From: a virus | Reading direction: 5' to 3' (one strand) | Virus record (IMG/VR): IMGVR_UViG_3300037804_000367 | Span: 64,787 to 128,786 of that record | Length of the DNA stretch: 64,000 nt | Part shown: positions 1-64,000 of the stretch, piece after piece | Position numbering within the stretch: the first letter of the stretch is position 1 | Layout: each line of letters begins with the position of its first letter | Translations under genes and position numbers: made by a program | The notes under the pieces: model-generated | What the model saw: the letters and a program-made list of their open reading frames with translations, nothing else | The model's database searches: none | What the model was told of the DNA's origin: nothing

Positions 1-275
1 AGTTGATTAATTATCATGGGCAAGTGACGGAGGACGTCATCTTCAGGAGTTGGAAAATGTTTTTTGTCTTTATCATCGCTTGAAGTTACTACTACACCAG
101 CTCTCTTCATTAGCGTGCACTGAGAAAGATGTAGTTCGCAAACACTTCTCTCTAATGATTTACTACAACCAGTAGTCATGTCTCGAAGCGTGACAGATTT
201 TTTAGATACTTTTATAATCTTATATTGATGAGTAACGTGATTGTGTTCCCATTCATCTCTTAATTTCAAAACCAT
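1..275 (-). CDS. hypothetical protein (partial, runs off window start)
   Basis: Manual translation MVLKLRDEWEHNH... open to position 1; AGGAG SD upstream of ATG at 275. Confidence 0.7.
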   Translation of the reverse strand, partial: MVLKLRDEWEHNHVTHQYKIIKVSKKSVTLRDMTTGCSKSLERSVCELHLSQCTLMKRAGVVVTSSDDKDKKHFPTPEDDVLRHLPMIINQ

Positions 276-303
276 TTCAATACTCCTTTTGTATTTCAGA
301 TAG

Positions 304-597
304 TTAAATTAAATGTTTTGCCATCTTTTGTTCTAAATTTGTAATTAAAATTTGTTCTTTGGATTGTTTATATATCTCTGGATAGTACCAAGTATCGATA
401 TATTCAATACAATAATAAGATAGATAACTTGTATACTGCCAATCAAACGTTCCTAGTTCAAACCAATCGTGAAAATAATCTTTACAGTATACAGCCAATA
501 ACCAACTCTCTTTCCATTTAAAAGTGGTCTTATCGAACCACTTGTGGAACAATTGATGGTTTTGTTGGAACCAAATATTTGAATAATCAATATGCAT
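304..597 (-). CDS. Trp/Cys-rich 'WFD' repeat protein, paralog 1
   Basis: ~22-aa W(F/Y)DxxxFxW...LxxYC repeat; N-term IxYxxxWF; C-term KMAKHLI. Confidence 0.85.
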   Translation of the reverse strand: MHIDYSNIWFQQNHQLFHKWFDKTTFKWKESWLLAVYCKDYFHDWFELGTFDWQYTSYLSYYCIEYIDTWYYPEIYKQSKEQILITNLEQKMAKHLI

Positions 598-890
598 TAT
601 ATTAAATGTCTCTTCATCATCTCTTCAAGATGTAACTGCCGTAGTTGCTGTTTTGTTTCATCAAATATTTTTTTGTGGTACCAAGTGTCTAAATTGTCCA
701 TACAATACATTATCAGATATTCACTATATGACCAACTAAATGTTTTGCGATCAAACCAAATATCAAAATGCTCAGGACAACATCTTGCCAACATCCAACT
801 ACGACTCCACAAAAACGTGTCTTTGTTAAACCATATAGGTAAAGTGCTTCTATTTGCAGAAAACCATCTAGTTGTGTACTCGATTTCCAT
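597..890 (-). CDS. WFD repeat protein, paralog 2
   Basis: Same repeat; C-term MMKRHLI. Confidence 0.85.
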   Translation of the reverse strand: MEIEYTTRWFSANRSTLPIWFNKDTFLWSRSWMLARCCPEHFDIWFDRKTFSWSYSEYLIMYCMDNLDTWYHKKIFDETKQQLRQLHLEEMMKRHLI

Positions 891-1383
891 TTTTGATCTT
901 TTCGCTTGTTTGATTTACACTATGTCTTGTTTCTTCTTGAGCTATTTGTTTATCGACATTTCCAATATACCAAATACCTTGATGTATTTTTGACCATACT
1001 GTTTTTCCATTTACTGATCTTTCAAATATTCCGGTCGTATCACTATTTGATAAATTAATAGCGTTCCATTTATATTTTCCGAATGAGATGAATAATGTTA
1101 AAGTGTTTGGCTCAACATATTCTATTTTATGAAATCGTTTTGATTTATGCCAAATAAAACTGAGAAAATTATACTGTTTAAATATCGGATTTTGAAATCC
1201 TATTCGTTCTATGTAACCACCTTTTAGAACTATACTCAAATAATTGAAAGGGTGATTGTGTAATAATTGTGTAGTGTCCTGTCCAATAAATCTATGTAGA
1301 CGTATATGTATTTTCCAAAACTTTAATATTGTGAATCGTTTTAATAGATTTGGAATGGTTGTATATTTTTTAAAGAATATCAT
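868..1383 (-). CDS. cupin-like protein
   Basis: HNHPFNYLSIVLKGGYIE...FHKIE resembles cupin metal-binding motifs. Confidence 0.55.
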   Translation of the reverse strand: MIFFKKYTTIPNLLKRFTILKFWKIHIRLHRFIGQDTTQLLHNHPFNYLSIVLKGGYIERIGFQNPIFKQYNFLSFIWHKSKRFHKIEYVEPNTLTLFISFGKYKWNAINLSNSDTTGIFERSVNGKTVWSKIHQGIWYIGNVDKQIAQEETRHSVNQTSEKIKNGNRVHN

Positions 1384-1388
1384 AATTG

Positions 1389-1919
1389 TTATTTAGTTAG
1401 ATGTTTTGTCATAGATTTTTCTAAGTGCTCTATTTTCATTTGTTGTTTTGAAAAGTTTTTATACTTTGATTTATCATACCAAATATCGATATGTTGGATG
1501 CAAAATTCTGGAAGAGAGAATGAACAATCCCAATGAAACTTATCTTTGTCCCACCACTTGTCAAAATGATCACTACACTTTTCACTTAAATACCATGAGT
1601 TTTCCCAAATGAATTTATCAGCGTCCCACCAAAAGTTAAAATCTTTAGAACACCACCTTGCTAATGTTCCACTCTGTGTCCAATCAAATGTATCTGTATC
1701 AAACCATACCTTTATGTGCTGTCCACAATGAGTAGCAAATGCTGAACTAAATGAGTTCCAAAACACCTGCGTGTGATCAAACCAAATAGATATTTTATTA
1801 TTGCAATGCTCGATTAAAAACATTATATAGTTCCAATCGAATGTTTTACTATCAAACCAATCGGATATTAAATGAGAGTGTTGCTTAAACCAAATTTCAT
1901 TATATGTAATTTCCATCAA
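1389..1919 (-). CDS. WFD repeat protein, paralog 3
   Basis: Six to seven repeats; C-term SMTKHLTK. Confidence 0.85.
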   Translation of the reverse strand: MMEITYNEIWFKQHSHLISDWFDSKTFDWNYIMFLIEHCNNKISIWFDHTQVFWNSFSSAFATHCGQHIKVWFDTDTFDWTQSGTLARWCSKDFNFWWDADKFIWENSWYLSEKCSDHFDKWWDKDKFHWDCSFSLPEFCIQHIDIWYDKSKYKNFSKQQMKIEHLEKSMTKHLTK

Positions 1920-2294
1920 CTAATCCATATGTTCGGTCATTTTAAAATAAAGGTTTTGTTCTTGTAATTCTATTTTTGTGGCCTTAAATTGTTGTTGATC
2001 AAACCAAATATCAATATGCTCGAAACAATGTACAACTAATTCCCATCTTGAAGTATAATTGAACTTATCAATATCAAACCATATCAAAAATTTATCAGAA
2101 CAACATCTCGCTATTTGAAGAGATCCGTGTTGAAAATTATAAGTGTTTGGATCAAACCAAATGTCAAATTTTTCAGGGCAATGTTCAGCTAATAAATTGC
2201 TAAAATTAAAGTCGAACTTTTTTGGATTATACCAACTGTCAAAATACTGTGCGTTTTCATTGAACCATTTATATGAGTAGCAAACAGATTGCAT
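1920..2294 (-). CDS. WFD repeat protein, paralog 4
   Basis: Same repeat; ends KMTEHMD then TAG. Confidence 0.85.
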   Translation of the reverse strand: MQSVCYSYKWFNENAQYFDSWYNPKKFDFNFSNLLAEHCPEKFDIWFDPNTYNFQHGSLQIARCCSDKFLIWFDIDKFNYTSRWELVVHCFEHIDIWFDQQQFKATKIELQEQNLYFKMTEHMD

Positions 2295-2530
2295 CAGGGC
2301 CTCTGTGAATCGTTTTTGCCACGTGCTGAAGGCTGTTCGATTAAAGACTCCAATGTGTGATCATCTTCAATGTCTATACCTAAATAAGAGGCTCTTTTAA
2401 CAGCATCTTCGATAGTGTCTTTTGCATATGTATTTCTATTATGAGCATATCTTCTAGCCATCCAAAGAGTGTCCCAAATAATGGATCTCAATTTACTATT
2501 TTCTTGCTCGAGTAGTTTATTTTTATTCAT
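2294..2530 (-). CDS. hypothetical protein
   Basis: Abutting ORF in gene train. Confidence 0.7.
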   Translation of the reverse strand: MNKNKLLEQENSKLRSIIWDTLWMARRYAHNRNTYAKDTIEDAVKRASYLGIDIEDDHTLESLIEQPSARGKNDSQRP

Positions 2531-3180
2531 TAGCTATTCATGTGTTGTTTCATTTTTTGCATAAGAGGCATTTCCTCAAATTCAGAAAGAATAGTTTTAC
2601 AATGTTGACCACTTAAAGCTGCTAGAACTTCAGCAATCATTTGCTCATTACCAGGTTCAATTTTTATCTGCATTGTGGTACATGCAGTGTCGTGAAAATA
2701 AGTGTCATTGCCTTTTGGTAAATCTAATGATTTTATAACAGATCTCCAGTAACCTGCACGAGCCTGTGCTTTATCTCTTTCGGACAGTTTATCTTCGAGT
2801 CTTTTCTGAATCTTTTTCTGTCTATCATAACAACTCTGTATCATTTTTGTGAGTTTGCCATCTAAAAAATCTAGCACGTCTTGTTGACAATAAGAGTCAC
2901 CTTCAAATATTTTTGTGGATGATGCAGTCAATTCACTTTGATTATAATCACAGACTTTTAGTTTTAACTTAGTACCTGTCCACTTTGCATAATGACCATC
3001 TACTTGAGTAAGATCAACTCGCCAATCTCTTTTATCAGGAGTTTCGAAAATAAAATAATTATATCCTTTGCTGGTGACTTCGTACCCGTTTGGAAGCTGT
3101 GCTACCAGTTCATTAATACCAAACACGATAGAAGATCTTACAGAGTTCCAAACTTCCGGATCGTATGTTTTATTTTCCAT
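2530..3180 (-). CDS. hypothetical protein with C-terminal LxxxMxxH motif
   Basis: 216-aa ORF ending LMQKMKQHMNS. Confidence 0.75.
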   Translation of the reverse strand: MENKTYDPEVWNSVRSSIVFGINELVAQLPNGYEVTSKGYNYFIFETPDKRDWRVDLTQVDGHYAKWTGTKLKLKVCDYNQSELTASSTKIFEGDSYCQQDVLDFLDGKLTKMIQSCYDRQKKIQKRLEDKLSERDKAQARAGYWRSVIKSLDLPKGNDTYFHDTACTTMQIKIEPGNEQMIAEVLAALSGQHCKTILSEFEEMPLMQKMKQHMNS

Positions 3181-3312
3181 GATACTATTTTTCCTTTTTG
3201 TCTTGAGATGTACGAATGCCTAACCACTGAAAAACTCTTGTTTCTAGCTCTTTAAATTTCTTTCGATCGTCTTTAATCCTTTGCTTCTTCTGATTCTTTT
3301 TAGATTTTTTCA

Positions 3313-3561
3313 TTACATGCAGTCGTCCATATGAGCGTTAAGATTATTTTCAAGAGTTTTATTATCACAGTCAACTGCTGGATACAATTCACAGTTTTCC
3401 TCTCCACATTTTGACCAGCTCTTAACTAAAGATTCAGCTTGGTCGCAATTGCGATCGATGTACTGTTCGCAAACTTTCTTTGCATTTTGCTCAGTGGTTT
3501 CAATTTCTTCATTGAGCCATTCACAGCCGTTCATTGTAGAGTAATAAAATTTTAGTAACAT
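3313..3561 (-). CDS. hypothetical protein (first gene after early promoter)
   Basis: SD (AAGGA) and promoter upstream; ends LENNLNAHMD. Confidence 0.7.
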   Translation of the reverse strand: MLLKFYYSTMNGCEWLNEEIETTEQNAKKVCEQYIDRNCDQAESLVKSWSKCGEENCELYPAVDCDNKTLENNLNAHMDDCM

Positions 3562-3579
3562 TTTAAATCCTTCGTTTTT

Positions 3580-3620
3580 CTTACCTATTTTAATATACCC
3601 CCTTAACTAGATAAGTCAAC
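3580..3620 (-). promoter_or_regulatory. sigma70-type early promoter
   Basis: Minus strand TTGACT-16nt-TATATT...AGGTAAG; motif recurs about 15 times. Confidence 0.8.
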
Positions 3621-3627
3621 TCCAAAC

Positions 3628-3660
3628 AAAAAAAGATCCTATAAAATAGGATCTTTTTTT
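3628..3660. terminator. intrinsic terminator (bidirectional)
   Basis: AAAAAAAGATCCTAT-aaa-ATAGGATCTTTTTTT hairpin with A/T tails. Confidence 0.8.
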
Positions 3661-3674
3661 GATATTTGTAACTA

Positions 3675-4331
3675 CTAAAGTCTGTTTTTTCTACTTAAAA
3701 GTTTCTTTAGTTTTGATGAACTATTGAACGTGTCCATTGCTTCAATGATTATATCCCTAAGATATTTGTAACTCTTATCATCTTCTGTGAAGAATCTCAA
3801 TGCTATTGCAGTTGCTATTTCAATACGAGGATCGTCATGTGAGTATTTGTGATTTTTTGACCAAGGCATTCCTAAATGATCCTGCACGTCTAATAATATT
3901 TTTCCGTGCTTCTCAGCCTCTTGCATCATTCCCATTCCACAATTAGTACCCAACCACTGAATAACCGAAGCGATATCCTTACAAGTAGCTGAACTAATTT
4001 GGTCACGTTCTAGTAATTGAGGTAAGAAATCTTCATGCTTGTGATTCCAATCTCTCCAAACCTTATAAAACCAATGTTCATACCCGTTTGATTTTGTTCG
4101 TTCAAATGAGTGTCCTTTGTGATCAGGACGGATAGCAGCATTTAAATCCGTCAATGACTGTCTAATATTACAAATAGAACATAAATTCTCAGGTGTACAA
4201 TCTGCAAGACCTCCGTCTTCATTATCACATTCAAGACCTTCAACTTGGTGCTCCAATCTCATTTTACAATCATTTAATAATTCTAATTGTGCGGTATCCA
4301 TTTCATTTTTTCCTTGTGCGATTGTATACAT
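3675..4331 (-). CDS. hypothetical protein
   Basis: 218-aa ORF, tandem TAG TAG stop. Confidence 0.7.
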   Translation of the reverse strand: MYTIAQGKNEMDTAQLELLNDCKMRLEHQVEGLECDNEDGGLADCTPENLCSICNIRQSLTDLNAAIRPDHKGHSFERTKSNGYEHWFYKVWRDWNHKHEDFLPQLLERDQISSATCKDIASVIQWLGTNCGMGMMQEAEKHGKILLDVQDHLGMPWSKNHKYSHDDPRIEIATAIALRFFTEDDKSYKYLRDIIIEAMDTFNSSSKLKKLLSRKNRL

Positions 4332-4651
4332 TCCATCTTTGCAACCTCGTGCGATTTTTCAGCTCTGATGTTTTGATATGTTTGTTGATGTACTAATACT
4401 TTATTCTTTTCTAAAATCAAGTTTCGACAAATGCTTTTAGGAATCCACAAGCTAGGATTATTTGCAAATGAAAATAGATAATGAGTTTCTGTTTCACGTT
4501 CTATCGATTCAAAACTAATTGAACGATGATAATAATTTGGATCAGATCCCCATTGAAAAACTGATTTGCTTCCGTGATAACTTTCGCCCCAACTTGGACA
4601 TCCCATTGATTCCCATTGATCAAATGCTTCTATGTAATGATCACCGTGCAT
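4283..4651 (-). CDS. hypothetical protein
   Basis: ORF in gene train. Confidence 0.65.
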   Translation of the reverse strand: MHGDHYIEAFDQWESMGCPSWGESYHGSKSVFQWGSDPNYYHRSISFESIERETETHYLFSFANNPSLWIPKSICRNLILEKNKVLVHQQTYQNIRAEKSHEVAKMECIQSHKEKMKWIPHN

Positions 4652-5114
4652 TTGCTACCTTCCTTCCGTGAGTGAGGGTTATCATTTTATCATCAGTTTC
4701 ATTATATTCAAACCACTCATCTTTCCATTTTCCTCTGAAGCTAATCGCCCAAGCAGTTTTTGTGCAATGTATTTTATGGACATTGTCACGAGGAGTGTAC
4801 TTGACATTTCCCATCTTAAATTTCTTCAAGGATGATTGTTTTGTTTCAACATCCATAATCTGTTCTTGTACATTTCCTTTCAACCAAAACGTCAATGCAT
4901 TGAAAGCATGAGAATGAAAATTTTCTCTGTCGTTCGGATTAAATTTTAGTAACACAATTGAAAACAACCATTTGATTTCAATCAACCAATATCCACTAAC
5001 GCCTGAATTTGGTCCGCCATCCGATTTCTTTTTGAATATTAACATATCGGATTGTCCTTTCCGTAAGCAGTTCTCCACCTTGTAAGACCACGTTCCTTCA
5101 AAGCAGACATGCAA
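4641..5114 (-). CDS. cupin-like protein (true start probably MLIFKK near 5045)
   Basis: HSHAFNALTFWLKGNVQE...HKIH; similar to 868..1383. Confidence 0.55.
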   Translation of the reverse strand: MHVCFEGTWSYKVENCLRKGQSDMLIFKKKSDGGPNSGVSGYWLIEIKWLFSIVLLKFNPNDRENFHSHAFNALTFWLKGNVQEQIMDVETKQSSLKKFKMGNVKYTPRDNVHKIHCTKTAWAISFRGKWKDEWFEYNETDDKMITLTHGRKVANAR

Positions 5115-5380
5115 TTATCACAAACATAAGTGTGGCCCTCTAATACAATATAACAATCAGTGAGATCTTGATCTCCTGCATTTACCAAAGCACTTATTTC
5201 AGCGTGATGAGATTGACCACAAACCTCTTTACATAAGTGATATCCTTCTCCAGTTTCCATCCCGACACGAGGACACTCAGTCACTTCGTCATTTGATATG
5301 GAATTACTTCCGGTAGAAATTTCCGTTCCATATCTAAAAATTGTTGCATGTACAACTTGTTTTAAACATTCCTGACTCAT
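5039..5380 (-). CDS. cytidine/dCMP deaminase-like zinc protein
   Basis: HAE...CxxC (HAEISAL ... VCDNC) deaminase signature. Confidence 0.7.
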   Translation of the reverse strand: MSQECLKQVVHATIFRYGTEISTGSNSISNDEVTECPRVGMETGEGYHLCKEVCGQSHHAEISALVNAGDQDLTDCYIVLEGHTYVCDNCMSALKERGLTRWRTAYGKDNPIC

Positions 5381-5718
5381 ATCATCTCCAATTGCGTTTC
5401 GATATCTATCAGTAATTGTTGAAGATCTTTTCGTTCTTGTAAAATTACTTTTTCGTTATCTGTTGACATCATATTATTCAACATGCAAAGCTGATCCTCT
5501 ACAACAGATTTACTTCTTGTTAATATACTTGCGATAGGATTGTATTTCACTTCAGTTGTTGAACTAAATCCTGTTAATATTTTTCCGCTAGTCATAACTG
5601 TTGTTGTATTACAAATATGTTTCGTATTACAAACTATTTTTGTTTCAGTTTTTGATCCATGAGAACATTGATGTTCTTCATCCCAACTTACAAAATTATC
5701 ACATCCGTCACAATACAT
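5377..5718 (-). CDS. hypothetical protein
   Basis: ORF in gene train, N-terminal CxxC. Confidence 0.65.
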   Translation of the reverse strand: MYCDGCDNFVSWDEEHQCSHGSKTETKIVCNTKHICNTTTVMTSGKILTGFSSTTEVKYNPIASILTRSKSVVEDQLCMLNNMMSTDNEKVILQERKDLQQLLIDIETQLEMI

Positions 5719-6031
5719 TCCAAAAATCTCCGTGTTGTTTTTCTTCGATCTCTATTGGATCCATGTCCTGAGTCAATACCGTGCACACAACTTTTCTTAC
5801 ACTATCATAAACTAATCTTAGCTTGTGACCATAATGATTATAATCAAAAATTGAAACTCTATTTGATTGTTTGTATACAAATGTTGCATGTCCCTTTTGA
5901 ATAGCTGTTATCCACACTCTGAATGATTCACGGTTTGGTTCAAATCCAAATCTTTCAAGACATCTTTTTTTACAATGTAGTTTCTGACAGACACTTTTAT
6001 CAGGTCGATTATTCTTTTTTCGCTTACTCAT
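5708..6031 (-). CDS. hypothetical basic protein, possible RelE-like/BECR-type fold
   Basis: HCKKRCLERFG...VYDSVRKVVCTV pattern; fold call is weak. Confidence 0.5.
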   Translation of the reverse strand: MSKRKKNNRPDKSVCQKLHCKKRCLERFGFEPNRESFRVWITAIQKGHATFVYKQSNRVSIFDYNHYGHKLRLVYDSVRKVVCTVLTQDMDPIEIEEKQHGDFWNVL

Positions 6032-6285
6032 GAGTTATTCTCCAATATGTCAACTATTTGATCTAAAGTATTATCAATCACTGATTGCTTAATTATATCA
6101 GGATTTTGAATTTCTCTACAAACTATTCCACATGGATGACATCCGTTACGTTCGACCCACTTCTTAAAAGCTTTCTTTTCATCGGTGGCTGCCACGTGTC
6201 CTATCACTTTTACATCATAGTTCTGCGAGGTGACACTTTCCAAATACATAAAGAATTCAAAACATTTTAAAGTTTGCTCTGGCAT
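6028..6285 (-). CDS. hypothetical protein
   Basis: ORF in gene train. Confidence 0.65.
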   Translation of the reverse strand: MPEQTLKCFEFFMYLESVTSQNYDVKVIGHVAATDEKKAFKKWVERNGCHPCGIVCREIQNPDIIKQSVIDNTLDQIVDILENNS

Positions 6286-6288
6286 ATT

Positions 6289-6522
6289 TCAACTTCCTCC
6301 AATAAATAAAATAGTTTCATCATCACTTTTAAGATTTTCCACATCAAGCTCGAGGTGTAAATGACTTTCATCTAATTCCAATGATGCTGAGTTTACATAG
6401 ATTTCATTACTATCCAACCTGATTGTTTCAGTTGCACCATATTCGCCATTAGTGAAACATTTTAAATCACCATGCTTTTCAAACTTTAATTGTAGATCAG
6501 AAATCAATTGAGATAACATCAT
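6289..6522 (-). CDS. hypothetical protein
   Basis: ORF in gene train. Confidence 0.7.
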   Translation of the reverse strand: MMLSQLISDLQLKFEKHGDLKCFTNGEYGATETIRLDSNEIYVNSASLELDESHLHLELDVENLKSDDETILFIGGS

Positions 6523-6535
6523 AATGTATTCCTTA

Positions 6536-6955
6536 TTACCTGATTATTGTTTTAATTTTTCCCGGTAACCGATAATCTAGGATAGTAAATACCGAAGATG
6601 TTAATTCAACTTTTGGTTCAGACTTTTTTGTAATCCATCTTTTTGTAGCAAAATAAGCTTCACGAGTAGTTTTTTTAAACCATATCCGTTTAGTAACAGT
6701 TTGTTTTTCAGTGTCTTCTTTGCGATAAAGTTCAGGATTATCTATTTCAAATGGATCATCATACAAGCCAAATCCTTGTTCCACTTCGCGTTTTCTTCCG
6801 ACCAGACACAATACACCGTTTTCAAGAATTTGTATTTTAGGATCAAGGATAAGCGTGTCTCTGTTCGGTTTCCATGACGGAGAGTCATCCATCAATTCAA
6901 TTTGGACATTGATACCTGATTGATTAACAATAGCATAATTTGCAGTGAGTTTCAT
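6536..6955 (-). CDS. hypothetical protein
   Basis: ORF with AAGGA SD. Confidence 0.7.
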   Translation of the reverse strand: MKLTANYAIVNQSGINVQIELMDDSPSWKPNRDTLILDPKIQILENGVLCLVGRKREVEQGFGLYDDPFEIDNPELYRKEDTEKQTVTKRIWFKKTTREAYFATKRWITKKSEPKVELTSSVFTILDYRLPGKIKTIIR

Positions 6956-6969
6956 ATTTGATTCCTTTA

Positions 6970-7338
6970 TTAACCTAAAAAAGCTGTTAATTCATTTAAC
7001 TTTAATTGCTCTTGTGCTATAATATTTTCTATTTTTGCACGTGCGGTCTTTAGATAATTCTTTGATATTGGTTTTACAGAAGGTGACATTGAGTCTTTAA
7101 ACTCGCCATCTCTAATATAAGCCTCTGCTGAAGCACCAGAAGCAAGTTTAAAAATACCAACCTCGTGCCCATTTTGATTAGTTTTAATTTGTCCAGTGAA
7201 CTTGCAAGGTACCCAAGGGATGTTTTTAGAATTATATTTTACACGAGTCATGTAAACTTTATCTAAACTTACTTCTGATACTTTCAATGTATTTGACATG
7301 TTGTATTCCTTATTAACTTTACCTACTCTAATATACAC
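6970..7338 (-). CDS. hypothetical protein (true start probably MSNTLK near 7299)
   Basis: ORF track start lies inside the promoter; SD AAGGA precedes MSNTLK. Confidence 0.7.
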   Translation of the reverse strand: MYIRVGKVNKEYNMSNTLKVSEVSLDKVYMTRVKYNSKNIPWVPCKFTGQIKTNQNGHEVGIFKLASGASAEAYIRDGEFKDSMSPSVKPISKNYLKTARAKIENIIAQEQLKLNELTAFLG

Positions 7339-7358
7339 TGTTAACCTAGTAAGTCAAG
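7320..7358 (-). promoter_or_regulatory. sigma70-type early promoter
   Basis: TTGACT...GTGTATATTAGAGTAGGTAAA. Confidence 0.75.
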
Positions 7359-7359
7359 C

Positions 7360-7725
7360 TCAATCCAAATATTTTTTCATCTTTTCGTTGAGTTTATATT
7401 CTCTAAATCCATCGTGCCAAATATCAATGTCATGTACACAGTGCCTAAACAATAAGGTTCCGTCATTCCAATTAAATTTATCTTTATCAAACCAAGTTTT
7501 AATATGCTCTGGACAAAATTCAACCAAATAATCTGAATACCCATCCCATTCATATTTTTCAGGATCCCACCAAATTTCAAAATAATCAAAGCAATATTGA
7601 GCTAACAATTCACTCCACGACCAATCAAACGTGTCTGGATTAAACCACTGTTTTATGGTATCACAGTTATTATCAAACCAATCTGATTCGTATCTAATTA
7701 CATCATTTTCATTGTAGTGGTACAT
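7360..7725 (-). CDS. WFD repeat protein, paralog 5
   Basis: Repeat; ends KMKKYLD. Confidence 0.85.
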   Translation of the reverse strand: MYHYNENDVIRYESDWFDNNCDTIKQWFNPDTFDWSWSELLAQYCFDYFEIWWDPEKYEWDGYSDYLVEFCPEHIKTWFDKDKFNWNDGTLLFRHCVHDIDIWHDGFREYKLNEKMKKYLD

Positions 7726-7726
7726 G

Positions 7727-8149
7727 TTAATCTATGTGCCTGTTCATTTCTTTAAATAATTTATATTGCTCAAAATCAGGACCCCAAATGTGTTTTTTGT
7801 CCATGCAATTTCCACTTAGATAATGGTTCATTCCCCAATTAAAAAGTTCCGGATCGTACCACTTGTCAAAATGATCTGAACAATATCTAGCCAATTGTAA
7901 TGAATTGTGTCTCCAATCAAACGAATTATGATCAAACCAAATATCAAATTTATGATTTCCAAATTTACACAACCAACCAATTTCGCCAACCCAAAACAGG
8001 TCAGGATCCCACCATTTGTCAAAATTCCTAATACAGAACCGTGCTAGTTTATCAGAATTACATTTCCACATAAAAGTTTCTTTATCAAACCATTTGTCAA
8101 AATGCTTAGCGTTCTTTTTAAACCACTCTGATGTGTACACAATTTCCAT
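7727..8149 (-). CDS. WFD repeat protein, paralog 6
   Basis: Repeat; ends EMNRHID. Confidence 0.85.
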   Translation of the reverse strand: MEIVYTSEWFKKNAKHFDKWFDKETFMWKCNSDKLARFCIRNFDKWWDPDLFWVGEIGWLCKFGNHKFDIWFDHNSFDWRHNSLQLARYCSDHFDKWYDPELFNWGMNHYLSGNCMDKKHIWGPDFEQYKLFKEMNRHID

Positions 8150-8151
8150 TG

Positions 8152-8571
8152 TTAATCCAAATATTGTGACATTTTATTAAACAGAACATACTGATCATAT
8201 CCTTCTTTCCACACGTGTTTGTAATCACCACACTTTGACATCAATGTAGGATACTCGTCCCAATCGAATGTGTCCTTATCAAACCATTTTTCAATAAACG
8301 TTGGACAGTGAATCATTAAATCATATTGGTTGTTCCATTTTAAAACGTTGGTTTTGTTAAACCAAGTCTCAAAATACCTCGAGCAATACTTTATGAGATA
8401 GAACGAAGAGCTCCAATCAAATAGATCTTTGTCAAACCACAATTCAATATAACGAGGACACTGTTTTGCTATTATATGAGAACACTCCCATAAAAACGTT
8501 TCCTTATCAAACCATGTGTGTATTAAGTGTTCATTTTGCTTAAACCACAATTCTGTGTATTCAATTTTCAT
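8152..8571 (-). CDS. WFD repeat protein, paralog 7
   Basis: Repeat; ends KMSQYLD. Confidence 0.85.
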   Translation of the reverse strand: MKIEYTELWFKQNEHLIHTWFDKETFLWECSHIIAKQCPRYIELWFDKDLFDWSSSFYLIKYCSRYFETWFNKTNVLKWNNQYDLMIHCPTFIEKWFDKDTFDWDEYPTLMSKCGDYKHVWKEGYDQYVLFNKMSQYLD

Positions 8572-8986
8572 GCAAGTGCTCTTTCATTTTCTGATTTAAC
8601 AAGTGTTGTTGATAACCAGCTTTCCAAATTTTAGAATGTTTAACGCTATGAATCTCTAATATTCTTTTATTGTTCCAGTTGAAGGTTAAAGGATCAAACC
8701 ATGTTAACAAATGCTTACTGCAATATTTTGCTAGATAATATGAATCCCACTCCCAATCAATACGATCCTTATCAAACCATTTGTCAAAATGCTTGTGACA
8801 ATATTCCTCTAAGTATTCAAGAGCTCCCCAATTAAATGTTTTGGGATCAAACCACTTATCAAAATGTTTGTCACAATACTTTGCAAATAGACCAGTGTGT
8901 TCAGTTACAACACACTCTGGTGTAAACCACTCGTCAAAGTGTTTTACATTTGCTTTGAACCATTTTTCTTTATACTGAATCTTCAT
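8561..8986 (-). CDS. WFD repeat protein, paralog 8
   Basis: Repeat; ends KMKEHLHEN. Confidence 0.85.
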   Translation of the reverse strand: MKIQYKEKWFKANVKHFDEWFTPECVVTEHTGLFAKYCDKHFDKWFDPKTFNWGALEYLEEYCHKHFDKWFDKDRIDWEWDSYYLAKYCSKHLLTWFDPLTFNWNNKRILEIHSVKHSKIWKAGYQQHLLNQKMKEHLHEN

Positions 8987-9404
8987 TTAAGTGCTCTGAC
9001 ATCTTTTTGAATGTTAAATGTTCAGCCTTTGCTTCTTTCCATTTTGTTCTATTTTCACAATTGTGAGTTTTGTTATACACAGGACTGTCAAAATTAAACT
9101 TTTCTTTATCGAACCATTTGTCAAAGTGTCGTGAACAATATTTTACTAAGTGATAAGAAAATTTCCAATCAAACGTGTACTTGTCAAACCACTTGTCAAA
9201 ATCTTTAGAACAGAATTTTGCTAAAAGGTTTGAATAATACATGTGGTGAAATTCTCTATCATACCATTTGTCAAAGTCACTGTTGCAATACTTTATCAAT
9301 TTGTTTACATAGAACCATTCAAATGTTCCCTTATCAAACCACTTATCAAAGTGCTTGGCATTTTGCTTAAACCATTCTGATGTGTATTTAATTTCCCTTG
9401 TCAT
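8970..9404 (-). CDS. WFD repeat protein, paralog 9
   Basis: Repeat; ends KMSEHLNEDSV. Confidence 0.85.
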   Translation of the reverse strand: MTREIKYTSEWFKQNAKHFDKWFDKGTFEWFYVNKLIKYCNSDFDKWYDREFHHMYYSNLLAKFCSKDFDKWFDKYTFDWKFSYHLVKYCSRHFDKWFDKEKFNFDSPVYNKTHNCENRTKWKEAKAEHLTFKKMSEHLNEDSV

Positions 9405-9620
9405 TTAAAACTTCTCAATGTACCATTCGCCATCTTTATCATTATCTAAAACGATATCTTCCAAGTGACTTTTTGAAATTTTTGCAATTCCGAATAAGTT
9501 GGGATAGCGAGTCCAAGGCCAAAGTTTTGCACCTCTGTAATATTCACCTTGACGGTTTCTAATACAATACAATTTATCTTTCGGAATTTTAATAGTGGTC
9601 TGTCGAATAAAGTAATTCAT
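9405..9620 (-). CDS. hypothetical protein
   Basis: Abutting ORF. Confidence 0.6.
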   Translation of the reverse strand: MNYFIRQTTIKIPKDKLYCIRNRQGEYYRGAKLWPWTRYPNLFGIAKISKSHLEDIVLDNDKDGEWYIEKF

Positions 9621-18397: not shown

Positions 18398-18733
18398 TTA
18401 AGCTACCTCTTCAACTTCTACAGTTTCCGAAATGACTTGATGAACTACTGCTTCAAGTTTTTTATAACTGTTACTAAATCCGTTCTTAAACTCGTTATCA
18501 TTGTGAGTATGACTTGGTTTGTTACGAAACTCATTGTAAATGATATGAAGCAACGTAAGGTTTGTTGCAAAAGAATTTGGTCTTAGTGTATTTTCTAATC
18601 TCCAATCTCCGTCTCTCTGAGCTTGTTTAAACTCAGGTTTGCGAATCTTCTGTGCTTCAGTTAGTTTTATGATTTCACTTTTTAGGGTAGAAACTACTGC
18701 TTTGTATTGTGCTCTTGTGATATTCGTATTCAT
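18398..18733 (-). CDS. hypothetical protein between leader peptide and Pth2-like gene
   Basis: 111 aa; GGAG SD; in frame with and abutting the pth2-like ATG. Confidence 0.8.
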   Translation of the reverse strand: MNTNITRAQYKAVVSTLKSEIIKLTEAQKIRKPEFKQAQRDGDWRLENTLRPNSFATNLTLLHIIYNEFRNKPSHTHNDNEFKNGFSNSYKKLEAVVHQVISETVEVEEVA

Positions 18734-18739
18734 TTTCTT

Positions 18740-18807
18740 TCTCCGAAATATTATTTAATTAAGTGTTTGTTTTTATAAAATGGGTAATCCATTTTCACTT
18801 ACGGAGA
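18740..18807 (-). promoter_or_regulatory. RBS-sequestering mRNA stem (putative translational attenuator)
   Basis: Nested pairs TCTCCG/CGGAGA (covers the SD of 18398..18733), TAAGTG/CACTTA, AAAATGG/CCATTTT. Confidence 0.65.
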
Positions 18808-18828
18808 GTTGTTACGTATCTACATCAT
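18799..18828 (-). CDS. leader peptide with TAG at codon 3 (MM*IRNNSP)
   Basis: AAAGGA SD, ATG ATG TAG ATA CGT AAC AAC TCT CCG TAA. Confidence 0.65.
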
Positions 18829-18912
18829 GATACAATTCCTTTTATTGTTGTTTTTACTTATATTAAAATCTAATACAAAGTGACACTACCTTGTACTTTT
18901 TTAATATTAAAA

Positions 18913-18985
18913 TGCCCAGTGTGGGGATCGAACCCACGTCTCAAGGATTTAGAATCCAGCGCAATAACCGCTATACTAACTGAGC
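18913..18985 (-). tRNA. amber suppressor tRNA (anticodon CUA)
   Basis: 7-bp acceptor GCTCAGT/ACTGGGC, D-loop GG, loop TT-CTA-AA closed by GGA/TCC (two upper mismatches), T arm GTGGG-TTCGATC-CCCAC; no encoded CCA. Confidence 0.85.
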
Positions 18986-18996
18986 TTAAAATTAAA

Positions 18997-19305
18997 TTAA
19001 CCTACGTGAGTAAATAATAAAGATTTTGCTTCCATTCCAAAAGCATTTTTAAATCTTTCCTTGTATTCTTCAACTTTTGAAAAATCTAAATCCTTTGACA
19101 TATTAAATCCAATATATGTATCATCATCTTCAGGACCAGATAAACAATTTTCAAACTGAACGTCAAATGCAAAATTATCTTTAAAATATTCATTATCGTC
19201 CCAAGCAGGAAGATCAGCGATTTCTCTTACAGTCAACCCAATATCCTGTACGGATCGACCAATCATTAGTACAGCTTCATACTCGTAACTCATTTCAAAC
19301 TCCAA
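18997..19305 (-). CDS. hypothetical acidic protein
   Basis: First ORF after the promoter at 19322-19362. Confidence 0.7.
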   Translation of the reverse strand: MEFEMSYEYEAVLMIGRSVQDIGLTVREIADLPAWDDNEYFKDNFAFDVQFENCLSGPEDDDTYIGFNMSKDLDFSKVEEYKERFKNAFGMEAKSLLFTHVG

Positions 19306-19321
19306 TGTTTATTAGCTCTTT

Positions 19322-19362
19322 CTTACTAATATTAATATACATCCTTAACTAGACAAGTCAAC
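19322..19362 (-). promoter_or_regulatory. sigma70-type early promoter heading the suppressor-tRNA operon
   Basis: TTGACT...GATGTATATTAATATTAGTAAG. Confidence 0.8.
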
Positions 19363-19379
19363 CTCAAACACAAAGTATT

Positions 19380-19787
19380 TTACAAATAAATGTTAAAAAA
19401 TATTATAGCAAAAGTATTAATACACACGTGCATAACATTATCAGTAATAATCATTAGCCAAACTGTTAACCAAGGTGGTTTCGAATCGTGATATCCTGTA
19501 TTAGAACACTCTGACCACTTGTGTCTATACGATTTAGGAGCCATGAGATTCTTTAACCAACAAACATATCTCGCTAATCTATATCTGTCTATTAAAAAAT
19601 GCGTTAATAATATTATTAAAAATCCTGGTACGGTTACTATAAACAAGAATGGTAATGAATATATTGTTGCATGGATGAAAGCTGGTAGAAATTTTGACGT
19701 TTTGTCACTTGCCATCCAATCTGATTGGGTAACATAGTCTCCGATAAAATGAAATAACAATCCAAAATATAATAATTGTTCAATCAT
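19380..19787 (-). CDS. DUF3307-like membrane protein
   Basis: HFIGDYVTQSDWMASDK...H...Y...THFLIDR...DNVMH. Confidence 0.75.
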   Translation of the reverse strand: MIEQLLYFGLLFHFIGDYVTQSDWMASDKTSKFLPAFIHATIYSLPFLFIVTVPGFLIILLTHFLIDRYRLARYVCWLKNLMAPKSYRHKWSECSNTGYHDSKPPWLTVWLMIITDNVMHVCINTFAIIFFNIYL

Positions 19788-20098
19788 TTTTGATCTTTCC
19801 TTTTATCAGCTTCTTTATGATCATCCCACCATTGAGCTAACTGTCTAGCTTTTGCAATACGACCATCGTACACGATTCTGTTCAATTGATCATCATCAAG
19901 CGACTCCAATTTCTTACATAACTTTGCCGTAAATTTATGAACTCGTTTACTATCACCGTATACATGTTCAGCTGCTTTTTTTATTTTAGGAGAGTAACTT
20001 TGATTCATACTTTCGAAAATATAAATTAATAGTTTAGCTACTTTCTTTGATTCCTGTTCCCACTTGTCTGGGTGCATATGATCACAATTACATGGCAT
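19784..20098 (-). CDS. hypothetical protein
   Basis: MPCNCD...WWDDHKEAD; GGAG SD. Confidence 0.75.
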   Translation of the reverse strand: MPCNCDHMHPDKWEQESKKVAKLLIYIFESMNQSYSPKIKKAAEHVYGDSKRVHKFTAKLCKKLESLDDDQLNRIVYDGRIAKARQLAQWWDDHKEADKRKDQK

Positions 20099-20109
20099 AT
20101 TATTCTCCT

Positions 20110-20307
20110 TTAGGTTGAATATGAATCTTCAGCAGAAGTAACAACTTCTCCGTCCAAGTAAGCGACTACGCGTGTGGTTACATAAGATCTGTCATATTCT
20201 TGTGTAGTGTCTACTTCGATGTTCAAAGTCAATTCATCTTTGATTACTTGTCGTACCATGTTATAAATTTCTTCACTTGTGAAGCTTTTTGGATATTCTT
20301 CAGTCAT
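20110..20307 (-). CDS. hypothetical protein
   Basis: ORF in gene train. Confidence 0.65.
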   Translation of the reverse strand: MTEEYPKSFTSEEIYNMVRQVIKDELTLNIEVDTTQEYDRSYVTTRVVAYLDGEVVTSAEDSYST

Positions 20308-20310
20308 TTG

Positions 20311-20484
20311 TTAATTCCTGTTATATCTATCTTGTTCGATTTCATCACGGTATCTATCATGGGCATCATCAACTTGTCGAGGATCATAAACGATTGCTCC
20401 GTCTTCTTCTTCACAAGTTCCACATCTGTCACATTGATTACCGTTCACAATTTGTGTATTGCCGCAGTTTGGACACATGTCCAT
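20311..20484 (-). CDS. small zinc-ribbon protein (57 aa, not in ORF track)
   Basis: MDMCPNCGNTQIVNGNQCDRCG...; AAAGGA SD. Confidence 0.65.
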   Translation of the reverse strand: MDMCPNCGNTQIVNGNQCDRCGTCEEEDGAIVYDPRQVDDAHDRYRDEIEQDRYNRN

Positions 20485-20500
20485 ATATTATATTCCTTTG

Positions 20501-20725
20501 TTAAGTTAATTTTAAAGCTTCTGAATGAGCTTCTTCGAGAGAAAAGAATTGATCAACAAGATGTTCAGCTTCGCCTTCGTGCAGTGAAAACATTCCCATC
20601 TTATCCTCATAAATTATCCAACCATCATCAACATAAGGAGCTGATTGATATTCAATAAGTCCGTTGTTCTTATCAAACTTGTAGATAACTACACCATTAA
20701 CAGTTACAGTTTTATAAGGTGACAT
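20501..20725 (-). CDS. hypothetical protein
   Basis: ORF in gene train. Confidence 0.6.
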   Translation of the reverse strand: MSPYKTVTVNGVVIYKFDKNNGLIEYQSAPYVDDGWIIYEDKMGMFSLHEGEAEHLVDQFFSLEEAHSEALKLT

Positions 20726-20726
20726 A

Positions 20727-21023
20727 TTACTTCTCAGTTGGTTTCAAAAGTTTAAACATTCTTTTCATGAAAGGAGTCAATTGGTTATTTCTAACTCTGA
20801 CTTCAACCTTTTCATTGTTAAGAAGTTTTGTAATAAGAATTTGTTTATTGTTCCATTTGCAAATAGCACGATTAGTTTCTATGTTATATCCGATCATAGT
20901 ATTATTACAATGACAAGGACTATAAATTTGATACGTAGTTTCTTGTTCCCAATCTAATTCTAATCTAGCTTTTGCGTTACAAATAGCACATGGAAGTATA
21001 GCAGGGTTTTTTACAATTTGCAT
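20727..21023 (-). CDS. hypothetical protein (Lar-like zinc finger pattern)
   Basis: LPCAIC...C.C...AICKWN. Confidence 0.65.
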   Translation of the reverse strand: MQIVKNPAILPCAICNAKARLELDWEQETTYQIYSPCHCNNTMIGYNIETNRAICKWNNKQILITKLLNNEKVEVRVRNNQLTPFMKRMFKLLKPTEK

Positions 21024-21043
21024 AATGTTTCCTTTATTAACTC

Positions 21044-21081
21044 TTTACTATTAATATACTACCTTAAATTAAAAAGTCAAC
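21044..21081 (-). promoter_or_regulatory. sigma70-type early promoter
   Basis: TTGACT...GGTAGTATATTAATAGTAAAG. Confidence 0.8.
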
Positions 21082-21088
21082 GACAAAG

Positions 21089-21343
21089 TTAGTTTTTTAT
21101 TTCGATATCAATAATGCACATATAATAATGATTTGCATATCGTTCACCAATACCAATCCAGTTGAATTTATCCACTCGTTCAAACCCAGGAACTATTCCA
21201 CCGTAAAATTTTTCACCAATAGGAGTATCAATATTTGCATATTTTACAGCGGCTTTTTCAGCTTTGTCAAAGGTTGACCAAAATTCTTCTTTGTATGGTC
21301 CTTCGTATTTGTTTCCCAATTCAATTTTAAACGCTTTCATCAC
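21089..21343 (-). CDS. hypothetical protein
   Basis: GAGGA SD. Confidence 0.7.
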   Translation of the reverse strand: MMKAFKIELGNKYEGPYKEEFWSTFDKAEKAAVKYANIDTPIGEKFYGGIVPGFERVDKFNWIGIGERYANHYYMCIIDIEIKN

Positions 21344-21350
21344 AAATTCC

Positions 21351-21968
21351 TCACGTACCTTGCTTTAGAGATTTCCATTTTGATTCTGAGATTTCCATTA
21401 ATGTACCGTCTTCAATTCGGTCCATTAAACTAACGATCTCTCCTCTCCAATCATCAACATTACCATAATTATAATGTGCACAGTACACATACTTGTGCTT
21501 GTCACTATAGTCTAATATTTCATTTACAAATTCTGTAATAGTTCTAAACTTGGTTCTCATTTCAAATGCATTTATTTCATACACGTCTTCAACAATGCCG
21601 TCTACTTTAAAAGAGGTTCTCGCATCTAGTGTTAATTTGCCATCAGCTTCTGTAAAACATTTACCAATAATTTTCATATCGTTAAACTTTTTGAGCTGTC
21701 CGATTGCTAACATATCTTGTTCGGATTCATATTTGCACGGATCTTCTTTCGGACCATCAGCAATTAACCCTAATGAGGCAAGTGAAATTTCACTAAAATC
21801 GGTTTCAATATATCTATCTTTAAAATGATTTGATTTAATAACGTATGTGGGAATAAATGAACTTTTACTAACGCTGTGTATACTAGCAACATACCACACT
21901 ACCCCATAGTAGTCCATTAGTAATTTGCCTTTCATGCGAAAAAGAGGATCAAAATCTGCATCAGTCAT
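21351..21968 (-). CDS. hypothetical protein
   Basis: 205-aa ORF. Confidence 0.75.
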   Translation of the reverse strand: MTDADFDPLFRMKGKLLMDYYGVVWYVASIHSVSKSSFIPTYVIKSNHFKDRYIETDFSEISLASLGLIADGPKEDPCKYESEQDMLAIGQLKKFNDMKIIGKCFTEADGKLTLDARTSFKVDGIVEDVYEINAFEMRTKFRTITEFVNEILDYSDKHKYVYCAHYNYGNVDDWRGEIVSLMDRIEDGTLMEISESKWKSLKQGT

Positions 21969-21972
21969 TTAG

Positions 21973-22167
21973 TTATTCCTTTGGTTTGTACTGAGTTTTT
22001 CGTTGTGACTTCCAACATCTTTGAGGTTTGGATCTGAATACTCTTTTTCCTGATCCCCAGTACACAGGATCACCCCCATCAAAATCATATGGATTATAAT
22101 AATTTAATACTATTCTGTATTCACGTGATGATGTTGTAGTCTGTAGTCGTAGTTTGTAGTTTCTCAT
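21973..22167 (-). CDS. small basic protein, WKxxRxTQY family
   Basis: Ends CWKSQRKTQYKPKE. Confidence 0.75.
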   Translation of the reverse strand: MRNYKLRLQTTTSSREYRIVLNYYNPYDFDGGDPVYWGSGKRVFRSKPQRCWKSQRKTQYKPKE

Positions 22168-22226
22168 GTTTGGTTCCTTTGTTTAAGTTACCTAACACTC
22201 TCCTACATAATATTTAAATCGTTTCA

Positions 22227-22706
22227 TTATCTAGTTAGTTCCCAAAATGTACACTTTCCATCTGGATCTTCTCCAAGATGTACTTTATTTTTCCAATTGT
22301 CTTGTAATTTGAAATACACGTCGCCTTTGAATTCGCCTTTGACTTCAGTCCAAAGAATTCTATCCGCGTATGGTTCCCAAAGTTTATAAATTTCTGACCC
22401 GCCAATGATTACAAATTCTTCTGTTTCATTTTGAGCAGTCATTAAACTATCAATGTGATCAATATAGATCCAGCCATCTTCGTGTAGAACACCCGTAGAA
22501 TCCACTTTCTTTTGTCTTGTTAGTACAAAATTGTTTCTATTAGGTAACGGCTTCTTGAGCGAGTCAGCAGTCTTTCTACCCATCAGTATGTTCTTACCGG
22601 TTGTGTACTTTTTGAAATGCTTAAAGTCCGATGAAATGTGCCAAGGCATCTTATCACCATCACCAATCAATCCATTTTCGTCACTAGCAAACATCATTGT
22701 AATCAT
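22227..22706 (-). CDS. folA: dihydrofolate reductase
   Basis: ASDENGLIG.GDKMPWHISSDFKHFK..T.G..ILMGRKTADSL..PLPNRNNFVLT...IIGGSEIY. Confidence 0.97.
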   Translation of the reverse strand: MITMMFASDENGLIGDGDKMPWHISSDFKHFKKYTTGKNILMGRKTADSLKKPLPNRNNFVLTRQKKVDSTGVLHEDGWIYIDHIDSLMTAQNETEEFVIIGGSEIYKLWEPYADRILWTEVKGEFKGDVYFKLQDNWKNKVHLGEDPDGKCTFWELTR

Positions 22707-22717
22707 ATTGTAAATTC

Positions 22718-23533
22718 CTAAGGTTTAAATAAGTGATAAATATTGTCAACGTTTATTGAAAAATCCTGCTCAAATTTTCCCTGAGTGTAAATTTTCGAAA
22801 TGCTCCGACCTCTAAATTGTTCAGGTAACATGACTACAACTGGACACACTGGTTTATATGTTACTGGACTGTTTTTAGAAGTGCCCAATAAAATAAATGG
22901 ATCACAGTGAAGCTTCTGATATATTTTTATCTGTCGTCCTTTGTTAGTTATATGTCCCACTAATCCAACTTCAGCAAAACTATCATCAAAATTTGACATA
23001 GTAAATTGTTCTATTTGTTTTATATTCTGAGAATCAGCTATAATAAACTCACTTCCCATTTTGAAAGATTTATTCATTATGTTTCCAATATCACACAACT
23101 CAGAGGTTTGCTTTTCAGTAATCATTTGTACCATACGTTCAATTGTTTCAACATTTAATTCTGCTGACACATCAATGACTGCAATCTCAATCAGCTCTTG
23201 CTCCACATCTACACCATTAACAGTTTTCATATCTCCGTCTGATAGGTGATGAACGGTACTGTGTAATAACTTTGGTGGAATATCTGTTTGATCATTCGTT
23301 GCTTCTACATTTATTACTGAATGAGCTATTAAATTAGAAAAGGTTCTAAGAGTTGTTAGTATTGACAATGGTTTTATAAAAAACTTATCCATCTCGTGAG
23401 TAGTTTGAAGTACAGTTGTTGTGCTAGATCGTAGTTTGGTTCCATAAACTTTTGCAGCATCAAGAACTGGATCCCAAGACTGTTTTGGTTTTGTTTTTCG
23501 TTTCCAGAATTTGAGTTTATTTAAATTTAACAT
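22718..23533 (-). CDS. degenerate T4 gp23/gp24-like capsid protein paralog
   Basis: DVSAELNVETIE, GSEFIIAD, IKIYQK..DPFILLG, VTYKPVCPV echo gp23 C-terminal motifs (EI.AEI.REI, GNFII.S, KVY.D, LFYCPYVPL). Confidence 0.55.
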   Translation of the reverse strand: MLNLNKLKFWKRKTKPKQSWDPVLDAAKVYGTKLRSSTTTVLQTTHEMDKFFIKPLSILTTLRTFSNLIAHSVINVEATNDQTDIPPKLLHSTVHHLSDGDMKTVNGVDVEQELIEIAVIDVSAELNVETIERMVQMITEKQTSELCDIGNIMNKSFKMGSEFIIADSQNIKQIEQFTMSNFDDSFAEVGLVGHITNKGRQIKIYQKLHCDPFILLGTSKNSPVTYKPVCPVVVMLPEQFRGRSISKIYTQGKFEQDFSINVDNIYHLFKP

Positions 23534-23790
23534 CTAAAACGTTCGTCATTACCAGATCCACCTGGTTTCAAATGAGGAAATGTAGAATGGCTGCCTGTAG
23601 CGTGAACAGCATGTAGTTGTTCTTTAGTAACATCCGTTTCGCTTTCTCTAAGAGGATCTATTTCATGTACAAATGCTAGATTTAAATGATTTTTAATCAA
23701 TTTTAATTGTTTTTCTGAAACTGACGTACACTCTGACAACTCAAAGAATCCCTGTAGCCAAAAGCAAAAATCAATGCTGTTCATATTCAT
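23527..23790 (-). CDS. hypothetical phage protein
   Basis: FCFWLQGFFEL...IKNHLNLAF.HEID. Confidence 0.75.
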   Translation of the reverse strand: MNMNSIDFCFWLQGFFELSECTSVSEKQLKLIKNHLNLAFVHEIDPLRESETDVTKEQLHAVHATGSHSTFPHLKPGGSGNDERFRC

Positions 23791-23806
23791 TTCCTATTTA
23801 AATTAG

Positions 23807-23880
23807 TGCGCCCAGAGGGACTCGAACCCACGACCTTCGCTTTATGAGAGCGCTGCTCTAACCAACTGAGCTATAGGCAC
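23807..23880 (-). tRNA. tRNA with CAU anticodon (elongator Met or Ile2)
   Basis: GTGCCTA..TAGCTCAGTTGGTTAGAGC..CT-CAT-AA..GGTTCGAGTCC..TGGGCGC-A; no encoded CCA. Confidence 0.92.
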
Positions 23881-23927
23881 TTTTTATATTGTCGTTATTT
23901 AGTTTTAAAAAGTAAACTGAACAATAT

Positions 23928-24032
23928 TTACTTTGTTAGTTTTTCTTGATCTGTTTGATCGGGCACTTCAAATTTTCCATTGACACATCCAACAGAAATC
24001 AACATTAATAATACTATCAACCATTTTTTCAT
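23928..24032 (-). CDS. small putative lipoprotein (34 aa, not in ORF track)
   Basis: MKKWLIVLLMLISVGC|VNGKFEV...; lipobox-like; AAAGGA SD. Confidence 0.55.
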   Translation of the reverse strand: MKKWLIVLLMLISVGCVNGKFEVPDQTDQEKLTK

Positions 24033-24147
24033 TTTTGTTTCCTTTTTATTAAATAACGACTTTGGAAGGTTTCGAAGCCTACATACAGTCTGTTCGGAGT
24101 TCATCCTACTAAGTCTCGCGTTGCCAATTAGCGTACAAAGTCAAAAA

Positions 24148-24356
24148 TGGTGTCGGGAGAAGGGGTTGAACCTCACAATTCGCTTCGTCAAGAAAAGAAC
24201 TTAATAAGAAAATACCTTCCATGGTGTATTAGCTTTTCGTTTCAGTCTATCTGAGAACTATTTTATAGCTAGGACTTTCCGACACAACCTTTGTCTCTTT
24301 TATACTAAAGTTGTACACTCTCTTTCGAAAGAGCATTAAAGGCGTCCTAACCCGAC
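24148..24356 (-). ncRNA. tRNA-like structured RNA (~209 nt) with acceptor stem, T arm and encoded CCA
   Basis: 5' GTCGGG pairs with 3' CCCGAC-A-CCA; GAGG-TTCAACC-CCTT T arm; several internal hairpins; starts 8 nt after tRNA-Leu. Confidence 0.6.
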
Positions 24357-24364
24357 ATAAAAAA

Positions 24365-24445
24365 TACCCCCAGCAGGATTTGCACCTGCACGCCCGAAGG
24401 CAACGAATTTTAAGTTCGTCATGTCTGCTGTTCCATCATGGGGAC
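24365..24445 (-). tRNA. tRNA-Leu(UAA)
   Basis: ACGAA-CT-TAA-AA-TTCGT anticodon arm, long variable arm GCC-TTCG-GGC, T loop TGCAAAT (non-canonical). Confidence 0.88.
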
Positions 24446-24616
24446 GTAAAACCTCTGTATTTTTGTTTCCTCACAGGTTGAGATTGCAGTCCTGTGACTT
24501 GATTATCAAAACAAATGAACGAGGGATTTGCCCCGCTGACGTTCTGTCTGACCTACCGCTCTGGGAAGTTGTGGAATTGTACCACAAGTACAACTTACAA
24601 TGTTTAGATAAATTCG

Positions 24617-24814
24617 TTAAATTGAAATGTACATGTACTGCTTTTTTTCTTGCAGTTGTTTCACCATAGAGGCATATGTTTTATATGCTTCTTCTCGTGT
24701 TGTAAAATTAAATATATTGATTTCACTAACACCTTTAAACCAAAATGTCAATTTCAAATCTTCAAACTGACACTGTCTAACATCAAACAAATCTATTACA
24801 ACTTCGTTTTGCAT
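24617..24814 (-). CDS. hypothetical protein
   Basis: First gene after promoter. Confidence 0.65.
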   Translation of the reverse strand: MQNEVVIDLFDVRQCQFEDLKLTFWFKGVSEINIFNFTTREEAYKTYASMVKQLQEKKQYMYISI

Positions 24815-24839
24815 CTTCGCTTCCTTCTTTATTTTTGAT

Positions 24840-24881
24840 TTACTATACTATTAATATACACTCTAAAACTAATAAGTCAAC
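24840..24881 (-). promoter_or_regulatory. sigma70-type early promoter (heads tRNA cluster operon)
   Basis: TTGACT...GTGTATATTAATAGTATAGTAA. Confidence 0.8.
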
Positions 24882-24890
24882 ATCAAATGT

Positions 24891-24925
24891 AAAAGAAAGA
24901 TGGGAAACTTTCCCATCTTTCTTTA
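24891..24925. terminator. intrinsic terminator
   Basis: AAAGAAAGATGGGAAA-c-TTTCCCATCTTTCTTT. Confidence 0.8.
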
Positions 24926-25105
24926 ATCAAATTTATCATTTGATCGTAATTTAAACATACATGTTGTTCTTTATTGGAGCATTTCTAATCTTTAAAAATG
25001 TTCCGAACGTCAAAAGTTTAAAAAATGTGAAAATGTTACTGTTTACTTATTATAATTATCTGTGTATGTTGTGTACTTTACACAGTAAACACTAATTAAT
25101 TGCAA

Positions 25106-26107
25106 TTATTTTTCGTATCCGTTCGGATTTTTAGTTTGCCAATTCCAAGCGTCTGTGATCATATCGTTTATATTTCTTGTCGCTGTCCACCCCAACTCTT
25201 GTTTAATGAGATCAGCTGTGGCAATTACATTTGCAATGTCACCGTCTCTTCTCGGTGCAATCTCATATGCAATCTCCTTCTTTGAAATGTCACGAAAGGC
25301 TTGAATCATCTCCAATACTGAATATCCTGTCCCCGTGCCAACATTGTAAATTTTAGTTCCATTCATCTTTGCAACAGCGTCTACATGAGCTTGTGCTAAG
25401 TCCATCACGTGAATGTAATCTCGTACACCAGTGCCATCAGGAGTGTCATAATCATCTCCAAAAACCATTACCTTTGATCTTTTTCCACATGCTACTTGTT
25501 GAACAAACGGAAGCAAGTTTGCTGGATATTTCGGATCCTCTCCTATTTGTCCCGACACATGAGCGCCCACAGGATTAAAGTATCTAAGTAGGGTAACATT
25601 CTTATCATTTGCATTGGCCCAATCGCTTAATATCTCCTCTGTCATTAATTTGGTCCTACCGTAAGGATTGGTTGGTCCTAAAGCAGACAATTCGCTTACA
25701 GGTGCATTACTAGCCTTATAAACAGTAGCTGAAGAGCTAAAAATAATGTTCTTTACCTTCGAGACCTTCATTGACTCTATTAAGTTAAGTGTCCCTGTTA
25801 TATTATTTTTATAATACATGTGAGGATGTTCGACTGATTCGTTTACAGACTTTAAAGCCGCAAAGTGAATTACCGTATCAATGTTCTTTTCCTTTCGACA
25901 AATGTCTGTGAGGTAATTTTGATTGAGAAGGTTTACTCGATGAAACTTTATCTTTTTATTTGTTATCTTTTCAACTCTTTTTAGAGATTCGATTGATGAA
26001 TTTACAAAATCATCTATAGCGACCACTTCATATCCATTTTCTAACAATAATAGACACGTGTGTGATCCTATGTAACCACTTGCGCCTGTGACCAAAATCT
26101 TTTTCAT
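25106..26107 (-). CDS. galE: UDP-glucose 4-epimerase
   Basis: GASGYIGSH, HFAALKSVNES, FSSSATVY, YGRTK, LRYFNPVGAH, DGTGVRDYIHV. Confidence 0.97.
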   Translation of the reverse strand: MKKILVTGASGYIGSHTCLLLLENGYEVVAIDDFVNSSIESLKRVEKITNKKIKFHRVNLLNQNYLTDICRKEKNIDTVIHFAALKSVNESVEHPHMYYKNNITGTLNLIESMKVSKVKNIIFSSSATVYKASNAPVSELSALGPTNPYGRTKLMTEEILSDWANANDKNVTLLRYFNPVGAHVSGQIGEDPKYPANLLPFVQQVACGKRSKVMVFGDDYDTPDGTGVRDYIHVMDLAQAHVDAVAKMNGTKIYNVGTGTGYSVLEMIQAFRDISKKEIAYEIAPRRDGDIANVIATADLIKQELGWTATRNINDMITDAWNWQTKNPNGYEK

Positions 26108-26115
26108 ACATTTCC

Positions 26116-26790
26116 TTAATTGATATGTTTTGTCATTTCAAAAGTTAAAGTTGCTTTTTCTGTCGGATTTGATATCAAACTATATGTTGTATTATCTTTT
26201 TCAATAGCAATAAGTTGAAGCTCTTCTACAGGGTCATCGATAAATCGTATACACGTTGGATATGTTTGAATAGTATGGATCAAAAAAACCATCGATAGAG
26301 GAGGAAAGTTTTTAAATACACTCCACGTTCTAATAATTTCAGGGTATTTCATTATACACCTTTTAACTATTTCTTCATCAGGATCTTGTATATATCTCAT
26401 GAACCCGTTTTGATTCTGTCCATTTGTTCCTGATGTTGCAAAAAGTTTCTCCTCTTGTGTTTGATTCTGCATGTATTCCAAAGCACGTAAATTACTTTTC
26501 AATGCAGCTAAGCGTACAGCTGAACTCTGAGTTTCTATAAATCTTATACACATTCCATCACGTTTTACAGCAGCTATTTTCACTTGTTCACATGGATTAT
26601 GAATATGTTTTATAGACTCTCCTTCTGACCGTACCGCCTTTAATTGTAATTTAAAGTCCGGTATTTTAAAACATTTAATTAATGTAGGGCACTCGGTCAC
26701 AAGTGCACATTGTTGTTCTCTAGGATATTGTTCTATGTATGGAGAGTGCTCCTCGAACAGTTGTTGGTATTTTTTATCCAAGCCTCTCAC
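26116..26790 (-). CDS. DUF4116-like helical repeat protein with C-terminal LxxxMxxH motif
   Basis: Repeats such as QVKIAAVKRDGMCIRFI; ends LTFEMTKHIN. Confidence 0.6.
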   Translation of the reverse strand: MRGLDKKYQQLFEEHSPYIEQYPREQQCALVTECPTLIKCFKIPDFKLQLKAVRSEGESIKHIHNPCEQVKIAAVKRDGMCIRFIETQSSAVRLAALKSNLRALEYMQNQTQEEKLFATSGTNGQNQNGFMRYIQDPDEEIVKRCIMKYPEIIRTWSVFKNFPPLSMVFLIHTIQTYPTCIRFIDDPVEELQLIAIEKDNTTYSLISNPTEKATLTFEMTKHIN

Positions 26791-27515
26791 GCTGACGGAC
26801 TCCTTCCCCTACCATCCCATTCAGCATAACGTTTGGACATAGCAGCAGCCATCGAACGAGAATGACTGCTTTGAGCACTGACCTTACATTTTTCATACCA
26901 AATTTCAGATATTTCTTGATTTAAAACACGTTCAGCAGCAGAGGTTACAACTTGTTGTTGTTTCATCTTCTTCATAATGTTTGAAAATACTGCAAAATCA
27001 ACCACAGATATTATTATATAATTACCTTTGCTAACATGAGTGTAAGGAATGATATCTTTATCAGTGATAAACTTTCCTTTGTTCTTTTCTGTGATGACTT
27101 GAACTTCTTTGCTTTCAAAATAATTTTCATTTCTTGACCGAGCAAACATGATACTCAATCTGTAATGAACATCATGGTTAGATTTTATAATAATATCACC
27201 AGGTTTTGCAACTCTATTATTAGGGAGAACAGCGTTAGCTAGGAACAGTCCCAATTCATGTTTAAGCTCTTTTCCGCTTGTGTCGATTGAATGCATTTCA
27301 GTTCGTAGAGCAGAAGTTAGTTCATTGAGATGAGTTTCACGTTCTTTAACTTGAGCATTTACAAATTCATCATCTTTGCCTTTGATTGATTTGATCCAAT
27401 CGTGCAAATCTTTTGTTCTTTTTGGGCATGTGATTCCGTTAAAATACTTCATCTTATATTTCCTCGTTTCTTTTTCTACTCTATTATAATATACTCCTTT
27501 AACTGATAAAGTCAA
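26787..27515 (-). CDS. hypothetical protein (true start probably MKYFNG near 27452)
   Basis: ORF-track TTG start is the -35 box; GAGGA SD precedes MKYF region. Confidence 0.7.
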   Translation of the reverse strand: MTLSVKGVYYNRVEKETRKYKMKYFNGITCPKRTKDLHDWIKSIKGKDDEFVNAQVKERETHLNELTSALRTEMHSIDTSGKELKHELGLFLANAVLPNNRVAKPGDIIIKSNHDVHYRLSIMFARSRNENYFESKEVQVITEKNKGKFITDKDIIPYTHVSKGNYIIISVVDFAVFSNIMKKMKQQQVVTSAAERVLNQEISEIWYEKCKVSAQSSHSRSMAAAMSKRYAEWDGRGRSPSA

Positions 27516-27516
27516 C
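27476..27516 (-). promoter_or_regulatory. sigma70-type early promoter
   Basis: TTGACT...GGAGTATATTATAATAGAGTAG. Confidence 0.8.
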
Positions 27517-27568
27517 TACAAACTTGATTTAATTTAAATAAAAAGACACGTTTTAACTGAAATAAAAA

Positions 27569-27576
27569 CATAAATA
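27569..27576 (+). promoter_or_regulatory. T4-type late promoter candidate (CATAAATA)
   Basis: Upstream of the + strand tail-fibre module. Confidence 0.45.
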
Positions 27577-27617
27577 AAGAAAAGCAACACTGATTTTATA
27601 AATTCGGAGACATAAAC

Positions 27618-29033
27618 ATGCCAACACCAAAAATCGATATTTTTCTAGGCAAAGTAGTAGAGGCTGGTTCAGCAGATAACACTACAATGAAAAGAATTTC
27701 TGATTCTACCTATTCTACTGTACAGGACATGCAGAACCAATTTCACTCTGCGGGAGTAGTTTCCGGAGGATTAATTACTGATGCTGGAACAGGAACTGTT
27801 TCGGTTTCTGCTGGAACAGGATTTATTAGATCGGTAAATTCTGTAGTAGCTGACATTCTGTTTACAGACTGGGCAATAGGAACAGGAGGAAATGTAACTC
27901 TTGTTAACACTGCTCTAAACTTTATTTATGTAGAATATAACGGAGGATCTCCTCAAGTAATTGCTACAGATGTAAAGAGAACAGATCTTCACACAAACAT
28001 TCTTTTAGGCACAGTATATAGAGATGCACTTGAAGTTCACATTACAACTGAAAGTAGGATTCAAGTAGCTGACCATGCCGGTCTAATGACTCAGCGTTTA
28101 ATTAGTACAAACCCTTTTGCAAGAGAATCTGGAGGAATAATAAGTTCTCCGAGTGGAAGAACTCTTGCAGTAACTGCAGGATCTTTCTGGTATGGGTTTA
28201 TAAGATTTGCAACAACTTTGTTTGATAGCAGTGCTGCAGGAGTGTTTGATACATATTATCATGATGTATTTGATGCTACTGGATGGAGGCAAGATGCAAG
28301 TGAAACGGACATTAACAATACTCAATATGATAATGGAACTGCAAAGGCTACTTTAACAGATGGTAATTATGGAATACATTGGGTATATTTAGATGTGGAC
28401 GGCGAGGTATATACAGTTTTAGGAACTGGTGATTATACATTAGAAGAAGCACAAAATGCACCACTTCTTTCAGAAGTACCGCCATTCTTTGAAGGACATA
28501 ATACTCTTATCGGTAAGATGATAATACTTAAAAATGCTTCCACTCCTATACTTGTACAAAGTACATACGGTGAAGTTTTTGCAGGATCAACTCCGTCCAG
28601 TCATAGTAATTTATTAGGACTTGGCGACGACGACCACCCACAGTACTTACCTACTGACGGTTCTCGTAACATGGCAGGTAACTTCACTATTGAAGGGCAA
28701 GCTAGGTCAGACGAGCAGACAACGTTAGTTCCTGCAGGTGCTGTCCAAGCTATTGACTGGAACGGAGGTAACTCTGTTACTGTAGATCTAGGATCTGCTA
28801 CAGGTGACGTTACACTTTCGTTTAGTAACCCAGAAAAGGGTGCCAGCTATCTTATTAAGTTCATCCAAGGTGCTACCTTTAGAGACGTCATTCTTCCTGC
28901 TACTGCTAAGATGCCGGGAGGCTCTGCGCCTAGTACTCTGGACATTACAGAGGTAGACGATGCAGAGGATATATTAACCTTGTATTACGACGGAACTAAC
29001 TATCTAGCACAGTGGGCTTCAAACTTCGGGTGA
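27618..29033 (+). CDS. tail fibre / virion structural protein
   Basis: Gly/Thr-rich, HSNLLGLGDDDHPQY motif, C-terminal IDWNGGN...YYDGTNY module typical of fibre proteins. Confidence 0.7.
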   Translation: MPTPKIDIFLGKVVEAGSADNTTMKRISDSTYSTVQDMQNQFHSAGVVSGGLITDAGTGTVSVSAGTGFIRSVNSVVADILFTDWAIGTGGNVTLVNTALNFIYVEYNGGSPQVIATDVKRTDLHTNILLGTVYRDALEVHITTESRIQVADHAGLMTQRLISTNPFARESGGIISSPSGRTLAVTAGSFWYGFIRFATTLFDSSAAGVFDTYYHDVFDATGWRQDASETDINNTQYDNGTAKATLTDGNYGIHWVYLDVDGEVYTVLGTGDYTLEEAQNAPLLSEVPPFFEGHNTLIGKMIILKNASTPILVQSTYGEVFAGSTPSSHSNLLGLGDDDHPQYLPTDGSRNMAGNFTIEGQARSDEQTTLVPAGAVQAIDWNGGNSVTVDLGSATGDVTLSFSNPEKGASYLIKFIQGATFRDVILPATAKMPGGSAPSTLDITEVDDAEDILTLYYDGTNYLAQWASNFG

Positions 29034-29036
29034 TAT

Positions 29037-29084
29037 ATGCTACATCAAGTTATTAAAGTAGAAAAGATAAGTGAGACGTTATAA
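29037..29084 (+). other. 15-codon mini-ORF MLHQVIKVEKISETL overlapping the next start (TAATG)
   Basis: Starts ATGCTACAT, like the next gene ATGCTGCAC. Confidence 0.35.
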
Positions 29085-30517
29085 TGCTGCACCACATTTT
29101 TAATATACCCATACCCAGACCCTTCTGGACTCCTGCTGAAATAACCTCAGAAGCTTGGTTCGATGCAGATGACCCTCTAAGCATTACAGAGTCTGCTAAT
29201 AGAATAAGTCAATGGAATGATAAGTCTGGTAATAATAGACACGCTACCCAACCAACCGGCAGTATACAGCCAGACTACGTAGCCTCTGATCCTGTATTTA
29301 CAGGAAGAGCTACTGTGAAGGCAAGTACAGGAGGGGCTTATCTGGACACGGTTTCTAGTTTCTCGGTGAAGCGAGTATATCTAGTTGTATACTATGATGA
29401 TACTTCCTTACTATTCGGTAATCATAATGCAATTTTCGCTGGCTCCGTTGGTAGCAATTCTAGACTAACAGGTAGAAGTAACGAGGATAAGGTATGGGAT
29501 GGGCCTAGAGACAATAAAAACTTTGACAAAGACGGGATAACGCTAAGGAACGGAAGTAGGGTAGATAGTACCGCAGAAGCAAACGGATTGCCTATGCCGG
29601 GTGACATATTCAACATAACCGCCTTAGTTACTAAGACTCAAACTTTCCGCCTAATGGGTAATTCTGCAAGTTACACAACATGGCCAGGAGGCTTAGGTGA
29701 GATTATATTCACCGATGGGACTGAAGGCATTGAAACACAGCAGAAGATGGAAGGCTACCTCGCTTGGAAATGGGGACTAGTTACCAAACTTCCTATAGAT
29801 CATCCTTACCGTTTCGATGGAACATTATTCGGACATGGAATTCTTTGGAATCCTGCCCTTCTTACTACTGAACTCTGGCTCGATGCAGCGTCCCAGGGTA
29901 CCATCACTGAAGCAGCGGGAGCTGTGAGCCAGTGGGACGATAAATCCGGTAACGATAATCATGTCACTCAAAACACAGGCGCTGACCAACCATCATTGGT
30001 TTCGGGTGCTATAAATGGAATTAATGCAGTTAATTTTATAGACAGAAATGACTACATGGACGGTAGTATACCTCTTGATGCCAAGTGGGTCGTAGTGTTA
30101 TTGCAATACAACGGCACTCCTACCTTTAGTCAAGCGTTAGGTAGTCAAACTTCTACTGGCGGAGAGAACTACACTATCCAGTATCGAGGAGATTTAGCTG
30201 CTGACAGATGGCAAAACTCTTATTATACTAACGGTAACTCCATTAGTAATGTTGGAGCCGATGTGAATGTAAACCCGACTATTGTTGTTCGTGATGGGAT
30301 GAACTTGGTAGGCCTAGACCTACAGGTTGGTGGAGACCGTGGAATTAACGGTCGAGGATGGGATGGATACCTAGGTGAGGTTATCTACGGTAATCAGACT
30401 CTCGATACAGCCACAAGACAACTACTAGAAGGCTACCTCGCATGGAAGTGGGGCACAGTAGCTTCATTAGATGCAAGTCATCCTTATAAAACAGACGGAA
30501 GTCTCTTCGGATACTAA
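29084..30517 (+). CDS. receptor-binding/fibre tip protein with two tandem lectin-like domains
   Basis: Duplicated W.PA..T.E.W.DA...SQW.DKSGN ... EGYLAWKWG...HPY..DG.LFG units. Confidence 0.75.
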   Translation: MLHHIFNIPIPRPFWTPAEITSEAWFDADDPLSITESANRISQWNDKSGNNRHATQPTGSIQPDYVASDPVFTGRATVKASTGGAYLDTVSSFSVKRVYLVVYYDDTSLLFGNHNAIFAGSVGSNSRLTGRSNEDKVWDGPRDNKNFDKDGITLRNGSRVDSTAEANGLPMPGDIFNITALVTKTQTFRLMGNSASYTTWPGGLGEIIFTDGTEGIETQQKMEGYLAWKWGLVTKLPIDHPYRFDGTLFGHGILWNPALLTTELWLDAASQGTITEAAGAVSQWDDKSGNDNHVTQNTGADQPSLVSGAINGINAVNFIDRNDYMDGSIPLDAKWVVVLLQYNGTPTFSQALGSQTSTGGENYTIQYRGDLAADRWQNSYYTNGNSISNVGADVNVNPTIVVRDGMNLVGLDLQVGGDRGINGRGWDGYLGEVIYGNQTLDTATRQLLEGYLAWKWGTVASLDASHPYKTDGSLFGY

Positions 30518-30545
30518 TTAAAAAATAAAAGAAAAGGAATAAATC

Positions 30546-30863
30546 ATGCAAGAATACTATGTTTTTTCAAGTGAAGCAGGCGCAACAGCCTGTTTAAACT
30601 ATATCAACACAACACCTTGGTTCCCGCTAGCGGGAAAGGTTAACGGACAACCTGCACCAGAAGCTAACCAGAAGACTACTAAATGGGCAGACGCGCCTAC
30701 TGAGCTGCTTTCTGGTGAATGGGCAGTACCTAGGATACCTGAATCAAGATTAGATTATCTAGAAGTACCGCAAGCAGACAGAGATAACTTCATAGCTGCT
30801 TTCGGTCAAGATATCCGTCAGCTGACTTCAGCAGACTTCCCAGTTATAGAAGAAGATATTTAA
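30546..30863 (+). CDS. tail-fibre-associated small protein
   Basis: Co-oriented after fibre genes; AAAGGA SD. Confidence 0.6.
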   Translation: MQEYYVFSSEAGATACLNYINTTPWFPLAGKVNGQPAPEANQKTTKWADAPTELLSGEWAVPRIPESRLDYLEVPQADRDNFIAAFGQDIRQLTSADFPVIEEDI

Positions 30864-30893
30864 ACTTATCTAAACTGTTATATTGTTTATTAT

Positions 30894-31283
30894 TTATTTG
30901 TAAACAATATAACAGCCTTTTATCTTTCTCTTGTCAGCTTTTAATCTAGGGTCAGTATCAACAACTGTCTTTCCGTGTTTGTTTAAAAATAAAATATGAC
31001 CGTTTACATAAACGATAAACCCTTTGACCTTTTCAGTTTGCATCTTTGCAATCAATGCAAGTCTCTCTCGAGCTTGTCCTATTCCTAGCCCATTAATTTT
31101 AGATTGGCGACTTCTCACTGTGTACTTTGTACGAGCAGCTCTTACAACATCACAAGTAGTGTGAAGATATGTTGTAACTTTTCCGACACCTAAATGTTTT
31201 GCAACAGCTAATGTGCATATGTTTTTATTTGGATTCTTTTTGTTATTACTAATTCTTTTCATTCTGTTTCTAAATACGTTCAT
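30894..31283 (-). CDS. hypothetical basic protein
   Basis: ORF converging on the fibre module. Confidence 0.7.
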   Translation of the reverse strand: MNVFRNRMKRISNNKKNPNKNICTLAVAKHLGVGKVTTYLHTTCDVVRAARTKYTVRSRQSKINGLGIGQARERLALIAKMQTEKVKGFIVYVNGHILFLNKHGKTVVDTDPRLKADKRKIKGCYIVYK

Positions 31284-31291
31284 CAGTCTTC

Positions 31292-31624
31292 CTATTGTAA
31301 ATGTTTTCTCATTGATAATTGTAACTTGATTTCTGGAACATCGAACGGAGTAAAGAACTCTTTATCGGGTGTTCTAAGATCGTGTTCGTCTGCAATTTTA
31401 GATATGAACTTTAAATATACCATGTCATTTACACTCATCATGTCAGTACCTGCTGATTTAATATATCCATATCCTCCATTTGGATCTAACGAGGTGCAAA
31501 ATCCTGTATACAGCACAGCTCTCCAAATTGGATTGTTACATTTGGACGCTACATCAACAAGATATAGTGAACACCTGTCCCAACCTCCTGGAGGATTTAT
31601 AATGTGCTGTACTCGCTTAATCAT
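31292..31624 (-). CDS. hypothetical protein with C-terminal LxxxMxxH motif
   Basis: Ends LQLSMRKHLQ. Confidence 0.7.
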   Translation of the reverse strand: MIKRVQHIINPPGGWDRCSLYLVDVASKCNNPIWRAVLYTGFCTSLDPNGGYGYIKSAGTDMMSVNDMVYLKFISKIADEHDLRTPDKEFFTPFDVPEIKLQLSMRKHLQ

Positions 31625-32718
31625 TAGTCTACAAATTGGGACATTTTATGTTCAAGATTGATAGCAGCTACTTTATCATTTCCTAGAACTCTGTTAAGAA
31701 TGAATGCGTACACTCTATCACGTTCCGCATTTGTAGCAAAAGCATCACCTTCGAGTTGTACTTCTTCTCCTAGAGTTTTCATTAACTGGATAGGATTTAT
31801 AGATATGTTTGAAGATGCTAAATGAGAACTATGACGAGAAAGAACAATGCCATTATTATCAAACTTTTCTTTTTCTTCAACAATCTTTGCAGCAGCTTCT
31901 TGTGAAAGTTTGTCTCTAAGTGCACGTGCAGCATTGTCGAGCTTTCGTTTAGCTATTTGATTTTGAAGAGCTTCTGTATTATATTGACATTCGATCTTCT
32001 TTGCAATAGAACGTCTAACTCTAACATCAGTTCCATTTCTAAAACTTGCGCACGTTTGCGCACGTTTGACATTACTCGATACACTTGCTCTCATCTGCCA
32101 TGGATTTTTCTTATTATTCGGAAAGTAATATAATTGAATAATTCTAGAAACACCTTCAGCAAACCTAATTTGATACTCTTTTGAGGTATAAGCTGTGGTA
32201 TTATACACATGAGATATTCCATTTACATAGGCTTTTGATCCATCTTCGGGCATTGTTTCCGATTCACCACTCTTAAATTGTTCTCTCCATTCCTGGTTTG
32301 ACAACAACTCGATATTGAATTCATGTTTGAATATGTCTTGTATGAAAGTAAATGCTTCGTTTGTTCCGTCATAAGGGACACTGTCGATTGCATTGACACG
32401 TGGTTCACGAGGTGCTCTAACTGCTTTGTTCTTCTTATTCATCAAAGGAGCGACTACCATGTCAAATAAAGCATCAGCAGTTACTGGTCGTTCAACAAAC
32501 TGACCATGTTCAACATTAAGAATTTCACAATAATTTTTTGACTTCCAATCAACTGGAAAGTAGTTGGAACCATAACTAACACGATATGAAGCAATCACTT
32601 TTGCAAACGAATCGAAGTCGCTATCTTTGTTGATGTTAACAAAAATACTTCCCTTGTCTTTCTTTGCAGCAATCTTATTTCTGCGAAGAGCCATTCTAAA
32701 TAGGTCAAATGATTTCAT
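31624..32718 (-). CDS. hypothetical protein
   Basis: 364 aa; ends LEHKMSQFVD (motif variant). Confidence 0.8.
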   Translation of the reverse strand: MKSFDLFRMALRRNKIAAKKDKGSIFVNINKDSDFDSFAKVIASYRVSYGSNYFPVDWKSKNYCEILNVEHGQFVERPVTADALFDMVVAPLMNKKNKAVRAPREPRVNAIDSVPYDGTNEAFTFIQDIFKHEFNIELLSNQEWREQFKSGESETMPEDGSKAYVNGISHVYNTTAYTSKEYQIRFAEGVSRIIQLYYFPNNKKNPWQMRASVSSNVKRAQTCASFRNGTDVRVRRSIAKKIECQYNTEALQNQIAKRKLDNAARALRDKLSQEAAAKIVEEKEKFDNNGIVLSRHSSHLASSNISINPIQLMKTLGEEVQLEGDAFATNAERDRVYAFILNRVLGNDKVAAINLEHKMSQFVD

Positions 32719-32894
32719 TATTTAATTCCCTTTATATATTCATAAGCAAAATCAATTGCTTCGTTCATGGATGTGAATGATTTGTCAGTGATCGGACGAT
32801 CAAACTGATGAATAGAAACTGTGCCAGGTTTTTCACCCGCTACTAAATCGATTCCTGCTCTGTCGATGGTTGTACATTTCTGGGCTAGTGTCAT
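32718..32894 (-). CDS. hypothetical protein (58 aa, not in ORF track)
   Basis: MTLAQKCTTIDRAG...; GGAG SD; TAATG overlap. Confidence 0.65.
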   Translation of the reverse strand: MTLAQKCTTIDRAGIDLVAGEKPGTVSIHQFDRPITDKSFTSMNEAIDFAYEYIKGIK

Positions 32895-32922
32895 ATTCTG
32901 TCTCCGTATCTATTTTTATTTT

Positions 32923-32963
32923 CTTACCTATTATACTATACACCCTCTAATAGATAAGTCAAC
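32923..32963 (-). promoter_or_regulatory. sigma70-type early promoter
   Basis: TTGACT...GGGTGTATAGTATAATAGGTAAG. Confidence 0.8.
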
Positions 32964-32977
32964 GTGAAAAATACAGT

Positions 32978-34042
32978 TTATGACACTTTTTTGAAGTTTT
33001 TTACTTCTTCTTGTTCAATAAAATCACCAATGGCTTTGCCTTTAAGCTCTTTGGGTACATCTTTGCCACCGACTGATAGTTCAAATGTGAATAGCTTATC
33101 AACAACGTGTTCTTTATTAATTAACTTTCCAAATATTTTGAATTGTTCACGAGTCAAAGTAGTTTTTTTCTGTCTCTTCTTTGCTTGTAATACATCATCT
33201 GAAACAAAAGATATCAATGACATGAGATGTGTTATGTTATTAACTTCTTTAGTAGAAAACTTGAGGATATTTAGTGTCCTGTGTACGACAGTGACCTCGT
33301 TCCTTTTTAACATGAAAGCTAATTGTATGATTGGATCGTTAAAGTCTGTGAAGGTTGTATTGATATCTAAACCTGGTAACATCAAAGGTAATAAGTTTAG
33401 ATCTTTTGCTGTGTTGAGAAACCGCTTAGGACTTTTTGCAGACACTATGCCTTTAAGAAATTCATCACGTATGCGTTCAGGGGAAACTCCGTCCAGTGAA
33501 GGATCAACAGTCAAACAGTCAATAATTTCTTGATCTAGTTTTCCATCTAGTCGTCCTGCAAATCTGATAGTTCTCAGCTTTCTCAAAGCATCTTCTTCAA
33601 ATCTTTCTTTTGCACTTCCAACAGTTCGTATAATAGACTGTTTAAGATCATCAATGCCACCAACCAAGTCAATGATTTCATTTGTGTCTATGTTGAAGAA
33701 CAAAGCGTTGATTGTCAAGTCTCTTCTTTTTACATCTCCTTCAATGGTAGTAAATTTAACAGAGTCAGGTCTTCTACCTTTTCCAACATCTTCTCTGAAG
33801 GTTGCTATCTCATGACCATTAACAATGACCACTCCAAAAGCTTTTCCGACTTCAACAATTTTCAAGTTTCCACGTTGAGCAATAGCAATAACTTCATCAG
33901 GAGTTGCGTTAGTAGCAAGGTCAAAGTCTTTCGGTACAATGCCTAATAGATGGTCTCTGACAGCTCCCCCGACAACAAACAGTTGCATGTTCGATTGCTT
34001 GAACAAATGGTGTATATTAAGTATATCTTGTGGCAAATTCAT
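32978..34042 (-). CDS. cca: class II tRNA nucleotidyltransferase (CCA-adding enzyme)
   Basis: VVGGAVRDHLLG..PKDFDLAT, D.KRRDLTINAL, F.ED.LRKLRT.RF, SPERIRDEF. Confidence 0.92.
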   Translation of the reverse strand: MNLPQDILNIHHLFKQSNMQLFVVGGAVRDHLLGIVPKDFDLATNATPDEVIAIAQRGNLKIVEVGKAFGVVIVNGHEIATFREDVGKGRRPDSVKFTTIEGDVKRRDLTINALFFNIDTNEIIDLVGGIDDLKQSIIRTVGSAKERFEEDALRKLRTIRFAGRLDGKLDQEIIDCLTVDPSLDGVSPERIRDEFLKGIVSAKSPKRFLNTAKDLNLLPLMLPGLDINTTFTDFNDPIIQLAFMLKRNEVTVVHRTLNILKFSTKEVNNITHLMSLISFVSDDVLQAKKRQKKTTLTREQFKIFGKLINKEHVVDKLFTFELSVGGKDVPKELKGKAIGDFIEQEEVKNFKKVS

Positions 34043-34120
34043 ATCATTCTCCGTGTTATATATTATACAATACTACCTTAACGGTATTATACAAGACCAA
34101 CAAGGACAAAATTGACAAGT

Positions 34121-34651
34121 TTATTTAAAGATATGTTCCATAGCAAATTCTTTCTCTAGGTCACCAGTGTGTTTACAATGATCAATTTCATCAAAGTAAT
34201 GATGAGCACCTTCAAAGAATGAGAACCCAAAAATGTCATCACGATTAAGCTTTCCTTTCATCTGTGACATCCAATAAAGGAATGCAATTCCAGTACTTGG
34301 TATTTCAATATGAGTCAATAATTGTTCAAACATTTCCATTGGAATGTGATCAGTGATGATGGAATACTTATCTACTAAATCACAATTGAATGCGTATCTA
34401 GCATTTCCATCATTACCCATTAGTTCTCTCGGTAGTGGACACAGTACACGATTTACTCCGCACAAAGGATCTCTTATATCATTATAGAAACTAGTGGCCC
34501 AAATTGTGGTTTTGAGTCCAGTATGTTTTTCAAATCCCTTCAGTTGGAAATTATTGAAACGAACGACATTATCATACGAATCAATCTTTGACCCATCTTC
34601 AGTATCCGTAATGTTTCCAGCATTTCCAACTACGCAGATAGTTTGTGCCAT
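34121..34651 (-). CDS. GT29 sialyltransferase-like protein
   Basis: ICVVGNAGNI...IDSYDNVVRFN...TG.KTT (sialylmotif L-like); PSTGIA; FGFSF...HHYFD; H..D.EK. Confidence 0.8.
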   Translation of the reverse strand: MAQTICVVGNAGNITDTEDGSKIDSYDNVVRFNNFQLKGFEKHTGLKTTIWATSFYNDIRDPLCGVNRVLCPLPRELMGNDGNARYAFNCDLVDKYSIITDHIPMEMFEQLLTHIEIPSTGIAFLYWMSQMKGKLNRDDIFGFSFFEGAHHYFDEIDHCKHTGDLEKEFAMEHIFK

Positions 34652-34681
34652 GTGTTTGTATCACCTTTATTGCTTGTAAAT

Positions 34682-34689
34682 TATTTATA
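34682..34689 (-). promoter_or_regulatory. T4-type late promoter candidate (TATAAATA)
   Basis: 30 nt upstream of the GT29-like gene start. Confidence 0.45.
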
Positions 34690-34713
34690 CATTTAACCGT
34701 TATAACTAAATCA

Positions 34714-35166
34714 CTAAGCTGGTAAACCTTCTATACGACAGTTATTAGTATCGCAGTGTAGGCATACATATAATCCAGCGTCAGTTACTTTAGGACGCCT
34801 ATACCAGCCTTGTAATTGAGTGTTACAGTCATTGCATTTTAGTTTGTATTTGACTTCAGGAATAAATGTATTGTGATCATATTCAGCTAATGGACGAGCA
34901 CCCAATTCAACGCACTTGGCTTTCCACTTTTTTCCATGTCCGTCACCCCATGTTAGGATATGAGCAATCTCATGAAGAATACAATTCTTCACTTCTGCTT
35001 CAGTATTAACCTTAACATATCCTCTTGATAATTTAATATAAGGAGACTTTCCACTAAATCCAGCTTCGCCGAATATTCTTTTTGTATTTGACCACTTAAA
35101 AAATCCATGACCAACATGTTCTACCATTAGATCACAAGCCATGTCTAAAGCATCTGCACATTTCAT
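34714..35166 (-). CDS. SprT-like zinc metalloprotein
   Basis: ILHEIAHILT..GHGKKWK; C-terminal CxxC...CxxC. Confidence 0.85.
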   Translation of the reverse strand: MKCADALDMACDLMVEHVGHGFFKWSNTKRIFGEAGFSGKSPYIKLSRGYVKVNTEAEVKNCILHEIAHILTWGDGHGKKWKAKCVELGARPLAEYDHNTFIPEVKYKLKCNDCNTQLQGWYRRPKVTDAGLYVCLHCDTNNCRIEGLPA

Positions 35167-35247
35167 TTGTCCATTCCTGGTGTTATTTTTAGTTAAGTTG
35201 AATTTATTTTCTGATTTATTACGAATTTTTTAACCTAATAGGCGCAA

Positions 35248-36105
35248 TTAATCACCAATTTTGAACATTGACATTGAGTATCCACAACTTGTGCACTTCA
35301 CTGTGTGGTTATTACTTTCTGTAACATATATTCCATCTGAGCATTTGTCACAATCATCATCAACTACGTTGATCAAATTATGTTCTGTGTCAATTGAGAG
35401 TGAATCATCACCTTTAAACAGGTTAAAGAAGTTAGGATCACTTGCATCTGAAAACGACATCTTCAATTGATTACTTGTAAACCATTTTCCGTCAAGAGCA
35501 GTTGGCAACACAAATTGTTGACCCATTCCTGGTAGAATATAAGCTAGTGTCATATGAGGATGATAGTCGGGAAAGTTTGACGTGTGTTCTAATCCTTTCA
35601 AGCGGTTGTTCATGTTCGCCATGTCTTCACTTTCGATATCAAATTTTAAAACATCAAATTCATCGTTTTCAAATAACGACAGTCCAATAATTTTAAATCT
35701 AATGTCAGGATCCATTCCGTCAATCATTGAATAAACTTCATCAAAATCGTTACTGTGTAACCCGTACAATGCTGTGATGTGAGGCTCGTAATCTTTGCCT
35801 TCAGGATGGACCACTTCATCAGGAATCATATCCACTACGCCAATTATCTTCGATTTGAGATCATCTTCGGCGATACACATAACGCAAGAATAATCATATC
35901 CTTCTTCGTCCTTTTCATCAGTTAGATTACTACTGTGACATTTTAGACAAACTTGACCAATATCTACTTTAGGGGCACTACATCTACAAGTTGTGACTCC
36001 TTGACATTGCGGACAGGTATTTCGTTCGTGATGACATTCAATAGTTTGTTCTTCACTTCCCATGTCAGAATAAGCTGACATAATTTCTTCATTATCGTAT
36101 TGCAT
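35248..36105 (-). CDS. 2H phosphoesterase, T4 gp57B/Acb1-like, with N- and C-terminal Cys clusters
   Basis: YSCVM...EPHITALYGL...FPDYHPHMTLAY (two HxT motifs). Confidence 0.8.
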   Translation of the reverse strand: MQYDNEEIMSAYSDMGSEEQTIECHHERNTCPQCQGVTTCRCSAPKVDIGQVCLKCHSSNLTDEKDEEGYDYSCVMCIAEDDLKSKIIGVVDMIPDEVVHPEGKDYEPHITALYGLHSNDFDEVYSMIDGMDPDIRFKIIGLSLFENDEFDVLKFDIESEDMANMNNRLKGLEHTSNFPDYHPHMTLAYILPGMGQQFVLPTALDGKWFTSNQLKMSFSDASDPNFFNLFKGDDSLSIDTEHNLINVVDDDCDKCSDGIYVTESNNHTVKCTSCGYSMSMFKIGD

Positions 36106-36120
36106 AATTAATCCTCATTT

Positions 36121-36402
36121 TTATTCTCCGTGATATTGCCATAATACAGCATTACAATAAGCATGAACAGATCCGATAGTCATTCCTGTGTCATGTGAAT
36201 GATGTAGGTGGACAGGGTGTTTAAGAAAGAAAGGTGGGAACAATGATTCGTTTATTTTCTTTCTTGTAATAAATTTTGGTGGCTCCTCATCTAATGAACT
36301 TTTACAGTGATAGCAGTTTCCATTCTGAAGTCTTGTATACTCTTCACGAACCAACTTTCGTTTCGAGTAATGAGTCTTTTCATAATTTACTGGTAAATTC
36401 AT
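36121..36402 (-). CDS. endonuclease VII-like His-Me finger protein
   Basis: QNGNCYHC...HLHHSHDTG..IG..HAYCN. Confidence 0.55.
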   Translation of the reverse strand: MNLPVNYEKTHYSKRKLVREEYTRLQNGNCYHCKSSLDEEPPKFITRKKINESLFPPFFLKHPVHLHHSHDTGMTIGSVHAYCNAVLWQYHGE

Positions 36403-36403
36403 A

Positions 36404-36574
36404 TTAAGTTCTTTTTTTATTATCTGATAGTGCTTGTTCTAATTGAATTGGATAGTATGTACTGTCACATTTTTCACATTGCAAATAGTAGTCTCCAAAC
36501 AAAATCCGGTCATCTATTTTATACAACTGGCCTTCTTTACAATGAGGACATTTAGATTCGTGGATATCGGACAT
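36404..36574 (-). CDS. small zinc-ribbon protein (56 aa, not in ORF track)
   Basis: MSDIHESKCPHCKEG...CEKCDST. Confidence 0.6.
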   Translation of the reverse strand: MSDIHESKCPHCKEGQLYKIDDRILFGDYYLQCEKCDSTYYPIQLEQALSDNKKRT

Positions 36575-36861
36575 TACTTTACACTTTTTAGCTGTCGTGC
36601 TAATCTATAAAAAGCAAACCATCCGGTCAGGTAAAAGGGAGTGTCATATCCTTGAACATATACCGACACTGATCCTGCACGGAGTCTAACTTCTTTTATT
36701 TGAGATGCTGGCAAACAAGCTTTATGTTTAAACTTCTTGTTGCCACCATCTACTACATATTTAAAGGTTACGAATTTCATATTAGCTATTTCTTGCTTCA
36801 CATTCTGAATCATTACAAACACAGACACCGATATCTTTGTCACATTTTCTACCAGGAGCAA
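36574..36861 (-). CDS. hypothetical protein (true start probably MKFVTF)
   Basis: ORF in gene train. Confidence 0.55.
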   Translation of the reverse strand: MLLVENVTKISVSVFVMIQNVKQEIANMKFVTFKYVVDGGNKKFKHKACLPASQIKEVRLRAGSVSVYVQGYDTPFYLTGWFAFYRLARQLKSVK

Positions 36862-36908
36862 ATAATATCAACGTACCTATTACAAATAATAATAAAAAAA
36901 TCATAATG

Positions 36909-37349
36909 TTATTCCTCTAGTTTATCAATAAAAAGTATTCCGTCCAAGTGGTCGATCTCATGTTGGACACATCTAGCTTCCAATCCTGAAAGCTTCAGAG
37001 ATTTTACTTCGCCGTGACCATCAAAGAATCCCACTTCAATATGAGCAGTTCTCTTTACTTTGCCAACAACTCTTCCCACTGAAAGACATCCTTCAGAGTC
37101 AATGATCGTCTCATTAGATTCCCAGTTGAGAGTTGGATTAATCATTGGGACTACTCTTTTTCCAATTGTGACAATAGCAACTCTTTTGCTAACACCAATC
37201 TGAGGAGCAGCTAATCCAATCCCACGATCCTTTCTCATAAGAACGGTCATATCAATTATCAACTTACGAAGTGAACTGTCAAATACTTCAACTGGTTCAG
37301 CAATCTGACGAAGCTTTTTGTTGGTCTTGCTTAGGATTTTATATTTCAT
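36909..37349 (-). CDS. def: peptide deformylase
   Basis: GIGLAAPQIG, EGCLS, QHEIDHL. Confidence 0.97.
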   Translation of the reverse strand: MKYKILSKTNKKLRQIAEPVEVFDSSLRKLIIDMTVLMRKDRGIGLAAPQIGVSKRVAIVTIGKRVVPMINPTLNWESNETIIDSEGCLSVGRVVGKVKRTAHIEVGFFDGHGEVKSLKLSGLEARCVQHEIDHLDGILFIDKLEE

Positions 37350-37627
37350 TATTTTGTCTCTACTATATCATATTCATGGAACTGCCAAGTACGAATAACA
37401 CCACCAGCAACTTTCCAAACATCACGTGATACTTTACTGATGATAGTGAAACGTCCCCAACGTGGATTGTTACGGTTCTCAATTACTAGGCCTTCGCGAA
37501 CGTTTTCATAAGTTAGTTCAATATTCATATGATATTCCTTTTTGTTTTCGTTTACCATACTATTAATATACACCCTTAAACAAAGAAGTCCACTCCAAAA
37601 TGAACTTATTTTCACTTTATTTTGCAA
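37349..37627 (-). CDS. hypothetical protein (true start probably MNIELT near 37528)
   Basis: ORF-track 5' part spans the promoter. Confidence 0.6.
   Translation of the reverse strand: MQNKVKISSFWSGLLCLRVYINSMVNENKKEYHMNIELTYENVREGLVIENRNNPRWGRFTIISKVSRDVWKVAGGVIRTWQFHEYDIVETK
37552..37593 (-). promoter_or_regulatory. sigma70-type early promoter (TGGACT variant)
   Basis: TGGACT...AAGGGTGTATATTAATAGTATGGTAA. Confidence 0.7.
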
Positions 37628-38228
37628 CTATTTCTTTTACTCGATCGTCAATGTTTTTATCAAAAAGATTAAATTCAATATAATCTCCTTCCATCCAGTT
37701 TTGCAATACAACAATTTCACAAAGTGTTTTAACTTTATCGAATTTAAAAGCACCACAGTCTTCGTCCTGTCTGTTAATATATGCTTGGTAAAGTGGATAT
37801 GCTTGTAAGGCATACTTTGAAGCATAACTTCTTTTTCCAGACAGAGTGTAGTCACTAACATTACATCTACGATCACATATTTTAATAACAATTGATTCCA
37901 TACTCTTTTCTTTAAACGATTCAAGGAACTGATACTTTTGTAGCTTTGACTCGTGTCCGGTTGTACGTGAACATTCAAGAACAATATCAGCAATTCGTTT
38001 GTTAAAAGCTGTTTCTAAAATTACATGCTTCTCTGAATATGAAAGATGAAGTAAGCAATCTTCAATATAGTCATGAAGGATAGCAGCGCACCAAACATCT
38101 TGGTCGTCAGTAAGCAAACAAACCTTTTTAAGAACTTCTGTCAGGTGAACAAAGTATGGAATCTTAAACGACTTCCTGTATTGTCCTTGGTGAGCTTCTA
38201 GTGCAAATGAAAATGCTTTATCAATCAT
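37617..38228 (-). CDS. HD-domain (p)ppGpp hydrolase-like protein (SpoT/Mesh1 type)
   Basis: AHQGQYRK...PYFVHL.EV...AAILHDYIED...IKICDRRCN. Confidence 0.85.
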   Translation of the reverse strand: MIDKAFSFALEAHQGQYRKSFKIPYFVHLTEVLKKVCLLTDDQDVWCAAILHDYIEDCLLHLSYSEKHVILETAFNKRIADIVLECSRTTGHESKLQKYQFLESFKEKSMESIVIKICDRRCNVSDYTLSGKRSYASKYALQAYPLYQAYINRQDEDCGAFKFDKVKTLCEIVVLQNWMEGDYIEFNLFDKNIDDRVKEIVAK

Positions 38229-38301
38229 GATAATGTTCCTTAATGTTTGTTGATTACACTATTACTATCCATAGTGAAACGCAAAATTCAACCTCTATAC
38301 A

Positions 38302-38332
38302 TAAAAAAAGATCCACATTTCTGTGGATCTTC
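38302..38332 (-). terminator. intrinsic terminator
   Basis: AAAAAAGATCCAC-loop-GTGGATCTT. Confidence 0.75.
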
Positions 38333-38387
38333 AAGGTAGCGAATCCTTGTCTCGCTCAGCATTGCTGAGAAGTTGTTTCATATAAAG

Positions 38388-38948
38388 TTATTTATTATTT
38401 TTACTTGTCAATGTTACAAAGAAAGCTTGTCTTCCAGTCATTTCTTTTGTAGAAATAACATCAAAATATTTTTCAAGTTGTGTGATCCATTTTTCCATTG
38501 ACCATAATGTCAAGTGAAGATTGTTTCCATCCTTATCCAAGTGCACACTTTCTCTTGTTGATATTGAAAAAAGAAACTGATCAGCATTTAATGTTGCCAT
38601 GTGCTTCAAAGATCTCCAAACCTGTGTTTCTGGAATATGTTCAAGAACATCTAAGCAGGCAACAAGGTCCACTTTTGAAGGTGTTTTTAACGCCCCTAAG
38701 CTCGAATGAATGTATGTGCCATTGTCATTGCTATTTTTATTTAATTCGATTACAGATGCTGATACGTCCGCTCCTGTGTATGTAGTAAAGAACTTTGATA
38801 GTTCGCCTCTACCACATCCAACATCCAACACAGATGTGTCCTGAGAAATACCTGCCCACTTAATTGCAGCTATTGGATTTCCATGTGGATATCCATTATC
38901 ATACAAATGAGAATACTTTTCGTCTTCTAATACTTCCCAATCTTTCAT
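38388..38948 (-). CDS. class I SAM-dependent methyltransferase
   Basis: VLDVGCGRG, CLDVLEHIP. Confidence 0.9.
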   Translation of the reverse strand: MKDWEVLEDEKYSHLYDNGYPHGNPIAAIKWAGISQDTSVLDVGCGRGELSKFFTTYTGADVSASVIELNKNSNDNGTYIHSSLGALKTPSKVDLVACLDVLEHIPETQVWRSLKHMATLNADQFLFSISTRESVHLDKDGNNLHLTLWSMEKWITQLEKYFDVISTKEMTGRQAFFVTLTSKNNK

Positions 38949-38970
38949 TTGAATCCTTTTTATTATTAAA

Positions 38971-39331
38971 TGGAGGTGGGGAGAATCGAACTCCCGTCTT
39001 GATAAATACTACACAAAAACTTCTACATGTTTAGTCTATGTTTTATACTTTAAGAATCTCAAATGTCAAACATTGACAAACCTAAATGAGATAATGGTTA
39101 ATTAAATTTCAGTCAAAGATATTATAGCCATCAATCTTATCCCTACCTGTGATTGATAAACGCCTCAAAATGTTATCACGATATACATTTCTTTTGACGG
39201 ATTGCTTCTGTGAGCAATCAACTTTGCTGTTAGGCTGCAGTTATATTTTGAATAGATATTTTAACAGGCCAACTATTCATCCTGTACATGCGGTCTTAGT
39301 TCATATCTCCAATCGATGCCTGAGCACCCCC
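38971..39331 (-). ncRNA. ssrA: tmRNA
   Basis: 5' GGGGGTG pairs with 3' CACCTCC-A with G3.U70; T arm GGGAG-TTCGATT-CTCCC; pk1 ACAGG/CCTGT and GAATAG/CTATTC; resume codon GCA 11 nt after pk1. Confidence 0.93.
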
Positions 39332-39370
39332 GAATATATTATACTCTTTATTTACATTTACTTTTAAAGC

Positions 39371-39610
39371 TTACCGATCTTGATAATAATTACTACTGAC
39401 TGTTTTTTTGACAGTTACAGATGCACTTTTTACACTAGGTGGGTCATAGTCATCATCAGGATATGATTGTCCGTTGTTTGCATTGATTATATTAAAAGTT
39501 GCTGCCCCTTGCATATCAAAACCTTCACTAGTGAGGAATCTTTTGATAGCTGTTTGCAAATCTTTGGAACTCATTGTTACTTCTATAGTGGACTGTACAT
39601 CCATTTTCAA
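39371..39610 (-). CDS. hypothetical protein
   Basis: AAAGG SD. Confidence 0.65.
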   Translation of the reverse strand: MKMDVQSTIEVTMSSKDLQTAIKRFLTSEGFDMQGAATFNIINANNGQSYPDDDYDPPSVKSASVTVKKTVSSNYYQDR

Positions 39611-39662
39611 TACCTTTTTAAGTTAGTTGTTATATAATCTAAAATGGTTTGCTGTTTTTCAA

Positions 39663-39983
39663 CTAATGTTTCATGCTTTTCTTATATTTTATTTCAACTA
39701 CTCTCTCGAGCACTTGCTTTTCTGAATATATTTTATAATAACCTTTTTCGATATACTCGTTTATTAGTGTGAGATGTTCGTCAATATATGTATCAGGTGG
39801 TTCGTATGAATGTTTTTCCTCGTGAAAGAATAATTTACATCTCATTAAACAAGGAGAAAAGAACTCTCCTGAACAGTTGACATTATAAATAACACTATAA
39901 ATTTTATAAATCCAGTGTGGACAATCCATGATTTCAATGTACTGTCCGACTAATTGCTCAGATTGTTTCTGAAGTGTTTCCAT
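39663..39983 (-). CDS. hypothetical protein
   Basis: Ends YKKSMKH (weak motif variant). Confidence 0.7.
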   Translation of the reverse strand: METLQKQSEQLVGQYIEIMDCPHWIYKIYSVIYNVNCSGEFFSPCLMRCKLFFHEEKHSYEPPDTYIDEHLTLINEYIEKGYYKIYSEKQVLERVVEIKYKKSMKH

Positions 39984-40753
39984 TATTTTACTTTTGTAGC
40001 TATGAACACTTTATTTCCTGGCACAGTAACCTTTATTTGAGCATTCGTGATAATGATGGCTAAATTTTTATTTCCAGAGCTCCAAAATACTTCAAGCTGG
40101 TTCTTTTTATTTAGTTTCCAAGTTCCCTTCTCAACAGCTTTAGTTTTGCGCCCAAAGTACGCAATGGTTCCGTCCGCAAAATATTCAAATTGATTTCCCG
40201 TCTTTGTATATTTCCATCGGCCAATGAATGGGTTTGTTACTACTTCCGGTACAACTTTTTTAGCGACAGGAGGTTTAATTTTTCCAGATAGTAACTCCTT
40301 TGTAATTTTATCTATAAAAGATTGTATCTTTATTGCATCATCAATTTTTCCTACCTTGGTATATTTTATCACCAAGATTTCCGCCTCTTTTAGCTGCTTT
40401 TTCCTTAGTGCTGTTACAGCTAAATAACGTTTATCACTAATTTTCTTTTTAGCTTTTGCAATAGAAGCTATTAATTCAGTAATTGACCTCGTAGCCTTTC
40501 TCTTTCCTAAAGGATTTCCCTTTGCGAGGTCCTTAATCAGAAGAACTTTTTTAAGATTTCCAGCATCAGAAGCTTTCTTTTCAAGAGCTTCCCAAGCATC
40601 TTCAATCTTAAAACCTAACCTAACAGAGTCAATTTTAAAATCATCTATCAATCTGGTTGTAGTAGATTCAAAATGAGCTATTTTGATGGCAGAATTATCA
40701 GTTGCAAAAACCGACACAGTCAGTAATAACATAACAATTAGTATATTTTTCAT
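39983..40753 (-). CDS. secreted Lys-rich helical protein
   Basis: Signal peptide MKNILIVMLLLTVSVFA. Confidence 0.75.
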   Translation of the reverse strand: MKNILIVMLLLTVSVFATDNSAIKIAHFESTTTRLIDDFKIDSVRLGFKIEDAWEALEKKASDAGNLKKVLLIKDLAKGNPLGKRKATRSITELIASIAKAKKKISDKRYLAVTALRKKQLKEAEILVIKYTKVGKIDDAIKIQSFIDKITKELLSGKIKPPVAKKVVPEVVTNPFIGRWKYTKTGNQFEYFADGTIAYFGRKTKAVEKGTWKLNKKNQLEVFWSSGNKNLAIIITNAQIKVTVPGNKVFIATKVK

Positions 40754-40777
40754 TTCATATTCCTTTTTTTTTGTTTA

Positions 40778-40817
40778 GTACCTATTATAATATACACCCT
40801 TAAACAAATAAGTTAAG
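40778..40817 (-). promoter_or_regulatory. sigma70-type early promoter (TTAACT variant)
   Basis: TTAACT...AAGGGTGTATATTATAATAGGTA. Confidence 0.7.
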
Positions 40818-40832
40818 CTCAAAGTGAAAAAA

Positions 40833-41897
40833 TTAAATCTTTTTTGTCATTAAGAACATTTCTCGAGTGGGTTCGTGAACAGCTGGGTATGGACCTTCAA
40901 TATCAAATAACAACGAGGCAGATGAAAGCATTTCTTGCTCAAAAGTATCGTGCAAACTTTTATTCATGTTCCTTTTTACTACGCCATCATCTTTAGTAGT
41001 GGGACCTTCCCAGAGTAATTTTCCATTCGTATTCATATTAGAAGATATCCAATTAAAGATCTGAGTGTGATCTCCGCACTGAGCATAAACGTGATGGTAC
41101 ATACTCATACACAACACAATATCAAACTTTTCCAAACTGGGCCATTCTTTACCTAAATTTGCTTGGATAAAACTACATTTATCAAACCCCATTAACGTTT
41201 CAGCTACTTCTGTATTCAACCAAATAATATCAACGTCTCCTACCCCTCTAACTTTTCTGTTTCTATCGAGACCGACCACCTTTGAGGCTCCGGAAAGAGC
41301 AGACGTAAATGACCAAAATCCAAAGTCACATCCCATGTCTAACACTTTCTTTTCATTAACCAATGACCAAAAGTCAAATGGCAAGTCAGAGAAACTCTTT
41401 AATTTTTTATCGAGACGTGGACATTTTGATTCCACTAAATCATTTTCAATTTTAAAGCGTTGATAGTCGGATCGATTTCTTATATCTTTGTTTTTTTCTG
41501 ATAATTCTGTATGCATAACAGTTACTATGTTTCCATTTTCAAGGTTAAATGATTGTCTTAGTGGATGCCTAGATACAATCTCGATGAAATTTTTCTTATA
41601 TCTATTCATATTCTTTTCCCATCTAATTGCCCAACACAACACATCGGTATTGTTTATTTGCAATCGCAAAGGATAAATTCTACAAGGCATCGGAGTCCAC
41701 GAAGGAGCATCTGAAATACTTACATTCAAATGTGATCTATTCCAATCAAACGGAATGTCTAATCTTAAATTTAATGTTCCTGGAAAAGGTGTTTCATTTA
41801 TATGTAATGAAATATCATTTATTCGTGAGTTTTCATTTCGAACAAATGCTTTTGAAGCACCACCAGCTCCTTTTTCTACTGTTCCAGTATAAAACAT
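40833..41897 (-). CDS. fusion of CTP-dependent riboflavin-kinase-like domain and SAM methyltransferase
   Basis: N-term GTVEKGAGGAS...PFPGTLNL...IEIVSRHPLRQSFNLENG; C-term VLDMGCDFG. Confidence 0.7.
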   Translation of the reverse strand: MFYTGTVEKGAGGASKAFVRNENSRINDISLHINETPFPGTLNLRLDIPFDWNRSHLNVSISDAPSWTPMPCRIYPLRLQINNTDVLCWAIRWEKNMNRYKKNFIEIVSRHPLRQSFNLENGNIVTVMHTELSEKNKDIRNRSDYQRFKIENDLVESKCPRLDKKLKSFSDLPFDFWSLVNEKKVLDMGCDFGFWSFTSALSGASKVVGLDRNRKVRGVGDVDIIWLNTEVAETLMGFDKCSFIQANLGKEWPSLEKFDIVLCMSMYHHVYAQCGDHTQIFNWISSNMNTNGKLLWEGPTTKDDGVVKRNMNKSLHDTFEQEMLSSASLLFDIEGPYPAVHEPTREMFLMTKKI

Positions 41898-42448
41898 TCG
41901 CGATGTTCTCCTATTATAGGATACCTATTTAATAGAGCTTCCCATTTTGGTTCTTTGTGATGTCTAGTGGATTGATCATAACACTTTAAAGCATTCATTT
42001 TTATATCATACGCTTTGTCTGATAATACTAATTCTTCGCCTTTGCCGTATCCAAAATAAAGTTTTGGAATGCTCGGAACATTTTGAACTACCCACTTGTG
42101 AATAAATTTATGATGCTTGTGTCCATACTCTCCCGAAGCTGAATGAGTTACTATTAAATCATAAGTTGTTATGAAATCTAATATAGATAGAGGCATTTCG
42201 AGAGAACTAGAAGCCTTGACTTCTACAAAAGGAAGAGACATTGCATTTCTTATTCCAAGTTCTTTTGCTGCGCGAATGTAACACACTGACCGTATCTTGT
42301 CTTCTTTATCTGCCGGAACGGAACAAATGAGACTGTCCCAATTTATATTTGGGTACGTGGCTACTAATCCTCCTGCCCAACATGTTTCGTCATCTGGATG
42401 TGCACCAATAATAATAGCAGACTGTATATCTTTAGTTATAATTTTCAT
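41876..42448 (-). CDS. PIG-L/LmbE-family deacetylase
   Basis: AHPDDET, THSASGEYGHKHH. Confidence 0.88.
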   Translation of the reverse strand: MKIITKDIQSAIIIGAHPDDETCWAGGLVATYPNINWDSLICSVPADKEDKIRSVCYIRAAKELGIRNAMSLPFVEVKASSSLEMPLSILDFITTYDLIVTHSASGEYGHKHHKFIHKWVVQNVPSIPKLYFGYGKGEELVLSDKAYDIKMNALKCYDQSTRHHKEPKWEALLNRYPIIGEHRECFILEQ

Positions 42449-43669
42449 TTATCTTTTTGCAAATATAGTTAGGGTTTTCATTTCAGTTTCCTTTTTAAAT
42501 AGTTTTGATTCAGATACCATTTTATGAGCAATGTTTCCTTTATTAGAACCCTTGAATAATAACAATTTTCCCTTAGAGTGTAACATGTCAAACATACATT
42601 TGATTAGTTGTTCGTCTGTAATTTGTCCAAATTCTGATATATTGTATGCTTTACAAAATCGTTTACTATACTCACATAAATGAAAACACGTTACAATGTC
42701 TAAATTATTAATAAATGGAGCTCTGTGCAAAGTATACATGTCTCCAAACAAAACTTTATATGAAAGAGCAAGTTTCGAATCCTCTAATATCATATCTATA
42801 TAATTGTCATATTCCCCTTTAGATGCAGTTATTCCCAATACATTGTGGTCAGTCAAGCTCTTACCAACCAAGTGATGATCTCCTGTTCCAATGTGAAGTA
42901 TGTTTAATCGTTCCTTTTTTAATGATGAAACATACTCACAAAAATGTTTATCACACGGCACCTTATCAGTGTATTTCCATTTTGTAGGATATGAATTAAA
43001 TGTTACTGTGTTATGACATTTGAAAAAATCAGAAGATGTCATTATATTTTCTCTGATATGTTTCTTTCCTGCTGGTCCTGTCCAATGTACCATTCGTTTG
43101 GTTTCACTATCTTGTCTCATTTCTAATTGTCGTCTTAGCCACTGATAATCAACATCCAATTTTACGAGTGATGATTCTAAAGAACTGTCCTGATCAAGTA
43201 ATTGTTTGAGAACTTCTTGATCTCCTCTCGTGTTTGAAACTTTACAAGCGTCTCTCCATTGAATTAACAAAGGTGAATTGGATTTTGACACAACTAAACC
43301 AGTAGCAAACCAATTACCCTTTCTGCCAGCATCAATAGTTACTCCTAATTTATGATCAGTAACGTGATCAAATACATCATCCATTGGTCTTACCAACTGA
43401 CAATCTAAATCCATCCAACATGAAATATCATATGGACTATCTATTAATGCTTGTGGTTTTAGAAACCAAGCACACTTTGCTCCTTTTTCATATTCCAATA
43501 CTACATCAACGTTGTTACTTACCCAATTATATACTTCATCAGATAATTGACCAAAACAGGCAAATACTAACTTTACTTCTGGGTGGAGTTTCCTATGCTG
43601 AAGAATAAACCACTTTGACATCCACTCTTGGTTTTTATCAGTGCCTGTTACAAACGCTTTTGTCATCAT
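42449..43669 (-). CDS. GT-A glycosyltransferase (GT8/GT77-like) fused to a methyltransferase-like domain
   Basis: KPQAL...WMDLD...DQEVL...HWTG; C-term LNILHIGTG. Confidence 0.7.
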   Translation of the reverse strand: MMTKAFVTGTDKNQEWMSKWFILQHRKLHPEVKLVFACFGQLSDEVYNWVSNNVDVVLEYEKGAKCAWFLKPQALIDSPYDISCWMDLDCQLVRPMDDVFDHVTDHKLGVTIDAGRKGNWFATGLVVSKSNSPLLIQWRDACKVSNTRGDQEVLKQLLDQDSSLESSLVKLDVDYQWLRRQLEMRQDSETKRMVHWTGPAGKKHIRENIMTSSDFFKCHNTVTFNSYPTKWKYTDKVPCDKHFCEYVSSLKKERLNILHIGTGDHHLVGKSLTDHNVLGITASKGEYDNYIDMILEDSKLALSYKVLFGDMYTLHRAPFINNLDIVTCFHLCEYSKRFCKAYNISEFGQITDEQLIKCMFDMLHSKGKLLLFKGSNKGNIAHKMVSESKLFKKETEMKTLTIFAKR

Positions 43670-43672
43670 TGA

Positions 43673-44257
43673 CTATCCATTAAAATTATAATTAAATTTA
43701 GTTATGTCAGTTTTAAAAATTTCACCGATGTGTTGTTCGGTGGATTGATTATAATAATGTTGATATGGTTTATGATTTCCTTTTCTAATATGAATTAGAT
43801 GAGAAGTAATGTTTAATTTTCGTTTGATAATTTCAAAATCTTCCTCTATGTTCTCAAACTTTCCAATAAAATCCATGTTAATATCAGAATTAAAGAATGT
43901 AGACATTGATTTCGTTGCATCAATGGTAGAACTTTTGCCGCTATCACCTATTATAATATCAGAATAACAAAACTTTTCAAATGTTTCAGGCACGCTTCTT
44001 TGAATTCTTCTATCAGTAGCTCCTTTATTTCCACCATTTTTATAATAAAAATATATACTAACTAATCTATCCCAAGGGTTTCTAACAAAAGATGTTTTGA
44101 AATAATCCCTAGTTGTATCAGACACTTCATGTTTTAAATCAAAGTGTTGTACGTGAAGATTTGGATTGTGCGACCTTTCAATTATACCATTCCAAATACT
44201 AGTCCCGCCAGTTTTTGGAATATGAATAAATATACATTTTTTCTCATGGTTGATCAT
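43673..44257 (-). CDS. sulfotransferase (Sulfotransfer_2 family)
   Basis: FIHIPKTGGTS, FVRNPWDRLVSIY, FIGKFENIEED. Confidence 0.9.
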   Translation of the reverse strand: MINHEKKCIFIHIPKTGGTSIWNGIIERSHNPNLHVQHFDLKHEVSDTTRDYFKTSFVRNPWDRLVSIYFYYKNGGNKGATDRRIQRSVPETFEKFCYSDIIIGDSGKSSTIDATKSMSTFFNSDINMDFIGKFENIEEDFEIIKRKLNITSHLIHIRKGNHKPYQHYYNQSTEQHIGEIFKTDITKFNYNFNG

Positions 44258-44264
44258 AATATTT

Positions 44265-46412
44265 CTACTTTAGAAAGTTGTTTTTAATATACTCAGTGCC
44301 TACTGGACCCGTCCAAAGTACGGTTCGTTTGTCATCACTATCTTTGTTTCGTTCAAGTAATACTCTCATCCACTGATATTCTTGTTTTAGTGTTGCAATA
44401 TTCTCCCTAATGTCAGGACGATTGTTAAGCAAACTTTGGAAAGCATTTTGATCATCAGCCACATGTCGATTAGTTATCGTAAATTCGCTCCAATCTTTTA
44501 ACGCACTTGGCTTCCCATTAATAGCAATCAATCCAGTGGAGAACCAATCATCTCCTGGACGGCCTGGATCTAAAGGTGCGCTCATTGAATCATCTTTCAT
44601 TCCATCGAACACATCTTCAAACGATTTCTTTATTTCACAATTAAGATTCATCCAACAAGTTTGTTTGTATGGATTGTCCAACATAGCTTTTGCTTTGTTT
44701 CTCAAAGGCATTTTAGATGAGTTAGTATAATCAATAAAGAAATCTACATTTGAAGATACCCATTTTCTAATATCAGGACTCATGTTTCCAAAATCACAAA
44801 CAGTTAACTTTGCTTTTGGATGGAACTTTCTATGTTGCCTTACCCACCACATGACTAAATGTTCATCAACTTTTGTGGCACCAGTTATGAATGACTTGTC
44901 TGTTTCATTATAAAATTCTTCAATGTTACTAAGCTGAATCTCATCATATACATCAACTAATCCCACAGGATTTACTATTTGAATATGAACATCTGGATAA
45001 TTTTCCTCAACATAATGCTTTATAGTTTTCCAATTCTTAACTATAACTGACATCCAAGAGTGAGATCCTTTATCAACTTTTGCAGTATTAAAGGTGCCTT
45101 TATCATATGAACAATCATGTCCTACTAATATGATTCGTTTGATCCCACAGTACAAAGCAAACTGAAGAGCCTCGAATGAAATAGATCCTACATCATGCAT
45201 ACCCGTAGATATATCAGTTGTCAAAATCTTTGTCTTGTCTTTTGGATAAAAGGCTAACTTCTTAATGGAATAATACTTTGCGTTCTCAATACCTAGTGGC
45301 ATATTTGGATATTTAGAAGTGTCGTATCGTTTACGAATGAATTTTTCCATTGCTGGTACATATTCATTGTATGTCTTGCGATCACTATTGTATCCTCTGC
45401 TCTTATAACCCGCATCGCCAATAAAATAATAATCTAATTTAACATCTTTATTATGAACAAACTCATTAGAACCTATTCGTATAATGTTTTTATTAACTTT
45501 TGAATCATCATATTGTTTTACAGTGGGACCACTGCCAAATAAAATAGCTGTTTCGCCACAATGTTTATTTTTAAAAGTGTTAAAGTCAGCAAACTCAGTA
45601 TTTTCATATGCTTTGTCAAACTCTGACATGTCATCAAACACTATTTCACCACCAGAAATCTTAACTGTCAAGTCGTCTTTATAGAATCTCAACAGTTCTG
45701 CTTCACGCATAGACATCTTCTCACAATGACGAGCATTTTGCACTCCGCCCTTTGTACTAGTATGAAATTTATTACTCTTTACAGTAATCATTTCGCAACC
45801 ATACGTGTCAAAGTATTTGTTTACATAGCTCTCGTCATTCCATCTTGGCTCGTAATTTATATTTTTATCAATGCTTTGCCATTCCATTAGCTCAGTACAC
45901 ATTTTTATTATGTGATCTTTTCTACCTCCGAATAAACAAGCGTGATAATAATTATATTGTTTTGTTTTATCTATTTCAATATATGCTTTTGATTTGGGAT
46001 TTGTATCAAAAGAAAATTCGTAGTTTTTTAACCACTGATCGTTCATAAAATGCTCATTGCCAACACGGTCGCCAATACAAAACCAGGACTCGTCAAAGTT
46101 CTGCGACACGCTTGTATCTGCGTCCACATAGAATAGCCAATCAAGATCTTCATCAGATAGCTTTAACATGTGCTCGAATTTGGAATTAGTTGCATCTATC
46201 CATTTTTGATTGGAATATTCAATATGGGTAATGTCTACATCATCAGGAAACATTCTTTCAATACTAACATCTGACACAAAATAGAATTTGATTTTTGCTG
46301 AACCAGTATAAAATCTTTTGAATCTCTTTACGAAATTTATTCCCATAGTAGCATATTTATTAGTAGCTAGTATTATAATTCCAATTGTGTCGTCTTTTTT
46401 ACAAAGGTTCAT
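44265..46412 (-). CDS. three-domain glycosyltransferase: GT6 + Maf/DUF115-like + GT-A-like
   Basis: ATNKY..DAD..NPKSKAYI..YYHACLFGG..NDESYVNKY (GT6); GSGPT..ALQFALYCG..LVGHDC (DUF115/Maf); C-terminal domain paralogous to 42449..43669. Confidence 0.8.
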   Translation of the reverse strand: MNLCKKDDTIGIIILATNKYATMGINFVKRFKRFYTGSAKIKFYFVSDVSIERMFPDDVDITHIEYSNQKWIDATNSKFEHMLKLSDEDLDWLFYVDADTSVSQNFDESWFCIGDRVGNEHFMNDQWLKNYEFSFDTNPKSKAYIEIDKTKQYNYYHACLFGGRKDHIIKMCTELMEWQSIDKNINYEPRWNDESYVNKYFDTYGCEMITVKSNKFHTSTKGGVQNARHCEKMSMREAELLRFYKDDLTVKISGGEIVFDDMSEFDKAYENTEFADFNTFKNKHCGETAILFGSGPTVKQYDDSKVNKNIIRIGSNEFVHNKDVKLDYYFIGDAGYKSRGYNSDRKTYNEYVPAMEKFIRKRYDTSKYPNMPLGIENAKYYSIKKLAFYPKDKTKILTTDISTGMHDVGSISFEALQFALYCGIKRIILVGHDCSYDKGTFNTAKVDKGSHSWMSVIVKNWKTIKHYVEENYPDVHIQIVNPVGLVDVYDEIQLSNIEEFYNETDKSFITGATKVDEHLVMWWVRQHRKFHPKAKLTVCDFGNMSPDIRKWVSSNVDFFIDYTNSSKMPLRNKAKAMLDNPYKQTCWMNLNCEIKKSFEDVFDGMKDDSMSAPLDPGRPGDDWFSTGLIAINGKPSALKDWSEFTITNRHVADDQNAFQSLLNNRPDIRENIATLKQEYQWMRVLLERNKDSDDKRTVLWTGPVGTEYIKNNFLK

Positions 46413-46424
46413 ATTAATCTCCTG

Positions 46425-46775
46425 TTACCCTTCTGAACCTAAATCAAAACCACCGCCAAGTGGAAATGACATCTGTCCCTGATCGGTTTGATCCAACCAT
46501 GCAACATGAAAGTCTTTGTTAAGATCAGCAATTCGTAAAATAGTCCCTTTCATTCCTCTTCTTTTTTCACCAGGTACTAAAGAGTTCAATTTAAGGTCAT
46601 GTATACGGTTACTGGCTTTGATCCACAAATGACATCTAGGTGCAAGAAAAACATTGTTTTCTGCATCCTTCATAGTAAGAACATCTACCTGTCCATTTAC
46701 ATTTAATCTATAACGAATCTTTCCTTCGCAGTACTCATCAGTGACTTTCCACTCTTCAACAAAATATTTATACAC
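46425..46775 (-). CDS. hypothetical protein
   Basis: GTG start with AAAGGA SD. Confidence 0.65.
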   Translation of the reverse strand: MYKYFVEEWKVTDEYCEGKIRYRLNVNGQVDVLTMKDAENNVFLAPRCHLWIKASNRIHDLKLNSLVPGEKRRGMKGTILRIADLNKDFHVAWLDQTDQGQMSFPLGGGFDLGSEG

Positions 46776-46824
46776 GTGCTTTCCTTTTTATGTTTATATA
46801 TAATCCCACTGCAGTAAATCTTTG

Positions 46825-47037
46825 TTACCACAAGTGCCAGGTTTCATCAAGAATAATTCCATCTAATCTCAGATGTCTAATGCCCTGATCTGATATATTT
46901 AAAATTATATTATCAGGATAACTATCATCATCCACAGAATAAAAGGTTACAGATAGGTCACTCTGCCATTGATCTAATGATTTTATAATACCTACTGAAT
47001 CAAATGCAGGGACGCGATACTTTTCCATTTCCATCAT
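46825..47037 (-). CDS. hypothetical protein
   Basis: ORF in gene train. Confidence 0.6.
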   Translation of the reverse strand: MMEMEKYRVPAFDSVGIIKSLDQWQSDLSVTFYSVDDDSYPDNIILNISDQGIRHLRLDGIILDETWHLW

Positions 47038-47044
47038 AACCGTC

Positions 47045-47236
47045 CTACTTGCTTTTTAAATACAGACAATCCTTGTCTCTGAAACAATCCAAGTGTGATA
47101 TAATTCCGAAGCCTTCTGATTGAGTCTTCTTCATGAGTTCATGTTTATTGATCTGAACATAATCGTTCATGTAATCGATCCACATAAAAACTCTACCTTT
47201 GTTCGCAACAGCATTTACTAATGAGTCGTATATCAT
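47045..47236 (-). CDS. hypothetical protein
   Basis: ORF in gene train. Confidence 0.6.
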   Translation of the reverse strand: MIYDSLVNAVANKGRVFMWIDYMNDYVQINKHELMKKTQSEGFGIISHLDCFRDKDCLYLKSK

Positions 47237-47248
47237 TTTGGTGTTTTC

Positions 47249-47635
47249 CTATTTAATATTGTTAAAATAATTGGTTAAATCGTTGACGTTATAATAATGC
47301 ATAGCATGTTTAGTTATTATTTCATTTGATGTTGACTGCCACGTATGTGTCTTCCTATCTAAACACTTCTTATAAATGTCAACATACAAGTCGCTAAAAT
47401 TTAATGTTTGATCTATTTTAGGCAATTCGATATCGTGTTCGGTTGCAAATTGTCTAATCGAAAGATAACCTTCAAACTTTTGATTTGGGCAATTAAGTTC
47501 AACTTCAAAGTCGGTTCCGCAACCATTCCACATTGTGATTTGAAAGCCACATTTATATGATACGGGCCATGCATGAAACCCACTTTCAGGTTGTTCATCA
47601 GACTTTGTTGCATTACAATGAGGACATACTATCAT
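47249..47635 (-). CDS. hypothetical protein
   Basis: CPHC N-terminus. Confidence 0.65.
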   Translation of the reverse strand: MIVCPHCNATKSDEQPESGFHAWPVSYKCGFQITMWNGCGTDFEVELNCPNQKFEGYLSIRQFATEHDIELPKIDQTLNFSDLYVDIYKKCLDRKTHTWQSTSNEIITKHAMHYYNVNDLTNYFNNIK

Positions 47636-48378
47636 TTCTTTTTATCCTTTCTGAATGAATATTTATCAAACCCTTTAGATTCAGCAACTACTTTATCACC
47701 ACCGACTGGCATCTTTGGATCTGTTAGTGCAGTAAGTGTATTACCAATGAACATATCTATTTCTTGAAAAGTGGTATATGGATCCAAAATACTTGCGAAG
47801 CTAATATCCTTTAAACATGGATTAGTATTCAAGAAGAACGTACGGTGACTTTGATCAAATTTAAAATACGGAACATTGTATTCTATGAACAAATCTTGTA
47901 CAAAACGATTACTTGCATACTCATCAAATGGTTTAGCGTCATCCTTTTCAACAGCTTTAAAATCAGGTCGCCAATGCCATCCGCCTTTTTTAACAACACA
48001 ATACTCGTGTTTGTTTGAAGATGAAATTACTTTTAGTACTGATTTACCATAAGAAGGATCTTCGATAATATAGTAACGATACAACTTTCCGCAGAAAAAT
48101 AAACATACTCGTTCTACGTCAACGCTGAGAATTTCTCTTTTGTTAAATTTAGTTGACATTAATGACCAAGTAGTATATACTTCTCGTGGAAAGTCAGGCA
48201 ACATGTCTTTGTAGACATATATGTTAACACGGTGAGAAGTATAATCATACATCTTCTGTTTCGGCAAATCTTTGATTTCGACTCGTTCGTTTTTACGAAC
48301 AAATCTAAAATCATCTTTGTCGTAGTATTGGGCCGCCACTCCGTCGTAATAATCTTTAAATTTTGAATGTATAATCAT
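47632..48378 (-). CDS. hypothetical phage protein
   Basis: MII..KFKDYYDG...NP.LKD..F..ILDPY..FQEI.M...ESKGFD..SFRK; first gene after promoter. Confidence 0.8.
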   Translation of the reverse strand: MIIHSKFKDYYDGVAAQYYDKDDFRFVRKNERVEIKDLPKQKMYDYTSHRVNIYVYKDMLPDFPREVYTTWSLMSTKFNKREILSVDVERVCLFFCGKLYRYYIIEDPSYGKSVLKVISSSNKHEYCVVKKGGWHWRPDFKAVEKDDAKPFDEYASNRFVQDLFIEYNVPYFKFDQSHRTFFLNTNPCLKDISFASILDPYTTFQEIDMFIGNTLTALTDPKMPVGGDKVVAESKGFDKYSFRKDKKK

Positions 48379-48399
48379 ATCAAAACTCCTTTTTTGTTT

Positions 48400-48440
48400 A
48401 ACTACCTTATTACTATACTACGTTAAATTTAAAAGTCAAC
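48400..48440 (-). promoter_or_regulatory. sigma70-type early promoter
   Basis: TTGACT...CGTAGTATAGTAATAAGGTAG. Confidence 0.75.
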
Positions 48441-48723
48441 TACTAAATGCAGAAATCGGCTCAGAAAACATTACTGGAAAATGTTTCTTAATGGTCGCAC
48501 AAAGATCGAATACATCGGAAAATGTTTTCATTTCAAAGTCTTCTCCATTATCATTTTGATCATAGGTACAAATCCAAATATCAGTCTTTGAATCAACATG
48601 TGCTGTGATAAGAAGAGTTTCATCACCTACTTGTTTGAAATAATCTCCGTGACTGTCCTTCTCAAAGGCTTGCTTTGATATTAAATCGAACAGTGATACA
48701 ACATTTTTATTACAGGCTTTCAT
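48436..48723 (-). CDS. hypothetical protein
   Basis: ORF in gene train. Confidence 0.6.
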   Translation of the reverse strand: MKACNKNVVSLFDLISKQAFEKDSHGDYFKQVGDETLLITAHVDSKTDIWICTYDQNDNGEDFEMKTFSDVFDLCATIKKHFPVMFSEPISAFSS

Positions 48724-48973
48724 AGTATTCCTTTTTGAGGTTTGAATCTTTATTTAATTGTTCAACAGTTTCAAAATCAAAGTCTCCAAATGGAACTCGA
48801 CCAAACTCTTGTACAAACGTTATTATGTCCATCATAGAATAACCGTCAATCCATGATTCACTAACATCACTATGAGTGACTTCCGAATCTCTGATACATG
48901 CTGAATACACTTCCCAAAATATTGACGAGGTGTCTAGTTCTTTTTGGAACAATTCTTTGGTACGAACTTCCAT
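48710..48973 (-). CDS. hypothetical acidic protein
   Basis: GGAG SD. Confidence 0.65.
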   Translation of the reverse strand: MEVRTKELFQKELDTSSIFWEVYSACIRDSEVTHSDVSESWIDGYSMMDIITFVQEFGRVPFGDFDFETVEQLNKDSNLKKEYYESL

Positions 48974-49027
48974 TTAAATCAACTCCAGTTTTGGTTTCAT
49001 AGTATTATCACTGATAATCACATAAAA

Positions 49028-49062
49028 TAAAAAAGAATCTAATAAAATTAGATTCTTTTTTA
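49028..49062. terminator. intrinsic terminator
   Basis: AAAAAGAATCTAAT-aaa-ATTAGATTCTTTTT. Confidence 0.75.
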
Positions 49063-49063
49063 G

Positions 49064-49273
49064 TTATTTGTTGACGTTTTTGTATTGAGTATTTCGATAA
49101 CGCTTCCATGTCTTTGTGTTATCTCCTCGCTGATGACCATCACACGAGCAGCAAAAACAGAATCTCCATCTAGGGCATTTCATTCCATACTCTCCTGAGA
49201 TGCGATATTTATCTGTGGCACGTTCGTGTTTAAGTAATGTCTCATACTTATCATACTCTTCGTAGTCTATCAT
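49064..49273 (-). CDS. small protein, WKxxRxTQY family
   Basis: CPRWRFCFCCSC...TWKRYRNTQYK. Confidence 0.75.
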   Translation of the reverse strand: MIDYEEYDKYETLLKHERATDKYRISGEYGMKCPRWRFCFCCSCDGHQRGDNTKTWKRYRNTQYKNVNK

Positions 49274-49327
49274 AATGTAACTCCTTTGTTTATAGTTACC
49301 TCATGATGTACCTCCTATTAATTTATA

Positions 49328-49729
49328 TTATCGTCTCGTTTTAAATAATTTACTAACTTCTCGTGATGACAGCTTCGTCCAATTTTTGGTAATGTTATCA
49401 AATTCCTTATCAGCATGTAAGATATGTTCGCTCTTATCTCCAATATTTAAATCACTATGTGGAACAATAACTCTTCCAGTTGTACGAATATATCCAGGTC
49501 CCCAATCAGGTGCAAGTTCAACTGTACTGACTTTGAAAACAGGTCCGTCTGAAAATCGTTTCCCAACTCTCCATTGATTTTGCTCTACGGTTTGTTGAGC
49601 AAGTAGATTAAAATACGTTTCTTTAAGAGTGTCTTTTACATCTTCAAAATGTTTTGTGATTTTACTGAAGTGGTGGAAGTTATTAGTTACTAGATCCAAG
49701 TGGTTCTTTACATCTGTGAGTTGTTCCAT
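49328..49729 (-). CDS. hypothetical protein
   Basis: GGAG SD. Confidence 0.7.
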   Translation of the reverse strand: MEQLTDVKNHLDLVTNNFHHFSKITKHFEDVKDTLKETYFNLLAQQTVEQNQWRVGKRFSDGPVFKVSTVELAPDWGPGYIRTTGRVIVPHSDLNIGDKSEHILHADKEFDNITKNWTKLSSREVSKLFKTRR

Positions 49730-49754
49730 GATATAATCTCCGAGAGGTTAAAGG

Positions 49755-50099
49755 TTATAATGATTGTTCATCACGTCTTTGGTATCCTTTCACCTGTTCT
49801 CGTTGTTTCAATCTCCTTAAAAAGAAGATTAATTCTCTAGGATCAAGTGCTCGTGATTCCAATAAAGGATATTCATCAACGCTTATAATATATTTACTAT
49901 CTTCTAGTCCAAAATACTCGTGGTCAGAGCAAGCAGATGCTAAAACAAACAAAGTGCCGGTAAAGAAATCAATAACAAACTTCTCAATATCATTGTCATC
50001 ATACCTGCTAAATAAAAAATCAATTGCGGGAGGATGAATACTTTTTATATCAGTCAATAATTGAAGAGCTAGTTGCTCAGCGGCCTCTGATTCCATCAT
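49755..50099 (-). CDS. hypothetical protein
   Basis: ORF in gene train. Confidence 0.65.
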   Translation of the reverse strand: MMESEAAEQLALQLLTDIKSIHPPAIDFLFSRYDDNDIEKFVIDFFTGTLFVLASACSDHEYFGLEDSKYIISVDEYPLLESRALDPRELIFFLRRLKQREQVKGYQRRDEQSL

Positions 50100-50583
50100 A
50101 TTTCCCTTTTGAATATCTTTTAATTTCTAAAAGTCCGCCTTTTAAAATATCTCTCAATCTAATTTGTTCAGTTTTAAACTCTTCGTCAACAAGCTTTGCT
50201 AATATCAAAGTCTTGTAAATCAAACTAACATCATCCGGAAAGGCCCAATAGAATCCATGTGGATCAATTCTCGTTATTGTGTCTTCTTGTTGCTGTACCA
50301 AATGATCTTTTATCTTATTATAAAAGTACATTCCATCATCTTCTACTGGCTCGAGAGTGACCTTAGCAAACTTTGACACCCTTTGCCAATCAACTTTCTC
50401 TTCAAGATCGACATACATATCATTTTGAGTTTGCTCATATTGTGTCCTTTGCTTCACAGCTCCTAAAAAGGTAGGAGAAGTGAATCGCTTTTCATTACAG
50501 ACAGCAATGAAAGTTTTAGACTCCACACATAACATTACATTAGGTATGGCATCTGAGGACATGTCTATAATTTTTGTGTTCAA
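50077..50583 (-). CDS. hypothetical protein
   Basis: ORF in gene train. Confidence 0.65.
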   Translation of the reverse strand: MNTKIIDMSSDAIPNVMLCVESKTFIAVCNEKRFTSPTFLGAVKQRTQYEQTQNDMYVDLEEKVDWQRVSKFAKVTLEPVEDDGMYFYNKIKDHLVQQQEDTITRIDPHGFYWAFPDDVSLIYKTLILAKLVDEEFKTEQIRLRDILKGGLLEIKRYSKGKYDGIRGR

Positions 50584-50594
50584 GCGTGTGATTC

Positions 50595-51119
50595 CTAGAG
50601 AGCATTTACTTTTTTGTAAATGAGATTGAGTTCCTCAGCTTGGTGTACAGCATCAGCCATTGCATTATGGAGTTCTTTGTTCTTTGGCATGTCACGTTCA
50701 ATAGGAAGTTTGAATACAGTTCTAAATTCTCTGAGCATCCAAAATTGCCAAGGTAGTTTAATGTCATAACTTTCATAAGCATTCTCTAATAAATTAAAAT
50801 CAAAAGATCCTTTACTCCAAAACTCATCAATCCTTTTACCTTTAATGAATTTCTTTAATCCACGAAGTCCTTCTTCGAGATCTTCATCTCCGATAATATC
50901 ATACAAACTTACTTCTTGTCTGAACCAAAAGGCTAATGTAGAAGCAGTTGCGGAACGGTTTTCTTGACTGCCAACATTCATTCTTGATTCAAAAGTTTCC
51001 ATCATTCCATTTTCATCGAATATGACAGCTCCGATTTGAATGATTACAGCGTCATTTGCCGTGCCTAATGTTTCTATATCAATCATGCATCGTTTTACTG
51101 GCTTATCTTCTTCAGACAT
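50595..51119 (-). CDS. DEDD 3'-5' exonuclease/exoribonuclease (DUF5051-like)
   Basis: MIDIETLG...IQIGAV...WSKGSFDF...LREFRT...HNAMADA..QA. Confidence 0.88.
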   Translation of the reverse strand: MSEEDKPVKRCMIDIETLGTANDAVIIQIGAVIFDENGMMETFESRMNVGSQENRSATASTLAFWFRQEVSLYDIIGDEDLEEGLRGLKKFIKGKRIDEFWSKGSFDFNLLENAYESYDIKLPWQFWMLREFRTVFKLPIERDMPKNKELHNAMADAVHQAEELNLIYKKVNAL

Positions 51120-51188
51120 AGTTTAAATCCTTTTTAGTTGTTATGTTATTATCACAATAACAACTAAAAAGTTTATTCAGATTGGAAT

Positions 51189-51896
51189 TTAAAGGGAATT
51201 AATCAATGACACTACATCTTCTGTGGGAATAATGAATGCTACTCCGTCACCGTTTACTTTATATGAACATATCCCTACTACTTGACCGAGTACATTGAAT
51301 ACAGGGCCTCCACTATTACCAGGATTGATAGGAGTATCAACTTGAATTACTTTTGTTGGCCAAGGTGAAACTCTATTCAACGTTTTGTTGATATCTTGGT
51401 GAACAGCTGACACAATTCCTGATGTTATACTGAAAGGTGAGCCGTACGGGTGTCCTATTGCAAATACTCTTGACCCGACATTTGGATACTTTACAACGTA
51501 CTTGCATTGCTTAAAATGTCTAAGTGGACTTACGATAGGAATGATGATTGCTAAATCAGTCGCAACGTTTCTCTTCAATACCTTGCATTCATATTTGACA
51601 TCACTGCCTTTGAATTCAATGAATATTTTTTGAGACCACATCGGATGAACTGACACTACATGGTTAGCAGTAATAATATGATACTTGTCATTCCAGAAAA
51701 TTCCAGTACCTGTAGATTGAGAAACTAAGTTTCCTAAATAATTTACATTGTAAATTTTAACAATGCGTTTGCATTGTTCTTGGTACATTTCATTAACGAC
51801 AGTGTCTTGCGCTAACATTAATTTTTGATTTTTGGACAGATGTTGACATCCAAACACGAATAATAAAACTATTAAACAACTGGCTATTCTTTTCAT
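51189..51896 (-). CDS. trypsin-like (HtrA/DegP-type) serine protease, lipoprotein, no PDZ
   Basis: Lipobox LFVFGC; TANHVV, DLAII, INPGNSGGP. Confidence 0.9.
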   Translation of the reverse strand: MKRIASCLIVLLFVFGCQHLSKNQKLMLAQDTVVNEMYQEQCKRIVKIYNVNYLGNLVSQSTGTGIFWNDKYHIITANHVVSVHPMWSQKIFIEFKGSDVKYECKVLKRNVATDLAIIIPIVSPLRHFKQCKYVVKYPNVGSRVFAIGHPYGSPFSITSGIVSAVHQDINKTLNRVSPWPTKVIQVDTPINPGNSGGPVFNVLGQVVGICSYKVNGDGVAFIIPTEDVVSLINSL

Positions 51897-51953
51897 AAAT
51901 ATCTCCTTCAGAGTTATTTATAGATATAGCCAGTGCAAGTTTAATTTTCGATC

Positions 51954-52235
51954 TTAATCCCAGTGTACGCCTAGTCTATTTCCCTTTTTGTCGTACTGTC
52001 TAATTATGATCTTGGAGTATCCTAAATATTCAAGATAATTTGTCATGGTATAAATTTGATGTTCATCAAATACACAATCGAACCCAACTGTTGTCGAGCC
52101 ATGATACTTATCACCTTCGCGTATCATGCTGATAATTTTGTCTTGAAGTAAACTTAGAACGAAGCATGCATCTTCGTTGAGTTGAGTCTTGAGATTTTTA
52201 CATTGAAGCTGTCTAGCTTCGGCTGCGGTAATCAT
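51954..52235 (-). CDS. hypothetical protein
   Basis: GGAG SD. Confidence 0.7.
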   Translation of the reverse strand: MITAAEARQLQCKNLKTQLNEDACFVLSLLQDKIISMIREGDKYHGSTTVGFDCVFDEHQIYTMTNYLEYLGYSKIIIRQYDKKGNRLGVHWD

Positions 52236-52251
52236 AATGATCTCCTAAAAG

Positions 52252-52539
52252 TTATTTAGTTATCCAAATTATAAGTATTATTACAACAATACTTATTGCA
52301 GAAATAAATTGTAGCATAGTCATTGATTTATATTTTCGTTGTTTATTTGGATCAAAATGAAGTTCTTCATATTGATGCACAACCCAATTCCAATAAGGTT
52401 CAGTTGACTTAGATTCAATCCACTTGTCAATTGTAAATTTCTGATCTTGCGATCCTCTATCCTTTACCCAGTAATTCAGGTACTGTAGATCGTCAGTAAG
52501 TATTTTATTTTTACGTGACATAAGTATGTTTTCGAACAC
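52252..52539 (-). CDS. hypothetical membrane-anchored protein
   Basis: C-terminal TM segment. Confidence 0.6.
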   Translation of the reverse strand: MFENILMSRKNKILTDDLQYLNYWVKDRGSQDQKFTIDKWIESKSTEPYWNWVVHQYEELHFDPNKQRKYKSMTMLQFISAISIVVIILIIWITK

Positions 52540-52660
52540 GGTTCGTATACAATAACTCCTTGTTTCAGTTAAATAAAACGTATACTATTTCAACAATATA
52601 CATTTCCCAACTGCCGTTTTAAATAGCAGTTATGATAATTATTTATCACTTTTTCACAAT

Positions 52661-53011
52661 TTAATTATCACGATCGTGGTTTGAACGATAGCTATGCACA
52701 GTCTGGTTGTCTTCCTTTATTGTGGTTTGCGGTTTGAAGTCGCTCAAAGTATGTACATTTTCATTGACCATTTTAGTAAAAAATAAAACTGACCAAGCAA
52801 TAAATTGTGCAAAATTCATCGTTCCTGAAAATACCATATCAAGTGAAAACATACTAATTGTTAGACCAACCATTCCTATCATTGTCGATAATATCATTGT
52901 CCATGAAAAAGCTGTTGTGTCTTTTGTTCTGAATGACTTTCTAATCTGAACCAATAGTCCAATCAGGAACATAAAACTCACTCCACCTATTACCATATCT
53001 TGCCAAACCAT
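52661..53011 (-). CDS. PQ-loop/SemiSWEET-like three-TM membrane protein
   Basis: LLVQIRKSFRTKDT.AFSW pattern. Confidence 0.6.
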   Translation of the reverse strand: MVWQDMVIGGVSFMFLIGLLVQIRKSFRTKDTTAFSWTMILSTMIGMVGLTISMFSLDMVFSGTMNFAQFIAWSVLFFTKMVNENVHTLSDFKPQTTIKEDNQTVHSYRSNHDRDN

Positions 53012-53081
53012 AAATTCAATCCTTGTTTATTATCATACTGTATTTTCGTAAGGATCGTATCAAATGTAAACGAAAAAAGAC

Positions 53082-53106
53082 AATCTCATCAAGAGATTGT
53101 CTTTTA
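53082..53106. terminator. intrinsic terminator
   Basis: AAAAAAGACAATCTC-loop-GAGATTGTCTTTT. Confidence 0.8.
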
Positions 53107-53121
53107 TAAATTTTGGGGTTG

Positions 53122-54639
53122 TTAGTCTATTAGTAGATCGAGCCCTTCTTCTTTAATAATTTTAGCTTCAACTTTCTTAGGTGGCTTCATTTTTGTACTT
53201 GGAAGTATGCGATAATACACAGCAAGCATTAGAGAACATAGCGCAGTAGAATAAACCTTTCCGTTTATTGCATCTAATCCATGACCTGCTGATTCTCTAG
53301 CAGAAGGCGATTCCCAATGTCCATCTTTGAATTGATTCTTAAGAAGCATCGGTTTCATCTTTTTGTCCCACTTTTTCCAAAGCTTCCCATCTTCAAAGAA
53401 CATTACTTGTGTGGCATAATACCATTCGTATAACATAAAAGAGTTTCCCTTCCATGCAATCTTTTCAATTGACTTAGTACTAATGTATGAATATGCTCTG
53501 TCGAATTTGTTATCTTTATTACCTAACAAACTCTTACACAATGCTCCAACAGCTGTCATTGAAGATTTTGGACCTTTTCCTGTACTGTATGCAAACCCAC
53601 CATCATATTCTCCAATGTTACTATAAAGGAGATCAACACCCTTTAAACTCTTATCTAATGCATTTACCAATCCTGGATGCTCTATGCCGGCCATATAAGC
53701 TGCTTTAAGTGCTTGAATGTTCCATCCTCCGAATGATAAATCATTTCGATCAGAGTGCTTGTAATCGTAGTCAAATCCGCCGTTAGGAGATTGTCCTTTT
53801 ACAATTTTATCAACTGCTATATTTAAAGCATCTTCAATCGCATATATTCCTGTAAGTGCATAAGCATCTGCTAGTGCGTAAGTACAAATTGCATATCCGT
53901 AACTATGTGAGCTTTTTGCTGAACCGTCTTTGATTGCTTTAATCATCCACTGAATACCTAACTTCATGTTCTTACCATATCTTTTTGAGGAAGGGGTTTC
54001 ACCGTCCGCTAATAATGCTAACATGGCGAGACCTGTCAGGCCTCCGTGTTGAGATGTACCCCAACTTCCATCAGGATTCTGATGATCGATTAACCATTTC
54101 AGAGCAACTTTCTGAGGAGTGATAGTATCATTTGCGCCATTGCTTTTTCTACCTTTGTTCTTTCCGCCGTCAGATCTTCCACCTGTCATTGGTGTCGCAA
54201 ATGCTGAATCAGAAATCTTTACATCTGATATGTCATCAAATGGTATATCATCATCAATTGTAGGAGTATCGATATCTGAATCTTCAGGAGTGGCTACTTC
54301 ATTTGTTTCTGTAATAATATCAGGAATGGAGGTAGCTAGATCATTTATAGTTGACACTTCAGGATCTTTCGGTTCTGGAATTTCCTCAGGAATGAGTTCT
54401 TCGAGTTCCACTATTTCAATATCTTGTAATGTGATTTCTATTTCAGCAATTGGTTCTGAAACAGTATCAATCAAAAATATGCATAACAAAACTATTAGAA
54501 TGAAATGAAACATTGTAGAGATGGCTGGACCTATTACAGCTTCCTTCAATCTCTTCTTTCTATAATCCTCCTGGATCTGTTCAATTTCAAGTTCATAGTC
54601 GAATTCCTCATCATATTCTTCTTCGTAGTACTCACTCAT
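53122..54639 (-). CDS. membrane-anchored prenyltransferase/squalene-cyclase-repeat protein
   Basis: TM helix, acidic linker, QW-type repeats WLIDHQNPDGSW, QSPNGGF.Y, QFKDGHW. Confidence 0.85.
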   Translation of the reverse strand: MSEYYEEEYDEEFDYELEIEQIQEDYRKKRLKEAVIGPAISTMFHFILIVLLCIFLIDTVSEPIAEIEITLQDIEIVELEELIPEEIPEPKDPEVSTINDLATSIPDIITETNEVATPEDSDIDTPTIDDDIPFDDISDVKISDSAFATPMTGGRSDGGKNKGRKSNGANDTITPQKVALKWLIDHQNPDGSWGTSQHGGLTGLAMLALLADGETPSSKRYGKNMKLGIQWMIKAIKDGSAKSSHSYGYAICTYALADAYALTGIYAIEDALNIAVDKIVKGQSPNGGFDYDYKHSDRNDLSFGGWNIQALKAAYMAGIEHPGLVNALDKSLKGVDLLYSNIGEYDGGFAYSTGKGPKSSMTAVGALCKSLLGNKDNKFDRAYSYISTKSIEKIAWKGNSFMLYEWYYATQVMFFEDGKLWKKWDKKMKPMLLKNQFKDGHWESPSARESAGHGLDAINGKVYSTALCSLMLAVYYRILPSTKMKPPKKVEAKIIKEEGLDLLID

Positions 54640-54703
54640 TTTGGTTTCCTTTTTTAGTTTACATCTTATTATCCTTACTTATATTTATTTTGTAGACAGT
54701 TTG

Positions 54704-54730
54704 ACTGTTTTTACTGTTTTTACTGTTTTT
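54704..54730. repeat. 3 x 9-bp tandem repeat ACTGTTTTT
   Basis: Exact tandem copies in an intergenic region. Confidence 0.85.
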
Positions 54731-54743
54731 AATGAATAGATAT

Positions 54744-54793
54744 AAAAAAAAAGAGAACTAAGCAATCGACGGGGAGGATTAGCTTAGTTCTCT
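54744..54793 (-). terminator. intrinsic terminator ending a structured RNA
   Basis: AGAGAACTAAGC/GCTTAGTTCTCT stem followed by a T9 tract on the minus strand. Confidence 0.85.
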
Positions 54794-55012
54794 ATAATTT
54801 TGTCAGTTACGATTCTGACGCCGTGTTATCGTAACGGCCGCTCTTGAAAAGATTAGAAAGGTCTTTTCTCAATCATCTTCACGCCTGTGTTATAATTTAA
54901 ACTCACTTCAGGTCTTTCGAGGTGTAACAGTTGGAACAGATTAGCAGCATATTCAAATCTCACCCGAAGGTCACACAATTCGATTTGACTTCACTACTGT
55001 TCCGATGCTCCC
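54744..55012 (-). ncRNA. unidentified structured RNA (~270 nt)
   Basis: Higher-GC intergenic tract: ~70-nt rod hairpin with UUCG loop (54933-55003), further hairpins, two adjacent hairpins with complementary loops, terminator. Confidence 0.6.
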
Positions 55013-55022
55013 TTTTAGGTAT

Positions 55023-55439
55023 TCATGTGTTGTTATTTAATGTTACTTTTCCATTTGGAAATACTATGAATATTTTACGTTTCTTTTTTCTAGCATATCG
55101 AATTGTCGACCAAGTTCCTGATCGAATTTGTTCTTCTTCTGAATTTGGAAACGCAATCATTATCTGTGAATCGTCTACAATGTCCTTATTCCTGTCCAAA
55201 TAAGATTTGGTAGGTAGAATTGTAGTGCCATTACAGAATGCACGATTTGATTTGTTTGTAGGGGGATGAATGACAGATTGTAAACCTAGTTCATCTAGGA
55301 CATTATGAAAAGCTAAATCAGCTCCTACACAATCTCCATGATGACCTTCAGTGACTTTTAATTCAACTAAAATGTGTCTCAAAACTTTTTCAGCCACAGT
55401 AGACATTGAATATCTATTTCCTGTCATTCCAATTTTCAT
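55023..55439 (-). CDS. SLOG/DprA-like Rossmann-fold protein
   Basis: IGMTGNR...HHGDCVGAD...DRNKDIVD...RSGTWSTIRYA. Confidence 0.65.
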   Translation of the reverse strand: MKIGMTGNRYSMSTVAEKVLRHILVELKVTEGHHGDCVGADLAFHNVLDELGLQSVIHPPTNKSNRAFCNGTTILPTKSYLDRNKDIVDDSQIMIAFPNSEEEQIRSGTWSTIRYARKKKRKIFIVFPNGKVTLNNNT

Positions 55440-55442
55440 ACT

Positions 55443-55775
55443 TTATTTTTTCCTATTATTATAAATGAGATCACTCATCCATAAGGTCCAATTACAAGCA
55501 TGAAAAGGTTTCTTGTATCTCCAGTGTTCTTTTTTATCAGACTTTCTGGATTTGGACTTGGTTTGTTTTTTAATTCTATATTGAGTTTTACGATAAATTT
55601 TCCAAGATCTTCTTGAGTTGTGAGCTTCTGGTCCATCGTCCCATGGATCATTTGTCTCCAACCACTTTGCTATCTTGAACTCTTTATTTGATTGTGCAGT
55701 TGCACAGCTCCATTTTCCGTAACGGTTTTTGGAATCATTTTCATCTTCGTAATAATCTAACTCTTCTTGTGTCAT
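55443..55775 (-). CDS. small basic protein, WKxxRxTQY family
   Basis: RRSWKIYRKTQYR. Confidence 0.7.
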   Translation of the reverse strand: MTQEELDYYEDENDSKNRYGKWSCATAQSNKEFKIAKWLETNDPWDDGPEAHNSRRSWKIYRKTQYRIKKQTKSKSRKSDKKEHWRYKKPFHACNWTLWMSDLIYNNRKK

Positions 55776-55865
55776 ATGATACTCCTTGTTGATTCATGTT
55801 TAAATACACGATCGAGTGTCATATTCCTTATATAATATTTTCATTTCGCTACCTTTAAATTTTAA

Positions 55866-56465
55866 TTAGTCGTACTCTTCAGCAAAATCTTCAAGCTTGT
55901 CAATCATTTCCCACATCGCTCCTGCTTGAGCATGGAAGTCATCAGAAGATACAGTGTAGTTTTCACCTTTATCAGCTTCTATGTAATCTCTCCACTTCTC
56001 AAGAAGCTCAGCTTCTTCTCTAAACTTCACAAGCATTTCACGAATGTCAAATTGACTTTGGCCAGGCTCATCATTACTTTCAGTTACAACTTCTTCTGAA
56101 ACTTCTTCGACAGACTCGTCCATGTCAGGCAAGCACTCAGAGAATCTATGAGTATCAGCTATGAAAGTATGTATTTTTTGTAAGCTTTCATCAAGATCAT
56201 CGCCGTCTGTTTTTTCATCAAACCCTTCTCCAGGTAGAATTGAAAGATCCTTAGAGCCCTTATCAAAACTAATACCTTCAATTGTAATTGGGAGTTCAAG
56301 ATCCATGTCATCAATAGCATCAAATAAAAACTCAGCTAATTCTTCGCCCTTATCATCTGAAATTTTATCATTCAGTTCAAATCCAAATTTTGTAGCTTTA
56401 CTCTCAGATAGTTTGTCATGCATGGAGTTATAAGCTTCCATAATCTGTTGTTTTTCATCTTGCAT
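55866..56465 (-). CDS. highly acidic protein (probable late/virion-associated)
   Basis: CATAAATA at 56498-56505 upstream; D/E-rich. Confidence 0.7.
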   Translation of the reverse strand: MQDEKQQIMEAYNSMHDKLSESKATKFGFELNDKISDDKGEELAEFLFDAIDDMDLELPITIEGISFDKGSKDLSILPGEGFDEKTDGDDLDESLQKIHTFIADTHRFSECLPDMDESVEEVSEEVVTESNDEPGQSQFDIREMLVKFREEAELLEKWRDYIEADKGENYTVSSDDFHAQAGAMWEMIDKLEDFAEEYD

Positions 56466-56522
56466 TGTATTATATTCCTATTATTAAATTATAAAAGTAT
56501 TTATGGTTAAACGGTAGTGAAA

Positions 56523-56864
56523 CTAGAATAAAAAGTTTTTCATTGTGACAAATGTCATCACTTCTGACACAGTTGCATCATCAGTATCATAGTCTTGACC
56601 CATTAATTGATTGAGAACATTTCCTTTTGCAATCTTTTCAGCTATCTTACTAGTGGTTACAATTTCAACAATATCAAACTTTGCTGGATTCGCGCGCTTG
56701 CTGAGAGGTGCTTTGCTGTATTGGATCTGTTTATCGAGTTGAACCAAAGTCATTAATAATTCATCTGAAAACAAATCAACATGGTCCCAAACAAATCCTT
56801 TAAAACGAGTCGGACGACAGTAACCTTTTACCAAATATTCGTTGAGTTTTTCTCTTGTAATCAT
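56523..56864 (-). CDS. hypothetical protein
   Basis: First gene after promoter, GGAG SD. Confidence 0.7.
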   Translation of the reverse strand: MITREKLNEYLVKGYCRPTRFKGFVWDHVDLFSDELLMTLVQLDKQIQYSKAPLSKRANPAKFDIVEIVTTSKIAEKIAKGNVLNQLMGQDYDTDDATVSEVMTFVTMKNFLF

Positions 56865-56887
56865 AACCGAATCTCCTAATTTCTTTT

Positions 56888-56928
56888 CTTACCTACTTTA
56901 ATATACACCCTTAAATAGATAAGTCAAG
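56888..56928 (-). promoter_or_regulatory. sigma70-type early promoter
   Basis: TTGACT...AAGGGTGTATATTAAAGTAGGTAAG. Confidence 0.8.
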
Positions 56929-56940
56929 GACAAAATGAAA

Positions 56941-57372
56941 CTATTTCTTAGGAGATTGTATGTGATTAATCAATATGTGAAAAGGTAATCTTATCGCTCT
57001 GTATTGTTTATCTTTTAACCTAGCAGTCATTTCTTCGCCTGCTCCTGGATTCATAGTATGAATCACTATTTGTTCTATGGTAGATAAATTAGATTCAATC
57101 CAACGTACGACTTCCATTCCAGTATCTTTACGATCAGAACTTACCATGACTTCTCCACCCAAATCATGATCTAGAAACAAGCTACCGACATCATTTGTTG
57201 ATAACAAGTCAATTATTTCTTGAGCAGTTTCCACACACACAGCATGTGGAATCTTTTCTAAAAAGGCTTTTGTTCGTTTTGGGTCATCATCTAAGAATAA
57301 AACATCAATCATTTTAATTGATTCCTTGTTTTTTGAGTTGTATTTGTTGACTATAAGAAACATAATTAGCAT
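56941..57372 (-). CDS. stand-alone receiver-like domain (cyclic-phosphate-processing type); probable start MIDVLF near 57312
   Basis: LFLDDDPKR...FLDHDLG...TGMEVVRWI...IHTMNP. Confidence 0.75.
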   Translation of the reverse strand: MLIMFLIVNKYNSKNKESIKMIDVLFLDDDPKRTKAFLEKIPHAVCVETAQEIIDLLSTNDVGSLFLDHDLGGEVMVSSDRKDTGMEVVRWIESNLSTIEQIVIHTMNPGAGEEMTARLKDKQYRAIRLPFHILINHIQSPKK

Positions 57373-57604
57373 TATGAATCATTACGATCGCGTGTTGAAG
57401 TGCTGCTTTTGCTGTTGGATGTTCTTCCGTGAACACAATACAATCCTGGTTAGTATCCAAATATTTTGCAGCCCAAAGCATCTCACAGAACCAGGTACCG
57501 TCTTTAATAGACTGACCTAAAGAAGTAACAATCCATTCTTCTGGAGTGTTAATAAATTCGATTCTATTTTGTGGTCTGAATAATTTCAAGATCCATTTGA
57601 ACAT
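57314..57604 (-). CDS. hypothetical protein
   Basis: Abuts nuclease stop. Confidence 0.6.
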   Translation of the reverse strand: MFKWILKLFRPQNRIEFINTPEEWIVTSLGQSIKDGTWFCEMLWAAKYLDTNQDCIVFTEEHPTAKAALQHAIVMIHNANYVSYSQQIQLKKQGIN

Positions 57605-58423
57605 TTATATCTTTGCTCCATCCATTGACCCTTTCATCTTCTCAAGTTTCTTAACCAGGTCTTCAGTTCCAGTATAATCAGAGTAAGTGAAAGCAGGACA
57701 AAGCTTAGCTTTATATCCTGGACACCATCTACAATATTGATTCTTTTTTGGTTGAGGATCGTTACAAGCTTCAATTTCAAACTTAGCATCTATTAACATC
57801 TTTTCTACCTCATCAGCTTCATCAAAGAAGTTACACTTTTGAATAAGATTGTGTTTTGCTTGCCAGAATTCAACATCAATTGATTTAAGATGTGGGAACA
57901 TTCTTTTGATAGCTAAAGTATAAATCTTTCCCTGAAGGTTTTCATCTAGTTCTTTTTTAGAAAACTTAACCTTTTGAGTCTTAATATCTATTACTGTTGC
58001 GTGAGATCCAATGATATCTAGTCTGTCAATGTACCCGAATATTCTCGTTTCACAATCGTTTAGTAACATATCCACAACTACCTCTGCACCATGAAATCTA
58101 TCAATAGTGTCCCAATACCCCATCTTCTTTAAACTCTCACACATTTCAATTACTTTCCTGATCAAAGTCTTTCGTGAAAGATCATATTTTTTACAGGCAT
58201 TAGCAATCAAATGAGAATATTTTGGGAAGCAATTTTGGTTATACATGTCCTCGTAAATTTGGTGAACAACAGAACCAACCATTGCACCATCATTTGTTTC
58301 TCGTGGAAGCTTCACTACATAATTATAATGATGTTTTAATTCACATTCAGTAAATGTTTTTAATCTACTTGCAGACAAATGTTTTAATTTTGGGATTTCT
58401 AGTTTAACAGCTTCGATTGACAT
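57605..58423 (-). CDS. PD-(D/E)XK nuclease, RecB/Cas4-like
   Basis: SASRLKTFTECE, GYIDRLD, IDIKT, QGKIY, C-terminal C..C...C. Confidence 0.88.
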   Translation of the reverse strand: MSIEAVKLEIPKLKHLSASRLKTFTECELKHHYNYVVKLPRETNDGAMVGSVVHQIYEDMYNQNCFPKYSHLIANACKKYDLSRKTLIRKVIEMCESLKKMGYWDTIDRFHGAEVVVDMLLNDCETRIFGYIDRLDIIGSHATVIDIKTQKVKFSKKELDENLQGKIYTLAIKRMFPHLKSIDVEFWQAKHNLIQKCNFFDEADEVEKMLIDAKFEIEACNDPQPKKNQYCRWCPGYKAKLCPAFTYSDYTGTEDLVKKLEKMKGSMDGAKI

Positions 58424-58484
58424 AAAGGATCCTTAGTTCGATTTACTTTTATTATCCTTTTTAAACTGTATAAGTTAAGAAGGA

Positions 58485-58907
58485 TTACTGGGAGAATGAT
58501 TGGATCTTTGTAGCGAATTTTAAAGGTCGGTGATCAGGTAATGAAGGAATTGAATATTTAATCTCAATATCATATTGGTTCTGATCTTCTTTAGGAGTAA
58601 CAGTAAGGTCATCAACTTCAATTCTTGGTTCAAACGTAGCGATACCGCTTTCAATCTCACGGCCGATTTGGTTAGCCGTGATACGATTGATAGGTTCATA
58701 AAGATACTGATGAATGTTTAACCCGTAGTCAGGTCTCCTAATTCTCATATTCTTGAACCAAGTAAAAAGATTTACCAACGATTGCTCGATAGAGAACTCA
58801 TCACGCTTTCCTTTCGGATCGTCAATGTCGTCCATGTTTAAATCTTTAAACTTAAATTCAGATGAGGTTTGGAGTAATGATCCAAGATCTCTGACTACGT
58901 TACTCAA
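58485..58907 (-). CDS. gp25: baseplate wedge subunit, T4 gp25-like
   Basis: SIEQSL.NL....RPDYG.NI..YLYEP....IE..I..FEPRI.V. Confidence 0.88.
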   Translation of the reverse strand: MSNVVRDLGSLLQTSSEFKFKDLNMDDIDDPKGKRDEFSIEQSLVNLFTWFKNMRIRRPDYGLNIHQYLYEPINRITANQIGREIESGIATFEPRIEVDDLTVTPKEDQNQYDIEIKYSIPSLPDHRPLKFATKIQSFSQ

Positions 58908-58909
58908 AA

Positions 58910-60580
58910 TTAATCTCCGTTTTCTTTACTAGGTTGCTTTTCATATTCATCAAGCAAAGCTAACAGTTCTTCAAAAACTTCTTGTGGATCGTCAGCATAT
59001 TCTTTATTCAATCCAAATTGAATAGCTTTTCTCATGTTTCCAAGAGCTGTTGTGTCAGCATGTTCATTTAGTTCACCTCTTGATTTATGTACATTTGTGT
59101 AATTGGATTTGAAATAACGGTCCCATTTATGTATGGTGCGACTATCCCACGTGTCTTTAAGTTGCTCTAATTCATCATCATTATGAGTAGCGTCTATAAT
59201 TTTTGCCCAGTACCACTCCTCCAGCATATCCTTACTCTTAGGGAAACTAGCAATAGCATTTTCTTTACTATCGTCCATTCCTTCGCCCATTTCTTCATAT
59301 GTGGCACCAGCATTAAGAACATCTTCGTCCCAATCTTCACGAATAACAGACTCATAACCTTTTGCTTTGATGTTAGCTTTGTATTCATCATAAAAAGTGT
59401 TGATCATTTGCTGCGTTTCATCATTGTATAAAAGGTCAACTGTGTACGGAAAGATTTCATTGAAGTGTTCAAGAGAAATAATTTTTGTTTCTTTATCTGT
59501 TTGCCACTCAGTTCTTTCAGTTTTAGGAGCACCTCTGCTAAATAATCTCTTAGCATAAGTTGAGAATACATTTTTAATTTGATCTTCTGAGAAATACTTT
59601 CCTAGAGCTTGCATTAATCCAGTGAAAGAATATATCATTTTGATATCATCACCTTCAGGAGCTGCTCCGAACATAATTTCAAACAATCCAGCCATGTCTT
59701 TAGAGTAATTAGAATCCTTAGAAGGTACTTCCATGAATACTTTCTTACCATCAACTGTTAATTGACCGTCATCATCACCAAACTTTGCATCTTTGTTTCT
59801 CTTATTGCCAGTAACAATAGCTTTCATTTCATCAGATGTTACAGGAACAAACTTTTGACGTAGTCCTTTGAAAGAAAGACTATGAAGACCAATAGTGTCT
59901 TTAACTGTTTTGCCTTTCTTCACTGACCCTTTGTCAGTAACGATTGCAACGTTCTTATTCTGAGAGATGTTCTCTGCCATAGCAAATAAAAGGATCTTGT
60001 GGAAGGCACCTTTAATACCCTTAGACACGTCATTCCAATCGGAGTTGTGTATAAATTTGGAAAATTCTGTTGGTTTATCATCTTCCCATTCTACAAATTC
60101 AAAGTCAACTTGTACGTTGATCTTTGTATCATCAGAAAGATTCATTTCAAATAAAGTGTTGTATTGATCACCAGCGTTGTTTTTTGACACGCCAAGATAT
60201 TTCACATTCTCTGTAATCCATTCGCCTTCAATAGACTTTAGAAATGTTTCCATGTTTTCATATTCAGATTCAGGTACAGTGAGATCGACATCTCCTACGC
60301 GCTGTTTGTGTTGAACATATTCTTCATCGGATATTTCACCGTTGAAGAATGATTCAGTACTTCCAGTGAATGCAGAACCATCCTTTAAGATACTAGTGTC
60401 CTTCCAAAGCGGATGACCAAATTGCTCTTTATATTGAAGGTTTAATTGTTCAAATAATTCTACAAGAGTTGTCTTAACTTCACTGCGACTTATTTTGGTA
60501 AGGTCCATTTTCTCAGCACGTGTTCCGTCTCCGAGCTCAACGTTTCCACCTTCTGATATTAATACTAAATTGCCGCCCAT
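58910..60580 (-). CDS. large-phage putative nucleotidyltransferase
   Basis: N-term GGN, GS..SF..., VGDVDLTV (GS/DxD Pol-beta-like motif), VQVDFE, KGAFHK. Confidence 0.6.
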   Translation of the reverse strand: MGGNLVLISEGGNVELGDGTRAEKMDLTKISRSEVKTTLVELFEQLNLQYKEQFGHPLWKDTSILKDGSAFTGSTESFFNGEISDEEYVQHKQRVGDVDLTVPESEYENMETFLKSIEGEWITENVKYLGVSKNNAGDQYNTLFEMNLSDDTKINVQVDFEFVEWEDDKPTEFSKFIHNSDWNDVSKGIKGAFHKILLFAMAENISQNKNVAIVTDKGSVKKGKTVKDTIGLHSLSFKGLRQKFVPVTSDEMKAIVTGNKRNKDAKFGDDDGQLTVDGKKVFMEVPSKDSNYSKDMAGLFEIMFGAAPEGDDIKMIYSFTGLMQALGKYFSEDQIKNVFSTYAKRLFSRGAPKTERTEWQTDKETKIISLEHFNEIFPYTVDLLYNDETQQMINTFYDEYKANIKAKGYESVIREDWDEDVLNAGATYEEMGEGMDDSKENAIASFPKSKDMLEEWYWAKIIDATHNDDELEQLKDTWDSRTIHKWDRYFKSNYTNVHKSRGELNEHADTTALGNMRKAIQFGLNKEYADDPQEVFEELLALLDEYEKQPSKENGD

Positions 60581-60641
60581 GATAATCGATTCCTTTAAAT
60601 TAGTGTTTACTTTATTTATTAATTTAATACCAACTATGTTA

Positions 60642-60857
60642 TCATCTAGCTTTTTTTAATCTAACAGCAACCGCAACAATAGCAGTGAGATCATTCTTGA
60701 CCACGTACTTTTGCAATTGTGTTTTCGCTTGATTGGATGTGATATCAAGTCGAGAATTAGCAATCAATTGAATTACTAAGTCTGTTAACTTTGATATATC
60801 ATTAGCATAGTAAGCATCATATACTTCTCTTAACTCATCATCTTTGATATCGTTCAT
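60642..60857 (-). CDS. hypothetical protein
   Basis: AGGAG SD. Confidence 0.65.
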   Translation of the reverse strand: MNDIKDDELREVYDAYYANDISKLTDLVIQLIANSRLDITSNQAKTQLQKYVVKNDLTAIVAVAVRLKKAR

Positions 60858-60868
60858 TTGATATCTCC

Positions 60869-61453
60869 TTATTTTACAGCATGTGCAAGTTTTACTAGCA
60901 CGTCAGTGTAAAGTAATGGACAGTAATTGTTCCTGTCAATAGCAACATTATAATGGTTATCAGCCACTTCAGGTCCTATTGAATGTATGTGTCCATGAAT
61001 AACATATTTGCACTCGCTGTCGTTATAAGCTTCATACATGTCAATTAACTTTCCAACATCTTCAGCTTTTTTTATTTGTTTCATTTGCTTTTCAAGTTCT
61101 TCATCAGTCTCATAAAGTGGATAGTGACAAAGAAATGTTTCTCCGCAAACGAAAAAAGGCTTCACGTCTCTAAATCCAAAATCATTTTTAAATTCATCAT
61201 CTGACATGTGGTCGTGATTGCCTCTGATAAGAATTTTATTTCCGTTTAATCTTTCCACAATCATTTTTAAATAGTTTTTGTTACTATGATTAGCAATAAC
61301 AAAATCACCAACAACAAACACTACATCATTTTCAGTAATGTTGCGGTTCCAATTGTGTATCATCTGTGCGTCAATATCTAATGGGCGATCGCAATACTTG
61401 ATAAGATTGAGGTGGCCAAAGTGATTATCAGATGTGACGAATACTTTTTTCAT
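60869..61453 (-). CDS. calcineurin-like metallophosphoesterase
   Basis: SDNHFGH, VGDF, RGNHD, CHYP, HGHIH. Confidence 0.92.
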   Translation of the reverse strand: MKKVFVTSDNHFGHLNLIKYCDRPLDIDAQMIHNWNRNITENDVVFVVGDFVIANHSNKNYLKMIVERLNGNKILIRGNHDHMSDDEFKNDFGFRDVKPFFVCGETFLCHYPLYETDEELEKQMKQIKKAEDVGKLIDMYEAYNDSECKYVIHGHIHSIGPEVADNHYNVAIDRNNYCPLLYTDVLVKLAHAVK

Positions 61454-61716
61454 TTTAAACTTCCTAATATGTTATCAACTACTATTTGAACAAACCTAGT
61501 TGATCCGTCTTTCACAGACGAGGGAATGTGAATAACACTTTCCTTTTTAAAGTTATTGTTTACTCTAAGTGTTCGCTTGTTTCCGTCTCTGGAAACCACA
61601 AGAGTGCTTTTTTCAGTTAAATAAATTTTAGTGACATAGTCGTTGACAACTTCACATGAAACTGTGACATTAGTTGGTTGTCCTTTTACGTGCACACATA
61701 TTTCAACATCAATCAT
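61450..61716 (-). CDS. hypothetical protein
   Basis: ORF in gene train. Confidence 0.6.
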   Translation of the reverse strand: MIDVEICVHVKGQPTNVTVSCEVVNDYVTKIYLTEKSTLVVSRDGNKRTLRVNNNFKKESVIHIPSSVKDGSTRFVQIVVDNILGSLK

Positions 61717-61991
61717 TTATTACGTTTTCTCCCAGTTCGAGACTGTTTTCTTTTTGCCTTTAATTGTTTACGAGTAGGCTTTTTCTTTTTAGTGGCATTC
61801 TTTTTTCTTTCAGCTTCAGAAACCATTTTTTTCAATTGCTGTTGAAACTGCTTCATTACCGCTTGTTGGTATTCTTCGTCACTCATTGACGGAAAAGGAC
61901 TTTTATCAGGAAGTTCACCACTTGTAGTTGCCTGAGTAATTATATCAGTTACTGTTTGCCCATCAGTATTTTCTACATTATCTTCTGTCAT
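61713..61991 (-). CDS. hypothetical protein, acidic N-terminus and basic C-terminus
   Basis: AAGGA SD. Confidence 0.7.
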   Translation of the reverse strand: MTEDNVENTDGQTVTDIITQATTSGELPDKSPFPSMSDEEYQQAVMKQFQQQLKKMVSEAERKKNATKKKKPTRKQLKAKRKQSRTGRKRNK

Positions 61992-62030
61992 CCGTTGTAT
62001 CCTTTCTATTATATATAATTGTTTTGTGGT

Positions 62031-64000: not shown

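Follow-up and report, generated by a model that had tools for sequence, protein, structure and literature searches.

The best reading of our analysis, to which we give about even confidence, is that a short peptide at the C terminus of about 40 soluble, early-expressed proteins is a helical short linear motif specific to one phage lineage. The carriers were found on a 128.8-kb fragment from an uncultured marine giant T4-like phage, which holds about 40 of them and represents about 38–50% of the genome (about 38% by CheckV). The window referred to below is a stretch of 64,000 nucleotides of this fragment, and positions are window positions unless given for the genome. The core of the tag reads L(-4)-x-x-K(-1)-M(0)-x-[K/E]-H(+3)-L(+4), frequently with [E/D]-[E/Q] in front of it at -8/-7, and the conserved tail is about 10–15 residues long. 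The stop codon usually lies 1–3 residues past the tag, and the residues that follow H-L are unconserved and number 0–9, or 24 in one carrier. Within families, key tag positions are conserved at 0.71–0.90, compared with 0.30–0.54 for the bodies.

A C-terminal tag on unrelated proteins

Thirteen open reading frames in the window, all on the minus strand, encode M-x-x-H no more than 12 residues before the stop. These are exactly the 13 reported in an earlier note, and every cited C terminus is present as written. Seven are WFD-repeat carriers, as that note proposed: 304..597 (97 amino acids, tail ..NLEQKMAKHLI), 597..890 (97 amino acids, ..HLEEMMKRHLI), 1389..1919 (176 amino acids, ..HLEKSMTKHLTK), 1920..2294 (124 amino acids, ..NLYFKMTEHMD), 7727..8149 (140 amino acids), 8561..8986 (141 amino acids, ..LLNQKMKEHLHEN) and 8970..9404 (144 amino acids, ..LTFKKMSEHLNEDSV). 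The six carriers listed as unrelated to these are all tagged, and four are singletons: 2530..3180 (216 amino acids, ..PLMQKMKQHMNS), 11866..12147 (93 amino acids, ..VLFKKMSTHLEGT), 12098..12322 (74 amino acids, ..ILHAKMETHM and then 9 residues) and 12808..13050 (80 amino acids, ..LLISTMSKHREK, with Arg at +4). The 224-residue product of 26116..26790 (tail ..TLTFEMTKHIN) is not isolated and belongs to the DUF4116-repeat family (PF13475; 32.7 bits against a gathering cut-off of 24.9), with five tagged DUF4116 paralogues upstream of the window, one of which scores 76.7 bits. The sixth, 31292..31624, encodes a 110-residue phrog_9967-family protein in which the family domain spans residues 3–84 and is followed by a C-terminal extension ending ..KLQLSMRKHLQ. 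This reading frame was recovered from a wrong-strand call by its tag; such a tag would be a practical help in gene calling.

Four of the five proposed variants, all on the minus strand, hold up. Two are WFD-repeat proteins with Tyr in place of His, 7360..7725 (..KLNEKMKKYLD) and 8152..8571 (..VLFNKMSQYLD), and a third, the 82-residue product of 3313..3561, is the only Met-to-Leu variant (L-x3-L-x2-H-M, four residues before the stop). The fourth, a 364-residue protein at 31624..32718 (..NLEHKMSQFVD), combines His-to-Phe and Leu-to-Val changes in a weak variant whose membership is uncertain. The fifth, at 39663 (..SMKH-stop), does not fit the motif and was rejected. Beyond the window, MMTHL occurs nine residues before the end of an NMNAT-Nudix enzyme, without L-4 or K-1, probably by chance.

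The motif is strongly enriched at C termini. M-x-x-H-[LIMV] occurs within 14 residues of the stop in 31 of 268 proteins, against 0.46 expected from internal positions, and the highest carrier count in 300 shuffled controls was 4. With each body type counted once, the tag is present in 13–15 of 240 groups against 0.1–0.5 expected (p = 1e-18 to 1e-23). When about 27,000 gapped patterns were scanned de novo and without bias, LxxxMxxH came first (p = 3e-57) and no second C-terminal tag emerged; L-x3-M-x2-H matched 25 C-terminal segments and 0 of 2,073 internal ones. The possibility that the motif is no more frequent than background, raised when it was first described, does not survive these counts. 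Synonymous codons at the tag L, K and H track genome usage, and tag codon identity across unrelated groups is 0.48, matching the expectation from codon bias. Codon variation at the rate that genome usage predicts indicates selection on the peptide and led us to reject a DNA-level repeat or recombination cassette.

Paralogy likewise fails to explain the pattern. The tag is borne by at least fifteen unrelated body types, and once the tails are stripped the carriers fall into three families and about 16 singletons, among which no similarity is seen at profile level. Neither BLAST nor profile comparison linked stripped bodies across these roughly 19 groups, and the best of 171 pairs in hhalign reached a probability of 18%. 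The dissimilarity of stripped bodies, together with paralogy-corrected enrichment, led us to reject simple paralogy through full-length homology. Fold searches returned generic likeness only, to HEAT/ARM proteins (Z 5–6) and SH3/Tudor/DUF1653-like proteins (Z about 5). The KYDY family was found only in this phage, and an ESM Atlas search with a 258-residue carrier gave only weak exonuclease-like leads, below 0.9.

An add-on missing from relatives elsewhere

Relatives of the carriers outside this phage lack the tail. It is found in 0 of 37 outside WFD relatives, 0 of 119 outside DUF4116 relatives and 0 of 4 outside relatives of the 2530 protein, all of which end ..NMFxLxx[IV]K instead. The phrog_9967 family was detected by tblastn in 48 phage records with alignment confined to query residues 3–80, and the one homologue that was read, from Ounavirinae (98 amino acids, Silverhawkium gp105), has an untagged C terminus. 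Every outside relative examined being untagged, we rejected the idea that the tail is intrinsic to any of these four families. No near relative of the phage was present in IMG/VR or the phage collection; relatives of the 2530 protein were absent from IMG/VR, and a metagenome collection yielded no more than a 1-kb Tara fragment. Scanning IMG/VR with degenerate codons for the tag in other phages returned single background matches only, with a second tagged reading frame at 0 of 117 loci among the matches listed. From these comparisons, in which relatives in other phages do without it, the tag looks like a phage-specific address label.

These observations also bear on an intramolecular alternative, in which the tail is a structural C-terminal cap, ancestral or convergent for stability, with no external reader. 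In both repeat-array families, WFD and DUF4116, the tail takes the place of a repeat's first helix and is in register with it, the WFD repeat counterpart of the tag being L-x3-C-x2-H; the tail in these two families could be partly structural. AlphaFold2 models the WFD tail with high confidence (pLDDT 93). However, an identical set of five residues is retained on solenoid, beta-barrel and orphan bodies, and outside relatives of four families fold without the tail. Within the phage, 9621..9986 on the minus strand is the sole WFD-repeat paralogue without it (ending ..QYVQRVA) and provides a natural control. Capping or deep paralogy is therefore decidedly unlikely. The original proposal of a portable tag on otherwise unrelated proteins is instead supported by dissimilar stripped bodies, two predicted folds and untagged relatives in four families.

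Carriers in early operons

The carrier block begins before the window and runs from 47.3 kb to 96–97 kb of the genome, the last strict carrier ending at about 96.4 kb. As had been suggested, carriers are placed behind sigma70-type early promoters, copies of which lie within the block. One of the 14–15 conserved copies, at 7330..7357 on the minus strand (TTGACTTA-N14-TATATT), is abutted by the stop of 7360..7725, and further copies in the window start near 3619, 24880, 32962 and 56927. By contrast, the T4-type late-promoter motif TATAAATA is absent from the coding strand within the carrier block; outside it, 10 of 14 copies lie at most 60 nucleotides upstream of a gene start. The tag is absent from every plus-strand gene and every recognisable enzyme in the window, in agreement with the earlier observation. 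A plus-strand gene for a transglutaminase-like cysteine protease (13598–14371) is located inside the block, and nothing ties it to the tag.

Judged from sequence, the carriers appear to be soluble and expressed early only, and this counts against both virion packaging and membrane targeting. A capsid-loading signal that directs proteins into the prohead for co-injection, one of the functions first suggested, would resemble encapsulin cargo-loading peptides and the T4 capsid-targeting sequence, which are likewise portable terminal peptides common to diverse proteins. The consensus differs from these signals, the T4 sequence is N-terminal and cleaved, and plus-strand virion genes are untagged; with early promoters upstream and TATAAATA missing from the block coding strand, we consider packaging highly improbable. 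Least probable in our assessment are a membrane-targeting amphipathic helix and an influence of the nascent peptide on termination and translational coupling. The tag helix is indeed Lys-rich and amphipathic, and most genes are stop/start coupled. Yet a membrane helix of the MinD/FtsA type has a strong hydrophobic face and basic flanks, whereas the tag face is L/M/H/L, hydrophobic at L, M and L alone and with invariant Met and His, and a TM-like segment was found in 0 of 34 carriers; localisation to the membrane, another early suggestion, is disfavoured accordingly. Carriers and non-carriers are alike in junction spacing, stop-codon use and length (Fisher p = 0.54), and the distance from tag to stop varies, both of which speak against a nascent-peptide effect.

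A predicted helix and its putative reader

In AlphaFold2 models of two folds, a HEAT/ARM-like solenoid and a small beta-barrel, the tag forms part of a terminal helix. In the alpha-solenoid model of the 7727..8149 product (pLDDT 96.6), the last helix, residues 116–139, holds the tag. L, M, H and L fall on one face of about 2.5 turns of the predicted helix, with Met and His invariant and Leu flanking. A self-assembly or cofactor helix, in which tails bundle together or jointly bind a metal or haem by their Met and His with no separate hub, would draw on this arrangement and on the C-x2-H found at the same spacing in WFD repeats. We find it quite unlikely: His is replaced by Tyr or Phe in five proteins with an otherwise intact tag, the hydrophobic stripe extends only about 2.5 turns, and Met never becomes Cys in the tails although the repeats use Cys there. 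His-to-Tyr variants keep all other tag positions, a pattern that fits binding in a pocket better than metal ligation.

The reading we favour, with confidence and doubt about equally balanced, is that the tag is a helical docking motif recognized by one common partner. The L/M/H/L face would insert into a groove of this hub, so that proteins as dissimilar in body as HEAT/ARM-like WFD arrays, DUF4116 arrays, small beta-barrels and orphans would be recruited to, or handled by, one machine, the repeat-array carriers serving as interchangeable target-binding arms. A single reader, of phage or host origin, and any events after docking are inferences. A search for a reader gene on the fragment, about 38–50% of the genome, returned no clamp, B-family polymerase, ClpP, Lon, PDZ, MoxR or vWA, and the only AAA_5 match there is a gp44-like clamp loader.

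Known systems share parts of this design. In phage T4, the C-terminal tails of gp43, gp55 and gp33 dock on the gp45 sliding clamp, so that there too unrelated proteins of a T4-type phage end in one short peptide, and the M-x-x-H-L spacing (i, i+3, i+4) equals that of the PIP core h-x-x-a-a. Within the consensus, spacing is all that matches: unlike the PIP box Q-x-x-[LIM]-x-x-[FY]-[FY] or the aromatic-rich T4 tail, the tag has E/F/Y/H and never Q at -3, and H-L with no aromatic pair at +3/+4. The carriers are also about 40 small proteins of the early block rather than factors of replication or transcription. On the fragment, helicase, SSB, ligase, clamp loader, exonuclease and sigma factor are all untagged, and neither a clamp nor a polymerase gene is present there. 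Like F-box, poxvirus PRANC and SOCS/BC-box adaptors, the phage appears to pair variable repeat arrays with one constant docking element; the BC-box core L-x3-C resembles the tag L-x3-M, and outside this phage F-box hub-docking domains do occur fused to DUF4116 arrays. However, the tail is about 10–15 residues long, unlike the 40–50-residue F-box fold, no carrier has a Pfam F-box match, and many carriers are non-repeat proteins. WFD or DUF4116 arrays account for 17 carriers, and a protein-binding array with a constant tail describes only part of the set. To our knowledge, a Skp1 or Elongin hub is absent from bacteria.

ClpX signals offer a third comparison. The ssrA (..LAA) and MuA (..RRKKAI) tails, and the SspB XB tail, a tether, are short C-terminal peptides on unrelated proteins read by one machine; the tag differs in sequence, and its extreme C terminus is unconserved and its distance from it variable. 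The tail could by analogy be a timed-turnover degron that marks early proteins for removal, when their early functions are over, by a protease or unfoldase of the host or phage, a special case of one common reader in which the reader is a protease. The tag is terminal, confined to early-block proteins and missing from enzymes needed throughout infection, and short C-terminal peptides are known bacterial degrons. Nevertheless, ssrA- and MuA-type signals require a fixed free C terminus and here 0–9 residues (24 once) of no conserved sequence follow H-L, no ClpP, Lon or unfoldase gene lies on the fragment, and turnover leaves unexplained how relatives in other phages manage without the tag. We regard a degron as possible but unlikely.

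A broader version of the docking reading, which we advance as doubtful speculation, is that C-terminal address peptides, each specific to a lineage, form a general architecture by which large phages take over the host, with dozens of early proteins addressed to one hub. Among them, interchangeable HEAT/ARM-like and DUF4116 target-binding arrays would attach by the shared tail to this hub, for example an unfoldase or protease of host or phage origin, and tag and reader would co-evolve to give each lineage its own code. Such an architecture is so far undescribed, and literature searches found no published description of the tag; if true, it would give bacterial viruses a counterpart to the viral F-box/PRANC adaptor strategy. 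If the carriers share one mechanism, about 29% of early-block genes, nearly all of them orphan, would be linked. Four residues of this short and sharply defined tag can be mutated, and finding its reader would give about 40 orphan proteins a functional context at once.

Enrichment and anatomy of the C-terminal tag

An earlier note on this DNA had described M-x-x-H tails on unrelated ORFs, and all C-termini quoted there are present in the sequence. We ran the genome-wide enrichment test that it proposed on 268 genes, obtained by greedy longest-ORF calling over the whole fragment, and found strong C-terminal enrichment. M-x-x-H-[LIMV] lies within 14 residues of the stop in 31 of the 268 genes, compared with an expectation of 0.46 from internal positions and a highest count of 4 in 300 shuffles, and the last 10 residues contain 28 of its 37 occurrences in the proteome. 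Of about 27,000 gapped three-residue patterns compared in an unbiased scan, L-x3-M-x2-H ranks first (25 C-terminal windows versus 0 of 2,073 internal ones; p = 3e-57), and the same scan yielded no second tag once the carriers, the proteins ending in this tag, were taken out. The enrichment survives counting each body group once, with the tag in 13–15 of 240 groups versus 0.1–0.5 expected (p = 1e-18 to 1e-23). As a feature of sequence the tag is real and very strongly supported; literature searches found no published description of it.

Including variants (His to Tyr or Phe, Leu to Arg, Met to Leu), about 40 carriers are encoded on the fragment, 17 of them in the window, and the tag occurs on 34 of the 116 minus-strand genes of the 47–97.6-kb block. 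In one protein the tag lies 29 residues before the C-terminal end. The longest-ORF caller missed two real carriers, one at window 31292–31624 and one at genome −16540. At window 31292–31661 it favours a plus-strand ORF (31326–31661, 111 aa); the real gene, on the minus strand (31292–31624), encodes a phrog_9967 protein with the tag, and here the tag helps gene calling.

Alignment of the 31 strict carriers on Met (position 0) revealed His at +3 and Met itself in all 31, Leu at −4 in 25 (Thr or Val in the remainder), Lys at −1 in 19, Lys or Glu at +2 in 24, and Leu (25), Ile (3) or Met (3) at +4. Glu or Asp at −8 followed by Glu or Gln at −7 is frequent, and as a rule one to three unconserved residues follow the tag. 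On a helical wheel, positions −4, 0, +3 and +4 fall inside a 100-degree arc. Because Tyr is tolerated in place of His, the sequences argue for a binding pocket over metal ligation. Codons occur in genome-typical proportions (TTA, CTT and CTA for Leu −4; CAT and CAC for His), and where unrelated body groups share a residue, their codon identity is 0.48, matching the prediction from codon bias. Within families, identity at the four key positions is 0.71–0.90 versus 0.30–0.54 for the bodies. Judged by these comparisons, the tag is selected as a peptide. Stop-to-start spacing is no different between carriers and non-carriers of the block (Fisher p = 0.54), nor are stop-codon use and length, and nascent-peptide effects are a less likely explanation of the tail than recognition by a partner.

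Carrier bodies and their outside relatives

With the tail and the six preceding residues stripped, BLASTP sorts the carriers into three families and about 16 singletons. The WFD family (12 members) consists of a tandem unit of about 24 residues, L-x3-C-x2-H-[FI]-D-x-W-[FWY]-D-x3-F-x-W; the DUF4116 family has 6 members (32.7 bits versus a cut-off of 24.9 for the 26116 protein, and 76.7 bits for one paralogue); and the KYDY family comprises 5 proteins of 81–86 aa. Simple paralogy of all carriers, the outcome named in the earlier note as speaking against a portable tag, was found neither by BLASTP nor by hhalign on the stripped bodies: none of the 171 pairwise hhalign comparisons gave a match, the best reaching a probability of 18%, from shallow profiles that could miss very deep homology. 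Among the singletons, a 258-aa tagged protein (L001:18991–19767, minus strand; genome 63991–64767) shows weak DEDDh-exonuclease-like ESM Atlas feature matches (0.76–0.82, under the 0.9 level).

Structure prediction gave different folds for the two families modelled. WFD protein 7727–8149 is a very confidently predicted alpha-solenoid (pLDDT 96.6) with only generic HEAT/ARM similarity (Z 5–6), and a KYDY protein is predicted to form a small beta-barrel of five strands (pLDDT 84) with a weak resemblance to SH3/Tudor/DUF1653 (Z ~5). Both models place the tag in the C-terminal helix (residues 116–139 and 69–84, respectively). A purely structural cap is a less likely explanation of the tail. The WFD repeat at window 304–9986 represents an uncatalogued alpha-solenoid family, unmatched in Pfam and PHROG; it is common in metagenomes (P0001–P0041), mostly in fusions with a globular domain at the N-terminus (YYKVTN..GGFYFT), and the conserved C-x2-H of every repeat might bind metal.

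The most informative new result is the comparison with outside relatives. The tail is present in 11 of 12 WFD and 6 of 6 DUF4116 copies in this phage, and in 0 of 37 metagenomic WFD relatives, which stop a few residues past a degenerate last repeat (YC-x-EYKHIW), and 0 of the 119 best DUF4116 relatives, whose C-terminal ends vary. None of the four relatives of the singleton at 2530–3180 has it: they align to about residue 200 and then end ..NMF-x-L-x-x-[IV]-K. The phrog_9967 match of the 31292 protein (48 phage records, Ounavirinae) is limited to residues 3–84, with the tag in the extension beyond, and the one homologue examined (98 aa) has no tail and an acidic C-terminal end. Among the matches listed by a degenerate-codon scan of IMG/VR, there were single background matches only and no tag-bearing contig elsewhere. 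These comparisons mark the tail as an addition peculiar to this phage. In the repeat families it stands in the same register as the helix that opens a repeat (L-x3-C-x2-H in WFD, ..EV-x-L.. at the beginning of the DUF4116 unit), and these tags may therefore have been shaped by a few substitutions in a last half-repeat; outside these families the tag looks like a short C-terminal extension.

The only outside fragment recovered for the 2530–3180 family is from Tara Oceans. Its relatives P0168–P0171, together with P0027, P0037, P0039 and P0040, have recurrent C-terminal tails of their own (..NMFxLxx[IV]K; ..KLRIAKLL / ..KLRIANLI), which other phage lineages may use as tags.

Source phage and early-gene context

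The window forms the right-hand half of a 128,786-bp IMG/VR virus record, with 34% GC and nearly all genes on the minus strand. CheckV estimates the fragment to be about 38% complete, and a 257,096-bp contig encodes the same proteins, so the record covers only part of a giant phage genome. We found no near relatives in the phage collection or IMG/VR, and the helicase shares only about 28% identity with its counterparts in T4-like cyanophages. Genes on the fragment code for NrdAB, a gp32-like SSB, this gp41-like helicase, an NAD-dependent ligase, an NMNAT-Nudix enzyme, an exonuclease and a baseplate wedge protein. Genes for a gp44-like clamp loader (window 62031–62981) and a sigma factor of the sigma70 family (63111–63719) lie on the minus strand at the contig end; the window also encodes a virion protein, CCA-adding enzyme, epimerase and glycosyltransferase. 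Minus-strand genes for a HAD domain of RNA-repair 'Swiss Army Knife' proteins (16048–16623), DHFR (22227–22706) and tRNA nucleotidyltransferase (32978–34042) all lack the tag. The early block also holds a plus-strand transglutaminase-like cysteine protease (13598–14371; Transglut_core, 35 bits), for which no link to the tag was found, and a minus-strand gene (10055–10786) for a protein of 243 aa whose N-terminus has a methylation motif like that of type IV pilins (N_methyl, 37 bits).

A near-invariant 28-nt sigma70-type promoter, TTGACTTATCTAGTTAAGGGTGTATATT, has 14–15 minus-strand and 0 plus-strand copies, concentrated in the carrier block. Five are on the minus strand of the window (3592–3619, 7330–7357, 24853–24880, 32933–32962 and 56900–56927), about 10 more lie upstream on the fragment, and in several cases the promoter overlaps the stop of the tagged gene before it. 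On its coding strand the block has no copy of the T4-type late motif TATAAATA; of the 14 minus-strand copies outside it, 10 are no more than 60 nt upstream of a gene start. Capsid loading through the tail is a less likely reading. Transmembrane-like segments occur in 0 of 34 carriers versus 6 of 82 non-carriers, and membrane targeting is likewise less likely.

Possible recognition of the tag

The portable tag on unrelated proteins proposed in the earlier note stands on its enrichment, the lack of body similarity and the tail-less outside relatives; the docking or sorting function assigned to it there is one that we infer. The best explanation, to which we give an even chance, is recognition by one external partner, because unrelated soluble early proteins keep the same five residues on one face of a helix, residues that their outside relatives lack. 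A degron would be a special case of such a single reader and is improbable, given that the extreme C-terminus is variable and unconserved; self-assembly or cofactor binding, with no outside reader, is also less likely.

Candidate readers sought on the fragment included a gp45-type clamp, B-family polymerase, ClpP, Lon, PDZ, MoxR and vWA proteins, and none was found; the sole AAA+ protein is the clamp loader. The residue spacing of the tag resembles the PIP core used in clamp binding. No replication protein encoded on the fragment has the tag, and the polymerase and clamp genes presumably lie beyond the fragment end, on the missing half. Outside DUF4116 arrays with N-terminal F-box fusions (27.3 and 28.5 bits versus a cut-off of 20.5) show that such arrays can form the variable arm of hub-docking adaptors. 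In this phage, the tail would act as a helical short linear motif, docking its carriers onto a hub.

What the first reader, a model, noticed from the sequence alone, without database searches (positions are those of the whole stretch)
18740..18828. Amber leader peptide coupled to an RBS-occluding hairpin
Seen: the last leader codons (TCT CCG TAA GTG) pair as TCTCCG/CGGAGA and TAAGTG/CACTTA with the SD region of ORF111, with an inner AAAATGG/CCATTTT hairpin. Inference: a ribosome stopping at codon-3 UAG sits about 13-15 nt short of the stem and leaves it closed. Readthrough to CCG-TAA would melt it and free the RBS, making this a translational attenuator that reads out stop-codon suppression.
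Basis: partly seen in the sequence, partly recalled or inferred. Interest (0 to 1): 0.78.

Follow-up and report, generated by a model that had tools for sequence, protein, structure and literature searches.

The report
Amber-readthrough leader gating a phage gene
A large marine phage places a tiny upstream reading frame with an early UAG stop just behind its own UAG-reading tRNA gene, and the end of that frame pairs with the ribosome-binding site of the next gene, so that gene is probably translated only when the phage tRNA overrides the stop; this would be a natural sensor of stop-codon suppression, and it is untested at the bench.

Summary
On the minus strand, 85 nt after a tRNA(CUA) gene, a canonical phage RBS (AAGGAATT) precedes ATG ATG TAG ATA CGT AAC AAC TCT CCG TAA. 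UCUCCG/UAAGUG pair with CACUUA/CGGAGA, the Shine-Dalgarno of ORF111. The hairpin has dG -15.4 kcal/mol and z -4.1.

The only retrievable homologous locus (Tara scaffold L011, ORF111 53% identical) has the same leader. In it, 74 of 78 nt in three blocks are identical although synonymous sites are saturated. The apical part and codons 4-5 have diverged with no change in mini-ORF length.

Constrained folding leaves the SD paired with a ribosome at UAG (P unpaired 0.02). A ribosome at UAA frees it (0.88 in the window, 0.57 in L011).

This phage group also starts real genes with "ATG-N-TAG" next to a tRNA(CUA): 10 of 10 Pth2-like relatives. An earlier follow-up in this scan reported that on this same DNA, and I re-tested it.

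It is not shown: there are only two sequences, no covariation and no experiment. Rivals are a plain RBS-masking hairpin, a bar-like minigene, and an antisense promoter. I rate it a new variant of a known kind.

The parts
19334..19361 (-). Early promoter of the operon (TTGACT-16-TATATT inside the phage's stereotyped early-promoter consensus)
   Evidence: one of about 18 near-identical TTGACTTATCTAGTTAAGGGTGTATATTA promoters in the contig
18997..19305 (-). ORF102, first gene of the operon, function unknown
   Evidence: no Pfam or PHROG hit
18913..18985 (-). tRNA with anticodon CUA (amber suppressor)
   Evidence: ARAGORN; Rfam tRNA 52.6 bits; amino-acid identity not assignable
18837..18841 (-). 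SD1 (AAGGA, within AAGGAATT), 8 nt before the first ATG of the mini-ORF
   Evidence: the same AAGGAATT form as RBSs of other genes of this phage; identical in L011
18799..18828 (-). Mini-ORF ATG ATG TAG ATA CGT AAC AAC TCT CCG TAA (UAG is codon 3 and is followed by A; it ends Ser-Pro-UAA)
   Evidence: L011 has ATG ATG TAG ATT AAT AAC AAC TCT CCG TAA, with the same length and frame
18796..18807 (-). 5' arm of the hairpin, UCUCCG + UAAGUG; it overlaps the last two sense codons and the UAA
   Evidence: part of a block that is 19/19 identical in L011
18777..18795 (-). Apical stem-loop AAAAUGG-AUUAC-CCAUUUU (variable part)
   Evidence: the sequence is not conserved in L011, where the stem is instead extended by UAA/UUA
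18760..18765 (-). 3' arm a, CACUUA, pairs with UAAGUG
   Evidence: identical in L011
18746..18759 (-). Conserved AU-rich internal loop AUUAAAUAAUAUUU, a possible ribosome standby site (inference); it is not an exact late promoter
   Evidence: conserved apart from a 2-nt indel; the late-promoter consensus of this phage is TATAAATA, whereas this is ATTAAATA
18740..18745 (-). 3' arm b, CGGAGA = Shine-Dalgarno of ORF111, pairs with UCUCCG
18398..18733 (-). ORF111, the regulated gene; helical protein of unknown function
   Evidence: only two homologues among 5.8 billion proteins; helical model with pLDDT 68 and no fold match
18086..18397 (-). Second amber gate: ATG ACA TAG, in frame with the Pth2-like gene and abutting the ORF111 stop (TAA ATG)
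   Evidence: relatives
18053..18086 (-). Intrinsic terminator closing the operon
   Evidence: 13-bp stem followed by a T run

Best explanation
The 18740-18841 leader is a cis-acting translational switch for ORF111 whose input is amber suppression by the phage's own tRNA(CUA). The tRNA is co-transcribed just upstream from the same early promoter.

In the free mRNA, the ORF111 Shine-Dalgarno (GGAGA) is locked in a -15 kcal/mol hairpin by the sequence UCUCCG-UAAGUG. Ribosomes load at SD1 on AUG AUG.

If RF1 terminates at UAG (codon 3), the ribosome's 3' edge ends just short of the helix. The helix stays closed and ORF111 stays off.

If tRNA(CUA) reads the UAG, the ribosome runs six more codons to Ser-Pro-UAA. 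It then sits on the 5' arm and releases the SD. A 30S subunit, possibly waiting on the conserved AU-rich loop, can then start ORF111.

ORF111's stop abuts a second amber start (ATG ACA TAG) of the Pth2-like gene, so the operon is gated twice.

Shown: the sequence elements, the predicted fold, nucleotide conservation and the geometry. Inferred: that the mini-ORF is translated, that the UAG is read through, and that this controls ORF111 output.
For: 1. The elements and the MFE/centroid fold are exactly as described. The hairpin z-score is -4.1 in the window and -3.6 in L011.

2. Homologous locus L011 (ORF111 homologue 53% identical) carries the same leader. Three blocks are 22/24, 19/19 and 33/35 identical (74/78 in total). 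Codon identity at synonymous positions is only 53% in ORF111 and 45% in the Pth2-like gene, and the two tRNA(CUA) genes are 55% identical. Binomial P is about 1e-10 to 1e-15.

3. The variable positions fall where the model has no constraint. These are 2 of 5 nt in the SD1-ATG spacer, codons 4-5 (3 nt changed, no indel, no new stop) and the apical loop.

4. In L011 two ORFs lie between the tRNA and the leader. The leader therefore travels with ORF111 and is not part of the tRNA trailer.

5. Constrained folding gives these P(SD unpaired) values: 0.02 for free RNA, 0.02 with a ribosome at UAG even with a +17 edge, and 0.88 (window) or 0.57 (L011) with a ribosome at UAA.

6. Early in-frame TAG is a real device in this phage group. 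All 10 IMG/VR Pth2-like relatives have one, and 9 of 10 have a tRNA(CUA) within 2.5 kb. Most have no alternative start after the TAG. GAP32, L011 ORF174 and L001:986 are further examples.

7. All 13 distinct early TAGs, the leader's included, are followed by a purine, against 55% of the TAG terminators in this genome. A purine is the context known to favour amber suppression (my knowledge: Bossi 1983; Miller and Albertini 1983).

8. SD+ATG-NNN-TAG occurs only 3 times on the coding strand in 129 kb, and two of those are in this operon.

9. Termination is slow and drop-off high on 2-codon ORFs (PMC2490762). C-terminal Pro slows termination (Hayes et al. 2002, as cited in PMC7246954). Both would sharpen such a switch; this point is inference.
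Against: - Only two sequences are available and both stems are identical, so there is no compensatory change.
- In their wider context the folds are only modestly better than shuffles (z -2.2 and -1.0).
- The SD helix is 6 bp and closes a 14-16-nt internal loop.
- SD occlusion at this level is not rare in this phage (about 6% of SD-bearing genes).
- The conserved TAACAA and the conserved loop are not required by the model.
- The 5' block also reads as a sigma-70-like promoter on the opposite strand in both genomes (and my reading).
- After termination at UAA the helix could refold before a 30S binds, since UAA is 63-65 nt from the ORF111 AUG.
- The genome is not recoded and 13% of its genes end in TAG, so suppression may be weak.
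Confidence: 0.5

Rival explanations
1. The element is an ordinary RBS-masking hairpin, and the mini-ORF is incidental. The hairpin would keep ORF111 translation low, or tie it to a particular transcript or processing state, as in the phage T4 genes e and soc. It could also act as an mRNA stability or processing element.
For: SD-occluding hairpins recur in this phage: 8 of 137 genes have P(unpaired) below 0.05. At least one is of the T4 type. At gene 56523-56864 the anti-SD lies upstream of an early promoter, so only the proximal transcript has a free SD. The phage uses a T4-like late promoter, TATAAATA, which is 10-fold enriched in intergenic DNA. The conserved loop contains ATTAAATA.
Against: No early consensus and no exact TATAAATA lies between the arms. 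This reading does not explain why AAGGAATT-N5-ATGATGTAG is 22/24 identical at saturated divergence. It also does not explain why the mini-ORF keeps its length and its stop inside the stem.
Confidence: 0.2
2. AUG AUG UAG works as a two-codon minigene like the bar minigenes of phage lambda. Abortive translation would release fMet-Met-tRNA, and the Pth2-like hydrolase encoded in the same operon would recycle it. Suppression is not the point of the element.
For: The mini-ORF has two sense codons before a stop and a good SD. The operon encodes a Pth2-like protein. The shorter the minigene, the more peptidyl-tRNA drop-off and the slower the termination (PMC2490762). Lambda bar minigenes poison Pth-deficient cells (Hernandez-Sanchez et al. 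1998, cited in PMC8012679).
Against: This reading does not explain the conserved open frame to UAA inside the stem. It does not explain the SD pairing. It also does not explain the consistent linkage of early TAG (never TAA or TGA) with a tRNA(CUA).
Confidence: 0.08
3. The conservation of the 5' block reflects a DNA-level signal on the plus strand. This would be a sigma-70-like promoter, TTGTTA-16-TGnTACAAT (GATAAT in L011), firing antisense to the operon. The pairing with the SD would then be fortuitous.
For: One search lists this site (plus strand 18809-18836, 9/12 matches, with TG). The reverse complement of L011 1036-1068 keeps TTGTTA, the 16-nt spacing, the TG, and A2 and T6 of the -10 hexamer (read). 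This would explain the conserved TAACAA.
Against: A promoter does not need an invariant spacer (ATCTACATCAT) or an invariant TCCTT downstream of it. The phage's own promoters are very different and highly stereotyped. There is no plus-strand gene for about 9 kb. The DNA it would read into differs between the two genomes. It does not explain the 3' block.
Confidence: 0.07
4. The arrangement arose by chance in AT-rich intergenic DNA, and the similarity to L011 comes from a recent exchange of this segment.
For: Short ORFs and weak hairpins are common in 33% GC DNA. The first 90 nt of ORF111 are also about 80-87% identical.
Against: Within that coding stretch half of the synonymous codons differ (12 of 24), so the segment is not recently shared. 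The non-coding blocks are more conserved than the coding DNA around them.
Confidence: 0.05

Closest known systems
Leader-peptide translational attenuation (ermC, cat-86 and cmlA type)
   Same: A short leader ORF has its own RBS. The RBS of the downstream gene is held in a hairpin whose 5' arm lies in or next to the leader ORF. A ribosome parked at a defined leader position opens the hairpin.
   Different: In those systems the trigger is drug-dependent stalling by a specific nascent peptide. Here the proposed trigger is whether a UAG at codon 3 is read by a phage suppressor tRNA or terminated. There is no sign of a conserved arrest peptide, since codon 5 differs between the two leaders.
Phage T4 RBS-sequestering hairpins (genes e, soc, 49) with a promoter inside the hairpin
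   Same: The host is a large virulent phage with T4-like TATAAATA late promoters. The SD is buried in a stem on read-through transcripts.
   Different: No promoter consensus lies between the arms here. A conserved translated-looking mini-ORF ends in the 5' arm.
Stop-codon-recoded phages with suppressor tRNAs (TAG or TGA reassignment; bioRxiv 10.1101/2021.08.26.457843)
   Same: A phage-encoded tRNA(CUA) and in-frame TAG are used as a regulatory device.
   Different: This genome uses the standard code. TAG ends 13% of its genes, and in-frame TAGs are confined to codon 3 of two starts in one operon. Here the TAG lies in a non-coding leader and not in a protein.
prfB (RF2) autoregulatory frameshift and tnaC
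   Same: The outcome at a stop codon early in a short frame reports the balance between termination and an alternative decoding event, and sets expression of a downstream gene.
   Different: prfB uses a +1 frameshift at UGA and senses RF2. tnaC senses tryptophan through RF2 inhibition and acts through Rho. Here the event is readthrough by a dedicated tRNA, and the output is RBS unmasking.
Synthetic amber-suppression switches (leader peptide with an inserted UAG, PMC6412442 section 6; suppressor-tRNA feed-forward loop, PMC7969014)
   Same: The logic is the same: a leader must be translated beyond a UAG for downstream expression, and one promoter drives both the suppressor tRNA and the amber-gated genes.
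   Different: Those are engineered, and the leader version acts on transcription through rut/Rho. This one is natural and appears to act on translation initiation.
Lambda bar minigenes
   Same: An SD plus a two-sense-codon ORF in a phage, with a link to peptidyl-tRNA hydrolase.
   Different: bar minigenes end in UAA or UGA, have no suppressor partner and do not mask a downstream RBS.

Membership tests
Leader-peptide translational attenuator (erm/cat type) | Short leader ORF with its own RBS immediately upstream of the regulated gene | tested here: met
   AAGGA, then 8 nt, then ATG ATG ... TAA. It is 65 nt (window) or 63 nt (L011) before the ORF111 ATG.
Leader-peptide translational attenuator (erm/cat type) | The RBS of the regulated gene is sequestered by pairing with a segment in or next to the leader ORF | tested here: met
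   Prediction only. UCUCCG pairs with CGGAGA, and P(SD unpaired) is 0.02 in both homologues.
Leader-peptide translational attenuator (erm/cat type) | Inducer-dependent ribosome arrest by a conserved nascent peptide | tested here: not met
   The peptide is 2 or 9 residues long and codon 5 differs (Arg versus Asn). No arrest motif is evident. The proposed trigger is readthrough, not arrest.
Leader-peptide translational attenuator (erm/cat type) | Structure supported by compensatory changes across homologues | tested here: inconclusive
   Both stem arms are identical in the only two sequences. The apical part differs but pairs in a different way.
T4-type promoter-in-hairpin RBS masking | A promoter between the two arms, so that the proximal transcript lacks the anti-SD | tested here: not met
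   There is no TTGACT...TATATT early consensus and no TATAAATA between 18796 and 18745; only ATTAAATA is present.
Stop-codon-recoded phage (TAG reassigned) | Many genes, typically late ones, interrupted by in-frame TAG, and TAG not used as a terminator | tested here: not met
   29 of 229 crude gene calls end in TAG. Coding density is normal under table 11. Only 3 SD+ATG-NNN-TAG sites exist.
Stop-codon-recoded phage (TAG reassigned) | Phage-encoded tRNA with anticodon CUA | tested here: met
Lambda bar-type minigene | SD plus AUG plus one further sense codon plus stop | tested here: met
   AUG AUG UAG with SD1
Lambda bar-type minigene | Expression sequesters tRNA as peptidyl-tRNA and is toxic when Pth is limiting | not testable with these tools
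   This needs a pth(ts) or rap host assay.
Intrinsic terminator / transcription attenuator | GC-rich stem followed by a U run | tested here: not met
   No U run follows the 3' arm (CGGAGAAAGAAAAUG). The scan finds only the terminator at 18086-18053.
Any Rfam family | Covariance-model match | tested here: not met
   Nothing in 18650-18920 at E<=1. At gathering score the window gives only the tRNAs and a tmRNA.

The most novel reading that the evidence does not exclude
The leader is a natural riboregulator whose input is nonsense suppression. Together with the amber start that follows ORF111, it would form a two-step (multiplicative) gate. That gate would be wired as a feed-forward loop with the co-transcribed tRNA(CUA). 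The phage would then make ORF111 and the Pth2-like (and HD-like) tRNA-handling proteins only when, and in proportion to how strongly, its suppressor tRNA is working. These proteins may in turn set the level of suppression, closing a feedback loop analogous to RF2 autoregulation.
Probability: 0.3. Interest if true: 0.8.

Novelty: new variant of a known kind. Interest (0 to 1): 0.62.

Why it matters
RBS-masking hairpins opened by a leader-translating ribosome are textbook. I found no natural case in which the decision is made by a suppressor tRNA reading a stop codon in the leader. My literature searches returned only engineered equivalents.

If the model is real, it would show that standard-code phages carrying a tRNA(CUA) use it as a private regulatory signal rather than for genome-wide recoding. 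That would help explain why such tRNAs persist in genomes that still end genes in TAG. It would also offer a compact, portable, natural amber-suppression sensor for synthetic biology.

It also flags a class of genes that annotation pipelines truncate or miss, such as the Pth2-like gene of phage GAP32.

Tried and rejected
**Searches for more homologues**
The contigs of P0002 (62% identical ORF111 homologue) and the 257-kb and 324-kb contigs could therefore not be fetched.
- ORF111 and its alignment found nothing in IMG/VR, INPHARED phages or GTDB genomes.
- The stem motif found nothing in IMG/VR.
- The single metagenome scan gave one locus, L011.
- Relatives cannot be drawn for a virus record.
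- No second copy of any leader block exists in the 129-kb contig.

**Analyses not done or uninformative**
- No covariance model was built. MAFFT misaligns the 3' arm, and two sequences with identical stems carry no covariation.
- The ORF111 function searches were uninformative: Pfam and PHROGs, an AlphaFold model that is helical with pLDDT 68, Foldseek against PDB and the ESM Atlas.
- The amino acid carried by tRNA(CUA) could not be assigned.

**Readings rejected**
- The mini-ORF as an N-terminal extension of ORF111: the distance between the two ATGs is 95 nt in the window and 93 nt in L011, so the frame relation is not kept, and two TAA codons intervene.
- A tRNA 3' trailer or processing element: in L011 two ORFs separate the tRNA from the leader.
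- The small 5' hairpin GUAUC/GAUAC around the start codons: it is not conserved in L011, where both arms are changed without compensation.
- A second small ORF in the hairpin (GTG AAA ATG ... TAA in the window): in L011 GTG is followed at once by TAA.
- A transcription terminator or any Rfam family.
- Genome-wide shaping of TAG terminators by the suppressor: I saw no special context and no shorter extensions after TAG.

Full report
**What the DNA is.** The window is the second half of a 128.8-kb virus contig with 33% GC. ARAGORN finds 30 tRNA genes on it and Rfam finds a tmRNA. An identical ORF111 protein is on record on a 257-kb contig, so this is probably a jumbo phage. Nearly all genes are on the minus strand. 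The genome uses the standard code: 29 of 229 crude gene calls end in TAG, and coding density is normal under table 11.

The phage has a very stereotyped early promoter, TTGACTTATCTAGTTAAGGGTGTATATTA, present in about 18 copies. It also has a T4-like late motif, TATAAATA, which is 10-fold enriched in intergenic DNA.

**The operon, in minus-strand order.**
- Early promoter, 19361-19334.
- ORF102.
- tRNA(CUA), 18985-18913.
- An 85-nt gap.
- The leader.
- ORF111, 18733-18398.
- TAA, followed directly by ATG ACA TAG in frame with a Pth2-like gene that runs to 18086.
- A strong terminator, 18086-18053.

**Check of the observation.** The minus strand reads AAGGAATTGTATC ATG ATG TAG ATA CGT AAC AAC TCT CCG TAA GTG AAAATGG ATTAC CCATTTT ATAAAAACAAA CACTTA ATTAAATAATATTT CGGAGA AAGAAA ATG.
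- In the 121-nt context the fold is -19.9 kcal/mol with z -2.2.
- For the hairpin alone it is -15.4 kcal/mol with z -4.1 and 0 of 200 shuffles as stable. Those boundaries were chosen after the fact.

SD1 has the AAGGAATT form seen at other genes of this phage. On the coding strand of the whole contig only three SD+ATG-NNN-TAG sites exist. Two of them are in this operon, and the third lies inside a long ORF. ORF111's SD ranks 6th of 137 for occlusion, and about 6% of SD-bearing genes reach that level. Occlusion on its own is not unusual in this phage.

**Comparative evidence.** ORF111 has only two homologues in 5.8 billion proteins. IMG/VR, INPHARED and GTDB held no homologue. The one metagenome scan returned a 2969-bp Tara scaffold, L011, which encodes the 53%-identical homologue.

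L011 has a tRNA(CUA) and then two small ORFs, one of them Lar-like. After those comes the same leader: AAGGAATTATCTC ATG ATG TAG ATT AAT AAC AAC TCT CCG TAA GTG TAA ... TTA CACTTA ATTAAATAAAATATTT CGGAGA AATAAA ATG.

Three blocks are 22/24, 19/19 and 33/35 identical. The background is saturated: among codons for identical amino acids only 53% (ORF111) and 45% (Pth2-like) are the same, and the two tRNA(CUA) genes are 55% identical. The leader blocks are thus the best-conserved nucleotides of the locus, with binomial P of 1e-10 to 1e-15 for 74/78.

What varies is what the model leaves free:
- two positions in the SD1-ATG spacer;
- codons 4-5 (ATA CGT against ATT AAT, with no indel and no stop);
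- the apical part, which in L011 pairs differently by extending the stem with UAA/UUA.

The L011 hairpin is -13.4 kcal/mol with z -3.6. In its wider context z is only -1.0. Because both arms are identical in the two sequences, no covariation test is possible.

**Geometry.** I folded both leaders with the ribosome footprint forced single-stranded.

| State | P(SD unpaired), window | P(SD unpaired), L011 |
|---|---|---|
| Free RNA | 0.02 | 0.02 |
| Ribosome with UAG in the A site, 3' edge up to +17 | 0.02 | 0.02 |
| Ribosome with UAA in the A site | 0.88 | 0.57 |

The first paired base is 11 nt after the UAG in both genomes. That is just outside a ribosome's 3' boundary.

**Context that raises the prior.**
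- In ten IMG/VR loci encoding relatives of the Pth2-like protein, all ten have an in-frame TAG at codons 3-9. Nine have a tRNA(CUA) within 2.5 kb, and most have no alternative start after the TAG. This re-tests and agrees with an earlier follow-up of this scan on the neighbouring gene (e1-5943050).
- The cultured phage GAP32 has ATG GCA CAA TAG, and its annotated CDS is truncated accordingly.
- L001 has a second amber-start gene.
- In L011 the amber start after ORF111 belongs to a different gene, ORF174. That gene overlaps the start of the Pth2-like gene and is fused to it in phage XacN1.
- All 13 distinct early TAGs, including both leaders, are followed by A or G, against 55% of TAG terminators. 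From my own knowledge (Bossi 1983; Miller and Albertini 1983), a 3' purine favours amber suppression.
- Very short ORFs terminate slowly (PMC2490762), and C-terminal proline slows termination (Hayes et al. 2002, cited in PMC7246954). A UAG at codon 3 and a Ser-Pro-UAA end would each help the proposed switch. That is inference.

**Best explanation and its rivals.** Those features are SD1, ATG ATG TAG, the conserved spacing, the stop inside the 5' arm, the SD pairing, and the linkage to tRNA(CUA) and to a second amber gate. Under this model, readthrough of the leader UAG by the phage tRNA carries a ribosome onto the anti-SD arm and unmasks ORF111. I give it about 0.5.

The rivals are:
- A plain RBS-masking hairpin of the T4 kind (0.2). 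This phage has at least one clear example, at gene 56523-56864, where the anti-SD lies upstream of an early promoter. No promoter consensus lies between the arms here, and this reading ignores the conserved mini-ORF.
- A bar-like two-codon minigene tied to the Pth2-like hydrolase (0.08).
- A conserved sigma-70-like promoter on the opposite strand, TTGTTA-16-TGnTACAAT or GATAAT (0.07). It would explain the otherwise unexplained TAACAA, but not the invariant spacer or the 3' block.
- Chance or recent exchange (0.05). This is contradicted by the saturated synonymous sites inside the flanking coding DNA.

Two features remain unexplained by the main model: the conserved TAACAA and the conserved AU-rich loop. 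The loop may be a standby site, which is inference.

**Comparison with known systems.** It works like leader-peptide translational attenuation (ermC/cat) and like translational coupling through RBS unmasking. It is not a member of those families, because there is no arrest peptide and no inducer. It is not a recoded phage, not a T4 promoter-in-hairpin, not a terminator and not an Rfam family.

Engineered counterparts exist: a leader peptide carrying an inserted UAG (PMC6412442) and a suppressor-tRNA feed-forward loop (PMC7969014). My searches found no natural precedent, though the library is incomplete.

**Verdict.** This is a real, conserved cis element upstream of ORF111. About 0.85 of my probability goes to some function at the nucleotide level. 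Its most likely mechanism is suppression-dependent RBS unmasking. I class it as a new variant of a known kind. It is of moderate to high interest and is directly testable with a small reporter series.

Noticed in passing
window 38968-39331 (-): A full-length tmRNA gene (Rfam RF00023, 105.6 bits) lies in this phage. ARAGORN did not report it. Together with 30 tRNAs, a suppressor tRNA and a Pth2-like gene, it points to a large translation and rescue toolkit.
   Followed up: no
window 56864-56964 (-), gene 56523-56864: This is a T4-style promoter-in-hairpin. The anti-SD AAUCUCCUAAG lies upstream of the early promoter at 56927 and pairs with the AGGAG SD of the gene (P unpaired 0.001). Only transcripts from the proximal promoter should be translatable.
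   Followed up: partly
whole contig; window 3619, 7357, 10033, 13554, 19361, 21080, 24880, 27515, 56927 (-): About 18 copies of a near-identical early promoter, (T)TTGnnGTTGACTTATCTAGTTAAGGGTGTATATTAATAtAGGTAAGAAA, are present. TATAAATA is 10-fold enriched in intergenic DNA (10 of its 14 minus-strand copies), which implies T4-like late transcription.
   Followed up: partly
L011 1457-2011 and 2011-2316; L012 (XacN1) 1961-2800: In L011 the amber start after the ORF111 homologue (ATG TTA TAG) belongs to a 174-aa protein with an H..HD-like motif. Its stop overlaps the start of the Pth2-like gene, which carries no TAG there. In Xanthomonas phage XacN1 the two are fused in one ORF (46% identity over 166 aa), so they are probably functional partners.
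   Followed up: partly
L001 986: A second amber-start gene sits in a related viral contig: AGGAG-N7-ATG AAG TAG A..., followed by 190 open codons. Amber starts are therefore not limited to the Pth2-like gene.
   Followed up: no
L013 (Cronobacter phage GAP32 JN882285) about 2474-2812: The Pth2-like gene of a cultured phage starts ATG GCA CAA TAG A... The deposited annotation (GAP32_397) starts downstream and truncates the conserved N-terminus. Several related records have no annotation at all at this place.
   Followed up: partly
window 18820, 18389; L001-L011, L013: Every early in-frame TAG seen (13 distinct) is followed by A or G. TAG terminators in this genome are followed by A 11, T 11, G 5 and C 2 times.
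   Followed up: partly
window 18809-18836 (+): A sigma-70-like promoter, TTGTTA-16-(TG)n-TACAAT, lies on the strand opposite the leader. Its -35, spacing, TG and key -10 positions are kept in L011. It may explain the conserved TAACAA or may be a by-product.
   Followed up: partly
window 18748-18798 (-): Directly after the leader's TAA there is an in-frame GTG AAA ATG ... TAA small ORF that runs through the hairpin and ends in the conserved loop. It is absent in L011 (GTG TAA), so it is probably incidental.
   Followed up: yes
window 18913-18985 vs L011 450-526: The two tRNA(CUA) genes are only 55% identical. L011's encodes CCA and the window's does not. They may not be orthologous even though the operon logic is shared.
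   Followed up: partly

Follow-up and report, generated by a model that had tools for sequence, protein, structure and literature searches.

Natural tmRNAs that encode only two alanines before the stop codon were described in 2025, when an update of the tmRNA database reported 25 bacterial tmRNAs with Ala-Ala tags, e.g. that of Fermentibacter daniensis, and accepted them as tmRNAs (PMC11915505). A 2021 review gives the natural tag range as 8-35 residues and assigns to the 3' part of the E. coli tag frame a role in the recruitment of RNase R (PMC8012679). In phages, full-length tmRNAs are known from the mycobacteriophage Bxz1 group, from Bacillus phage G and from the huge phages of Al-Shayeb et al. 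2020 (PMC4131195, PMC7162821), and a CDS-less RNA of mycobacteriophage DS6A that consists only of the tRNA-like domain inhibits the host tmRNA (PMC4131195). Minimal tags have also been made in the laboratory. The E. coli SsrA-STOP mutant of Withey and Friedman, which stops after the resume codon, allows plating of lambda-immP22 with an EOP of 0.9, and an H. pylori SsrA-STOP with an Ala-Val tag is viable in a bacterium in which trans-translation is essential (PMC2862035). The latter does not complement the growth defect of E. coli (PMC2862035), so that minimal tags are not always fully functional. Finally, the RqcH/RqcP poly-Ala tails of B. subtilis are ClpXP degrons according to the secondary accounts in PMC8138137 and PMC8373112.

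The DNA analysed here (the window, 64,000 nucleotides) makes up the second half of an IMG/VR virus record of 128.8 kb with a CheckV completeness of 38%. The same phage is found in at least four assemblies, and the length of the longest (257 kb), a virion structural protein of phrog_10356 and 30 tRNA genes together mark it as a jumbo phage. Among cultured phages its nearest relatives, cyanophages and other aquatic phages, are distant, with protein identities of 25-40%. Genes for SmpB, a Clp ATPase, ClpP or a release factor (RF-1 domain) were not found in the 128.8-kb fragment, a result that is uninformative for the genome as a whole since the fragment represents 38% of it. A homologue of the window virion structural protein (29084-30517) in Pseudanabaena phage Pam2 (ON014754.1, 57616-58323) is labelled ‘botulinum neurotoxin type A’, very probably an artefact of annotation; the records of other homologues call them virion structural or hypothetical proteins.

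Window positions 38971-39331 on the minus strand are a full-length one-piece tmRNA, as a sequence-only reading of the window had proposed. The match to Rfam family RF00023 (window 38968-39331, minus strand, model positions 1-374, 105.6 bits, E 3e-40) spans the full model and exceeds the gathering threshold of 47 bits. The RNA (WIN; RNA position p is 39332 minus the window coordinate) was compared throughout with its nearest relative, the tmRNA of L045, a 133-kb phage-like contig with small co-oriented genes. The features of the locus are as follows.

38971..39331, minus strand: tmRNA gene, mature RNA of 361 nt without CCA (full-length Rfam RF00023 match and pairing compared with L045)
39325..39331, minus strand: 5' strand of the acceptor stem, GGGGGUG, pairing with 38972-38978 (CACCUCC)
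38971..38995, minus strand: T-arm GGGAG-UUCGAUU-CUCCC, 3' acceptor strand and discriminator A
39249..39285, minus strand: pk1, stems ACAGG/CCUGU and UGAAUAG/CUAUUCA, 12 pairs, all kept in L045
39239..39249, minus strand: A-rich single-stranded spacer AAAAUAUAACU, 10-11 nt, read directly
39230..39238, minus strand: tag frame GCA GCC UAA (Ala-Ala-stop) at the Rfam resume position, identical in L045
39200..39219, minus strand: helix 5, GAUUGCU-cacaga-AGCAAUC, 7 pairs, 5 of them compensatory against L045 (helix 7 of the comparison)
39161..39199, minus strand: pk2 region with the conserved blocks CCGUCAAAA and UUUUGAGGCGUUUAU, invariant runs against L045
32978..34042, minus strand: phage CCA-adding enzyme (tRNA nucleotidyltransferase; Pfam PolyA_pol head domain, E 3.9e-31, and RNA-binding domain)
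39338..39367, minus strand: candidate sigma-70-like promoter TTAAAA-18-TATAAT (consensus match, 10/12)

The tRNA-like domain comprises a 7-bp acceptor stem in which all seven pairs form, a T-arm of 5 pairs (3 compensatory against L045, helix 12) and a discriminator A at 38971, and it has no anticodon arm. G3:U70, the alanine identity pair, is present, with a G:U at position 3 of WIN and L045 alike. Helix 2, which joins the tRNA-like and the mRNA-like parts, has 20 pairs (8 compensatory), and in pk1 (helices 5 and 6 of the comparison) 5 pairs are changed on both sides and 1 more on one side. Helix 5 starts 19 nt past the resume codon, the canonical tmRNA geometry. Further downstream the nested stems of the pk2 region (helices 8 and 9) and one later hairpin are kept, with a low Rfam posterior across pk2-pk4; CCGUCAAAA and UUUUGAGGCGUUUAU are the second and third longest invariant runs shared with L045. 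The gene ends in CCUCCA|UUUAAU and does not encode the CCA, as is also the case for the three tRNAs of the window, so that CCA addition after transcription is required; the gene for the CCA-adding enzyme lies about 5 kb away. At the other end the promoter-like site, the top score in the region, ends 7 nt 5' of the first G of the tmRNA, a suitable spacing for a promoter. Genes for a peptide deformylase (36909-37349) and an HD_4 hydrolase (37617-38228) also lie close to the tmRNA and the CCA-adding enzyme.

The central question is where the tag frame begins. In the Rfam alignment the resume consensus AAAAAAUAAuUGCa falls on window UAACUGCA with the highest posterior probability, which places the resume codon at the GCA beginning at 39238; the sequence-only reading, which had called for precisely this alignment, was exact in both the coordinates (39238-39230) and the reading of GCA GCC TAA. 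In the context UAACU|GCA, positions -5 and -4 relative to the resume codon are U and A, and in E. coli the frame is set mainly by A86 (-4) and to a minor degree by U85 (-5) (PMC2481249). In the E. coli sequence GGUUGGCCUCGUAAAAAGCCGC-AAAAAAUAGUC-GCA, taken from a primer in PMC2481249, pk1, spacer and resume codon follow one another in the same layout and with the same spacer length as in the window tmRNA, which bears out a further point of the earlier reading. Among 18 canonical bacterial tmRNAs, with unambiguous tags that include ANSNNELALAA and DENNFALAA, the resume codon lies 11-13 nt past pk1 and follows AUAA(A/C)(U/C); one of them (L030, tag DENNFALAA) has the spacer UAUAAAC and thus shares the UAUAA motif with the window. 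A structural pattern of the tmRNA 5' end followed by Ala-Ala-stop has a single match in the window and none in 100 shuffles.

Two codons before the UAA are far from the roughly 8-35 codons of accepted tags, although the Ala-Ala end is present. Under the standard code, which fits the genome, 85% is coding and other codes hardly raise this value; 64% of the stop codons are TAA, the most frequent stop. No ochre-suppressor tRNA is found among the phage's 30 tRNAs and none of them is able to read UAA; recoding of TAG or of another stop was considered and rejected, given the fit of the standard code, the prevalence of TAA and the inability of a CUA anticodon to read UAA. These data support a tag encoded as Ala-Ala-stop, and rescued proteins would end in (A)AA. 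Because helix 5 lies 19 nt from the resume codon, as in canonical tmRNAs, the frame was probably shortened by substitution and not by deletion. By analogy with E. coli, the link to RNase R may be weakened in such an RNA.

Three side observations concern the tRNAs and the tag. The window carries an amber-suppressor tRNA with a CUA anticodon (18913-18985, minus strand; ARAGORN label ‘Pyl’; Rfam tRNA 52.6 bits), and despite this tRNA TAG is the stop of only about 14% of the ORFs; perhaps it is used by a subset of genes, or is directed against the host. A 27-tRNA array that lies outside the window, in the genome's first half, includes a tRNA-like gene to which ARAGORN gives an undetermined two-base ‘anticodon’ (cg; C1:31787-31856, minus strand). 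In the RNAalifold prediction for WIN and L045 the tag GCAGCCUA is paired with UAGGUU.GY in the pk4 region (A1 columns 94-101 with 248-256, i.e. window 39238-39231 with 39084-39076). All positions of this predicted pairing are invariant or changed on one side only, and the pairing could mask the resume codon or be due to chance.

The comparison with L045 shows that the structure is maintained. The two tmRNAs are 59-66% identical, depending on the aligner, and their contigs have three weakly similar proteins in common (25-36% identity, one in a PHROG family). The L045 tmRNA likewise ends without CCA, followed by a hairpin and T-run terminator. With an explicit structure including pk1, all 73 tested pairs form in both RNAs, and 26/73 carry compensatory changes on both sides as opposed to 0-2 in six slid controls; pk1 and helix 5, the elements that flank the tag, are among those with such changes. 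Since pairs are kept through compensatory changes the RNA is under selection, and the data support purifying selection on an RNA that is not a decayed copy. Between pk1 and helix 5, the 16-nt UAUAACU-GCA-GCC-UAA is the longest run without change in the alignment (at 59% identity), read with the proviso that L045, like the further homologue L044, was found with a pattern demanding Ala-Ala-stop, so that both tags are partly ascertained. Given the same tag module in L045 and strong structural selection on both RNAs, the early stop is old and not a recent lesion, and the short tag predates the split between the WIN and L045 lineages.

Tag-independent searches for further members of this clade, by two pk2-based IMG/VR scans, through the neighbours of the window tmRNA and through the neighbours of the L045 QueC gene, returned none. 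The two proteins flanking the window tmRNA have only self-homologues, and the QueC neighbours of L045 (P0003-P0006) were rejected as a guide, showing no synteny for the tmRNA. At 1.6 kb upstream of the L045 tmRNA lies a gene for a ClpA/ClpC-type double AAA+ unfoldase of 751 aa (L045:4765-7020, minus strand; domains Clp_N, AAA, AAA_lid_9, AAA_2 and ClpB_D2-small), with genes for QueC and a YqeY-like protein nearby. Just downstream of QueC a non-coding stretch of about 190 nt is conserved between L045 (3340-3530, minus strand) and a second, related contig, L050 (1130-1330, plus strand), with common blocks that include UGUUGGUAAGCAGCUAAC and GUAAUGCUGUGAAGAGAGAC. A Rfam scan of the L045 copy gave no family, and the stretch may be an undescribed structured RNA.

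How widespread such tags are was addressed in several collections. In IMG/VR, the pattern of a tmRNA 5' end, a gap and UAR-NN-GCN-GCN-URA yielded 16 real tmRNAs, and in the 14 standard one-piece tmRNAs read among these (12 distinct) the tags have 8-12 residues and AA ends, e.g. ANNNRLVAA, DEPLLMAA and GENQLMAA. A tighter pattern applied to metagenome contigs returned six real tmRNAs, four of them distinct. One of the four is L045. L043 (recovered again as L046 and L047) lies on a bacterial-looking contig, scores 161.7 bits, encodes its CCA and reads AAAACAAUAAAC GCC GCU UAA; L042 reads AAUAAUAAAC GCU GCA UAA. The phage-like L044, located in a tRNA array, reads AUAACU GCU GCA UGA UAA, again Ala-Ala-stop with synonymous changes, and its pk1 is largely missing. 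Ala-Ala-stop stands at the Rfam resume position in L045, L042 and L043 as in the window. The sequence-only reading had suggested a survey of phage tmRNAs for ultra-short tags: this added L045 and perhaps L044 on the phage side, while the 14 IMG/VR tmRNAs keep tags of ordinary length. No close relative was found in IMG/VR by the exact tag 20-mer, the 5'-end pattern or the two tag-independent pk2 patterns (one hit of the scans, L004, was discarded as a chance match), and GenBank phages contain no similar tmRNA, only T-arm-sized matches.

A tree built from 35 tmRNAs groups WIN with L045 as sisters (support 94/70), and L044 branches next (90/90); L042 and L043 are placed elsewhere, which suggests more than one origin of Ala-Ala tags. 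The 3' features of the tmRNA offer no host clue when compared with the 18 canonical tmRNAs, which come from many phyla and are 56-61% identical. In the same material, near-identical tmRNAs (L025, L034, L035; branch lengths 0.001-0.03) occur in MAGs labelled Opitutales, Verrucomicrobia and Dehalococcoidia, and at least the Dehalococcoidia bin probably contains a mis-binned contig. Viral contigs of the collection also carry, near tmRNA genes and in tRNA arrays, a ROOL RNA (258 bits, L017:3002-3596, minus strand) and a GOLLD RNA (179 bits, L021:2617-3064, plus strand), and a third viral contig has a type-P5 twister ribozyme near its tmRNA gene (L009:6080-6134, minus strand). With default settings ARAGORN does not report WIN, L042, L045 or even L043 with its 161.7 bits, and it gives a longer tag for L044. 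This is the tool behind most phage tmRNA surveys, the huge-phage study included (PMC7162821); ARAGORN-based surveys probably under-count tmRNAs with Ala-Ala tags.

The best explanation of these results is a tmRNA with the shortest natural tag known. We consider it probable that the window RNA is an ordinary trans-translation tmRNA that adds (A)AA, stops at the UAA and keeps rescue while dropping almost the whole degradation signal. From the anatomy we infer the following course, from expression and charging through SmpB use and rescue to the fate of the tagged protein. Transcription would be driven by the tmRNA's own promoter, and the CCA end would be added afterwards, probably by the phage's CCA-adding enzyme. 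Charging with alanine would proceed through G3:U70, and entry into stalled ribosomes would be assisted by SmpB, which on the evidence of the fragment would come from the host. The nascent chain would be transferred to the alanine of the tmRNA, and the ribosome would resume on GCA, pass to GCC and reach UAA. Normal release and recycling would free a protein with a C-terminal Ala-Ala-Ala. As the adaptor- and protease-binding part of the ssrA tag is absent, at most a weak, Ala-tail-like degron would be left. That a ribosome can be released with a minimal tag, a premise of the earlier reading, has experimental precedent in the SsrA-STOP mutants (PMC2862035).

A first alternative holds that the RNA is a phage counter-measure, which out-competes the host tmRNA and rescues ribosomes without marking unfinished phage proteins for ClpXP, ClpAP or Lon, or which retargets these proteins to an unfoldase of the phage's choice. 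It corresponds to the adaptive inference of the sequence-only reading, in which the short tag might spare phage proteins, serve as a bare Ala-tail degron or let the RNA compete with host tmRNA for SmpB. This adds a purpose and leaves the mechanism proposed above uncontradicted. The Ala-Ala module is present in two, perhaps three, divergent phage-like contigs, the ClpA/ClpC-type unfoldase near the L045 tmRNA hints at a phage partner, the window tmRNA is grouped with peptide deformylase, HD hydrolase and CCA-adding enzyme genes, and tag-less phage tmRNA forms are known, among them the inhibitory DS6A RNA (PMC4131195). However, cellular tmRNAs of bacteria carry the Ala-Ala tag too (PMC11915505; L043), so that no phage-specific reason is needed and the phage may have inherited the tag from a host. 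All 14 other sampled phage tmRNAs (12 distinct) keep normal degradation tags, and the 128.8-kb fragment has no Clp, ClpP or smpB gene. We therefore regard the counter-measure as possible but unlikely. Its extension to a whole lineage of giant aquatic phages, which would have fixed the Ala-Ala tag as an infection strategy that uncouples rescue from host proteolysis, or in which the Ala tail would be read by a phage Clp-type unfoldase such as the one near the L045 tmRNA, is about as unlikely or slightly more so.

Far less credible is an RNA whose coding function is dead or irrelevant, be it a decoy for SmpB, EF-Tu or the ribosome, or a captured host gene in decay. Such an RNA would account for a tag frame far under the accepted 8-35 residues (PMC8012679) and for a score of 105.6 bits below the 130-216 bits of bacterial tmRNAs, and tag-less phage tmRNAs do exist. 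Yet the score lies within the 75-164 bits of phage tmRNAs with normal tags, and pk1, resume spacer, helix 5 and pk2, which a decoy would not need, are kept across about 40% divergence, through covariation or as invariant blocks. No other stretch of the RNA is as conserved as the resume/tag block, and the spacing from resume codon to helix 5 (19 nt) is canonical.

A longer tag through resumption elsewhere, be it AUU CAA AAU AUA ACU GCA GCC UAA (IQNITAA), GLLKYLFKI or a -1/+1 frame, deserves hardly any credence. In WIN no stop closes the Ala-Ala frame upstream through pk1, UAUAA in the spacer contains two overlapping UA motifs, and ARAGORN proposes GKPKITAA, 8 residues in frame, for L044 and, at an 80% threshold, GLLKYLFKI for WIN, but the alternative starts lie inside pk1 stems with 5 compensatory pairs, where selection acts on pairing and not on coding, the upstream in-frame stretch of L045 is broken by a TAA and a 1-nt indel, the spacer UAUAAAC precedes the unambiguous DENNFALAA in L030, the -1/+1 frames of WIN and L045 differ in length and have no tag-like end, and the Rfam posterior is maximal at the proposed resume codon. 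GLLKYLFKI itself, inside pk1 and flagged ‘Tag not identified’ by ARAGORN, was rejected as a tag. The earlier reading had named resumption at another position as the result that would overturn it, and both the pk1 covariation and the conservation of the resume module speak against that outcome.

We thus return to an ordinary tmRNA with a two-alanine tag and to its place among the described systems. The observation made in the sequence-only reading is confirmed and its interpretation is supported in part; the novelty it implied was too high in view of the 25 bacterial tmRNAs published in 2025 (PMC11915505), which show that the feature is not confined to phages. The window tmRNA is a phage member of this recently described class, conserved in at least one divergent relative; it appears to be the first example found in a phage rather than a new kind of system. 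Nothing is overturned by it, as bacteria with the short tag were reported in 2025 and rescue by minimal-tag mutants was already known. Natural two-alanine tmRNAs separate the two jobs of trans-translation, the freeing of the ribosome and the destruction of the product, and a phage copy is a tractable way to ask which of the two counts during infection.

The closest systems are the bacterial Ala-Ala tmRNAs (PMC11915505), to which L043 found here belongs. Like the window RNA they are one-piece molecules with the full domain set and have GCN GCN stop where canonical tmRNAs resume; in contrast, they are cellular and encode the CCA, whereas the window tmRNA is phage-borne and does not. The window tmRNA and L043 are about 56% identical and sit on separate branches of the tree, which points to an independent origin of the window's Ala-Ala tag, with L043 taken as the representative of the bacterial type. 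With the tmRNAs of the Bxz1 group, phage G and the huge phages the window tmRNA shares the overall architecture and the location on a large phage with many tRNAs and translation genes; it differs from the sampled IMG/VR phage tmRNAs, with their 8-12-residue tags, in the stop past two codons. The SsrA-STOP mutants have a comparable early stop, and in those mutants rescue is kept and the degradation tag lost, but they are laboratory constructs with one coded residue, whereas the window tmRNA encodes two alanines, naturally, and conserved in a relative. The DS6A RNA is likewise a phage tmRNA derivative without a normal degradation tag. It holds little beyond the tRNA-like domain, while the window RNA has pk1, resume site, stop, helix 5 and the later pseudoknot region and, with 361 nt and an mRNA-like domain, is no RNA of the DS6A type (about 65-80 nt, no mRNA-like domain). 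RqcH tails, in the secondary accounts cited above, resemble the predicted window product as a short C-terminal alanine run; they are untemplated, of variable length and made on the split 50S subunit, whereas the window tail would be templated, made on the 70S ribosome and predicted to be exactly three alanines long.
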